Below are positions 1 to 64,000 of a stretch of 64,000 nucleotides of DNA, piece by piece. Below the pieces are notes generated by a model that had not been told where the DNA came from, did no database searches, and worked only from the letters and a program-made list of their open reading frames with translations. The stretch spans positions 2,348,239 through 2,412,238 of the forward strand of contig NW_018406415.1 of the NCBI RefSeq assembly GCF_002113885.1, in the 5' to 3' direction. Position 1 is the first letter of the stretch; every line of letters begins with the position of its first letter. This DNA is from Mizuhopecten yessoensis (lineage: Eukaryota). The translations under genes and the position numbers were made by a program.

Positions 1-166
1 TTGAGGCCATAGTGGTTAATTTTCTTCTCACCATTAATATCTACATATTAACATATAACCTGTGCATTTAAATATATCCAAGGTAATTGTTTTTGTGCCC
101 TTGCACAATCCCAAAGTCGTTTGTAGTCTTACACTTAAACCATCTCAAGCTCATTTGCAGTCTTAC

Positions 167-3100
167 CCTTTCATTGAGCCTTTGGTGTTTCTCTTCTTCT
201 ATGGCACTGGTCTGCCTCAACTCCTGCAGGTCAGAAGTCAACCTGGCCACGTTCTCCTCAAGCTCTGTAATGATTGGTCAGTCAAAACAGGAACTTAATT
301 AACATATGCTTTCGTGATTTCGTGATTTCTCTGATTTGTGCAAGTTATTTCCCTTTATTTATAGAATAATGTTTGATAAGCGTTGTCCCATAATTAATCT
401 TAACTTGAGTCTTTTCAATGTGTGCATTTTTGTGCCTACAAATGTGTCATCAATTCTTGTATACCTTTTAAATTTGTCATCAATCATGTGTACCTATCAA
501 ATGATTCATCAATTTTTGTGTACCTAACAAATACATCATCCACTATAAAAGACATTCTTTATATTTCTTAGTATGCCTTTTAGAAATCGAGATGCAGATC
601 AAAGTAAAGTAGCATATCTTTTCAAAGTGACAATGCAAGTGAACTTCCATCAAGTAAAAATTGGACTATAATATTCTTATTATGATATTGTAAGCCACTA
701 AATTATTCTGTAACATATTGATATCTTTTCTGATTGCGTTTCAGATGACATAATTGTGATACTTTTAAATTTGTATTCAGTTTAGGATTTTTTGGCAAGT
801 TAATTAAAAAATAAATCTCACAAACTGGTCGACATTGCATCGAGAATAAATAATTTTAATAAAAGTCACTTCATGTGTGTCAATGAATATGACTGGAAAT
901 AATGTTGAACGTACATAACATTAAACCGAAGATTGGTTTGACATTTCCCCATGTTACCTTCAATAGTTTCATTGAGCTCAGCTGTGTGCTTTTTATACGA
1001 GTCGACATCAGATTTCATGTCTGAGTCATCAAGCGGAAGGTCGCGGACATCCATCTTGGCCATAATCATGTTGGACTGACGTTTCAGTTCCTTGTTCTGA
1101 ACGTTGATCTACACGAACAAACATAAATTGAAAGACTCCAGTCTTTTTCAGTATTACTGGGTACATTTACTAATTTTACAGCTAGGTAGACTGAAACAAT
1201 TGGAGTGTCATTATATGCTGCAGATTCTTCCAGCACTGTTCAATAATAAACAACAATGCAGGCTGCCATGACCACTCAATATTTATTCTGTGCTAGCTTG
1301 ACCCAATTTTATAAATGGTGCCGATCGACACATCATCAAAAAGAATACTTTACATTTTCTCTCAAAAACCATGATTCATTATTTTGAAAAAATGTCCTTT
1401 TAAACTATGTACAGAATTACATTTGGTAAATCTAATGATCAAGTGATTTTCAGGTCTAATTTATTTAAATTTCTTTTTCGAATTTTACAAAAAGTAGACT
1501 GTATTTGTTATTTCAACAAGACACAGATGCACAGTATTGTATGTATGATGTTTTGACATAGTTATCAAGTCCATGAAATTATATTTCCTGGTTGAGAGGG
1601 AAATGTGCATAACATACATGCGTAGCAAAATTTTCCGCCTTCATTCTGCATTTCATTTCTATTTCGAACTTGATCTTCATCTTTTCATATTCTTGAATCG
1701 CAGGCTCTATCACTGAAAACAATATAGACACATACAACAATGACTTGTTTTCCTTTTAGGTAAACTGACATTTTTCAAGACATATTCTGATAACAGTGAA
1801 ATTAATAATTTCAAAATGAATTTTGTTACACTAATTTTTGTCATGTACCTGGTTACCATGCTAACTGTTGCCATGGTTACCATGGTAACCATATTTCTTA
1901 TGTATTGCTACCATGGTAACTGCTGTCATGGTTACCTACATATGTCATGGTAACTGTTGTCTTGGTAACTAACGTCTTTATAACTGGTTGTATGAAGCTT
2001 GTCACAGAATTTTTTACTGCTTTGGTAAAATTTAGCATTGAGACTAGTGTCACAATATTTGTCATGACAACAGCTATCATGGAACCTGGAGTTCTGATTT
2101 TTTTTTTATTGTCATGGTTACTTTGCTTTTGTAACAGTTCCCACGATTTGTTACTAATAATTTTATCGTTATTATTATTATCGTAACAGATTTGAATAGA
2201 AATTGGTATCATCCTGTAACTAACGTCATGGTAACTGGTAATTGCTAAATTGTCATGTTGACCAGTGTCCAGCTAACTCACACTTCTTCATTTGTCCCAT
2301 CTGCTGTTCCCTCTCCTTCAGTCGGGAGCTGACAGTCTTGCACTGAAAACATGAACAGAACTAATTTTATATGAGCCTTTTGTATAAAGTTTTGAGTAGC
2401 TTTATATAAGTCTGAATGTCTGAGTGTTGTTTTGTAACATCCTGAGGAAAGGCATGCTGAAAAACTTATATAATTTGTGCATCTTTTTAGTGCTGGAATA
2501 AAGGTTGAAGTTTGAGTTGTGAATTTGCATAGCTAACAGTTATTTTAATTTAATTTTTACAAGCAAAATATTTGACTGGCAATATCTGCCATCTTAGAAA
2601 GAATGGGTAGGTTAATTAATTGTTGCGAGAATGATTCATAGATGTAGTGATGCATGACCTCCTGCAAACACAATAGAACGCATACACTACACACATGGAG
2701 GCACGTCCTTAAATGACCATAGCTGTTAATAGGACGTTAAACTAAATTAAACTAAACCAAACCAAACCTTGTTGAAATGATTTTGTTTGCATCAACGGCC
2801 TCCCTAATAATGTAAAATTACTAAATCTGGCCCATGTTTCACAAATATTCCTTCCACTGGAAATTCCTTTTACTCATTCACCCCTGAAGATACATTTAAA
2901 CTCTTCCAATTCAAAGGTTGGAATAGTTCATTATAAAAATTTCAGGGGTGATTCGGGTGAATGAGTTGATAAGACTTTCTATAGAAAAGCATTACATTTT
3001 TACTGAAATTGGTAAAGTTTGCTTACCCTGATACCTTAACTTTTTTTCCTTAACTCAATCCAATGACACTTTAAAATGTTAAAAAACTTGAACTAAGTAA

Positions 3101-6100
3101 TTTTCTGATAAGAAGTTGTTGAAACTTTTACAGGGCCAGAACTTAAGCACTTATATGCATCAAAACCTCTTTTTTTTTACCACAGCTTGACAAGTCAAAA
3201 ATTAAATTTTAACAAAGTAAAATTCCAAAAGTAAGAGTTGTTCTTTTGCAGAACTTGATTTCTATAATACAAAAAGTACCCAAAACAAGCTAGCAGGTAC
3301 CGTTGAATCCTGTTGATTTCTAACCATAAAGTTTCACACATAGTGTGGCTGAGCGTAAAGTAAATCTGGAACAAAGGAACATGTGTACCATATTTACCCT
3401 AATAACCAACCAAGGTGCTAAGCATTTAGGGAAATTTAGCAGGTGAATGCAGAGTCTTCCAAAATGTTCAAAATATTGACAAAAATATTTTTAAATCGGT
3501 AAACTATTGTGAAGAAATAGAACGCTTGGACAAGAAAGGAGGCAGTAATAAAGAATGGGGTCCTTATTAGGTTAAATATATCGAGAATACCTCATCTAAA
3601 AAGTGATGTTTTATCCCAGAGAGATTCGTTATATTGACGAATCTCAGAATTAATTACCTGGATAGCTCATTTATTTCAAAGTTGTTAAGGACGCCTGTCT
3701 CACTGCACTACCGTTTTACAGTTATCTCCCCTTAACTTCCGTTTGGATAAAACTGTAGCACATTTTGAGCTTGTACACTTCCGTTGTCCAGGTAGCTCAA
3801 ACGGTTTCAGCATTTGTATAACAATCTGAACCCCAGGGTTCGAATCCTGGCCCAGCCCCGCCGAATATTTTAAACTCAGAACATGTTTTTTGCTTATATT
3901 TGGTTTATTTCATCTCCATTGTGTTTTCATAACCATGTCTTCTGTACCAAGGGTAATGATTCATTCCAAAATTTTGTTTTATAAGGCATTTACAAAAAGT
4001 CCATTTTAAAATGTTGGTGTCTTACAAATAAATTGTTAAATGTCAGATTTCCTAAAAATGTGTACCTGCTCCTCTGTCGCCTTCAATTTCTTATACAGTT
4101 CGTCATACTGAATCACAACTGTAAACAGAAACAAAGTAAACAAATCATTATTGACAAATATCAAATTCTGAAAGAAAAAAAAATTGAAATAGTGATTATT
4201 GTTTTTTATTTTTTATTTTTTATTTTTATTTTTCAAGATTTTTCAGAACATGTACATTCTACAAAACATCACATCAACACACATCCACACATTCACACAT
4301 ATCAACTAAATAGTGATTATTAATAAGAAGAACTGTTAGAGAACAGCATAGCTTGCCTATTGGTGATATATGTTGTGAGATAGCAAATACCAATAGAAAC
4401 ACATATACAGTAAAACCTTGATATAATGCCCATCATTTCATTTGCCACCTCGCTTACCGCCAACAAATTTCAAGATCCCTTAATTATGTTTTTCTTAATA
4501 ATTCCTTTATACACTTCCCTCAATTTATTGCCAAACCCCTTTATAATGCCAATATTTCTTTGAACAAATGATGGCAATATAACAAGGTTTTGCTGTACCC
4601 TAACATGTTGTACATTTCAAAAGAAAGATGACCTGACAACGTGAGATAGTCAACAGCGAATTGATGGTCGTGACTGATCCAACACTGCACATGCAGTCTT
4701 GCCAAAAAACTTTAAACATTTAAGTCCAATAAACCAGTTTTTGCCCCTAAAATATGAAAATGTGGTTCAGCTCATGGCTAACACTCCAGATAAATACTTC
4801 AACCTTATAACAGACAACAGCCTATTGATATTGGTGGTCCAACACAGCACAAAAAAACTTGCTCAAAAACTTTATCCAAGTCCAATTAAGCTATTTTTGG
4901 CCCCTAAAGTTTGAAAATATGGTCCAACACATTGCTTATACCCCATATAAATACTTCAACCTTATAATAGACAACAGCCTATTGATGGTGGTTGTCCAAC
5001 ACTTCACAAAAACAATTGCCCAAAAACTGTAGCCTCAAGCTTGCCCCAAAACTTTAACCAAGTCCAATTAAGTTGTTTTTGGCACCTAAAATACGAAAAT
5101 ATGGTCCAGCACATTGCTTTCACTTGATATAAATACCTCAACCTTGTAACAGACAACAGTGTATTGAGTGTGATGATCCAACACTGTCTGGGAAAAAACT
5201 TGCTCAAAACTTTAACCTCAGTGAAGTGGGACACCGACGCAGACACAGAGGTGACTACATTTGCCCACCTATTCTCTGAATAGACGAGCAAAAAAGTATA
5301 ATTTTTCTGTGACTTTTATTTAAATTGTTTTTTACAATGGTAAACTAGAAATTGAAAAAGGGTTTATTTAAAAAACAACGAAATAAAACATTTAGTTTTA
5401 ATAATATAAGGAAACTGCACCCAACACCTCCTGTTTTCACCAGTGATTCAATGTAATCAATATCACTGAGGATAAGTTTTGGAAACAAATTTGGGACATT
5501 TTACATTCAGGAAAATCAACAGTAACAAATACTGTTACCGGTATCAATTAAAAAATCTAAACATTAAAAAATCAATATAGGTTCACTAAATTGACTTCCT
5601 CATATGATATTGTCAAACAGCAGAACTGCCTAGTCACAAAGATATCTATGACATCATTTGATTATTTGAATTTCTGCCAAGTTTGACTGGCATAAGTTTA
5701 TTTATTTTTATCATCATAAATATTATCAATCAATCTGTTTAAAACAATTTATTTTTGCTTTTATCAGGGAACCAGTGCATCCTGGATCCACCCACTTAGA
5801 TATATGGGTTTTAAAATGTCATATGGGTAAGTCTCCCTACCTGTAATAATTATCTTCACTTAATAAACTTAAATTCAACTTTACATGATTGGTATCAATG
5901 TGGACATTTCTGTGGACTTTTCATATTTGTTGTCAATTATTAAGTTTACATTACATCTTCCACATATAGAATATTCATTATGTATATACATATATTGCGT
6001 TAAGTATGGGGTGGGGTGGGGGGAGAATTTTATTACTTTTCTAAAACATAAATCACTATTTTGATTTATCAAAATTGTCGTAATCCCATAGGATCATTGT

Positions 6101-8092
6101 ACGATTACCTAGTGAGATCCTTTAATGTTTACAAATAATAGCAGTGATGATGATGATATTATGCTGACAATGAAAATGATTGTGATGATGCTAAATCCAT
6201 GTCCGTGTGTGTATATGTGAGAATGCGTGAATGTCCTGTTTATGTATGTGTATATATTATGAAAAACTTAGAAAAATAAAGCCATTTTTTTTTTATATAA
6301 TAATAGCAGGGCATTTATATATCTATCCATCGTTTACTTTCCTAGTGATAATAAAAAGTATCGGGGGGGGGGGGGGGGGGGCAAAACCTGTGAAGATACT
6401 TCACTTGATAGTGTTTTCAAGTCACTGGCAGTGTTTTATACTATTTAAAGATATCATAAATAGCATACATGTATATTTATCATTATATCATGGGACAGCA
6501 AATATAATGAAAATAACAATGGAAAAATATTTTTGTACAATTTTTAAAACAAAAGATCTCTTAGCACGAAATACTATTAGCAAAAAACAAAACATATGTT
6601 TCAGGTATACCCAGACCAACCCTAGCAATATTATTCACTCAAATACACATAAATGTCCAATTTGAATGTGCCGTAAAATCCTAACTTTATGACAACTGTC
6701 TATTTCATGGCCTATGTTTGGTGATTTTTGTAATTTATTAATTTCTTTATTAGCCCCCACTGAAAAAATATGAAAAATACTCATAGACGTATGATATCAA
6801 AATATTAGCTTTTATTATAGGCCTCTGATTTACTTATGTTGTAAGTATTTTGCAGTAAGCGTTTCCTTTTTACACTGACAAAAATCCTTACATAAATATA
6901 CTGCCGTACCACATTCTCATTGTACTAGCCCAAGCCTTGGATCATTTGTTCTAGAATAAAAATAAACTGAAGTAGAGTAACTATTTCCTGTTCTGCACAC
7001 CTAAAACACTTCTTTGTAGAGTTTCTTTTCTGAAGGTAGCTACAAATTGCCATTAGCGTGAAGTGACAGGAGCACCTCCCCTCCCCTTGGGACACAGCTC
7101 CCCTACCCCCAGGGGGAACACGATAACACCAGATATCCGTGTTGTGAAGTGTTAGAAGAAATTGATAAGTGGATAAAAGCAGAGACCTATATATATAGTA
7201 TTGTAATGTAGGGCTCAGATAAAATGGTGTCAAAGTTTGAACACTGAAGACATCATCCAGATAACACAAGGACCTACCCTTAGATAACACCTGAAGAAAT
7301 ATTAAAGTAATAGTGAATCTGCGAGGACCTACCCTTAGATAACACCTACAGAAATATTGAAGTAATAGCGAATCCACAAGGACCTACCCTTAGATAACAC
7401 CTACAGAAATATCAAAGTAATAGTATATCTGTCATCAGTGTTTGACTATGAAAATAGTTATTATAATCCATTAAACCTTTCCCTTAAAAAATAAATATTC
7501 TGCATTATAAAATTTATAAATTCAATTTTAATTTAGCTGATACCTGTCTATAACTAACACCTGCCTATAACAACCACCTGTATATCAGTAAAACCTTGTC
7601 TGTATTAACCACCTGTCTATAGCTGCCATCATATACCTGCCTATAAAAACCGCCTATCACAACACATATTCCGCTTTTATTTTTGCTTTTTCAATCACAG
7701 GGACCTAATGATGACAAGATAGACTTTACTTTAGGACTTTTCATTCCATTTTTTTTTAATATTATATAATAATAAATAAAAAAAAAATATCCATCTAAAA
7801 TATTTATTTATTATAGAAAAACAACGTTGGGGCTTCTCTGCTGGCCTAAAACAAGTGATATGGGTCATTTCCACGCCCATGTCGGAAATCATTATGAATG
7901 AGGGCCCTTGACAAATAGAACTATCAACACCCTGTCAAACCGTTTCCTGGCCTAGTGAAGGGGGCGGGGCACTGAAACTTGCTAAAACAATACGCGATGA
8001 AACATACCGATAATTAAAATTAAATTACCTTTTGCTGAGAGTTCCTTCAGATGTTTATACTGAAAACATTGGGAGCAGCTCGCGTCGGCCAT
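167..8092 (-). CDS. SHTN1: Shootin-1-like coiled-coil protein, 5' part (6 coding exons; gene continues past the left edge)
   Basis: Exons 8029-8092 (ATG at 8092), 4066-4118, 2282-2342, 1618-1712, 958-1108 and 167-264, all GT-AG with consistent phases (1,0,1,0,1,0). Spliced peptide MADASCSQCFQYKHLKELSAKVVIQYDELYKKLKATEEQCKTVSSRLKEREQQMGQMKKLIEPAIQEYEKMKIKFEIEMKCRMKAENFATHINVQNKELKRQSNMIMAKM... resembles recalled vertebrate Shootin-1 (EIEKTCRESAEALATKLNKENKTLKRISMLYMAKL). Confidence 0.85.
2655..2768 (+). mobile_element. 3' fragment of Meta-type tRNA-derived SINE
   Basis: Tail ccttaaatgaccatagctgttaataggacgttaaa(ctaaa/ccaaa)n matches the reverse complement of the SINE ends at 35231 and 55136. 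Confidence 0.7.
2873..2965. mobile_element. ~83-bp piggyBac-like MITE, nested in a Harbinger-like MITE remnant at ~2829-3137
   Basis: TIR CTCATTCACCCCT/AGGGGTGAATGAG; same family as 47008, 47912 and 55028. Confidence 0.65.
3788..3858 (+). mobile_element. tRNA-derived SINE head / tRNA pseudogene
   Basis: A-box TAGCTCAAACGG and B-box GGTTCGAATCC with a T-arm, but no proper acceptor stem; a related head lies at 50161-50230. Confidence 0.5.
4408..4595. mobile_element. Tc1/mariner-type MITE
   Basis: TA|CAGTAAAACCTTG.TATA ... TATAACAAGGTTTTGCTG|TA: TIRs with a TA duplication. Confidence 0.7.
4620..5295 (+). mobile_element. Helentron-associated (HINE/pearl-like) non-autonomous element with ~160-180 bp internal tandem repeats
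   Basis: Core repeats start at 4699, 4859, 5041 and 5200; GACGC remnant, 3' stem-loop (cctattc-tct-gaatagacgagc) and A-run end. Confidence 0.6.
7255..7428. repeat. 55-bp tandem repeat x3
   Basis: ggacctacccttagataacacct.. recurs at 7270, 7325 and 7380. Confidence 0.85.
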
Positions 8093-8587
8093 ATTTATAG
8101 GTGTCGGTCGTAACTTGATCTCATACACACACGGAAATAATATCAGCAAGTTGTAGGTGACAATTTCTGTTCCGTCCTCTGAAAATATATGTGTATATGT
8201 AAGAATGTTATGTAAATTCGACTGATTATGAAGTCATACACCTCACTAAGTAAGTGTAATATGTGTTTACCTCGTACTTACCGGTGGTCAAGTACGAACA
8301 GTAGATATGTGTATGACAGCCGAACTGTCGAAAGGAAGTTTAAACCCGGAAGTGTGCCTTAATTTTCTGTCGCATCGCTAATACACATGGGACCGTCTAT
8401 TTATAGAGCGGGGTTTGTGACGACAGGAAGCCTAATCAAATAGTAGCAGAGGCGCTCGGATCAATACCTGGTCGATTCGGCGATATAGGCCTATGTGACA
8501 AGATCGGAGATCAAAGAGGTTATAATTGAACACGGATCGACTTATACAATGTTAATTCCGTGGTTTGAACATATATATGCAGTGTAC

Positions 8588-8690
8588 CACAGGGACATGT
8601 GAATATTGTACAGCTATATTATTTGAACCTAAACACAGCTATATTAGTTTAGGTCCAAATATAGCTATAACAAATGGTCATGTCCCTGTG
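8588..8690. mobile_element. CACAGGGAC-TIR MITE (P-superfamily-like)
   Basis: Inverted termini CACAGGGACATG / CATGTCCCTGTG with the family subterminal motif acagctatatttggacctaaa. Confidence 0.7.
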
Positions 8691-9208
8691 CAGTCAACTT
8701 CGCGAGCCACGGGTATTGAACACCCTTGACTCGCGAAGTTGCTGTGCTGTGTACCACAGACAAGATGATATTAAAAATCCTGTCGGTATTTATAATAAAT
8801 TATTAATAATAACAGTAATATAAAAATTACGCTGTAATTAATATGCTTTAAATGTGTTTATGCATATTATAGGAATGTTATATATATTACTATTATAATA
8901 AGCAGATTTCCAGACTCCTGTGAATGTACGGGGAAATTACGAGCCTGGTGGAAATTCTGAGACATCAAATTGGATGAAGGACTAACTATGGGTAGAGATT
9001 AAACTTGAAACGGGTGGCGGTTCGAATGATTTACATAAACAAATTAAGCGAGGTATAAAAAAAATGTCTTCAAAATCTTCGACAGCTTTTTATAATTTGT
9101 CCAGCACGCAGTATTTTTCCAATATCATTTATGAAAACTCGACATTTTTTCAGGAAACAGTACACTGGGCTTTGCGCCCGCAACTGTAAGCACAAGGCGG
9201 ACATCCTC

Positions 9209-9284
9209 CATCCTCGATATCCGGGGGTTACGCTCACTTACCCTAGAGAGCGTACGTGAGCGTAACCCCCGGATATCGAGGAGG
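9209..9284. mobile_element. CATCCTCG hairpin mini-element, copy 1
   Basis: catcctcgatatccgggggttacgctcac...gtgagcgtaacccccggatatcgagg inverted repeat. Confidence 0.7.
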
Positions 9285-9638
9285 AGTTTCCTCTGGCCTT
9301 AACACCTTGACATATAAATGTCTGATACAACAGACATCTACATGTCTAAATGTCTAAGTCTGGTGTTAGGGCAAAAGGAAACTCGGGCTTGTAGTATGTA
9401 GGCCCTATGTCTATCGATATCCGATTATAGATAAATGTGTGTGTGAAAATGTATTTGGATATTTGGACCATGTGCTTGGTCGAAACGGAATGAACAGAGG
9501 GACGTTACTAGCACGGGGAGTGATGAACCATTGAACAGATTGAAGCGGACAGATTATCACTAGTTCCGTTCCGTTTGCATGAAGAAAGAGCAACCACATG
9601 GTCCGATATCATTTATATTACATTTAGAGGGTGTGTGA

Positions 9639-9709
9639 CATCCTCGATAACCAGGGGTTACGCTCACGTACAGACCATAAGTGAGCGTAACCCCTGGATA
9701 TCGAGGATG
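9639..9709. mobile_element. CATCCTCG hairpin mini-element, copy 2, ~9-bp TSD
   Basis: Same inverted repeat; flanks ggtgtgtga / ggggtgtga (8/9 match). Confidence 0.75.
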
Positions 9710-10119
9710 GGGGTGTGAATAAGTGAACGCATGCACGACAACATTCAGCTACTTTATTTGTAAAGTAATTTTTAGTGTGCCATCTTCATCTTGTATTTTT
9801 ATTTTTTATTTTTTTATTGCAATTATTTATGAAAAGGGCTTTAAGTAGTATAATAACTTGTGCCAAATATATTCAAATCACAAAAATATCTCGTACCAAT
9901 CATCTTAGTTAGCTCAGAAACCACAAAAAGAGCGTCGCAATTTCCTCATCGCGGTATCGTGACGTCACATTATTATTGTAAGGTAGAATTTCTTACACGC
10001 CTTTCTAACTTTGGACAATTTTGCCATACACGTCACGCATAAGAATGAGATAAAGAAAACTCGTACACCCCCTTTCTTACCCCGGAGAGTTCCGACATCC
10101 ACTTACCGCACCTGGTACC

Positions 10120-10287
10120 CACAGGGACTTGAGAATAAGCTAGTTATATTTGGACCTAAACCGAGGTGTTCAGAGTACTTTTACACGTTTTAAGAGTTTA
10201 TATCAATTTTGGTAAAAATGCTTCCCCATTGATGATATTATACTCGTAGGTCTAAATATAGCTGTAACAAATGATCAGATCCCTGTG
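10120..10287. mobile_element. CACAGGGAC-TIR MITE with 8-bp TSD
   Basis: CTGGTACC|CACAGGGAC...ATCCCTGTG|CTGGTATC; termini fit the P-superfamily CANRG motif. Confidence 0.75.
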
Positions 10288-10604
10288 CTGGTATCCCGGT
10301 AAGTACGGTACAGACCCTGTGCTGGTATCCCGGTAAGTACGGTACAGAATAAGCCGGATGGTGCGGATAAAATGTCTCGAAAGCAAAACACTCCTTTTTA
10401 TTTCATAATGTTTGGAAAACTTAACAGGGAATGAATGCATTAGAAAATTCTGTTTAATTTTTACCTATATAAAATATGAAACAAAACATTGCAGATATTT
10501 TTGAATAATCACAGCTTACATGCAACTTATTCTTGACTTGTGCTTATATATAAACCAGTCACTTGAACCGAGGAGTGTGGGCCTGGCTTCTGTGTACTGG
10601 GAAA

Positions 10605-11666
10605 ACTAAAACTAAAATTGTCGTGTTTAGAAATGGAGGGATATTAAGGGGAAATGAAATATGGGTTTACGAAGGAAATACATTGGACGTATTGATCAAT
10701 TCAATTACCTGGGTGTACTATTGAATTTTAATGGAAAATTTAGACAAACTCAAAAGCAATTTGCTGACCAGGGGAGAAAAGCATTGTTTGCATTATTAAA
10801 TATTTATACGAAAAATTATTTTAATATAGAAACTCAATTGTCTGTTTTTGATACTTATGTAAATAGTGTTTTAAGTTATGGAGCAGAAGTTTGGGGGATC
10901 CATGCATGCCGCACCAGATAACGAAAAATTGCATGTGAGATTCTGCAAACAAATATTAGGATTACATAAAATAAACTAGTAATTTTATGGTGTATTATGA
11001 ATTTGGAAGATATCCCATGAAAATAGTTAGAAAATTACGTACATTCAAATATTGGATAAAACTGAGAAATGTAGGAAATTGTATTCTAAGGTCATGCTAT
11101 GATGATATGCTTTGTAATAATGACATTTGGTTAACGAGAGTAAAACAAGAATTATACAGAATTGGTCTTGGAAATGTGTGGGAATCTTCCAGTTTAAATA
11201 ATAACACTTTTTCATATTATAAAAGAATGTCTTTGTGACATATTCTCTCCTAAAGGAGCATTGTATCAATGTGTGTAATTTTGGTCACAAGTATTATTTA
11301 TCAAAACCTGTAAATATAAATTATCTAAAACAAATATGTAAAATTCAAATGTCTGCACATAAGTTAAATATTGAGTGTGGCAGATATAATAGAACTGAAA
11401 GACAAAACAGATTGTGTACAGTATGTGACCTGAATGATGTCAAGGATGAGTGCCATTTCATTTTAAAATGTCCTTGCTATATTGATACAAGGTTGAAACT
11501 AATAAAGAAATATTTTGTAAAACATACAAGCATGTATAGATTAATTGAACTACTTACTTGTGAGAATGTATCTGACGTTCGAAATCTTGGCAATTTTTTA
11601 ATACAAGCAAACAAAAGGAGATCTGAGCTGGTTAATGTTCACTCTCCAAGGTGTGTGTGGGTGTGA
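10605..11666 (+). mobile_element. 5'-truncated, frameshifted non-LTR retrotransposon (RT C-terminus + CCHC region; RTE-X/CR1-like)
   Basis: Broken ORFs contain KTKIVVFRNGG, FNYLGV, LSYGAEVWG, YEFGRYP and SAHKLNIECGRY..RLCTVC..DECHFILKCPCY; interrupted by stops and frameshifts. Confidence 0.85.
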
Positions 11667-11734
11667 GGGGTGTATGTGTGTGTGTGTCATATTGTATGTT
11701 GTCTTTGTATCATATTGTTCTGTATATAAATAAA

Positions 11735-11935
11735 ATAAAATAATAAATATACAACATTTGATATAGCGCCCTATCCAGCTAACATAAGCCACTCTAAAGC
11801 ACTTTACAGTACATATATATACAATTTTATACAGTCAATACTATTAGCATATATATATATAATATTAATCAATACAATATTGAGGAATTTGCAGGAGCTG
11901 TCTTATCAGGCGCTAACTACTAGTCCTATGCCACC
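11735..11935 (-). mobile_element. SINE/L2-type 3' tail fragment
   Basis: tt.atatagcgc...ctctaaagcactttaca resembles the reverse complement of L2-derived 3' ends. Confidence 0.4.
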
Positions 11936-13145
11936 TGGCTAATATCTGCCTATGTGTGTATGCCTGTGTGTGTGCTGGAGATGTATTGTGTTTTGAATAT
12001 ATGTTATAAGTGAAGAACTTGAACTTGTGTAAGTTTACATATTGTTACCGGTAACTATTGCAGTTTCTTTGTATATTTGTTGTTTTATTATTTGCCTTCA
12101 AGTTACTATGCAATGAGCAATAAAATTATTGAAATGAATGAATATGAAATTGTGTTACTGAAATGGACCAGTGTATAAGACAAGATCACAATATTTTCAT
12201 AAAGATGTGAAAATATCTTTATTAAGTGTATAATCCTTTTGGTAAGATTTCTAATATTCTGGTATTGTGATATTTGAACATTTGTTTAATCATCATATTT
12301 CTTAATGGCAAAACTCAGTGTTAAAATATGTAAAATCTGACATATTCAAATGATAATGCTTTATGCTACTTTCCTTACTTTGCGTATTCCGTACCGTACT
12401 GATCGCAGTGCCCGGTGTGCTCATCATAGGAATGGGAAAAAAGGTATTCCCACATTGGCCATCCATAAAAAAAAATACCGCCTAACATTGTAATGGTCAT
12501 TGTGGGAGGTTTAATATACTTGTATCATGAACAAAAAGTTTTTTCGGTGATCTTTTATATTTCTTATTCTAGTGAGATCAAAGAGAAAAAAGGTCGAGTT
12601 TCCAACAACGTTCCCCACATGTAACAAAAAGTTGCAATAGACTGGCCCCGTCTCTAGAATGTGCACGTTCTCAAACTAGGGGAGATAAGCTACTAAAATA
12701 AGTTGTAAATTTCTTCCGAATATAGGAATCGCACGTATCAATTTAACACAGGGACTGAGAATTTGTTACAACTTTGTTTGGACCTAATCTGAAGTGTTCA
12801 GAACACGTTTTAGGGCTTGCGAGAACGTAGGCGTGTCGAATTCCTGGAATTTCGGGAATGCCATTCCAAGGGAACCATATATTTCAATTTTCCTATGCGA
12901 TACATATCTTATCATAAACACTATTTCGTAGAATAATTTATTTTTGGATTGCTGCCCTTTTTCAGTCATATCGAGGAACAATCGTGATAGAGCTAGAAAC
13001 TGCAAAATACGGAATGGGACAAATTTTTCAACCCTTTTGTAACTATTTGAAGAGACCCAACTTGCTTCCTTTTGAAATTAAACTTGTTTGCTCAGTGGTT
13101 ATAACTTAAAAGAGGATGGACCGGTCATCAGTAATATATATCATG

Positions 13146-13565
13146 GTGGTCGAGTGGCGCAGTGGACAACGCACTCGCCTTTCAGGGGCGTTTCTAGGAT
13201 ATTTGAAAGAGGAATCAAATTTGGACCTTTTGTTTGCTAAAAAACTACGGATCACCCATCGGATGGGGGAATCGGTATAAAAAGAAATCAGAGTATGTGG
13301 TTAATTAATGAATATGATAAATTGCCTTATTCAATACGATATTAGTAGATTACGATAGGTTTTTTTGTTGTTTTATTGAAAATGGGGGGGGGGGGGGGGG
13401 GGGGGGGGGGTGCGTACGCCCATTACGCCCTCACCTGGACCTGCCCCTGCCTTTCACCAAGGCGGCCGGGGCTGGACTCGACGGTCGGACGTGAAAAGGA
13501 ATTGAGTTACCTGCCAGACAAAGTGGTTTTCTCCGTCTCTGGGTACTCCGATTTCTTCCAACAGT
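13146..13565 (+). mobile_element. tRNA-derived (V-type-like) SINE interrupted by a DNA-element insertion at 13184-13448
   Basis: A-box gtggcgcagtgg and body ttctcc..gggtactccgatttcttcc; insert AGGGGC...GCCCCT is flanked by duplicated GCCTTTC. Confidence 0.6.
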
Positions 13566-14044
13566 TAAGTCAGCAAGTGAAAAGTTTATATTTCATTTAA
13601 CATGCCATAATCTTTTGTCATTGCATGTTCTCCGTTGCCACCCAAAGATTGTGTTATTCAATTCAATTTATTTCCGCAAGTTTTAAATTATTAAAGGTAC
13701 CAACAAAATTAAATCCAACAGGTTTTGCCCATAAATCTTGCAAATCAACTTGTCAAACAATGGAATGGCCATATGAAATCCATGCATATGTGCAATATTT
13801 TATTCTAATATCATGGCGACTGTATTAAACCAGGGACCGAGAAATTGTAACAGCTATATATGGACCTAAACTAGGGTTTTTTGAGTATATGGGTTTAGAT
13901 CGACTTTTGGTTATTTAACAAATTATAATGTTGAGCGAAATCCGGAAAGCATTTTTACCCCAAGGTGTTACTAAACATCGCACAGCTTAGGTTCATACAC
14001 GAGCCAATTTGCAGGTCCGTGCGCTCCATATTGTACAATAGATA

Positions 14045-14087
14045 AAAAGACGACAAACAAAGCAATGAAAGTCTAAATGGTTTTAAT
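14045..14087 (-). terminator. Predicted nanos polyadenylation signal (ATTAAA + GU-rich downstream element)
   Basis: Minus-strand ATTAAA at 14082-14087, followed ~20 nt later by GCTTTGTTTGTCGTCTTTTT. Confidence 0.5.
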
Positions 14088-15089
14088 ACGAGAACCGATT
14101 CAAATATAATATATTCAGCACTAAATCGATCAAATTATTTCTAAACTACTATTTAAAATGTCTCTATGTGCAGAACACCGTGTATATACAAAACTATCGA
14201 TTTTTTTATGGCTCAGTAAATTTGGATGTAAATACCATTGCATACTGATGTAGATGTCATTGATAATGTCAATGTGTACAAAATACATTTCTTTTACAAA
14301 AATATGTTTCACTCGAGAGGAAACATACAATTTCATTGGACAGATGGTAAGAAATGAAATTGCGGAAAAGAGGAAAAAAAATAATGGCTAGTCTTCGGAA
14401 AAAAAGAGGTACATTACGGAAAAAAATTAAACCTGAATATTTTACCATTTTCTCACCTGTCAGGAATGTGAATAAGTTAGTAATCAAATTAATTAATTAG
14501 TTTACAAAAGATATTCTATGTACATGTATTTCAATTAAATCTATTTTATAGCACATAAAATTCTTCATCTTTTAAAAACAAACGGTTATAAATAGTATTT
14601 CTAGGATAAATTACATAATCTACACAAAGTGATGAAAATCAAAAAGTTGTAAAATCAACATGTTTTAAAACAAAAATATTATAATACAAAAAATGTGATA
14701 TACATACAAGGCGACAATGAATATGTGATGTAAATGATAAAAGATCTTAGTTGTCGCAAATCGTTGTTTAATTTGCGTAAAAATGTCATGGAATTGCACA
14801 AGACTTTCTAATATCATATTTCTATATTCCGATAAGTTCATATTACTGGTTCACCTTTTTCATCGTCCAATACGAATTCCATCAATGTATTTAAATCATT
14901 GCAGTCCACATGTTAATCACTGGAATGTTTGTTCAAAGTTCACGATTTTTTTCAGATGTCGCCGATACAATTTCTGAGATGATATTGAATAGAATGTTTA
15001 GGCAATAGTTTCGCACCGTAATTTCAAATTTGTGATTGTTTACATTTTCGATCGCACGCGCCAAATTAGAGCTGAAGTCCGTCCGCTAA

Positions 15090-15794
15090 TTAAGAACTAG
15101 CTCCCGACTGCATCCGGCGTCTTTTACAGGTGCTGCTACGGACAGTGTTTAACAGAGATGACAGACAGGGTGTTGAATTATTGTCAGTTTCCTCGTTCTT
15201 TGGGCAGTATTTGATGGTATGAGCTCCGTCGCCGTTGACCCCACACAAGGGACAGGTGTATTTCCGCAAGATGGGGCAGCTGACTTTACCCTCGTTATCT
15301 TTCAAAACATGGCTGGTGTACACCGATGACGTTTCGCCATTGTTCTTGCAGAAAACGCACACTTTCTTTGCCTTGGCCCGTCGAGCAGCTTTCTTCTTTT
15401 CTTTAAATGCCAGAACTTGCAACACGATCGGATTGCTTTCCCTCTGAATCGCCATCTTATCCTTAGCGGACTCGTGACGCAAATGTACCTGGTAGCTATC
15501 CAAGTCGTCCAAATCTAATTCTCGGCCGTTATGGCGGAACTCATCCATTGAATCAATCCGGATATGGTCCAAATGTTCCTGAGAATTCGAACCGACATCC
15601 CGGTCAAGAAATGTCAAACCAAAACTCAAACAGTCATAGTTGTTATTACTGCTATCACAGTCGCTGCTGCTGTCATCCTGGCAGGTAATTGGCGTCATCA
15701 AATTATTCAAATTCGTCAATAAATCCTTATTCCAGGTAATGTCACTGAGGCCAAAATAATCCTGAAACGGCGCATACTCGTTAACATTCTCCAT
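15090..15794 (-). CDS. nanos: Nanos (tandem CCHC zinc-finger translational repressor), 234 aa, intronless CDS
   Basis: [47 protein letters not shown] is the Nanos zinc finger; N-terminal [11 protein letters not shown] resembles the NOT1-interacting motif. Confidence 0.97.
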
Positions 15795-15904
15795 GTTTTG
15801 AAAAGATAAGTTTTTTTATCGAACGAGAGCTGTCGTGTTGTCATACAAAAGGCAAGAAAATGAACGTGCATATCGTGTCAAAATGATCCAATATATCTAC
15901 AAGT

Positions 15905-16050
15905 GGGCGGAGTTACAGAGCAGTAATCTCCGGAGCATTCCGCCAATCGCGCACGACTGTAGGTGCTAATTGGTACTGATTGGTCGTACTCGTTTTCTGA
16001 TTGGCTGAACCGTTAGACGTTGTAGAAACATCCAAGCGACATGGCACGTG
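15905..16050 (-). promoter_or_regulatory. nanos proximal promoter: GC box, four CCAAT boxes, E-box
   Basis: GGGCGG at 15905; CCAAT at 15943; ATTGG at 15969, 15979 and 16000; CACGTG at ~16045; 110-250 bp upstream of the ATG. Confidence 0.55.
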
Positions 16051-17858
16051 GGTCGGAAAAGAAAGATGCCGAAATAAATTATATTGCAAAACATACTGAC
16101 TATTATTTTTTTGGAAATCTTCCAAAACTTGACCTTCCCATATTAAATAGTAAGAATTCAAGATCAAATCAAAATTTCAATAAACTTTATTTATTGTGCA
16201 GAATTATGATATAACTTTTATGAACTTCGATTTGTTTTTGTTTTTGCCTGGTTGGTAGACACAGGGACTCTTACTTAGTAATGCGGAAAGAAACAGGTGT
16301 TCTTCTTTAATAGATGAAATCATTATAAAAGGCATTTTGAAGAGTATAAAAAAAACCGGTTAATATCGTTTTGCAATAGTTTGTTTTTTTAACCTTTTTG
16401 CTGCCTCAACCTCAAAATATTTCTAAAAAGTTATCAGAATGTTGTATTCATATTCTTCTCAACACATTTTTTGCTTTAAACTTGATCAAAGTAAAGTTTA
16501 AAGTAGTAATGAATATGTAATATTCCTTAATATCGTTTTCATATCAATAAGGGGACAAAAGAGGCAAAGTATAATTTTTGGATTTTTTTTACTATTGTAC
16601 TTTATTTGCAAATATTTTGTTTCCGACTAAGAAGGAGACTAGAAGTGTGTATAAATAAATTCAATTAACAATGTAACCATCAAATCTGTTTATTAGAAAT
16701 GATTACGATCATCGCTGAAGTACCTAAGTACGTCAAGTTAACTGACCCTTTGATGTGGTCAGCGTCACGAAGCTTCAAATCTGTGACTAAAACATTAGAA
16801 TTGACTAGCGATGATCATATAGAAATTAACACGCCTGTTAGCTCGACATGTCATTCAGACTTATCGGATATCAAAGGCTCGGCCCATTCTTTTCAGTACC
16901 GTTCCGGTATGCTAGCTAGTACAGGTTACATGTACGCCGTTTGACTTGCTCGGTTGTCGACTCCCCGCTGACAGAATACGCCGTAAATCACAGCCTAGTA
17001 CCATTTCATCCTCTGCGGGTACGGAGACTTGGAAGTGACAAGTGATTTTCATCCAAAAATGTATTTGCATATTAAATTTATTTTTGAAACGGAAAACTTA
17101 TTCAATATGAAAATTACCAGAGGTTTCATTTGAGGTCATTAGCGGGAAAAAATATCCTCATAGTACAGAAACTTTGGTAAATTCAGGAAATGTAATGAAA
17201 TAAACTGTCCTCTTTGGGTTGGTACAGACAACTTAAAATTTTACTTTTGTAAGTTTATGAGTCTGAACATGTATCTTAAATTCACCTCAAAATGAGGATT
17301 TTTTTTGATTTTTCCAAAATCACATTCATCCTCACCACACTGCTTAGTATAATATAATCACCAGAATTTTTATATCCCAGATATAATAGTATCTCATAGT
17401 CAAATTATAAACTGAACTGGGTTTATAATGTTAAACAGGATTTATGGTGAATGGGGTTTTAATCATATCTGGGATGTACAATACATTGTTTGTTCAAAAT
17501 GAAAAACAATTTGTGGCGTCTGCATGATATTTATTCAAGAATTGTGATGCGCGTTTGAATCATCTTCTAAATGTTATTTATATAGACATCTTCAGTGTCG
17601 ATACTTATAATATTCATTTATATCTAGTAAATCTGGACGTTGTCATGGGGTTTAGGGGGTCATCGAATGTGTTCATCTTGCGACAAAAAAATAATATAGA
17701 AGATGAGATACATTTAATTCTTACTTGTGCTGCTCAATTTGAACTGAAAAACCCCACACTTTGAGCGATATTTCCACCAACGCCCTAGTATGTATAAGTT
17801 AATCGAATTGTTGTCACGTAAAAATTTAAAACATTAAGAAATTTAAACTAAATTAAAT

Positions 17859-17883
17859 CAGAGACGTATATTATACGTCTCTG
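17859..17883. mobile_element. 25-bp CAGAGACG palindrome with 7-bp TSD (P-like footprint)
   Basis: ATTAAAT|CAGAGACGTATATTATACGTCTCTG|ATTAAAT. Confidence 0.85.
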
Positions 17884-20479
17884 ATTAAATTACATTTACG
17901 GTATGCTACCGCCAAAAAAAACACCTCGTGTATTGATATTGCTGAAGTATGTATCTAATATTGTGTGATAAATGCTACCATGGAATGGTCCTCGGTCGTG
18001 TATTATGTATACATTTAACCTATATGCTGTATTATTTCAATCGGAAATTATAAACAAATCTTGAAAACGTAAGTCAAAATTTATCATTTTTTTAGCATGT
18101 TATAAATATATAGTATTAAAAACATGTTTATTGAACATCCGACATCCGGCATTTTTATGAATTACTCAGTTAAGCAGAAGGGTGTAGACTACCAAAGCCC
18201 GATGGTATTTCGGAGGTTCCATAAGTAGTTATCCTCGCAGGTAGTATTTGCTGAAAATGATACCAAACATCTCGTGCGGTGTTAATCAGGAATGACAGAC
18301 TTAGATAAAAACAGCGGTGTAACTCGCGACACGACAGATATAATAGCTTCACAAATAATCAAATGTTAGTTCTTGTTTATTTGCAGAACACTCTGACAAA
18401 TTGTCCAGCATCTTGTTGTATTCTTATTTGTATATTTTACATCGTCAATAAAAATGGCGCTCGCTAATCTACAGGGATAAAGTCAAAGTTCATAAAAATT
18501 CGCGTGATTTTTATTTCAGCGAAAATGTACATGACCGTCAATTCAAGATATTAAATTGTTTCCAAAACAAAAGGATTAGACTTCTTACATTCTTTTACAG
18601 TAACGTCAATTTACAAGGGGTTAATTTGCATTGCAATAATGTGGAAAATTCAGTAAACTAATCAANGGGGGGACAGAGAATAATTGACAATATACACATT
18701 TTTTATGGAATATACGCAAACATGTCGGTTTTACCTTCAAAAAAGTAGTACATAGAGACAATTCTATAACTAGTTGTAAAACGAAAAGTCCACATCGATA
18801 ACCTTTGTATTACGTCAATTGTAAAAATGAAATAAAAATTATGAAGAATATTTTCATAATTATTATGTCTTTATTTCACGTATGAATTTCCGGATTAAAT
18901 TTTCTCCGGAAATTTTGGTAAGACAAGGAGGATCAGAAAGGCATTTAATGAGTAATTTCCTTTGAATAGTTGTCACGTCGATAAAAACGCTGGACGGAAA
19001 GATGTGAAAATATTCTAATATACTTTTTTTTTAAACTCTTCAAGCATCACCATTGTATTCAAGAACATTCGTTCAAACAAAAGAAAATAAGAAGTTAAAA
19101 ATCTTGTGATCTTTATTCTCACACGGAAAAGTAGCGTGTAGTTTCGATAAAATAGTATACGCAGCGGCGTTTAGAATAAATAAGGGTGGTCAGCAGATTG
19201 GTTTCGTTTTTAAAATTCAGAATGAAAGAAACCCTTCGTTCGTGTTTGGACAAACTTTACTCAACGTTCACACATATTTAAATTAACGGATTTAAACTCA
19301 TAATCTTTTGTATTTGCCTAAACAAACATCCTTTAATTAATTCACCCGTCGCGTGAGCACGCGAAAAAGGGGCATTATTTTTATGGATAGGACTAAATAC
19401 TTTTCGTTTATTGCTAAACATACATACTCACCAATTGTTTTGGACCGAAACAACAAATACATGTATGTAATATCAATAAGCTGAATTGCTTACGATGATA
19501 AAATAATTGAACAAGTAATTTTGCCCCCCGCCGGTCAGTCTGCTCAAATCAAATACGGCGTAATTGCAGTTATTATGCTATAAATCCAAGATCCGGTGCT
19601 TCATGCATATAATTATAAAATCTCTAAAAATACACACATATATATTTTTTTTCAATTATGCTGCATTCTTTTAAACTCATTTTTTTGCCGTGTCAAAATA
19701 TAATGTAATATAAAAATGACATTTTTAAAGCAGAGACTTGAAGTATAAATCCTTGTTAAAGATGCTCGAGATTTGGAATCAAATTAAAATGTGAGAATAT
19801 GGGAATACATTATTTGTCCGTTCACTTAATATATAAGCAAGATTTCATTCGACCAAATGTCATCAAAAACAAATCTTACAATTGTATCTTTGGCATCAGA
19901 AATCTTAAGCAGGAGAATTTCGATGAGTAAAGTAGAAAGACACGAGACGTGTCTAATATTTTTCTTATTCATTTCTCTTTGATTATTTTTAAAACGTAAA
20001 TGCTTCTTTGCATATATTCGTATATACTTCAGGGTTTCGACAAAACCTAGAATCAGAATTAATGTATAAAACGTCTGACAATTTTTATGCATAATTAGTA
20101 TTTAATAACACTTCCTGCAATCCCAAACCCCAATCCGTACCCTGATAAAAAGAACTATCACGATCTCCTCTTTATCGTCTTTCCTCCTCTTCCCCTTCCC
20201 TCTCACATTAGAGTACATTTAGGCACCCCTCCTCAAAAAACTAAGGTATGTGTTAAAATATTACCAAGAATTATCTGGAACTTTAAGTGTTTCTTTGCCG
20301 AGGTAAGCTCGCTTACCATATGATTTTTTTTTCTTTTTCAAATTAGCCTTTTATAGCAAGTTCCTTTCAAAGTGAAGTGGTTTTACATGCATTTTAATTA
20401 ATATTTATTCTCTCGTAAGGTTGGCTTTCGTCATGTGCTTTATGTTGTATCACATAATGTGCTGTGTTATTCAGTGAAT

Positions 20480-20516
20480 CAGAGACGTATATACTATATG
20501 GCTTAATATGTCTCCG
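20480..20516. mobile_element. 37-bp CAGAGACG element with 7-bp TSD
   Basis: AGTGAAT|CAGAGACGTATATAC...ATATGTCTCCG|AGTGAAT. Confidence 0.8.
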
Positions 20517-20584
20517 AGTGAATCAATTGTTTCAATTATGACGTCACGCCTAGGACAAGTACATGCCATCAGACTTACGCACTT

Positions 20585-20757
20585 GGCCCAGTTGTTCAAA
20601 AGGTGATTAACTTTAGAACGCAACTATTGAATTAGTTACAACTTTTCAGATATCAAATATTTACTAGAGTGATACCTTTTTCATTAACGGAATTATTAGA
20701 GGTTAACAAATGTCGTTCAATACTGATTAAGCTATCCACCTTTTGAACAACTGGGCC
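20585..20757. mobile_element. PIF/Harbinger-like MITE
   Basis: TIR GGCCCAGTTGTTCAAAAGGTG / CACCTTTTGAACAACTGGGCC; 3-bp flanks ctt/ctg. Confidence 0.7.
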
Positions 20758-22415
20758 CTGGAGTCAAAATGTCTGCTTTATACATTTCAAAGTTGCATAA
20801 AAAACAACGTTTTACACGAATAAATACAACAAATCTTGATTATGTGATAAAAAGGACCTTACACTCGTTTTCATTTCATATAAAATTAATTTTAGCTTGC
20901 TAAATTGAAAAAAAATCTTGACGAGTTTCATAAATCTCATATGAAATTGAAACTCATGTAAGATCCTATATGATATACATTCTATGCGGCAGAGACAGAT
21001 AACGTTAGAAGCAGCCAATAATGTAGGTGACTTTTTAAAGATATTGCTCATTAGTAATACCACGGAATTAGATTACCCAAGTCCGTGGTATTACTTGTGT
21101 CTGTTTATTCCGTCAAAAATATCTAATTCAAAACTGATTTTTTTTAAATTAAATAATTTAACATTTTTATCGAGCTTAATTATCTTTCACCTAGCGTGAC
21201 GTCATATTACGAACAGGGGAAAAAATACGGTAATTTTCGGCCTGTCGCGTGAGAATCCGAGTCAAACTTTCTGTAACCCCGTAGATAAACATCCTTTCCC
21301 TTTTCTCACGAGTTTGATTAAGTACGGAGTCATTAAGACCCCCATTCCTTTAATGTTATATTACGGTAAGTACCCTGTGGAGTAAAGGTGTGTATAATTA
21401 TCACAGGTGATTACAGGTAAAAGATTTATAACAGGTGTACCCGGCTGTCCAGACGCCATGGCTCGATTTCAATAAATTTCATCATTCGTGTTGATTTAGT
21501 GATTTATATCACCAACAGTCCGTGGGAGGGGTGCAACCATTTTGTGTACCGTACCAGGGGCGAAATATTATGTTAAGTTACAGCCAGTAAATACCCCCTA
21601 ATGAGGTCATAGGTAACATTTGCACCTGTGTATATCACCTGAATATGGAGGGTGACAAGAAGAAAATTTATGGCTCTACAAATTGTTTGCATTTCAGATC
21701 GGTCTCAAGTACTGGTTATGATCTAGTTGTCATTTGTATTTTTCTATATTGTTTTATTCATGTGAACGAGTGTTTAGAAATGAACTTTGACCTCTAAGAT
21801 GAAAGTGGTTAACCCACTGATCGGGTTATGATCAAAGAAACACATTGGGCCGTTACAACCATCGGCCGTCTATGTAACAAATGAACTATCAAAACATTAT
21901 CACATTATAAACAAATTCTTTTATTTTAATTGTATATTTTCATTAAACAGGCTCTTGAACAGACTACCGTTACAAATAATCAAGTCCCTGTGAAACCAAG
22001 ATGCTTTACTTCTGTAAAAACCTATTTTTTACTACAGGCATTTCCATTTGTTATTTAAATATGTAAAACATTATATAGTCTTCATAACATAACCATGACA
22101 TCATAGTAGGGTAGAGAAAACTTTTTTTCATATTCTTACTTTTGATTAAGACGTTATGTTTATTTACCAGAAGAAAACTTCCGTGTACAATTTATATGGT
22201 TTATGGTATTATGCACTGTTTCAATCATGATGATCAAATGCTGGTCTTGACTGAATGGCTTATTGATGACATTAATACCGTCCTTGTTCAGGTTATAATA
22301 AGTCAACATTGATAAATATCTTTTATCTACATCACGTACCCAGCTACACTCAGATAATATATTGCTAATCTACTTGTATAAATGCAGTACCCGTAAGTGA
22401 CCCTGTCTATTTAAG

Positions 22416-25400
22416 ATGGCGGACTTCACAAGTTATGTCAGCGTGGCTGTATTTTTACTTTGTGTGGTTTCCCGTTCGTGTAACGCACAAGCGGTGAATG
22501 CATGTCCGAGTTACGCGTGTAATCCACGCGGGACAAATTCTTACACGCTCAGTTCCCCCAACTCGTCACAAAACGCTTACGTCGCATGGAAGACAGATTT
22601 CTTCATTGGCCCTCTCCCTAACACTTTGGGTTGTGTTGGAAACCCAAATAACATCGTATGCCAGTCAAACGGACCAAAGGATGTGTACGTATAATTCGTA
22701 ACTCAATTCATTTCAATATTTTATCAGTTTTATCTTTCAATTTTCTTTCTATAATCGGGAGAGAAAAAAATCAAAATTCATATATCTTATCAAATTATTT
22801 AATCTTATAAAACTGTTTAAAAATATCAGATTTCTGTAAAATGTAAGTAACGATAAAGCATTTCAATACTCAATTTCTTTCCAAAGATATTTATTCGCCG
22901 AATAAGTTACTAATTATTTAAGATTCCTGGTTATAATATGGCAAATACCTTAGACACCATGCTCACATTTTACGACAGTCCACTTTTCTTAAAAAGTTTT
23001 TGTTTCCAAAAAGTTTTTGTTTCCAAAAAGTTTTTGTTTCCAAAAAGTATGCTTTCCTTTCGGGGAAATATGAGTTATGGAAAAAGAAGAGATAAGGTAT
23101 TTCCTGCATAGGGAAATAGACTCATATTGCATGTAATTTCAACTTTTTTTCTTCACCAAGGAACCTACAAAGAAAACCACCTCACCAAATAATATCTGAA
23201 CAAAAATGTAGATCGTTGGTGAGAAAAAAACATAATTATATTGATTTGTTATAGGGTTTCTGATTAACAAAATGATTAAGAAACAACAATACAATTATTG
23301 CCTTTTAATGAGATCCATACAAAGTTTTATCAACCCAAGAATGAAAATAAACCGAGTAAAATATCCTGTATAAGACCGTATATATTGACCTCACAAAGGC
23401 GATAAGATGATATAGATACTAGTCGGTGTACGCTGTTTATTGATAACAGTCTTCTTAGAGGTATACGACACAGATGTAATATGTAGAACAAATACAAGAT
23501 ATGATCACAGGGGCTAGACACTACGACCTACAGGGCTATATCTTACATCATGTGACCAGCCCCTGTGCTTGTTTTTCCAAGTTGGTATAAGCGCATGCAG
23601 GAATAATTCACGTTTGAAAATCTAGAGCACGATATTTATTTTATGTTTTATAAATACTATTTACGAGGTATAAAATATCATTAGGCAGTAATTTGAAATC
23701 CACCTGCTTATTCAAAATGTATCTCAAATGACTTTCCGTTTCATGTCATTTTTATAAAAGGCGAGCGTCAGACTTATAAAAATCACAGAGTAAAAATCAG
23801 ATGCCTTTTGAAATTATTTATACGGACACATTTGTCAATTATTTGACTAGAACTACTGAAAATGCATTGGGTTTTTTCGGCGCAAACACATGACGTCATT
23901 TGATTTAAGACGTCATAGTACAGTTTTCGAATTAATTGCCCTGTTCAATACATTACTATGCGAATTTTCCCTAAAACTTGCCAACTCCATCCATCGTCGC
24001 CATTATTTTTGACTCCATTAAACCATTATCATGCGCAAGTGCGGATACTGTGGGCAAACCAATTTTGTTGTAACTTGTCTAACAATCAAAACGTCCAATG
24101 CGAACATTGAAACCAGTTTTCAGCTGTAAGTCTCTTCAAATGTTCTCCAAATCGTAGACAAAATAGTGTTTTTCATTAATTTATAACGGCAACAAGAAAT
24201 TCGGTTTGAGCTCAAAATCCATGCTTGAGCATGAGAACGGTTTCATGAATATGTCTAGTATCAATGTGACGTTACAATACCATGACGTCATGTATTTTGT
24301 CTTAATTCTGACGTCACAGTGGATATTTTTACATGAGATGATACTCGCACTATATGACGCATAGCTCACTAACACGGATTTCATGAGTTATAACACGGAA
24401 TAAGATTGTTATCCACGACCGTGGTTATCAATAGTAGATATGATATTAGTTCTGTTCAAACCCTACAAAGCTCACACCGCCGTGAAGGACGTTCTACAGA
24501 TTACACAAGTGGTATAAACAAACAAATATACGCACGTTATCAATTGCGCATAGAACGTAGGTATCGTCAGGCGAAGTCCCTAAGAAAAATACTTTAAATT
24601 CAAAACGAGCTCCACGCGAGCAATGATGAGATTCATAAATATCATAAAATGGAATCGATTGTAAAGACTCTGTTTATCATACGATGAAGATTTTTTCCTA
24701 AAATTATTTTCAGACTGTCTTTTAAATTTTTGACTGTCAACCCTTTTGTGACGTCTCATCGCAGTTCGAAAGTTGTGATGTCGTGGATTTGTCTTAGTTG
24801 TGACGCCACAGTGGAACCAATAATTAGTGGAACCATTTAATAGTTCCACCAAACTTACAGCCATACACTGCCAAGCAATAACCTAATAGGTCTGAGGAAA
24901 CGACCGCTAGTTATCACATTACCGCACTCATGATTCGTAGGATACTCAATGTCTGTAAAACGGTAAGATGATTCCATATCAAGATAAAAAAAAATGACGC
25001 CTGTTGCTGTTTAATTCTTTAGTGTGACATCGCGTATCTAGTTATCAATTGAGTTTTGATTTTAACCTTAAAAACTTCTAATAGAACTCCGAACACATCA
25101 GTTCAGGACAAAAACAAACCAACTGTAACAAATTCCCAGGTCCCTGTGGATAAACCGTTCCCAACTCCTCATTGTAACGTTTCCAGGGGTTACATCAGCC
25201 TAGACGTCGGAACTGGGTCCCTCGAATGGGCCAGCAGCCTCCTCCGGTTCCCCGTTCTTCCCATCATGGATATTTTCGGTGACATCATAGGCACGGATGG
25301 ACATTATCTCGTCAAGATTGAGGATAGCGGGAAAACGTTTTCGCCAATTAAAATCGCGGACGTGTTGTTCCCGATGTACAGGTAACTATTATAGGACTGT

Positions 25401-27836
25401 TATTTTCGCGGGCATTTTAGACTTTAACTGATCACAAAAATGTCTTGGGTGATACAGAGACTGGATGTATACGTCTATGGTCGGTAGACAGGCCAGGCAG
25501 TTGTTTTCAACATTGTACTAATATTTGAAAGAGTTTAATATCTAACACATTTTTTGAACTTCAGCAGTAAATTTTAATCGATCATCACGAGTCGAGTTGA
25601 ATATTCTGTTTCTTTCGGAAGTCGGGACCCTGTGAAATTACCCAAACTATGAATTGCAGAATGGAATCAGATTATCCTTAGTCTGTGAGTTCATGCCATA
25701 TCAAGTGGTGAGCTTGTAACAACTATGGGAGAAATTGCCGACAGCAGGCACTTGTGTGTAACAAGGAAAATGTCGTTTGAAATTAATGAAATATTCGCTT
25801 TATATCATTAATATGATTTTCTACTGACAGTCTACTGATATCAGCCAATAGTTTGATTCTACTGGTGTCCAAGAGCGGGGCTGTCATTGTTTACGAAACA
25901 GGTAAGAAATAAACAAGAAATCGAGTTTAGACAAACGAAAAAAAACCACCAGGTAATAAGTAATAACCGGTCCGGAAACTGACCGCCTTTAGATCTATTA
26001 ATGCCGCGCATGGAGGACAGTCAGGTCCCGGACCGATTCTCTCTTTTTTTTTATCATTTTCATCTTCTCTATGTTTTAATTTCCATTATCTAATGTCAAG
26101 AACCATTGGTTACAATGGAAAGAGGTATTCTCATAAATTTGGATTTCAAAAACGTGAAGGTAAAATAGAAATATTCGGAATTTTGAGGTTATGAGTCCAA
26201 ATTTAAGATGAATTGTATATATTTTTTTGAGTTTCTCAAGTCAACATTTCTTGATTTCTTTTGAAGATTAAATAACTTTTTTTTATTTGCTCAAGTCCGA
26301 TATTTCTTTAATCAATGCATATGTGTTCGTTAAATCGAGAATCGAGAATTATAAGATAGACTTATAAAATTATACATCGTGCTTATTTTAATGTCTGTGG
26401 TAGGACAGCGTCTAGATAAAGTTTTGCATACCCCTAATAATGTTTTTCAATTTGAAGGACAGATTGTATATTAATTAAGTGGTAATTAACGTGGTTTTAA
26501 TAATTCAAAGCTTTTATGGCATCCAAGAATATTATGTCAGTTAATCATATGTTTACTAATAATAACACCCTTTTTGTATGTGTAATAAGTATAAAATTTC
26601 CACAAGTTGATATCAGCCCGGGTGATATCCCCCCCCCCCCCCCCTTGAAAGTGATATCACACCCCTAGAAAAGTGATATCATACCCCCTAGAAAAGTGAT
26701 ATCACACCCTCTAGAAAAGTGATATCACCCCGCCCCTAGAAAAGTGATATCACACCCCCTCCCAAATTTCCGGATTTTGCCGCTTCCGCTAAATGCTGTC
26801 TACTTTTAATGTAAACAAACGAATTGTTGGCATGGAATAACTGCGGTTTCATGGAATATAATTTAAAGATTAATTTACAAAGCCCCACCCAAATTTCAAT
26901 AACCATATCATTTTGTAGGAATTTGGGAATTTCTAAATGTTGACTTTTTACATTTATAATTGTTACTGTTTTGTTTATATACATCATTGTTTTTGTTACC
27001 ATTTTTATGAATATAAATAAAATAATTTTGTTTTTAAATTTTATTTTGAAAGAAAAAACATGATAAAAAGTTTATGATATGACAATTTTGATATCACACC
27101 CCCAATCAGCCCTGAGTCCTAATATCAGCCCTCTGTACTATAAAAATGGACATATAATAATTTCTTAATACCATACAAAGGCGACCTGCTTCTATTTTTT
27201 TTAAAGAATTTTCCATCTTAATTTAACTACAAACTTATGCCCTCCTAGTTTGAAAGTAAGTCCAGAATCAGACATCCAAGTGATCAAAATTAAATTAAAT
27301 TAAAGTCTTATTTCTACTGAATGATTCAACATCCAGAGAGGGAACCAGTCTATGCATGGACTGTCCCTGGCATATCATAATACTTTTATTTCGTGCATAA
27401 TTTCCTCTCGCGGTTGCGGATGTTGGGAGTGTTGCTTTGTTTACACAACCTGTTGATCAGTTCCTCAGGCGGTGCCNCCCCCCCCCCCCCCCCCCTGCTC
27501 CGTATTACGTAGACTATAAACATAAACAAAAGCGCTGACCTGTATTACTTGGGAAAACCCAGTCACTAGACACGAACGAAAATATAAACTATTAATCGTT
27601 ATCTCAGGCTCACTGTGTACAATTTTGATATAGTGGGAGCACAGGGACCTGGTAATTTGTTACAGCTATATTTGGACCTAAATTAAGGTGTTCAGTGTAA
27701 TTGTACATGCATTACGGGTTTAGATCGACTCTCGGTGTCATTTTTACCGAAAGTCGATCTTAAAACCCTTAAACATGTAAATTTACACTGTACACCTTAA
27801 CCTTAGTTTAGGTCCAAATATAGCTGTAACAAATGN

Positions 27837-27879
<43 letters not shown>

Positions 27880-30800
27880 AGAGTCAATGTATGTCCATAC
27901 TTCTACAACGCTCGAGCGTTCTAATGTGTGAAATTACATAAGGAGAAATACTAATCAGTGTAAACTACTAACCCGCCCTCACACACTTAACGTCCGCCCC
28001 GGACTGGGTGTTACACGTTACACTATAATATCAATATGCTACAGACCCCTGTGTCTACGTAGAACCTTGCTAAACAGACGTGCTTTTCGAAATGTGTTTG
28101 ATTATAATACTCCTGACAATTTATTCTATATAACATTTTATCATTATGTGAGAGAAAAAAATCCCAATGAGTCGGTGTTTGCCAATCGAACAATCTTGAG
28201 CCGGAAGTAGAATTTGATGTCGATAAGATATCGCCACCAACCAGTCCCGTTATTTCATAACACTCCGGGAAAGAGGAGGGGATTTTCGTGTATAAAGGGT
28301 ATCGCATTCCTTTGCCTTGGACATCGACTATCTTAAACGCCTCCGGACACTGGGGATCTTTAGGAACTGTATCGCGAGAAAATACAACGTAATTTATGTA
28401 AATAATCTTTTTGTTTCATCAACCCTTTTCATCAAGAAACTCAATACCTGACCGAGTTGCGTGGGAAATGCATGCATACAGATATACACATTGACCGGAA
28501 ATAGATATATCCGATAGCTTTTCAAACGCCACGGTCATGCAAGCTTTATAAGATTGTTCAAACTCGGTACTTCGCAAACAGGATTGTGAAAATTAGGAAT
28601 TTGTGATTGTGTTACAAGATTCATAGCGGTACATGTTCTCGTTTAGGGCTCAGTGGATAGCCGGATTTCCGGTAACCTATAATGCGGCGCGTGCGGAGCC
28701 ACCGGGTACTATCGGAAAAAACCATTCCGTCGGGGAGTTTTATCTAAATTCGACGAGAAACACCATTAAATTGCAGTTGAGAGCAGGACTATGGTCTACA
28801 GATATTATTTTAATTTCGTGAAATATGTACAACTCTAGGAAACGTAACATGCCTAGGGAACCGAGCGACTCAGTAATCAGTCAAGCTGGAAACCTTGCCG
28901 TTTTTAATTGATGCTCAACACCATTTGGCTTCCCTACTATCAAATGATGAATGCGACATATTTTTGATCAAACATATCAAATATCCGTGATCAAAACATC
29001 TCGGACAAAGCTGTTATAACGGCGTAATCTTTCATGACATTTTATCACATACCTGTTGAATCTTGTTATAGTAATACAAGCAATTTTCAGACCATGAAAT
29101 ACAACGTTCTGTATTGCACATGTGCAATACGGAATGTTGTATTTACCTACTAGCCGGAACTACTTTTTCATGGGAATCCCCTTGTCACGGCGAACTGAAA
29201 AGTTCCCGGTATTTGCAAAAAATATCGAAGTTTTTAAAATCTTTGTATATCAATCTCTACCAAATATGGAAGGTATGTGATAAAAGCAAGACCACAAACT
29301 TGTGTTTTTCTAACGAATCAGAAAGCACTCATTTGTTGCGCGGACGTATATATTCACTCCGTGCGCTCCGCGTACTCGTGAATACATTCGTCCGCACAAT
29401 AAACTCGTGCTTTCTGAACGTTAGAAAAACACAAGTGTGGGGTCTTTCATATATATATTTAGCCCGTTTTGGTATTCTTGTTAAATGGGGTTGAGCATCG
29501 ATTGAAAATGGCAAACGTTCAGCTTGACTGATTACTTGATTGCGTTTCACAAAATTAAAATAATGATATAATAAGAATAAGTCATGCTGTCAACTGCAAT
29601 TTAGTTGTGTTCCGTCGAATTTAGATATGCTCCCCGGCCGAATCGTCTTTTCCGGTAGTACCCGGTGCAAGCACTATATAGGGAGGCAGAAAACCATTAT
29701 ATCAGAATTGGGTTCGAAAGATTCAATATACTGTAACTTTTTTTAACTGAGATTCTTGTAACTGTTTTATTCGTATGAAGAGGGTATTCCGGAAGCCTCG
29801 ATCTGGTTAACTGGGACTGTGCAACAGACAAATGGAACTTTCCTCCCAATAGCCATGCCCATCATACACGAAAACAGATGCTACGTTCTTACAGAATTCA
29901 AACCGGATGAGGGAAGCCCTGGAGCTGATGACGTAAGCGGACATTTTAGGAAAAATAATTGAATTAAAAATGAAAAGGATAGTGCGATTGAAATATATGT
30001 CCGTCAAAGTGTCAAATTTTAAATTAAATAAACTAAAATTAAAATCAGTTGGAAAAATGAATAGAATTTCAGGGGTATGTAAATTCACGGGACTTATCAT
30101 AGGGAGAATTACTAGACTTTTCAATAGAACTCTGTATGTTTACCGAAAGTTGATACAAAACACACGGAGAAGGCCAAACATGCATACTAAGGTTATTTTT
30201 TCTGATGTCAATGTGAATTTTACAACCAGTCTTGCTATAATTGTTCCCAAAGATACTAGTAAGTGTGATTACTGAGTTATTCTTTGCGGACGGAGGGTAA
30301 AACACAAAAACAAATTCCTACGCGACATGACAGGATTCCGATTTAAAATAAATGGTAGGACAAAGTTTTACAGCTTATGGTATTGTTTATGTCGTTAGTA
30401 AAATGTCTTTTTTTCAATTATGATAAATAGCAAATAAATGTCATAGAATTGCCTAGAAGTGATATTGTACACATAATCTAAGACGCCAGCAACCAATCAG
30501 TTGAGACTATATAGCGATCAATAAACCAAATCAAATGTTCACTAGACAACTCTTTAAGTAAATTGAATACTAAACAAACTATGAAGAAATAGGAACAAGT
30601 TATTTTTTTGGTAAAATAACTTTGTTTTTAAAATATTTTAATTTCATGCAATGTGTTTGGATTTGTTTGGATTTGTTTGTTATGTAAGTATTGTTTGAGT
30701 CCTTATTAGTCAGGCTTGTGACGTATTATTTTGTCAAATGATCGAACAAAAAATGTCGTTGGGGAATTTAAAGAAACTGTTTTATTTATCTTTTTTTTTT

Positions 30801-31777
30801 TGTCACAGCCATCAATCCTGGGTATGCAGAGACTCTACGCTATAGACATGTTCCAGCGAATGGTAGACCGTCTACACATCACGTGGTACTTTAACTTTGA
30901 ACGTGAAACCGGAAGTCATAAACAGTTCCGGGAAAGAACCGGGAGAAACAAATTTGTGGAAGAAATGGATATGGATAACAACATGAATATGAATACGGAA
31001 GAACAGGTTGAAGATTTACAACCTTCCGTGATGTTTAATGTTGAAACAAACACTGTTATGGTAAACCTTCCTCCTCCGGAAGGTTCGAACGCGGGTCCCA
31101 CACTGTGGGGATTGAAAGATAACGGTGACACCCCGACTCAGCTTTTTAGAGCCACGGCTGGACTGAAACAAATGGCCATGTTTGACACAAGCACATCCAC
31201 GTCCGGAACTGCTTTACCGGAAATGACAAAACATAGATCGGACGGAATTTCTGCTGGCAGGTTCGGTCCCTTCCCTCACGGAAGCAAAACCTCTAATGAC
31301 GCCGGAACTGATGTTTGGGCAGTTTTGACGAACTTGGCATCGATTGTACAGTTATCCCCCTTGACTGGAGCGATACAAAAGTCGGTTGACGTTTCTACGC
31401 TTCTAAAGGTACAGAAAGCTCAGATCACGTCAAATCTCATGGTTGCGAGATCAGCCGGTTCGAATAACGATGTTTTGATTTTCGGTGTTGAAGTTGCAAT
31501 CCCTCCTCCAAATACAGAGGAAGCACGTGGTTTTGTTCTCCTCTGTGAAGAGCACGGACTTCCGGTTAATCTTTCTGTGTCGACCTTTGTGATGGGAGTT
31601 TCCGGGGCGGATGGCACATTGGTGTGGTTGGTTCCTTTGCCGGATGGTTTAAAAGCCGGTGGACAGATCACAGGGATTCCTTTAACTGGACCAGAAAATG
31701 ACGATCTGAATGACATTTTAGTCGTTTTTGCCGGGAACGATAAATCTTCAACAGTTTTAGCAATAAGTAGTCACTAA
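22416..31777 (+). CDS. Uncharacterised secreted protein, 551 aa, probable PQQ/BamB-like beta-propeller
   Basis: Exons 22416-22684, 25187-25381, 25831-25901, 29781-29932 and 30809-31777 join in phase (2,2,1,0) to 1656 nt. Signal peptide MADFTSYVSVAVFLLCVVSRSCNA; blade-like motifs YISLDVGTGSLEW, VQLSPLTGAIQK, MGVSGADGTLVW and LYAID. Confidence 0.8.
26608..26762. repeat. ~23-bp tandem repeat (GTGATATCACACCCCTAGAAAA) x5, probably inside a non-autonomous DNA element
   Basis: Direct repeats at 26650-26760; related gatatcacacccc/atatcagccc motifs at ~27090-27132. Confidence 0.7.
27639..27835. mobile_element. Near full-length palindromic CACAGGGAC-TIR MITE, right end lost in the N/poly-G tract
   Basis: cacagggacctggtaatttgttacagctatatttggacctaaa...tttaggtccaaatatagctgtaacaaat; the whole element folds back on itself. 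Confidence 0.75.
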
Positions 31778-32586
31778 CAATGTGACCTTCTGTCACCCCA
31801 GCAATGGGACCTACTTATCCCAAACAATGTGACATACTCCGTGTTTCCAGCAATGTGACCTACTTACCATCATAAATGTGACACGCTGTCCCCTACTAGC
31901 ATTGTAAACTATAGCTATTTTCAATGCTACCGTTTCATAGCGCAAAGAAATCGTACGCAACTTGTTGATACAATACATACATCATTATTCAGGCCAATCA
32001 GACATCGAAGATTTGACTTCAAAATAAGACAAAATTAAATCGAAATCAAAAGAGAAAATTGCCTTTTTTCGTAATTTCGTTGTCTTACTCTACACAAATA
32101 AATTCAATTTGGAGTCTGTAAAACATTTAGATTACTATCACAGCGGTATGGTTAAGATGAATATGATGAGATGACATTATCTTATGTCTTTAAATCCGAA
32201 AGTTCTTTAAAGTTTTGAATTTTATTGTGTAGGTCTATTACGGACCGTATGCTGTGTAAGCGCCATTTTGTATGTGGTTGTGTTTGACTTCGGGGTGGGG
32301 GAAGTGAATGGGTGTTTCCGTAATGCTTCTGAAAGTTTTACAGTGTGTGTCTCCAAGTGCATTTAAAATGTTTATGTGGTATTTTATATCTTTATTGCTT
32401 TTGAAAACGGAGAACTTGATAATGAATGTTTGATTAGATTAAGTAGGGGAAAATATTCCGGTTAACAATGACGCGTATCCAAATATTGTAATTATGTATT
32501 CAAATACGAGTTCTTATTTACGCTAGGAAAAATAAAAACGAAAAAAAATACTATACAGTTACCGTTTATTTTTTTCATTTAATTTG

Positions 32587-34052
32587 TGTCGGACGTAACA
32601 TGATATTAATGAACATATATATTCATAACACACTGACCACAGAATGTTTCAGACGTAGTATGTTGATAACACAGGGACCTGACAACAGGATTTAGTATAT
32701 GTCGTTGATAATTAAGCGTTGGAAGTTAGCATGTTAAGAACACAGGGACCTGAAATCAAAATGTTGTATGACCGGGTACCTGAGAACATGATTTAGTAAA
32801 TGTCGGACGTAGCATGTTAATAACACAGGGACATGAGAACAGGATGTAACAAGTGTCGGACATAGCATGTTAATAACCCAGTGCCATATGCAAACAGGAT
32901 TTAGTTAGTGTCGGAGGTAGCATGTTTATAACACAGGGACATGGGAACAGGATTCATCATGGGAATCCCCTTGTCACTTAATAAAAGCAAGACCACAAAC
33001 TTGTGTTTAGTAAGTGTCGGACGTAGCACGGTAAAAACCCAGGGACATGCGAACAGGATTTAGTTAGTGTCGGACGTAGCATGTTTATAAGACAGGGACC
33101 TGAGAACAGGATTCGGTTTGTTTCGGACGAAGCATGTTAATAACACAGGGATCTGAGAACAGGATTTAGTTAGTGTCGGACGTAGCATGTTAATAACACA
33201 GGGGTCTGATAACAGGATTTAGTAAGTGTCGGACGTAGCACGGTAAAAACCCAGGGACATGCGAACAGAATTTAGTTAGTGTCGGACGTAGCATGTTTAT
33301 AAGACAGGGACATGAGAACAGGATTCAGTTTGTTTAGGACGTAGCATGTTAATAACACAGGGATCTGAGAACAGGATTTAGTAAGTGTCGGACGTAGCAC
33401 GGTAAAAACCCAGGGACATGCGAACAGGATTTAGTTAGTGTCGGACGTAGCATGTTTATAAGACAGGGACATGCGAACAGGATTCAGTTTGATTCGGACG
33501 TAGCATGTTAATAACACAGGGACCTGGGAACAGGATTTAGTAAGTGTCGGACGTAGATTGTTTATAACACAGGGACATGAGAACAGGATTCAGTTTGTTT
33601 CGGACGTAGCATGTTAATAACACATGGGTCTGATAACAGGATTTAGTTAGTGTCGGACGTAGCACGGTAACAACCCAGGGACATGCGAACAGGATTTAGT
33701 TAGTGTCGGACGTAGCATGTTTATAAGACAGGGACCTGAGAACAGGATTCAGTTTGTTTCGGACGTAGCATGTTAATAACACAGGGATCTGAGAACAGGA
33801 TTTAGTTAGTGTCGGACGTAGAATGTTTATAACACAGGGACATGAGAACAGGATTCAGTTTGTTTCGGACGTAGCACGTTAATAACCCAGGGACACGAGA
33901 ACAGGATTTGTTTATAACACAGGGACATGATAACAGGATGTAATAAGTGTCGGACGTATCATGTTAATAACCAAGGGCCAGGTACCTGAGAACAGGATTC
34001 AGTTTGTGTCTGACGTAGCATGTTAAAAATAACACAGGGATCTGAGAACAGG
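32587..34052. repeat. 53-bp minisatellite (~25 units) with higher-order variants
   Basis: Unit gtcggacgtagcatgttaataacacagggacctgagaacaggatttagtaagt; period measured 33016->33069. Confidence 0.95.
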
Positions 34053-34099
34053 GTAACGTTGTGACCAATGCTGATGTGTGGTGAGTTTATCGGCCATCG

Positions 34100-34600
34100 T
34101 ATTTAAAGGGGGTAGACACACTCAGTAGAAATGTTCACTCACCGAATGGATCATACTCTGTGATTCCCCGTATAACAGCTGACAAATTGGACTGATTTTA
34201 TCACTATCAAATAACGCAGAAAGAAGGGGAGGGGTAGTTGTGGATTCAAGATTTCTGTAAGAAATTGTGGCCAAAACTACGAACATCCTTTGCAAACACT
34301 CCTTTTCCTTTCCCCTTTTCCTGAAGGTCTGAAGGATGGCGTGGGGAGCGGGAGGGGCACCTCCCAACGGGGCCAAAAGAGTTTTTCATGGATGGGGATG
34401 GGGAGTGAGTTTATGATGACAGGACAGGTTGTTGAGCCGGACTTGGACTGTTTATTCTAGCTAGGTATAGCTGTGCCATTACCACTCATTGGTACATGAG
34501 AATCAGTTGCAGGATAATTATAAAATACCCGGCCCAAAACACTCACACAAATGATGTTTCAATCGTTGGGGCAGCATTTTTACTAATGTACGCCATTACT
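34100..34600 (-). mobile_element. Highly decayed Penelope-like (GIY-YIG) remnant
   Basis: Minus-strand CQLLYGESQSMIHSVSEHF and FRKRGK loosely resemble Penelope endonuclease-region motifs. Confidence 0.35.
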
Positions 34601-34681
34601 TGTGAGGGATTAGGGGGAGGGAGCATTTTACAGAATGTTCTACCTACACATCAGGACATCCTATGATTGTTTCTCGTGTCC

Positions 34682-34791
34682 TAGTCCGAATTATTCTGAC
34701 GTTTTATCAACTTTTTTCATATCGGTCTGTCGTTAATCGACGACAGACCGATATGAAAAAAGTTGATAAAACGTCAGAATAATTCGGACTA
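34682..34791. mobile_element. 110-bp near-perfect fold-back element with 9-bp TSD
   Basis: CTCGTGTCC|TAGTCCGAATTATTCTGACG...CGTCAGAATAATTCGGACTA|CTCGTGTCC. Confidence 0.9.
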
Positions 34792-34922
34792 CTCGTGTCC
34801 CTGTGTACCACACACTTAGCGTACTAGTATGCAATTGCAATGTTGATGGTTACTGAATTTGGTTATATTGGGCATGGAAAACATCAGAATCTGATAACTT
34901 ATTCATCTTTTACTATATACTC

Positions 34923-35029
34923 TAGTCCGAATTATTCTGACGTTTTATCGACATTTTTTTATCGGTTTCGGTTAATCGACGACAGACCGATATAAAAAAG
35001 TCGATAAAACGTCAGAATAGTTCGGACTA
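34923..35029. mobile_element. Second copy of the TAGTCCGAA fold-back element
   Basis: Same arms; flanks tatatactc / tatatagtt (7/9 match). Confidence 0.85.
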
Positions 35030-35230
35030 TATATAGTTATCAGCATTATTATGACGTCATAATTGTTCCGTTAGATACCACTGACCTTCCCGGGGCGATG
35101 GCTATTCTATTCATTTAACAAAAATTAAGGTAAATCCATTATTTGAACTGACGTTAAATGTTGAAATAATAAGTGTAAATGATTTTTTTTAATGTCAAGT
35201 GTTTCTAAAAACGGCAAATATAAGTATTGA

Positions 35231-35735
35231 TTTGGTTTGGTTTGGTTTAGTATTATTTAACGTCCTATCAACAGCTATGGTCTTTTAAGGACGGCCTCCC
35301 CTGTATGCAAGATGCATGCGTGTAGTGTATGCGTGTGTATTTTGGGAGGCTGCGATATGTTCGTGTTTGTCTCCTTGTGATAGCGCGGAACTGACGCCGA
35401 CTTTATAGTGCTACCTCACTGAAACATACTGCCGAAGACATCCAGCAGGACATCCCACCCGCTCACATTAATTATATCGACAACGGGCGAACCAGTCGTT
35501 CCACTCCTAAATTGCTGAACGTTAAGCAGGAGTAGAAACTACCATTTTTATAGACTCTGGTATGTCTCGGCCAGGGGACAGAACCCAAAGCCTTCCTCAC
35601 AGGTGCGAACGCTCAACTCAAGGCCAAAAGTGAGACATTGTCAAGGGAAACATTAGGAAGAAAAAAGTTGTTTACAAAGAAGAGAAAAGATAAGATCCCA
35701 AATTTAGTCGCCTCTTACGATCATGCAATGGGCCC
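35231..35735 (-). mobile_element. Meta-type tRNA-derived SINE with 5' extension
   Basis: Minus strand: tRNA-like head (tggccttgagttgagc...gggttctgtccc), Meta-like core (gactggttcgcc...tttcagtgaggtagcactataaa) and gctgttgataggacgttaaa(ccaaa)n tail. Confidence 0.75.
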
Positions 35736-38700
35736 CAAGCAACATGTATGCCAACTTGAAAATGGTTAATCCAAAATGAAGCGTCTTTTCTGTTTTCACC
35801 GTAAATACGAATATCTTATCTAAAGAGAGTTAAACATTGTTTGAAGACATCAGTTGTCAGCTATAAAGGATTTGTCATTAGCATATATCGGTAAGAAGAA
35901 ATATTAATGTGTGCTTCGAAAGATGAACATTTTCCCGGGTCTATTAAAACATGTAACAGTCAATCGATAACCCCCTTCCTTCCAAATAAACAAATAGTTA
36001 AATAAATAAACTATAAATGTTGAAAGGGAATGTGGCATACCTTACCATATCTAAAACAGCATTTCCAGAGAACATATTAAAAGAATATCATTTTGTAATG
36101 AAATGCCCGTTATACATTAAAATCAAATAAAAAAATATGTAGAAATACTATATTCAACCGAATAGCTCTGGCAACAATTTGTTGAATTCGTTTTATTGGA
36201 GAACAAATTGCATATTAAATTCAAAATTTACTGAATCAATTTTAATTTATAGCAAAAGTATTTTTTTTTTATAAATTGAAAGTGATTAGCATTTTTCTAA
36301 TGTAAACATCACTTATAATTTTGTAACAGTTACACGTTTCCAAACACTTGTTAATCATGTGAGAAGTAATGTTCAACTTTTATCCGTTATCATTGCATGC
36401 ATCCGGCACTACCAAAATTAAACAAAATAAATTGTGATTTCAGCATAAATTCTTTATATATAGCCACATTTACATATATATATATAGGCCAAAGTAGATT
36501 TTTTTGTTTCTTATCGGGGAAGTGAATGTGTTTGGCCAAAAACCTTGCGAAGCAATATTTTTACACGATATGAAGAAAGTTTTACAACTTAAATATAACC
36601 CGCCAACAAGGAAATGTTGAGTGATTGTAGTTTTGGACGATACCAATAGGCTCAATTGTAGACGTTTTGTCTTGACATTTTAGGATTATTTACGGAGTAT
36701 TTCGAGTATTAATATCCGTTTTATTTAAAGTTTGATGGAGAATACGATACAATAAGCGTTTACGATGAATTGATTGAATAGTTTGAATAGGCCTAGTACC
36801 TTTTCTGTTCTTAACTACCCCGGTGAAAATAGACTCGTCCACTGAATGCCCTGTCCTCGTGCGCAGTTGTCAACAAGAGTGGAAACGAGTTGTTTGCAGA
36901 AAAGGTAAATTTAGGCATAAACCGTGTAGAAAACAGAAGTAAAATGCATTTGCTATATGTGTTATCTTTAGATTAAAGATACTGATGCCAACAGTTGACA
37001 TTTTGTCAGAAAATAGTGACAAAATTTACGTTTTAACCAACAAATAATTAAAAATGGCAATGCTGTTGTTGTCATTTCTCCAGATCTGGCAAAGACAGTT
37101 TCAGAATTTTTAACCCACTGTACAGTACTGTACTCTTACTTCACTTTTAATTGGAAAGTTCTAAAGCACGTCATTGTACGTAAATAGATGACCCGTTTTG
37201 ACAGTACTCCTGTCATTACAAATCGGCTAGGCCTATCGGCGACACAATTTTGATACCATGCATATGTGGTCAGTTTATACGAGTACTATTCAATCTGTTA
37301 CCTTGACTTTTATAATATATGTATCTGAATCTTAGGTCTTTCATGAATGTAGAGTACTTACCAATTCACTAGTTCTAGGTAGAAGTTGGTATGTGTTTCA
37401 ACAGAGTGGACTTTCAGCCTACTGAAAAATCCCATAAACAAAACTTAATAGAATTTCAATTCATTAACGTTATCTGGAATTTCAGCAGGTAAATATAAAT
37501 AAAAATGTTCGGTGAAACCAAAATAATCTTGATTTGAAGAGACCAAAATTTCCCAAACACAACAGTCCTTTTTTTTTGGAACAGTCTGTTCCTACATGAA
37601 ATAGGAAACAATAGAGCAATCGTACACATTTTTTCTTGATTTGAGGGGGGGGGGGGGGGGGGGAAACCCAGTCTGTTTTCGGTTGTAAAACAAGGCAAAA
37701 ACTCACTCAAAAACAACCTTGTACATGTACAGGTCTTTACTGCACACAATTGTGCACAGTTGATTTGGAGTTGAACATCAATTTCCTAATCGCCTAGTCC
37801 CAGTACTAGGAATTAAACCTGCTGTTAACAGAACTAAGTTGATGGAGATGTTACCATTGAACTATAAAGGTGATAATGGCCAGCTCTGTCATGTATCCAG
37901 TCTTGACCAGCTGATCTACTGACCATACCTTACATAAACACCCTCTCTATGTCCTTTAATGTATATTCGTGACCACCTGGTCTTTACAAATGGAAGCTAT
38001 TTGATACCACTCACACAAATTAAGAGTTTAGCTCTAGTGCTTTAGATAACGGTACCCTGATGTGATGTTGATTTAGGGGCAGTTGCTTGAGGTGTGATAG
38101 GGTCCTCCCCTCCAATTTGTTAACAGGTCTTTAGGTTTCATGGGTTGGCCCCTTTGTAGTGGGTCAGGACACAGTGTATCATGCTGAAAGATGAGTATAT
38201 GATAACTTGATTACACACTATAATAAATGTGAGAACAATAACACTGGGTTATTATGGAGACCCCAACAAGTCACACAGACCCTTACCATCACACACTGGG
38301 CTGGATTTCTTGGAAGTTGATAGATAATTTTTAATGAAATTCCATTTTAGTATTATAGTGTGTGAAAGATCATAATTTTCTATTATTTTGTATCTTTATT
38401 TTCCATATACAAATAGAAAAAAAAGTAAAATATAATTATATACATGTATGTAATTTTATACAGCTTGGCTAACTCATAGGAGCTAGTTGAGCTACGATAC
38501 ATAGATGCACAGATTTATTCTGACAATATAAAACATGTACAATCCTTTGATAGTCAGCTCATAATAAAAATATACATAATTTAATTGTAGTTGCTGCTAA
38601 TTCTCACAATGGACTAACAGTTGAAAAAAACAAAAAACTTTAGTGTCCTTTTTAACCCAATGATATATTTTTACCTGTTTGTGCTGGAATCATTTCTCCC

Positions 38701-39399
38701 ATAAACCCACTTGTGTTTTCAGTATGCGTTTCCTAGAATTTGACTCAATAACAATAAAATCTTTGCTATTATAAACAAGCCCTATGTACGAAAATTAGAA
38801 ATAAAAAATATTTAAAAAAAAATATCCTATCAATTTTTTCAGTCATTTAGAAAAAAGATTTTTTTTTTAATATATATATCTAAATGACCTTTCATAAAAA
38901 AATTACAGTTTGGAAGTCTTTATGAACGAAAGTCCTCTGTTAGACTGTGGTTTCCATAGTTTTAAGCAGACTAAAAGTACAAGTTACCTGGTCAGGTGTC
39001 AGATAGTGTTGATTGGGAATACGAATTTGGGGGATGTGGTGGTTAAATACATGCCAGAAAATATTTTAAAAGAGTTAAATAAGTAATAAGTGTTTTTAAG
39101 GAACAACATATATACATCATTATCAATAACAAAACAATAACTAATGGCAGAATATGGTTGAAAGATTCTCCAAAAGTAAATAAATACATTGTAAAAGTAA
39201 ATAAACCTTTCTACCCAACAACCCTTCCGATTTTGTCATTTGGCTGAAACTTGGAAAAATAGTTTTCTGTAAAGAAATACTTAATTCTAAAGTTAAATTT
39301 ATATGGTTAGATTTGCTTAAAGAAACTTGTTTTTTTGCCATAAACATTCCTCTTTATTAAAGTGGTGTAGAAAAAGTTCTGGGATGGACTTATCTAATT

Positions 39400-39840
39400 C
39401 TGTAGTGTTGGGCATTTTAATGAACCTGTAATGTTTAGTAAGATGTGTTTACTAGGGCATTGCAACATTTTCACTCCGGTGAGAAGTTGAAGAGGACAGC
39501 TATGGGAAGGGGGAATGGAGGGAACAACAGGTCTGTCAATAAGGGGCAGTGGGGAGGGGCTTGACCCGGAGCAGTTTTCATAGTAAAGCATAGTGTGTAC
39601 TGTCAGTAACTGGTACAAGCCCCATCAATCAATCATCAACTGCCATGAGGGGGAGGGACACTGGTGTTTCTATGGGTGTCCAAGAGGGGGAGGGGCTTAA
39701 GTACCCACACACAAGTTTCCATGGTGATGTATATTGTGTAAGGATGGGGGAGGGGAGTGTTGTTGTCTTTACTGTTGTCAATAGTGTTGATTGGACTTCT
39801 GCAGCCAACACATTTCTGTCATCCAGATCTGTGTTAGCCT
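39400..39840 (-). mobile_element. Decayed Penelope-like RT remnant (similar material at ~37800-38320)
   Basis: GC-richer patch; minus-strand LPLLDT (cf. LPFLD) and RPVVP-type remnants; no intact ORF. Confidence 0.3.
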
Positions 39841-40224
39841 ATTGATATTGTAAGCATGATAGGCATATAGATCGGAAATGAAAGTGATATCGAAGAAATG
39901 ATATCTCATTTCTTCTTCATGACACTAGAATGCTATAGATTGCCAGAAATATTTGTAGCAAATTCCTAAAATTTAAGAAAAGGTTTGTGAATTGTATGAA
40001 CGTTATTGATATTTCTTAGGGGGTCAGAGCATGAAAACTCGTATCTGAAACAGTTGTTGTTATTGTTGAAAACTGTAAATTGCATGAACATTTGCAATCA
40101 TTAAACATTTGATATCATTAAAACTATATCCTTAGCCAATTTTGTTAACATTGGTAGTCTGGGCCCTGTGTGAGAATCATTTTGTTTATGTTTGCTTGTG
40201 TTGTTACAGTGTACTCCAGCAGAG

Positions 40225-43200
40225 ATGGTTATCATGTCGGACATATTTCTCCAGGAAGACATCAACCAGGTGCTACGCAACAAGTTTGTGGTCATCATTG
40301 GCGATTCAAGTGAGTAAATGTATTTCATTTAACTTAAATTGGTGCCAATAATTAACCGTAGTCATTTAAGCGTTTGATGCAGGGGCAATCTTCATGTTAT
40401 CCGAAGTGAAGTGACGAGACTCCTTGAACAAGGTTAATCTATGACATCATAAGTAATATAAACCATGTGTTACGTCACAAGAGTTTTTGCTTTCATTCTC
40501 AAATGAAATGTGTTTCTGCTGGTAATGTTCATAAAGTGGGCTGCAGCACAAATGTAAATATATTTTTATAATATATCAAATTGATGTCTGCGCGCTGCAG
40601 TCTTACAGATATCACTTTCTGGTAAAGACATCTTACTTTCCCTTTTCGAAATTCTTCTGATTTTGTTCATAATTCTTTAGTAAGCATCATTAAAAATTAT
40701 ACAACTATAATGTAAAGAAAGATACTACAGTACAAATAAAATTGGAAATACCCCAGACCTAAATATGTTTCTGAAACCTGTTGCATAACTTCCTGTCAGA
40801 TAATTAGATAATTAGAATATAGTCCCAAGTAAATTAAACTGACAACCCAAACCCCACTCTGTGGTACATGTATCTGAAATACCTTCCACAAAATTGCCAT
40901 AATATACATTCAATTTAAGAAATATAACAACACCTCATTACGGCATTGTTGGCTTCTGATGTGTGAGTTGAAATGTGATCCAGATTGAATATATATTCTT
41001 ACAAATCTTTCGAAAAATTATTTGTGAAAACTTATCAGTTTGAAAGATGGGGTCCATAGAAGTAAATAAATTCCCCTTTTGGGGGTTATAAAATACAAAT
41101 GTAGTTGGAACAAGGAGAAATTAATGTGTAAACTTGAGACATTAAAAAAATAGGTAAGAACAAAAATGTCATGAAAGCTTCTTGGTAGCGTAAAGCTCAC
41201 AGTTGTCTGCTGAAAACTGACCAGTCCATCATATGTTATCAGGTGTTCAAAAAATTAAATGTGATAGAAATATTTAAAAAGTTCAATGTATTTCCAAGAA
41301 AATGTTATGATGCGGCACGGAATTAGATTAGACCCTGTTATCTTAGTCCGTGGATGCGGATACAAAATAGGAGATAAAAGTTGTCAGAGTATAGAGTATT
41401 GAAACACTTGTAAAATAAAAGGAGTAAAATGTAAGAGAAATATGAATAACAAAAGAAAAAAATATGAATTTAAGTAAGCTAAAAGAATAAATTGAACAAA
41501 AATAATGATATTTTAAAGAAAAGAAAAGTGATAAAAGAAGCCCTATGTGTTTTGTAAGAAACTTCCTTTGGTTGGATCCCACAAGGTGAGGTTGGAGTTC
41601 CCTTCTAATTATAATTCACATTGACACCTATACAACGGGGTTATAAGATTACTGATTACAAATTCAGAGTGAATCAAACAATCTATTTTTCAAACTCTCA
41701 AATTTAATTATTAAGTGATAAGATATTGTGACATTACAATCTCCGATATTGTCTTGTTTCTAAATCAAAATAAGGTTAACACAGGCCAGAACTGGGGAAA
41801 CCTCTCAATTTGATAGGGTTAAGCATTGACCTCAAAATGTCCTTGTCAATCTACTTTTGAGTACATCACCCCGGAATAGCTGGTGGGTGAGGGTGATCAG
41901 GAAATAACATTGAATTGAACTATGTTTTAATAATCAGTAAACAGTTTTTACTAGAAATAAGGATCAAATTTTTGGAAAAAAAGGTGAAAATGTTGAGATA
42001 AAATGTCTTACTGTACAAAGAGTTTTAAAACTATATTTATGAATAATTTGAAGGGATAGAAAGTAAGGTATGATGATTTGAAAAGTGAAATTGTCAAAAT
42101 CATAGATCTGTATTTTTTTTTTATTAAAAGACAAAAACAATTTAGGATTGAAATAGTTATATGAGTCTTATGTGTTGATTTGAAGTAGGGTTATATACAT
42201 GTATTGCAAGTGTCATGAACACTGAACAGGCCACCATCACAATATGATCTTGGATATGGATATCTGTTATCTATTTCCTTTCCTTTTTTTATGCTTTCCA
42301 GAAATTTGAATATTTAAATAAACTCTGAATCGGACAATTCAATCTAAAAAAAATATTTGAAGACAAATTGATATAGAATACTAGCATTTATTTAAATTTA
42401 GTTGATGGAAAAAAGATTTTTGTTTAATTACAAAATCTGTTAAATGTCGTTGTTCAAAGAAACCTCAAGGTTGTTTTACAGTAACCATTGTCTAATTATC
42501 TGGTATTCAATTTGAACAGATGTTGCAGTGAATAGTATAATTTGTACTACAGTTAAATCCATCTAAACTAAAAAATTACAGTACAATTGTATGACCAATA
42601 TTTGTGTTTGGACTAGACCTGCTTTCAAATTGAAAAGGCTCAATTTACATAGAATTGTACCGATACAGAACATGATTTATAGCTATAACTGAAGATCTGA
42701 TTATACAGGTTTCCAGATCTGGATTTAGCTTTATGATATACAGGTATTGCAGTTTCCATGAAACAATATTTAATAAATGCATGCGTGTCTTTCCCCACAG
42801 TCCAGAGGGCGATATACAAAGACCTCGTGCTTCTCCTGCAAAGGAACAGATACCTGAGTGACGCACAACTCCGGTCTAAGGTGAGATCTTTAAAGAGTTG
42901 ACTATTTTGTAATACAGATTAAATGAAACCTTGTTTTACTGCCCAGTGAAATTATGGTAGATGGAAAGGAATTATAAAAGGACAAGAGGACCAAGAATTT
43001 ATATGTTGATCTCATGGCATTACACTAAGTTTTAGTGTATTAGGATGTAAGGTTGGAACTAGGATGTAAGGTTGGAACTAGGATGTAAGGTTGGAACTAG
43101 GAAGTGAGGTTGGAACTAAAGAATAAAGCAAGGAGAAAAAAAAAATCCTTCTGATAGTGACATATTTGGTTCAACATACCGGAAGTATCACAGAACACCA

Positions 43201-45219
43201 GCTATTTCTTACTAAAACGATACCATTGTACATGGATAAAGGGAAATAACTCATCTGAATTTAGAAAAAGAGAACAATTTTTAACCGATTGTTTCAAAGA
43301 AATTGAAAGTGTTTGATCAATTTCTAGAGCTTGTTCTAAAATGTAAATCAGGGACAAAGTTTTTAGTAGAAGTTTCAAACTAACAATTATATGAATTTTC
43401 AGGGGGAGTTTTCATTTGTGAACGATGAGTTGGTAGAAGGAGGGAAGAAGGCCAAAATGTGTAACGGAAAGGGTTACAGAGAGGTGCGACAGTTCCAGAC
43501 CGACTACCACCTGGTACGCTTCTATTTTGTCACACGTTGTTACAATACCTACATGGAGTCAATCCTGGCTGACCTTTCATGTGACCCCCAGCCTGACCTT
43601 GTCGTCATGAATTCCTGTCTCTGGGACATCAGTCGGTGAGGATTTCTTTAGTTTATCGAGTTGCTAAATACATTAAAATGAAATAAAAATACAATTTTGA
43701 AATGTATTTCATATTAAATGTGGTTTTAACAAAGCAAAATACCACTCTTAAAACCATGTAATAATGAAATCTGAGAGAGAGGGAACTCGGGTATAATTTT
43801 AATATGGCCTTGTTGATTCTGGGGCTAGATATTCTGTCATCTTTTCTTGTCAAGTGACCAAATTATAACATCTTTGTAAGCTTGAATTCACAAGAAGGGA
43901 GAATGCCTTGTGTTCCTTCCCTGTTTTAGAATTTAAGGTACAGTGCTCGCTTTATTTTCTTACCAGGACTTTCTTTTCTCCTACTTTACATTTGGATATA
44001 TAATGGTGTAGTCAATAAATACTAGAGCTAAATGAAATGTTACAGAGTACCGTTTTTTCTGTCATGGTTTTAGGCTTACAAACTGACTTTACTGTTGCTA
44101 CACTTTCAGTTGGCTAGTACAGTTTATATATGAAAACCATATCATTTGAGTTGTTGTATAAACAAGTTTGGCTTGATGGTATCCACGAAATCCACAACAG
44201 CATTCTGCAGGTGAAAAATTGCAGGCTTAAATATTCATGTGTTAAGAGATGTAAGTGTTTTATCAATTTTCGACAGGTATGGAGCGTCAGCAGTAGACCA
44301 GTACAAAAAGAATCTTGAGCGTCTTTTCACAAGGTTTGAGGAAACTCTTTCTAAGGGGTGTATGGTAATATGGAACACCACCCTACCCATTTCTAAGAAT
44401 GCCAAAGGGGGCTTTCTAGTACCAGAGGTAGAATTTATGAACAGTACTCTGAGGCTAGACATCCTTGAAGCCAACTTCTATGCTCGTCAGATCGCTGTTG
44501 CTCATAGCTTGGATGTCCTTGACCTGCACTACTTTCTGCGTCACCAACTGCACCGTCGTGCCGATGATGGCATTCACTGGGACATGACTGCTCATCGCCG
44601 CATGACAAACCTTATCATGACGCATGTGTGTGAGGCATGGCGGGAAAAGCTCCCAGGAAGAGTGGACCACAACAAGAACGAGACCAAGCAGTTGTCACGG
44701 ACTGTGAGCGTGGAGAGGGAGGAATGTTTAGACAAGGGACGCTACAACAATGCAAGGAAAGAGGAAGGCAGAAATGTTCACAAAGACGAAAACTTCCGAC
44801 TCGACAACCGTGTTAACGACAAAAACAGTGTCCGGGAAGATCGATGGAATGGAAACTTTACTAATTTCTCCATCACCAGGAACACCAGCAACACCAGCAA
44901 TGCTCAGCAAACTTACCAAGAATATCTGGATGAAATTAACAGCAATCGCAATAAGTCCAGCCACAACCAGGCCTCCTATGAGCCAAGCACTCGATCCGGC
45001 ATGGCTGCAGTTCAAAACAGACCTGAAGCTTGTTCTCCAGCCAGTGTGATACACGCATTCAAACAGATGGCGTCCGGCGAATACCAATGGCAGCCATACC
45101 AACAGAATTCATATCAGCCGCTGAGCCGAAATGTGCCACACTACAGACAGACTCAGCGAGAAAACCCTTACAACAATCGCTCAGTTAAGGTCGGCCAAAG
45201 CTGGTCCTCACAGTGGTAG
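40225..45219 (+). CDS. PCED1A: PC-esterase domain-containing protein 1 (PCED1/FAM113)-like, paralogue A, ~446 aa
   Basis: Exons 40225-40309 (alternative ATG 40234), 42801-42880, 43403-43635 and 44277-45219 join in phase. Motifs [58 protein letters not shown], DGIHW. Confidence 0.92.
43041..43118. repeat. 19-bp tandem repeat x4
   Basis: (taggatgtaaggttggaac)n. Confidence 0.85.
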
Positions 45220-45604
45220 GGTGTAGGAAGATTATCTGATACTGCTGTTATTGTCCCAGTATCATTGGCTCACAATGGCTGGAGTTGGTTTCATATATAT
45301 ATGTAGCAATGATGCAGGTCACACTTTTATGCGGTAATCTGTTACACACTATTGCACAAGATCACTGATTTCTGTGTGATTGTTTTTTTTCTCTTTACTG
45401 TTGAAGTTTTGCAATTTTAATCATAATATACTCTGTACTAAAATATTGTCATTACCCAGTATCTCATTGATGTGCTGTGCCTAATATATTGAATTTTTGT
45501 GTCACATATGTAGAAATGAATGTGTTGTGTAATACATTAATCTGTTGTATGAGGATGTGTAGTGAGTATTATATTGATTCGTGGTGTCATATACATCGTG
45601 CCAT

Positions 45605-46640
45605 CTGTGGTGTCTGATACATAGATGTGTTGTGTCCAGTACATTGATGTGTTGTGTGATACTTTTATGTGTTGTCTAATACATCGATGTGTTGTGTGTA
45701 ATGTTTTGATGTATTGATGTGTTGTGTCCAGTACGTTGATATATTGTGTCCAGTACGTTGATGTGTTGTGTCCAGTACATAGATGTGTTGTGTCCAGTAC
45801 ATAGATGTGTTGTGTCCAGTACATTGATGTGTCATGTCCAGTACATTGATGTGTTGTGTCCAGTACATAGATGTGTTGTGTCCAGTACATAGATGTGTTG
45901 TGTCCAGTACATTGATGTGTTGTTTGATACATCAATGTGTTGTGTAATATTTGGTATGTGTTGTTTGATACATCAATGTGTTGTGTAATATTTGGTATGT
46001 GTTGTGTCTAATACATCAATGTGTTGTGTAATATTTGGTATGTGTTGTGTCTAATACATCAATGTGTTGTGTAATATTTGGTATGTGTTGTTTGATACAT
46101 CAATGTGTTGTGTAATATTTGGTATGTGTTGTGTCTAATACATCAATGTGTTGTGTAATATTTGGTATGTGTTGTGTCTAATACATCAATGTGTTGTGTA
46201 ATATTTGGTATGTGTTGTGTCTCATACATCAATGTGTTGTGTAATATTTGGTATGTGTTGTGTCTAATACATCAATGTGTTGTGTAATATTTGGTATGTG
46301 TTGTGTCTAATACATCAATGTGTTGTGTAATATTTGGTATGTGTTGTGTCTCATACATCAATGTGTTGTGTAATATTTGGTATGTGTTGTGTCTCATACA
46401 TCAATGTGTTGTGTAATATTTGGTATGTGTTGTGTCTCATACATCAATGTGTTGTGTCCAGTACGTTGATGTGTTGTGTCCAGTACGTTGATGTGTTGTG
46501 TCCAGTACATTGATGTGTTGTGCCCAGTACATTGATGTGTTGTTTGATACATCAATGTGTTGTGTAATATTTGGTATGTGTTGTGTCTAATACATCAATG
46601 TGTTGTGTAATATCTTGATGTGCTGTCTAATACACTGATG
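45605..46640. repeat. GT-rich minisatellite: 22-bp units plus a derived 43-bp dimer block
   Basis: gatgtgttgtgtccagtacata (period 22) and caatgtgttgtgtaatatttggtatgtgttgtgtctaatacat (period 43). Confidence 0.95.
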
Positions 46641-46927
46641 TGCTTTGCAAAACATTGAATTGATGTCTTACACTTTCTTAATCACCAATAGATTTCACCA
46701 GTTTGTATGTATCTTGTCACTTGAACATGTAATTTAGACTATTTGTATGTTATAACTTGTACATGTAGTTCAGACTAGTGCTTTCAGTTTGCATTTTACA
46801 CTTGTTTCATGTATTACACTTTGTTTACTTTTGAATTACTGTGTTTGATTCTTGTATGACTTTATATATGTTTTTATAATTTTATCCAAATATGTTCAAA
46901 TACCACTGAGATTTTCCAAACTCTTGA

Positions 46928-47476
46928 TTTAAGCTCAATTGGTTAAACATACCAGGGTGAGCTTATGTGGTGGTGCTTTGTCTGTTGTCTGCCAATGATC
47001 GACGTAACTCATTCACCCCTGAAATTTCTTAATGAACTATTCCAACCTTTAAATTGGAAGAGTTCAAATGTGTCTTTAGGGGTGAATGAGTTGAACGTCT
47101 CCCAAACTACTGAGTAAAATCCAACAAAATTTTGCTAGCCTTCCTAGGCCATGGGGATCAAAGGCGACACAAAGAAGCTGACCCTCCTTTGGGCTGATGA
47201 AATTGACATCTACTTCCAAACTGGCTGATCCTCCTGGGGACTGAGGGGCAAGGTACAGTGGATTCTATTAGCTGATTTGCCTTAAATGACATCTCAAGTA
47301 CTGGGCATATTTCAACCCAATTGTAGTGGTGCTATGCCAAGCCCAAGGGAAGCCAAAGTTAAATCAATGAAGTGGGTAACATTCCTGGGCACTTTCCTTC
47401 TAAACTCCTGGGCATATCTCAACCTCATTTTCAAAATAGCCAGGTGAGCGATACAAGACCCTTGTGCATCTTGTTT
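46928..47476 (-). mobile_element. HINE/pearl-like element (reverse orientation) with a nested piggyBac-like MITE at 47008-47090
   Basis: tttaagctca..gtgagct stem-loop at one end and ccaggtgagcgatacaagaccc..cttgttt at the other; MITE TIR CTCATTCACCCCT inside. Confidence 0.6.
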
Positions 47477-47911
47477 CATTATTTCCTAGAGAAGTGAATC
47501 TTGTGTTTGGTCGATAAGAGTAGATAAGAATAGTGTTAACCAAGGAAGATTAATCTTTCAAAGTTTATTTTGCCAGGTTATTTTGAATGTGTGTACTATA
47601 TATAACTGAGGATGTGAATTTCATTTTAGACGGTTTTGATATCAGATAAGTGTCATATTTAATATGTTATTTATGTACATGTAGTCCAGGTCATGATTCT
47701 TGTACTTTTTTCCAACAAAAATATGTTTCTGTAGCAGACATTTTGCATTTTGTTTGTGACCAAATAAAAATTATTTTTGAAAGTTTATTCCAAGACTGTG
47801 ATTCTAGATATATAAAGTTATGAAAATTAGTATCATTACATGTATTTAGTTTATATAAAGTATTTGGTATCCATGTAAATCACATTATCTGAAATTTTGT
47901 GAGACACTTAA

Positions 47912-47996
47912 ATCTTGTTCACCGCTAAATTTTCATAATGAACTATTCCAACCTTTGAACTGGAAGAGTTCAAATGTGTCTTCAGGGGTGAATGAG
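47912..47996. mobile_element. piggyBac-like MITE copy
   Basis: Internal sequence shared with 47008 and 55028; TTAA on the left. Confidence 0.65.
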
Positions 47997-48754
47997 TTGA
48001 TGGAAATTTGCAAATGTACCCTACTGATAACTACGATCATTATTTAATAAATGGTTTAATCTCAGATCCTTGCATCAATCCCAAAATTTTCTTAAATCAG
48101 TTTTTCGCTCAACATAATATGAAGAAACATTTTGGTAATACAGACTGTAATTAGTTTGTTCTTAAAACATCTAAGAAAGCTAACGCAAAAAAATGCTGAG
48201 AAAATGAAATCTTCTCAATATCTTTTTGTCCTGTAAAAATATTTTGAATTCTATCATTTTGAAAGTTTCAGACAAGAAATATTTTTCTTTGTTTAATTTT
48301 ACACCAAAGTCATTATTTGGGTATATTTTGTTAATTTGAAATTTTAATATTTTTGCCTTGTAAATTAAGGAAAAATGCAAGACAGACATTTCTAGCCGGT
48401 GTAAAATTGTTAATCAAGTTTATCGTTTCATGTTTGTTGTAGGATACGTAGAACTATAGAAATATGCCTATTTGTCCTTGCTTGGCAATTTAGATAAGGA
48501 AGATAAAAAAAAAATGACTTTAAAAGATGGGAAAACTGTGTTTGTTTATATTTAAGTCACAAATGAAAATTTAATAAACAAGTTTAAGTTGATAAATATC
48601 AAACCTAAAATTTTACTAATCCATACTTTGTGAAATGCAGATAATTTGAAAGCTACATCAATTTCTTGATATCAGTACTGCCTGGTACTATTTTTCCCAA
48701 TTGACCATTTTTCTGTCTTCTCTTCCTCGACATTAAATTAAATGTCTTCCACAT

Positions 48755-48778
48755 CAGAGACGTATATATACGTCTCTG
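48755..48778. mobile_element. 24-bp perfect CAGAGACG palindrome with 7-bp TSD
   Basis: TCCACAT|CAGAGACGTATATATACGTCTCTG|TCCACAT. Confidence 0.9.
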
Positions 48779-50924
48779 TCCACATGTACAAGAAGCTTTC
48801 AAAGGATTTTTTTTCAAGAGTTTTACTGATAAAGGTGTAGCAAGTGTCGCATCAAATATGAATGTAAATCTTTACTGAAGACATATTTGGAAGGTAAGAA
48901 GAAAACCTGTCGATAGTCTTCAGTTAATTCTTCATCAATGAATGGACAATGCTAAATTAACACATTTTGGAAAGGGAGGCAACTGTATTGGAAAGGGAGG
49001 CAACTGTAAAACACAAATCATATTGTACATTTATTAGGAAGTGTTTATCAATTAAAATAATCTGGATTCGAAAATGAACAATTACAGGAGCTGCATCAAA
49101 CTAAGTGTGATTTAGAAAATTTGGTGGAAAGTTGAGTAATCTGGATTGATCTACACAACAAGAGGGTAGGTCACGTAATATATCGCGTCACCAGCACACA
49201 TTACATTGTTGTTTAAATCTGTATATTTGTCATTTTAATAAAAGGACAGTATGGAATATTATCTTTCTTGTTATGTTTGTCCATTACAAACAAAGAGATA
49301 CGTTAACAAAAATATACTGGCCTATTTCCTTATGGTGGATCGAGTTATAGGATTAAAGGACACTACATGCCATATCATGTCTGCCACAGATTTTGTTTAT
49401 CAGGAAGTAATGTTTAGCTCGCCTGCCTCTTAGAGGATGTGTGTCTAAAATCTTCGAGCCATTCTATTGAAACACGCACAAGTTTTATCATCGTACGATG
49501 AAGAATGTGTCCTTAATATTTTATAAAATGCAGAAGTTATAATCCACACAAGGAAATCTACATATTTGATCTTGAACCTTGACCTTTGGAGTAGGGCCCA
49601 GAAATGGTATGCATACCTAGTTGTCGAATGATAGTACATGTAAAATGATTTTGAACATGAACTCGTGAAATTCTATAAAACAACAGGTTGTCCAGACGAT
49701 CAAAAACAGCATATTTGTCTTTTTGACATATTAACGTTGGTGACCTTGAACTTTGGGTAGCAGCAAATTATTCCATGATTTTTGAAAAATTCTCTTTAGC
49801 TTGAATTATTAGACAAGGAACAGGATATTAATCTTTGACCTCTATCAGTGGCACATGACCCTTCCCTCTAATGGTGATGCATATTTCCATTCAATGGAGC
49901 CATTTGAAGCTGGTGTGTTCCAACAGGATCCTTATAAATATTAGTTTCATTTTAGGGGTGTAACAATGTATCAAACCATTATGGTGTCGTAAAATATTTT
50001 GATTTGTGATAAATGTATCATCTAGTCACATGACATATAACCATAAAAATAATTTAATAATGATAAAAAAGTTAAATATAGCAAATTTATGTAATCTGTA
50101 CTGTCTTTTTCATTACCTAAACCAAATGTAGCAGAACTGGACTGGGTCAATCGCGAGCGACCAGGTAGCTCAATTGGTAAGAGCGTCCATCTAGGGTTTG
50201 GAGTTTCGGTTGGAACCCCAGTCTGGCAATTGCATTTCTCTTGTTACCCAAGTTACAAAGGTAAAAGATACAATGGAAAATGGCAGAGATTCTACATGCA
50301 CAATGCTGTGGTCAATGTTACAGTCAAGATACATGGCAATATATACACCTTCCACAGTTTACAAGACTTTTGAATGTCAGAGTTTGTTCAAACTAAATAC
50401 TGTGGGTACGTATGTTGAAAACTTAACCCTTGTAAAATATCACTTTGTATAGTACTACAAACTTATATGTACCAAGTTAGGTGATGATGATATCGATAAT
50501 AGTACAACTATGGCATAGAAACCATCAACCAATCAGATTGCAGTGATGGACATATAGAATGACCTTGGTCTTTTGACACAAAGATCTGAACAAAAGGAGT
50601 ACAGCTGTCTACCTCAAACCAAGTACATGAACTACTGACTAATGAAGATGAAAGTAGAGAATGTGATTTTATGGACGGGAAACCATCAGCAAATTGGATT
50701 AAAGGAAATGACCTTGAATATCCTAATGAACAAAGGTGAGGTGAAATGCAAAAAATTGTGAAACACAGACACATACTTTATCAAGAAATTTATTGAAATC
50801 GGTACCAAAGTAGTTCAAATGTTAGACAATGCAGTCAAAAGTCTGTTAATTATAATGTCAGTCGATTCCATCATCAATACAAAGTATTTCAACATGCAAT
50901 TAGATCCACAGAAAAGAAATTATT

Positions 50925-51210
50925 ATTAATAATTAGTACTCATAGAAAGCATGCATTTTAATCAGTACCCATAGAAAACCTAAATATTATTCAATACCCA
51001 TAGGAAACATGAATATTAATCAGTACCCATAGACAAAAATAATATTATTCAATACCCATAGGAAACATGAATATTAATCAGTACCCATAGACAAAATTAA
51101 TATTAATCATTACCCATAGAAAACCTAAATATTTTTCAATACCCATAGGAAAACATGAATATTAATCAGTACCCATAGAAAACATGAATATCAATCATTA
51201 TCATTAGAAA
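50925..51210. repeat. 29-bp tandem repeat, ~10 copies
   Basis: cccatagaaaacatgaatattaatcagta; period 50967->50996. Confidence 0.85.
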
Positions 51211-51331
51211 AACAAAGAAAATTCATAGAACAAAATACAGATATTCATCAGTAACCATAACAAAAACTGCAAAACATGCATCGATGAGAAACCAACAAAT
51301 ATTTATCAGGTTGTACAGAAGGCATGCAAGT

Positions 51332-52195
51332 AACAAGAGGCCCATGGGCCTTAACGGTCACCTGAGTCCTACAGTATTTATTTTTGTTGTTGAAATATGT
51401 ACCAATTTGAGTAAAAAATAGTTAAGAATAATGTTAACTTAACTTTGTCAGGACCATGAGCTGATCATTCCTAGACCAATTTTAAGTGAGATGGGCCTAT
51501 TAGAACTTGTTTTTAAGTTTGAAATAGGTATTTACAAAATGGCGGCCATGGTGGCCATATTGGATTTCTGATTGACCTGAAAAATAACGACACTTTGTCA
51601 GGACCATTAGGCAATCAATCCTACCAACTTTCAGTTCAATCGGCCCAGCAGAACTTGACTTTAATTTTGAAATAGGTTTTCAAAATGGCGCCATGGTGGC
51701 CATATTGGATTTCTGATCGACCCGAAAAATAACAACACTTTGTCAGGACCATGAGGCGATCATTCCTACCAACTTTCAGTTCAATCGGTCCAGCAGAACT
51801 TGACTTTAAGTTTGAAATAGGTTTTCAAAATGGCGGCCGTGGCGGCCATATTGGATTTCTGATCGACCCGAAAAATAACAACACTTTGTCAGGACCATGA
51901 GGCGATCATTCCTACCAACTTTCAGTTCAATCGGTCCAGCAGAACTTGACTTTAAGTTTGAAATAGGTTTTCAAAATGGCGGCCGTGGCGGCCATATTGG
52001 ATTTCTGATCGACCCGAAAAATAACAACACTTTGTCAGGACCATGAGGCGATCATTCCTACCAATTTTCAGTTCAATCGGCCCAGCAGAACTTGACTTAA
52101 AGTTTGAAATGTAAAATGTTAACGGACGACGGACGACGACGGACGAAAACGGATAGCAATAGGTCACTTGAGCTAAAGCTCAGGTGACCTAAAAA
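51332..52195 (+). mobile_element. Helentron-associated HINE/pearl-like element with ~146-bp tandem cores
   Basis: 5' aacaagaggccc..ggtcacctgag; cores at 51451, 51601, 51746, 51892 and 52038; (GACG)n; 3' hairpin aggtcacttgagc-taaa-gctcaggtgacct followed by an A-run. Confidence 0.85.
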
Positions 52196-52955
52196 TACCT
52201 GTAGAACTAGAGAGTTAGCATAGCTCACAATACCCTTAATGCCCCCTGCTTGACCTATGGAGTGATCACAAGTCATCGGTTCACTGACCAATCATGCCCA
52301 TATTTAAACTTGTCATAGGTATGTCCCAGGCAAACTGTTACCAAACATGGCTGTGATGTTTCATTAAAATCTGGCGGGCAGTAAGTTTGCAGAGTTATGA
52401 CAATGGGTGCGACAGGACAGATGGAAGGACATGCAAGAAAAAAGAACTTGTTTTACATAGCAGGGGTATAGAAATACCAAAAAATCGTAATATCGTAATC
52501 GTAATCGTAATAAAAGAATATAATAAAACTTATAAGTGCTTCCTTGGTAAAACCAGATAACTTGTACACATGTAAAGAAAATATTGGAATACTTATTCAA
52601 CACCCATACAAATCATACCAGACAAATACTTAATAGTAGCCATACAGAAAAGGTTTGACACATAAGTCAACACTCGTAGAATCGTAATCTTTAAGTGTTA
52701 ATCAGCATCCAATAGACACCATGGATATGTTACCTAAGTAAATTATAGGTAAACAGTGCCAATGAAAAGAACAGTATTGGAACAATATTCAACACCATAG
52801 AAGTATTAATCTGTAACCTTGTGATTTCCTTTGCCCCATATTTATGTAAATTGGGAAAAAAAACCACATCAAAAACAAAAACCACATCAAAAACAAAAAC
52901 CACATCAAAAACAATCTGAAGTTGGCTTCAAGAAAAATATCGCTTCAGTCGAGCA

Positions 52956-55900
52956 CTAACGGAAAAACCTAATGTTTTGCATGCAAACACCTCTTGGCCC
53001 TGCCATTCCTGGTGGATAGCCCCTTCTTCTCTGATTATAGGGGACAATGCGATGCATGTGCCGCGGAGGCATTGTCTGGTGTCCGGGTGGATGATAGTTC
53101 TGTCGACCGTACGGCTGCCAATTGTACGGCTCAATGTTCTGGCCGAAATTATCACATGCGTTGAAATTATTTGAGCTGAAATCAACATCATCTACCATTT
53201 GGTTATTATCAGGCAGCTGATTTTCCTGAAAGTTCAAACAATTCTCTTGGTAGTCTTCGGCGAAGTCTACTGGATTCATCTCATCAGTGAACAAGGCCAA
53301 ACCCCTGCCCATGTCTGTGCAATGTTGTTGGCTGTTTGTCCTAGTACCATAATTTGCCACATGGTTGTCAACTTGAAAATAGCCATAGCCCATTTTCCTG
53401 ATTGGTCCACCGTACCGCTCTTCAATGCTGGGCATGTTGCCGACTTGAATCTGCCCAAAGTTAACCTGTTGCCGAACATTTTGTGACTGGGCCAAAGGAT
53501 GGACAGACAGGCACATGTTCTGGGGAGGTTTCCGCAGAAAATTCGGAACAACGTTAGTATTCTGCAACTGTAATCCAAGAGAGACAGAATTTCCATTTTC
53601 TGTCCGATTTCTTTGAGTGAAGTTCTTTTTTACCTGGTTTAGATTGGCTGTACAAGGCTTCACGACCCCCTTAACCTCTGTCTGATTTGGCAACTTTTCG
53701 CCGAAAGCCTCTGTGATATGTGATAGAAGCAAATTGGTGATCCGGCGATGTGCAGTCATATCCCAGTGAATGCCATCCTCTGCCCGACGGTGTAGGTGGT
53801 AACGTAGGAAGTGGTGCAGGTCAACCACATCAAATCCATGCGAGGCTACGATTTGACGTGCGACAAAGTTTGCTTCCAGTACCTCCAGTTGTAGAGAGTT
53901 CATCATATGTTCTACCTCTGGAACAATGACGCCACCCTTGGCCTTTCTGGACACTGGCAGGGTGGTGTTCCATAAAGCCAAACAGTTCTCTGTCAAACAG
54001 TTCTTCATACAGACACACAGCTTCTCCAGGTTCACCTTGTAATCACTCACATAGCTATCACCATACCTGAAGCGAGAAATAAGTCTACAGATGCATTTTA
54101 TTTTCAACAAAATCACTACCATTTTTTCTCTATCCACTGAAAATATTGTACTGTATAATTATAAAATTTATTTGGGGATTTAATTTTCATTTATTTTGTT
54201 GTTTTCCACAAACTATAATTCCAAAGATCCCAGTTAGTATGAAGCTATGGATGATAGCACATTGATTGTCACTTTGGGTGATTTTAACCATTCCAATAAA
54301 GACATCTTTCTCATACAAATCACGAAAGAACAATTCTATTTTTAGTAAGTGACCTCATCAATGACCTTGACAAACCATGGCAAAATCTATTAGGAATTCT
54401 TCTTTTTTTCTTAGGGCAACCCATGTGAAAGCATAATATTTCGTTTGGAATTTAATTTAGTCTATTTAGTCTATTTTGTGGTTTTATAATTTCAAAGTAT
54501 AGCTCTGTTGTGAAAATTTGTTCCGATATAAGCATCTGGACGACGGATGCAGACATTCCATTTAATTGAATTTTTGAATTCTCTTTGAATTCTTTGAATT
54601 CTTTTGGGAGATAAAATGATAGAGTTGTGTAAAAAAAAAACGTATTTCTGATAAAAAATTGGTAAAACCAAAGTTAAAAATATCATACTAAGAAGATGCT
54701 GACCTGGTTATATCCCAGAGACACGAGTTAATGATAACAATGTCAGGCCGTGGTTCCTCCTTCAGCTCGGTCAATATGGAATTCACATAGTTGTTAAAGC
54801 AGCGTGTCACAAAGTAAAATCGCACCAGGTGGTAATCTGTTTTGTATTGTCGTACTTCGCGATAGTGGATACCGTTGTTCATCTCGCCTTTCTTACCCCC
54901 GTGTAATAGCACGTCAGCCGCAAAGTTCATCTCGCCCTACAACGAAAACAAATATCTTAGCAACATATGAGAAGGGTAATTAAATAGCAATCACCTGGTT
55001 AAAAACAAGAAGTGATGCTTCCTTTAAGTCATTCACCCCTGAGGTTTCATAATGAACTATTCCAACCTTTGAATTGGAATAGTTCAAATGTGTCTTTAGG
55101 GTTGAATGAGTTAACCAACAGCTAATTCAGTGATTGGTTTGGTTAGGTTTTATTTTGTTTAACATCCTATGAACGGCTATGGTCAGTTAAGGAAATGCCT
55201 CAATGCGTGTAATACATGCTTGTGTGTATGTGTACCGGAGGCAGCGTATGTTGAATGTTGATGAATTTGCCTCGTTCAGATAGCATGGATCTGATGCCGA
55301 CTTTACAGTGCTATCCCACCTGGTCATATTATGGTGACAAAGGGTAAACCAGTAGTTGTGATAAGCCAACATGCTAAATGTTGAGTAGGGAATAACATAT
55401 ACCATTTTAATGGCTTGTTTTTGGTGTCCCAGCGTGGGGACAGAGCCCATTGCCTACCCCACTTGGGAGAACGCTGAACACCAAGGCAAAAAGTAAGGTG
55501 TTGCCAAGCAAGGCACTAGGAACCAAAAAGGTTTTTAGGAAGTAAAGAGAAAATATAAAGATCCTAAATGTTTCAATTGGGTGCAGCAGATCAATTGTAG
55601 CAGAAGTCATAGATGCAAGCCCCCATTTCTGCAGGGGGCTCCACTTTAGTCGCCTCTGACAACATGTAGCGGGATACAGCAGGCTTATTCTTCCCCCGAC
55701 ATGCAGGGGACCCAACTAAGTGATCTTGTACCCTTGACCCTGTGACTGTCACCAGCAGCAGGTTTGATGGTTATTCTTTATAAAGGTATTTGTGAACACA
55801 TGTAGCAAGTTCAATGACATAAATTTCATTCATTGTCTGTTGAAAACTTATTTTACCAATGACTTTTTGTCGTTTACCTTTAACCTTTAGCTACCCATCT

Positions 55901-57212
55901 CTAAGATTTTACCTTGGCCCGAAGTTGACGATCTTTCAGATAGCTGTTTTTCTGCAGCAACATCACCAAGTCCTTGTAGATTGACCTTTGAACTGAAACA
56001 AGATGCGACTTTCTTAATAATTGTATATATTATGTACAGTGGGGTAAAGGAGGGGGAGGCAAATTCCTAATCATTTACCGAATACAGTACATTAAGGAAA
56101 ATTCATGGTAAAAGAAGATTTATTTTTACTTTCGAAATATCTTCATGCAATGAACTAAAACTAGCTGAATTAAATATGAAGAAAAGTACAGTACATGTAT
56201 TCTAAAATAAGTCGTTACTCTAAATGCATTTTGATACACCTCAAAATCCCATCAAGATGGATTGTAAAGATGTACCAGGGCCATACCATTTCTGTGTGTG
56301 GATATAGTAGTAGTCCTTCAAAATTCCTCTTTGACTAAATGTTAGCTGAAGAATTGTTTTATTCATGGTACATCATTAACAAGAGGCCCAAGGGCCTTAG
56401 CGGTCACCTGAGTTATATCATAGATACTGGTAGCTTTATTTTATTGTTTAGATGTGATGTGGAAATCAGCATGTAAACTAAGTGAAATACAATACTTGTC
56501 ATGTCATCAATGGATAAGAATTTGAAAATATTGGTAAATGTTCCCTTTGGGGCCCCGCCCTAGCCCCTGGGGATGGGGCAGGAATCCTAATTTTACAAAG
56601 TAAAACTCTCATTTACCCAAGATGATTCTGACTAAGTTTGAGCAATTTTCTGCTGAAAATGGATAAAATATATACCGAAAAGTGTTATTTCCCTATATAA
56701 ACTATATTAAACGTTAACCCCTCCCCAAGGGAGAACGGATAGCTCGGGGTCCTGATATTTTCAATTTAAATAAAGCCCCTGATGATCTTTCTTTCCACGT
56801 AAAGAAAATCACTGTAGTACCTCTGAGTCTGGAGAAGAAGATTTTTGAAATATTGATTAATTTTCCCTTTGGGGCCCCGCCCTGGCCCCAGGGGTTGGGG
56901 TAGGAATCCCAATTTTACAATTTTGAAGCCTCATCTACCAAGGATGATTCTGACCAAGTTTGAAAAAAATCCATCCACTGGTTCTTGAGAAGAAGTTGAA
57001 AATGTAAAAGTTTACGCACGACGCACGACGGACGACGGACGACGACGGACGAAAAGCGATTGGAATAGGTCACTTGAGCAAAGCTCAGGTGACCTAAAAA
57101 TGTCATTACAATGATAAACAAAGAACTGGCACAAACCTGATGATCCGATCACAACAACAAACTTGTTCTTCAGAATGCCATAAGCATCTTTACTCAGGAA
57201 GATGTCCGACAT
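52956..57212 (-). CDS. PCED1A: PCED1/FAM113-like paralogue B, 499 aa
   Basis: Exons 57137-57212, 55913-55992, 54704-54936 and 52956-54066 (1500 nt); 80- and 233-nt internal exons equal those of paralogue A. Motifs NKFVVVIGSSVQRSIYKDL, NSCLWDITRYG, DGIHW. Confidence 0.92.
55028..55110. mobile_element. piggyBac-like MITE with TTAA on both sides
   Basis: TTAA|GTCATTCACCCCT...AGGGTTGAATGAG|TTAA. Confidence 0.75.
55136..55715 (-). mobile_element. Diverged Meta-type SINE with 5' extension (intron of PCED1-B)
   Basis: Colinear with 35231-35735 (tail, gccgacttta.agtgcta core, ggggacaga.ccca head, ttagtcgcctct extension). Confidence 0.7.
56378..57100 (+). mobile_element. HINE/pearl-like element in the first coding intron of PCED1-B
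   Basis: Same termini as the 51332 element (aacaagaggccc..ggtcacctgag; (GACG)n; aggtcacttgagc..gctcaggtgacctaaaaa) but a different core. Confidence 0.85.
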
Positions 57213-58836
57213 GTTTGTTATCAAAGAGTTCTAAAAATGAACGAAAATATCATTCGTTTCAGATTAAATATACAAAAACTTAATTAGCATGTGAATAACC
57301 AAGAAACAAAGGTGGTCCACTTATCTTCCGCTTATATGCATTGATACGGATGAGCCCATTATGGTTTATAGTGTTGAAAGGGTTAAATAAGAATAAGAAA
57401 CAAGCAAGCCCGCCTGAAATGCTCCATCATCAGTTTTGAAACTAAGATTTTTTGTCAAGAAATGAGCTGGGCTGCCCACGAAAATTCTCAGTTCCCTGGG
57501 TCAAAAGGTGGTAGTCCTGCCAAGATCATATCAAAGTACTGTTGAGATGCTTGGAGTTCCAAATCACACATGCTATTGTGGAAAGAGAGCTGACAGGATT
57601 TTGAATGCTTCAACTTAATTTAATTACCTGCATTCTAGAGAATTTTGAGCACTGAATGTCATTTTCTATTTGCCATTCAATCTTATAAATATATGACATT
57701 TTACTCAGCGGTTAATCAGCTGGGAGATTTGTATAGCCTATGTCAATTTTTGGCTGCTATATGCTATGAACCCTGTCCATGATTAATGTAATTAAAATTT
57801 GTTCCTTTGTTTTACAAAATCAAAAGCAAGCGAGAATTTGCTTAATATATCTATACTGATGTCTGATGGACCAGTGAGAGCAAAACATGAAATCTACATG
57901 TATTATATATTTATATGCCAGTTTTATTTATATAATATATGTTAATAAATAATTGCAAGGCAAAATAGTGTTACTTCTATAACAATAATTAGACACCAGA
58001 CACAATATATTTATTTTAATTTCTTTTTGCAGGTGCTTCAACTAAAACCACTTGCCCCTCAATGACAACCTGATGGGTTTGAAAATGTTATACTCTGACT
58101 GTCTTTGGGATGCTTCACAACACATAAGGTTATATATAATAGAAGTACTCAAGTCTTATATACAGATATATAGCCAGTAGTCGATCTGGATTGACATTAG
58201 CCATCATTTAGGTCAAAGGGAGATAATAGTGTAAAGACTATTTTACAGAAATACAGCTAGACCACATGTTGCATTTCAGGGCATTTAAATACATCGTATA
58301 TCTAGCATTAACAACAATATGTGTTTTAAAACTAAGAAATTTAATATCAATATTGGTATGTTTGCTTGAGTAATGATTGTCAGTCGAAACGAAAAATACC
58401 CGTGGATAGAAAAGGTTCGGAAATGAATCTAATTCCGTGGTCCAACTAAATGACATTAGTATTCAAATATAATTTACAACTTATTTAGTTATATGTACAT
58501 AGATCTATATCCATTTAAGATATTTGGTAACTGTAAGCATATGACGACCGGTAAAACTGTGCTTCTTACCTGCAGACGTGCCCTGCTTGTTGTGCGAACC
58601 CTTTAGCTTGCATGCAGACAAACACGGGCGCGCTCGAACCAGCTTTGAACTATCTTGGACCACGGGCTTCGGTACTCTAATTTCCGTGCCAGACATAATC
58701 GAAGTGGCAGAGCATACAATTTATTAAAACTAAAACAAAATTATTTAACAAGCTTAATCGGTGTTTTTTAACATATTTTAAACAAACAAAATCATATTCA
58801 GAAACAGTCAAAATTAGCAGATGCTATTAGATCTAC

Positions 58837-58861
58837 CAGAGACGTATATTACACGTCTCTG
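58837..58861. mobile_element. 25-bp CAGAGACG palindrome with 7-bp TSD
   Basis: GATCTAC|CAGAGACGTATATTACACGTCTCTG|GATCTAC. Confidence 0.88.
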
Positions 58862-61123
58862 GATCTACTTGTAAAGCAAAAAAGACATTTCCACTAATCT
58901 TAAAACAAACATGCTGAATTATAAAAGAAATTATACTTGATTATCACGGGGGTAACCCGATACTCGCTATTTCGCTTACGTCAGAGCACGGACTTAGATT
59001 AGTTATCTAAGTCTGTGCTGTTTGGATTACGTCGGAGCAAAAAGTTAGTTTTGCACCAAATACGGTTTACGGCAGAGACAAATTCTCCCACGATTGGAAG
59101 AGTGTTGCGGCAAAATACAAGATTACGTAAGTATAATGATGTGATATAAGCAGCCAAGTTGAAACAATGATAACACAAAAGTCTGTTGACGGTATAGATA
59201 CTATCACATACACGTGTCATAGTCGATTTAATACTTTAATTATGAATATTCTGACGTAATACACAAATCTACGTGTATTTGATATTTAAAGATGAATAAA
59301 ACGATTCCCCGTGTCATTGAAATGAAGTAAATAGCTACAATAATAGAACGAATAATACTATTATTATTAAATATATGAATGCATCACATGGACATTACAT
59401 TTGTGCATAAACTGCTATTTAATACTGGTGATACGGATTACGAACGTGCTCAATTTTAGTTGATACGGATGACGTTCTATGTTGATACCGGTCACGTTGT
59501 ATTAAATCGATTATCAAGCGAGAGGTTTTTTTATCACTATTTTATATCTCCGTCTCTTAAGAAATTAATAGCTCTGAGAGACAAAGTAACTTTGGAAATG
59601 AATTTATGTTACTCTTTTATATACCCGCAATTTAAAGTTTGTTTTAGTGATACTGTTAAGTAGCATGAGTGTAACCCTTGACCAGTATAATGTGTAACGT
59701 ATCGATTGAAAAAAAGTGACATGCACGCTAGCGTAGTTACTTTTGGCAGTATAAGTTAAATCCGCCTTGATGTTTAATTACGTTTGGGTCTTTTGTGAAG
59801 TTGCTTTCAATATAAAGGTTTGTTATAAAGTTACTTGTTCCAATTGTGTGAACAAATACGTTACAAGAACAAAGTATATCCTTGTTTTAATGCAGCATAC
59901 CATACTTCTCAAATATATATCAAATTCATAGTAGCAGGGACTATATACTGTCCCTGATAGTAGTTACCAAAAAAAGTACAAATAACATACCATTTCGATT
60001 GAAGATGTTGTAAAGTTTGATTTGTATCATGGCTGGCAAGGTAACATATATACGTTACAATATGATACTCAACTTTAAAGCGATACAGGCGAGGTAGTAT
60101 CTTTGTTGTGTTGCTGAAGAACGAATGTTTTGTACTGTAGATATGCATTAGTCGATGAAAAAATACCTTTCTAAAACTAAACCCATGAAAAGTGTTCAAA
60201 AGTTTGAAGTTCAAAGAATGAAATATTGTATTTGAATATATTTGTTTTGAATGATTTCCGTTCGGGCCAAATGCCTATTTTCATATACGACCAGAAAAAC
60301 GTGTCAGCATTTATTGCAGAAATGTCTGTTTTTATGACACAGTCTATCTTGGATTCGCGAATATGATAAATTTGAAGAAAAACATTTCGATTTGAAGAAG
60401 TACTGGATCACCTATCTGTTAAATACTGACAATGGCCTGTTGGGAATGGACACTTCTGTTTTCAAAACCGGTTTCGGTTTATTATCCTACACATGTTACT
60501 CGTTTGAGAAAAGATAATACAGTGTTCTTAATGCAAAGTTCATTTTCCACTTTTACTGTATACGTAATGGCGCATGATAAGTGAGAATAAACGATTAAGC
60601 AGTCACTGGACAAGGACCTGTAGACAGCATTCAGTAGCTGATGCTAGATTGCAATGAAGAAGGTTAGATGAAAGTCAGAACTAGTATGGTCAAAGTTTTG
60701 TTGGTGTAGCACTTTTACTTCAGCAGAGACAAGATAAACGCAAACACTGACGAGGAAACTGACAAAGTCGCGGGACCAAAGCAGCAGCTGGTATTTTGAA
60801 AAAAGATGTACAGCGGAGCCCATGATATATCTAAAATGTAATATTATTTGATCTTTCTAATTTTAGTAGGTCTAGAACTTAAACTTTTTGAGATACAACA
60901 CACATTACACAGCTAACACTTAAAATTTTCTGCCACAAAAAATATAGGTTGTCAGAATTTTAAGAATTTTAAATGTAAAATGGAGTGAATTTTGAAAAAA
61001 AATGGAACACACAATTTTTTGCAAAATAATGTCAATAAAAATGATACTAACATAGGTTAGTATTGCATTGATGTATATCAATTTCATAAATGCTGAAATT
61101 GTGTAAAATTAATGATCTATGAA

Positions 61124-61159
61124 CAGAGACGTATAAAGCCAGTTGTATACATGTCTCTG
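61124..61159. mobile_element. 36-bp CAGAGACG element with 7-bp TSD (1 mismatch)
   Basis: CTATGAA|CAGAGACGTATAAAGCCAGTTGTATACATGTCTCTG|CTATAAA. Confidence 0.75.
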
Positions 61160-61351
61160 CTATAAACGATTAAAAATTGACATTTTATAATTAAACCATA
61201 TACACATAGTAATTGCATGTAAGAGTTATCTTACTTGAAAAACTTCACAGTAGTGAAATAGGTAGCCGGTTTCCTGAAGATTAATAATAAACATTAGAAT
61301 TCAACTAGGGATGTACTTCCTATTTCTGTTTAACAATACACTCCTATGACC

Positions 61352-61545
61352 TTAAGTCTGTTTACCATCTTCCTTGTTTAATAATTTAGAACTTGACCTA
61401 CCTTTAAGGGGAAAATGTATTAAGTCTGTTCACCATCTTCCTTGTTTAATAATTTAGAACTTGACCTACCTTTAAAGGGCAAATGTGTTAAGTCTGTTTA
61501 CCATCTTCCTTGTTTACTTATTTTGAACTTGACCTACCTTTAAGG
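61352..61545. repeat. 68-bp tandem repeat x3
   Basis: ttaagtctgtt.accatcttccttg.. recurs at 61352, 61420 and 61488. Confidence 0.85.
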
Positions 61546-61971
61546 CGACATGTTTGCCAATACTATTGAATACAGGCCAGCGATACAGGCTTATTTGGCT
61601 TTTCCTTTAACATCTTCTCTAGAAGTTTGTACGAATGGGAATATATTTATGTCCCATCCTTAAACCAAAAGTTCCGCCTCGCAACATTAGGATTTCACAT
61701 TTATATGGTGTGGTGGACATCACTTCATCATCTTTCATCTATTATCGAGAACAAAAAGAACACCCTAACAGGTCAGTCTGAACATTAAAGAATTATTTAT
61801 GTTTTTATTTATAGATGCAATTTAAAATTACAATTGTACACTACAGTTTATGAACTATAAATTCCATCTCAATTAAAAACAATTCAGACAAAAATATTTC
61901 GGGTAAATTTTATTAACATAAGGGTAAAGCATCATTAACAGGAGAAATAGGAAAACAACGTAAAATTAATC

Positions 61972-62173
61972 TTAAAACTGACTTTTAAGTTTTCGTTTCG
62001 CTTTCTTACGAGGCATGGTATAATCCATCTGTTTCATATACTCCTTCACAGACTTAAGAGAAATTGGATTAAGGTAGGAATCAATAAATTTTCTTTTCCA
62101 CCATTTTCCATTTTTGGCGTCTTTGCTGCCTATCTTCGTGTATGTATACTTGTAGTGTTGCAGGCGTATATAT
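61972..62173 (-). CDS. LMF1: Lipase maturation factor 1, last coding exon (upstream exons not found in the window)
   Basis: Acceptor ttttcattttag, then YIRLQHYKYTYTKIGSKDAKNGKWWKRKFIDSYLNPISLKSVKEYMKQMDYTMP...*, resembling the recalled LMF1 C-terminus (RGEHYRYKFSRPGGRHAAEGKWWVRKRIGAYFPPLSL). Minus-strand AATAAA at 61909-61914. Absent from the ORF track. Confidence 0.88.
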
Positions 62174-62366
62174 CTAAAATGAAAAGAAAACAGCTTTTAC
62201 AATTAAATGTAGGCAAATTTTGATATGGTATCAGGAGTGGAGAAAGCCAACCCAGCATTCTTACTTACATATTCATTGAGATTCATACACAAGATCAACA
62301 AACTCTAGACAGATACTCTACTCAACTGATACAAGGGGGAAAATGAGATCCTACATACAATAAATG

Positions 62367-62463
62367 CACAGGAACCTGCTTATTTGTTACAGCTATGTAA
62401 AATTACTCAAAACACCTCAGTTTAGGTCCAAATATAGCTGTAACAAATTCTCAGGTCCCTGTG
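62367..62463. mobile_element. Internally deleted CACAGGGAC-TIR MITE
   Basis: cacaggaacctg..atttgttacagcta ... tagctgtaacaaattctcaggtccctgtg; no clear TSD. Confidence 0.7.
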
Positions 62464-62749
62464 GCTAATAGGTGTTCAGTGAAGTACTATGTTCCCCTGT
62501 TGATGACTTACTAAATGGAATTCATTAGTCTAGCCATCAGATTAATAGAAATTCAAAAGAAGAGATGACCAGACAAAATTAAATGGGGAGTCTTGGCAAG
62601 TTTAATCCAGTTTTCATGTTTTGGCACCGCTCTTTTGAATTTCCTACTGACCTGAGTTATCAGATCATGGTCATATGACCCAGGCCAATTCTGCTACTTT
62701 ATGACTGATGTTGCTTTAAAATAAGTCTTGTTGAAGAAAAGATACTCCC

Positions 62750-63600
62750 TTTGAGGGATCGTGGCATTGGAAGGGGTGTAATATTACTGAGATGTTCCGA
62801 TACTTACAGTGGGGGATTGAGGCTCTTGAAAGGGTGTAACAATACAGAAATGTTCTACGGGTAATACATACTGTGTGGGATTGAGGTCCTCGGATTAGTG
62901 TTACATTACTGAGCTGTTCCGATACTTACTGTAGGGGATTGACGCCCTGGAAGGGGTGTTACATAACTAAAATGTTCCAATACTTACTGTAGGGGACTGA
63001 AGTCCTGGAAGGGGTGTAACATAACTAAAATGTTCCAATATTCGCTGTGGGGGATTGAGGCCCTTGAAGGGCCAGGTGTTACTTTACTAAAATGTTCTAA
63101 TATTCGCTGTAGGGGATTGACGCCCTGGAAGGGGTGTTACATAACTAAAATGTTCCAATACTTACTGTAGGGGACTGAAGTCCTGGAAGGGGTGTAACAT
63201 AACTAAAATGTTCCAATATTCGCTGTGGGGGATTGAGGCCCTTGAAGGGCCGGGTGTTACTTTACTAAAATGTTCTGATATTCGCTGTGGGGGATTGAGG
63301 CCCTGGAAGAGGTGTTACATTACTAAAATGTTCCGATACTCCCTGTAGGGGATATCGATTGAGGCCCCGGTAGGGTGTTACATTACTAAAATGTTCCGAT
63401 ACTCCCTGTAGGGGATATCGATTGAGGCCCCGGTAGAGGTGTTACATTACTAAAATGTACCGATACTCACTTTTGGGGATTGAGACTCTGGAAGGCAGGT
63501 AAGTTAACGAGATGTTCGGATACTTACTGTTGGAGATAGAGAGGTAAATTTACTGAGATGTCCGAATACTCACTGTGGGGGATCACGGCCCTGGAAAGGG
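62750..63600. repeat. ~59-bp minisatellite with a 178-bp (3-unit) higher-order duplication
   Basis: Unit gggattgaggccctggaaggggtgttacattactaaaatgttccgatacttactgt; gacgccctgg recurs at 62941 and 63119. Confidence 0.9.
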
Positions 63601-64000
63601 TTGTGTGCTATCAGAGATGAGGTTTCTTCATCGTTTACCATTAGCTTTACACAGAGGTGCACCAGCCAGGGGTTCTTTTCATAACTCTATAAGCAAAAAA
63701 CAAATTTACAGTATTGTCAGTAGAATATTTCTGGCGTCGAGTCCCAACCAAGAGTTTGAAAATTTCGAAATAGCTTCAACTAATAGAAAAGAGTCCTGGG
63801 TCTGTCGTCATGAAACAAAACATGCATGCAAGACTTCTGTGCATGAACCCACATTCTTGTAAATCCCTGAAATTATTCGACACAGTCACAAAATTAAGTG
63901 TTTGACACTGCAAATGGTATTCAGCTTAAACTTCTTTCCAATTTTATTTTTCAAATTATTGTAAAATTTATAACTGATGGATCTCTGGAACAAGGAATTG

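Follow-up and report, generated by a model that had tools for sequence, protein, structure and literature searches.

Palindromic scars with 7-bp target-site duplications in the Yesso scallop genome, probably left by excision of cut-and-paste transposons

The window analysed here, a 64 kb stretch of the genome of Mizuhopecten yessoensis (Yesso scallop), carries about 14 short palindromes that are probably scars, formed when donor sites were repaired after cut-and-paste DNA transposons had left, with the P superfamily as the most probable source. The P assignment is based on the 7-bp target-site duplication together with the long transposon ends that are retained. The scars group into three end-families (CAGAGACG.., CACGGA.. 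and CAGGGAC..) and point to three or more source families of transposons, distinct in their ends. Their density is about 1 per 5 kb, and the value of 1 per 13 kb given by a first-pass annotation, which had noticed five of them, was too low. The mechanism of scar formation is known from fruit flies; its natural record in scallops and a mussel is dense and easily read.

Scars of the Yesso scallop window

All five palindromes reported by the first-pass annotation are present together with their flanking 7-bp direct repeats, and are real and far above chance. They belong to family A, and like the other features described below are not assigned to a strand. Scar 1 (nt 17852–17890, palindrome 17859–17883) is 25 bp long, lies within a perfect ATTAAAT duplication and consists of 12 + 13 nt of ends without untemplated bases. 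Scar 2 (nt 20473–20523, palindrome 20480–20516; 37 bp, perfect AGTGAAT duplication) joins 19 nt of end type 2 to 18 nt of end type 1, and its right tip is mutated to ..CTCCG. Scar 3 (nt 48748–48785, palindrome 48755–48778) is a perfect palindrome of 24 bp with a TCCACAT duplication, while scar 4 (nt 58830–58868, palindrome 58837–58861) has 25 bp, a GATCTAC duplication and one arm mismatch. Scar 5 (nt 61117–61166, palindrome 61124–61159; 36 bp, CTATGAA/CTATAAA duplication) is nested within a high-copy repeat and is made up of 19 nt of end 1, TT and 15 nt of end 2. There are also two decayed relatives, one of 46 bp (nt 6775–6834, palindrome 6782–6827) with an AAATACT/ATTTACT duplication (5/7) and one of 39 bp and the CAGAGACC.. 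subtype (nt 7173–7225, palindrome 7180–7218) with an ATAAAAG/ATAAAAT duplication, as well as a probable family A scar of 25 bp with flanks that do not match (nt 25455–25479), composed of 6 nt plus 19 nt of end 1 (3 mismatches). Lengths in family A are 24, 25, 25, 25, 36, 37, 39 and 46 bp, with differing junctions, and one 25-bp form is present twice in the window (17859 and 58837).

Family B (CACGGAATTAGATTA..) is represented by scars of 27 bp (nt 21054–21094, palindrome 21061–21087; GTAATAC/GTATTAC duplication), 37 bp (nt 41309–41359, palindrome 41316–41352; perfect GATGCGG duplication) and 30 bp (nt 24387–24430, palindrome 24394–24423; GTTATAA/GTTATCA duplication), by an older scar of 32 bp (nt 8531–8562; flanks AATTGAA/GTTTGAA, 5/7), and by a 31-bp palindrome of 16 + 15 nt of two ends with non-matching flanks (nt 58987–59017). 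Family C (CAGGGACTATA..) has a 22-bp scar (nt 59928–59963, palindrome 59935–59956) within a perfect ATAGTAG duplication. A convincing duplication is absent at three scars (25455, 58987 and 8531). Two CACAGGGAC.. MITEs (nt 8588–8690 and 62367–62463) are without a 7-bp duplication and are unrelated to the scars.

The excess over chance is large. CAGAGACG occurs nine times in the window (0.42 expected), and a 12-mer end with up to two mismatches gave 16 matches (3.1 expected). Among 149 CANRG...CYNTG pairs spaced 14–60 bp apart, five are flanked by a perfect 7-bp repeat and eight by one with at most one mismatch, as against 0–2 in controls (n = 10) in which the right flank was displaced; flanking repeats of 5, 6, 8, 9 or 10 bp were found at none of the 149 pairs. 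Tiny palindromes with 7-bp flanks and ends other than CA..TG were noise, occurring at counts equal to those of controls, so that the excess is specific to palindromes combining CA..TG ends with duplications of exactly 7 bp.

Each family A scar splits into two end prefixes of 5–19 nt with 0–2 nt between them, a partition that used two end sequences taken from long scars and is partly circular, as these sequences derive from the scars themselves. The retained end is 5–19 (perhaps 20) nt per arm and was never seen to be longer. The stop at 19–20 nt holds for about 20 scars of three families in four species, and the longest gap-free scars measure 37, 37 and 38 bp (two families, two species). End 2, taken from scar 2, agrees at 18/19 positions with scars of Pecten maximus, along each arm of a perfect 38-bp palindrome (L011:7651–7688). 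The 12–13 nt of 'filler' described in the first-pass annotation for the 36–37 bp copies is therefore further terminal sequence, giving 18–19 nt per arm, while the junction variability noted there is borne out. The arms were possibly joined through a self-complementary TATA, as was also proposed there.

Empty site, other individuals and other bivalves

In at least 30 contigs that carry paralogous copies of the repeat hosting scar 5, exactly nt 61117–61159 are missing, that is, 43 nt (7 + 36), and these copies serve as an empty site for the scar. Scar 4 is spanned by contigs of four other individuals, with no difference listed inside it, and the family C scar by contigs of two other individuals, again with no difference listed; neither is an assembly artefact. 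The comparison of empty, footprint and full-element alleles proposed in the first pass thus yielded empties for 61124, which are paralogous only, and neither an empty nor a full-element allele at 58837 in the contigs of four individuals.

Family A scars with perfect duplications are also found in Pecten maximus and, once, in Mytilus galloprovincialis. Ylistrum balloti carries a 24-bp scar identical to scar 3 (L012:9669–9692), the flanks of which match at only 5/7 positions. The protein encoded in the flanking region is 57–67% identical in other genera, so non-coding DNA would not be expected to align. A hotspot in Pecten maximus contains one scar nested inside another.

Proposed excision and repair, and the rival readings

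Scars of this form would arise if a full-size element inserts, generating a 7-bp target-site duplication, and is later excised by a transposase making a widely staggered cut, with the transferred strand severed at the element tip and the opposite strand about 19 nt further in. Such a cut would leave a 3′ single-stranded tail of transposon end on each flank. The two tails would then be end-joined, at times after trimming, via 0–2 nt of microhomology or with a few extra bases, and in the product the two copies of the duplication would enclose no more than 19 nt from each end, the second end being inverted. The resulting scars would be dead ends, unable to move, and would build up in number and decay.

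P-excision junctions of Drosophila combine an 8-bp duplication with filler and as much as 17 nt of either end (Chan, Yu and McVey 2010, PMC2895639), and end joining takes place at 17-nt 3′ overhangs (Beall and Rio 1997, as cited in PMC7776569). The 17-nt stagger is described in PMC7776569 and PMC10983969 as distinguishing P transposase from the rest of the characterised cut-and-paste transposases. The scallop scars share with Drosophila P footprints the order of duplication, partial left end, optional filler, inverted partial right end and duplication, as well as an upper bound on retained end length and the occurrence of both microhomology and apparently blunt joins. They differ in having a 7-bp duplication instead of 8 bp, and up to 19 (perhaps 20) nt per end instead of 17. 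Unlike the products of Drosophila laboratory assays, they are natural, mostly fixed in the germline, spaced at about 1 per 5 kb and known without their transposase.

Among characterised cut-and-paste enzymes, a 17-nt stagger is to our knowledge confined to P-type transposases, and its biochemical documentation to the Drosophila enzyme. The duplications of Drosophila and zebrafish P elements are 8 bp and not 7 bp long. Papers placing Galileo in the P superfamily reportedly discuss 7-bp duplications, and 1360 of Drosophila is likewise said to be a member of the superfamily with 7-bp duplications, a feature that the scallop scars share with both. Galileo, unlike the scallop scars, has very long foldback ends, and no report of genome-wide excision scars was found for it. 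Outside insects, the zebrafish Pdre2/THAP9 system is active and of P type; its terminal repeats are short (13 bp) and its duplication is 8 bp long, as against 7 bp in the scallop scars (PMC10983969, in the searched passages of which no description of Pdre2 donor-site junctions was found).

The duplication in the window falls within the 7–8 bp range of the P superfamily (eight candidates at 7 bp, 0 at 8 bp), and the arm limit points to a long donor stagger, with a cut that we infer to lie about 2 nt beyond that of Drosophila. The CANRG termini that the first-pass annotation had taken as a P hallmark fit these families but are not a defining feature of P, as the CATGA.. end of Drosophila P shows. 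Its footprint reading holds up in the strict 7-bp duplication, inverted tips, variable junctions, empty site and absence of intermediates, and the P origin that it proposed is the probable one.

A parent element was sought in several ways. A P-superfamily parent would be expected to encode a transposase that combines an N-terminal THAP domain, an RNase H-like catalytic core and a GTP-binding insertion domain, and to have subterminal transposase-binding sites besides its terminal inverted repeats; of such ends the scars preserve no more than the outer 19 nt. A scan for inverted CANRG ends spaced 61–12,000 bp apart within a 7-bp duplication gave 0 long elements in the window versus 0–2 in controls, and searches with 12–19 nt end patterns across the window returned only scars and chance matches. 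Pfam detected no THAP or P-transposase family among window ORFs of at least 75 aa or among ORFs of at least 110 aa in eight related loci (L011–L018), and no credible match came from a THAP-motif regular expression; overall, the window and about 200 kb of related loci yielded neither a longer element with these ends nor a THAP/P transposase. A 19-mer end had a single match among metagenome contigs, in sequence resembling that of a bacterial plasmid, which was put down to chance, eight matches of a 17-mer end in viral contigs are about the chance expectation, and the end sequences searched as literature text returned unrelated papers only.

The scars could instead be extreme internal deletions from interrupted gap repair, formed by synthesis from the sister copy followed by end joining, in which case their size would be uninformative about the stagger. 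Most recovered Drosophila P repair products do reflect incomplete synthesis and then end joining (PMC2895639), and a few scars have extra bases between their arms. Gap repair predicts a broad range of sizes, however, whereas the arms stop at 19–20 nt throughout the scars, families and species compared, and the window has no element of 61–12,000 bp with such ends and duplication; this origin is considered improbable.

We give an equally low probability to excision of parents from some non-P superfamily that likewise leaves long overhangs on cleavage. Such parents would agree with the lack of a visible transposase, and cleavage biochemistry is missing for many eukaryotic superfamilies; the CAGAG.. 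and CAGGG.. tips, which we take to resemble hAT ends, also count in their favour. Against them stands the strictly 7-bp duplication. The hAT elements have an 8-bp duplication, and their excision hairpins form on the flank, leaving footprints without transposon ends; a hAT parent was rejected, as no candidate has an 8-bp duplication and transposon ends are what the scars are made of. The only catalogued superfamilies known to us that fit are P (7–8 bp) and the target-specific Dada (6–7 bp), and the insertion sites have no common target gene.

Slightly less probable still, and very unlikely, is that the palindromes (20–40 bp) are themselves the mobile unit, as ultra-small non-autonomous elements mobilised in trans by a transposase for which the outer 10–12 bp suffice. 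The first-pass annotation had offered such smallest mobilisable elements as its alternative. A 25-bp form does occur twice in the window and a 24-bp form is common to Yesso scallop and Ylistrum, all copies have inverted ends and a duplication in the manner of MITEs, and no parent was found. Recurrent forms are expected anyway from repair at the same microhomologies, however, and copies differ at their junctions (20 to 46 bp, with differing arm pairs) and are not linked by shared private mutations. If the cut lies about 19 nt inside the ends, elements no longer than 38 bp would remain entirely within the donor overhangs and be unable to leave, and, by analogy, Drosophila P transposase requires binding sites further inside the element than its terminal repeats. 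Membership of the MITE class was rejected: the scars share inverted ends, a target-site duplication and many copies with MITEs, but at 20–46 bp are far under typical MITE size and have variable junctions and no conserved interior, and the shared length and internal sequence expected of MITE copies are both lacking in family A.

Implications of a probable natural excision record

Read as excision products, the natural scars provide an abundant readout of the cut position of related enzymes in distant animals, inferred here to be about 19 nt. They likewise give a measure of the frequency with which insertions are subsequently lost: about 14 scars, none above 46 bp, versus 0 intact elements in 64 kb. 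As small indels with hairpin potential they are missed by ordinary repeat annotation, and therefore bear on estimates of transposon activity, on alignment-based variant calling and on the dating of excision. If, against expectation, palindromes of 20–38 bp were mobilisable, they would be the smallest transposable units known. A milder reading is more likely, namely that one CAGAGAC..-tipped P lineage has persisted in or spread across bivalves, cuts about 19 rather than 17 nt inside its ends and tends to reinsert in or beside its own scars, as at the Pecten maximus hotspot, and we put this forward tentatively, at somewhat less than even chances. The CAGAGAC.. ends are common to three scallop genera and a mussel, which may reflect either long vertical persistence or horizontal transfer.

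Families of scar-like palindromes in the scallop window

The five palindromes with 7-bp flanking repeats reported by the first-pass annotation of this Yesso scallop sequence (Mizuhopecten yessoensis, scaffold NEDP02003088.1, GCA_002113885.2) were all re-found, with precisely the same coordinates. They belong to a set of tiny palindromes (20–46 bp), here called scars, that usually lie inside 7-bp duplications and are sorted into families A, B and C by their end sequences. The motif CAGAGACG occurs nine times in the window against 0.42 expected, and the 12-mer with up to two mismatches 16 times against 3.1. These relaxed matches and further scans of the window give a total of about 14 scar-like objects in the 64 kb. 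They include decayed relatives of family A (6782–6827, 7180–7218 and 25455–25479), family B scars with ends CACGGAATTAGATTAG / CACGGACTAAGATAAC (21061–87, 41316–52, 24394–423, 8531–62 and 58987–59017) and a family C scar with end CAGGGACTATA (59935–56).

Among 149 CANRG...CYNTG pairs lying 14–60 bp apart, five carry a perfect 7-bp flanking repeat and eight carry one with no more than one mismatch, compared with 0–2 in ten control runs with the right flank displaced. Flanking repeats of 5, 6, 8, 9 or 10 bp were absent from these pairs in the window, and tiny palindromes with any other ends and 7-bp flanks were no more frequent there than in controls. Of 17 duplications from the window, two Pecten maximus loci and one locus of Mytilus galloprovincialis, 9 begin and end with complementary bases, several reading GTnnnAC, a hint of a palindromic target preference in a sample too small to judge.

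MITEs of another, unrelated family, whose ends read CACAGGGACC.., also lie in the window (8588–8690, 27640–27834, 62367–62463 and 25123–25148); they lack the 7-bp duplication and possibly have one of 8 bp. A previously annotated minisatellite (32587–34052) contains similar CACAGGGAC.. strings. Paralogous last exons of two PC-esterase domain genes (PCED1A/B-like) lie at 44239–45219 and 52956–54137, and a nanos gene at 15090–15794 on the minus strand. Long G/C homopolymer runs with N at 27475–27863 are probably an assembly artefact.

Anatomy of the scars and their occurrence in other bivalves

Long family A copies have two end types that share their first 12 nt. The 19 nt at 61124–61142 define end 1, which the right arms of 20480–20516 and 25455–25479 repeat with three mismatches apiece. 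End 2 is taken from 20480–20498 (19 nt), and the right arm of 61124–61159 contains 15 nt of it, altered by two transitions. Scripted decomposition with these ends resolves the 24–25 bp scars into 12 + 12 or 12 + 13 nt with no untemplated bases, the 37-bp scar into 19 + 18 nt, the 36-bp scar into 19 + TT + 15 nt and the 25-bp scar at 25455 into 6 + 19 nt. All family A arms are at most 19 nt long, base 20 being ambiguous. Family B arms, judged by eye, measure 15 + 12, 16 + 15, 15 + 15 and 18/19 + 19/18 nt (the last in 37 bp). Because the long scars resolve into two end arms, the 12–13 nt formerly read as filler are terminal sequence.

The decomposition is partly circular, since the ends were read off the scars themselves, and the match across species is an independent check on it. 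Loci around orthologues of one window gene were scanned as the window was. In Pecten maximus, family A scars flanked by perfect 7-bp duplications were found at L011:6784–6805 (22 bp), 6985–7004 (20 bp), 7149–7181 (33 bp) and 7651–7688 (38 bp), and at L016:8618–8652 (35 bp). In the 38-bp scar, two 19-nt arms form a perfect palindrome, and each arm agrees with end 2 of the scallop at 18 of its 19 positions. At least five family A scars fall within about 550 bp (L011:6763–7300, LR736849.1), an insertion hotspot, and scar 6784–6805 is nested in an older scar, whose own sequence forms its 7-bp duplication. Hotspot and nesting suggest that the elements hop locally or prefer old scars as targets. Ylistrum balloti carries the 24-bp form identical to that of the scallop (L012:9669–9692; flanks matching at 5/7). 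Family A ends are also present in a mussel, far from scallops: in Mytilus galloprovincialis (OZ263148.1), a 35-bp palindrome whose tips read CAGAGACAT.. lies inside a perfect GACAAAC duplication (L014:8095–8129). No scars were seen in 20–40 kb each, low-power samples, of Argopecten, Mytilus edulis, Tegillarca and Solemya.

Scar sites in other individuals

The interval 57000–62000 was compared with contigs of four individuals, drawn from four studies. The scar at 61124–61159 lies in a very high-copy repeat (60841–61508; contig depths sum to as much as ~1e5, and tandem units of ~60 bp run from about 61330 on). In at least 30 contigs of other repeat copies, 61116 is joined directly to 61160, so that the missing 43 nt correspond to the 36-bp palindrome and one copy of the 7-bp duplication; loose contig ends confirm that a single CTATGAA precedes the downstream sequence. 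These copies represent a paralogous empty site. The scar at 58837–61 is spanned by contigs in all four individuals with no internal differences listed, and the family C scar is unaltered in two. Since neither an empty nor a full-element allele was seen in these contigs, these scars are genuine DNA, probably fixed.

In all four individuals, some contigs of single-copy depth pass directly from 58449 to 58987, leaving out 537 nt, and other contigs of the same runs continue unbroken through this interval. The right side of the joint begins exactly at a family B palindrome.

Probable excision mechanism and alternatives

P superfamily elements make 7–8 bp duplications and hAT elements 8 bp; 7-bp duplications are reportedly discussed in papers on Galileo. 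The strict 7-bp duplication is thus compatible with P and not with hAT. Tc1/mariner excision leaves 2–3 nt, piggyBac excision is precise, and with hAT, Transib and Mutator the hairpins arise on flanking DNA; chemistries other than that of P are not known to leave 12–19 nt of both ends behind. In Drosophila, P excision with end joining at 17-nt 3′ overhangs leaves the duplication, up to 17 nt per end and optional filler (PMC2895639), and the scallop scars share this layout. According to passages of two papers (PMC7776569; PMC10983969), a long stagger sets P transposase apart from other characterised cut-and-paste enzymes. How the DNA was cut and repaired, and by what type of transposase, is inferred as follows: a P-type element would insert, producing the 7-bp duplication, and would later be cut out with a stagger of ~19 nt, and the single-stranded tails at the donor site would then be joined into a scar.

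That the scars are themselves mobile mini-elements, the other possibility raised by the first-pass annotation, is unlikely, because junctions vary between scars and the donor tails would wholly contain any element of up to 38 bp. Abortive gap repair is also improbable as the principal route, since arms end at 19–20 nt and the window holds no intermediates.

A search of the window for elements 61–12000 bp long, with inverted CANRG ends inside a 7-bp duplication, yielded none (0–2 in controls). Neither Pfam searches of the window and eight related loci nor a motif scan returned a THAP or P-transposase ORF, and the 17–19 nt end gave chance matches only in metagenome and viral collections. Text searches of the literature returned no account of these ends, nor of natural P-type scars in molluscs. 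The excision-scar mechanism preferred here is itself already known; the novelty lies in the host group, the abundance of the scars and their multiple families, the variant with a 7-bp duplication and 19-nt arms, and the distribution among bivalves.
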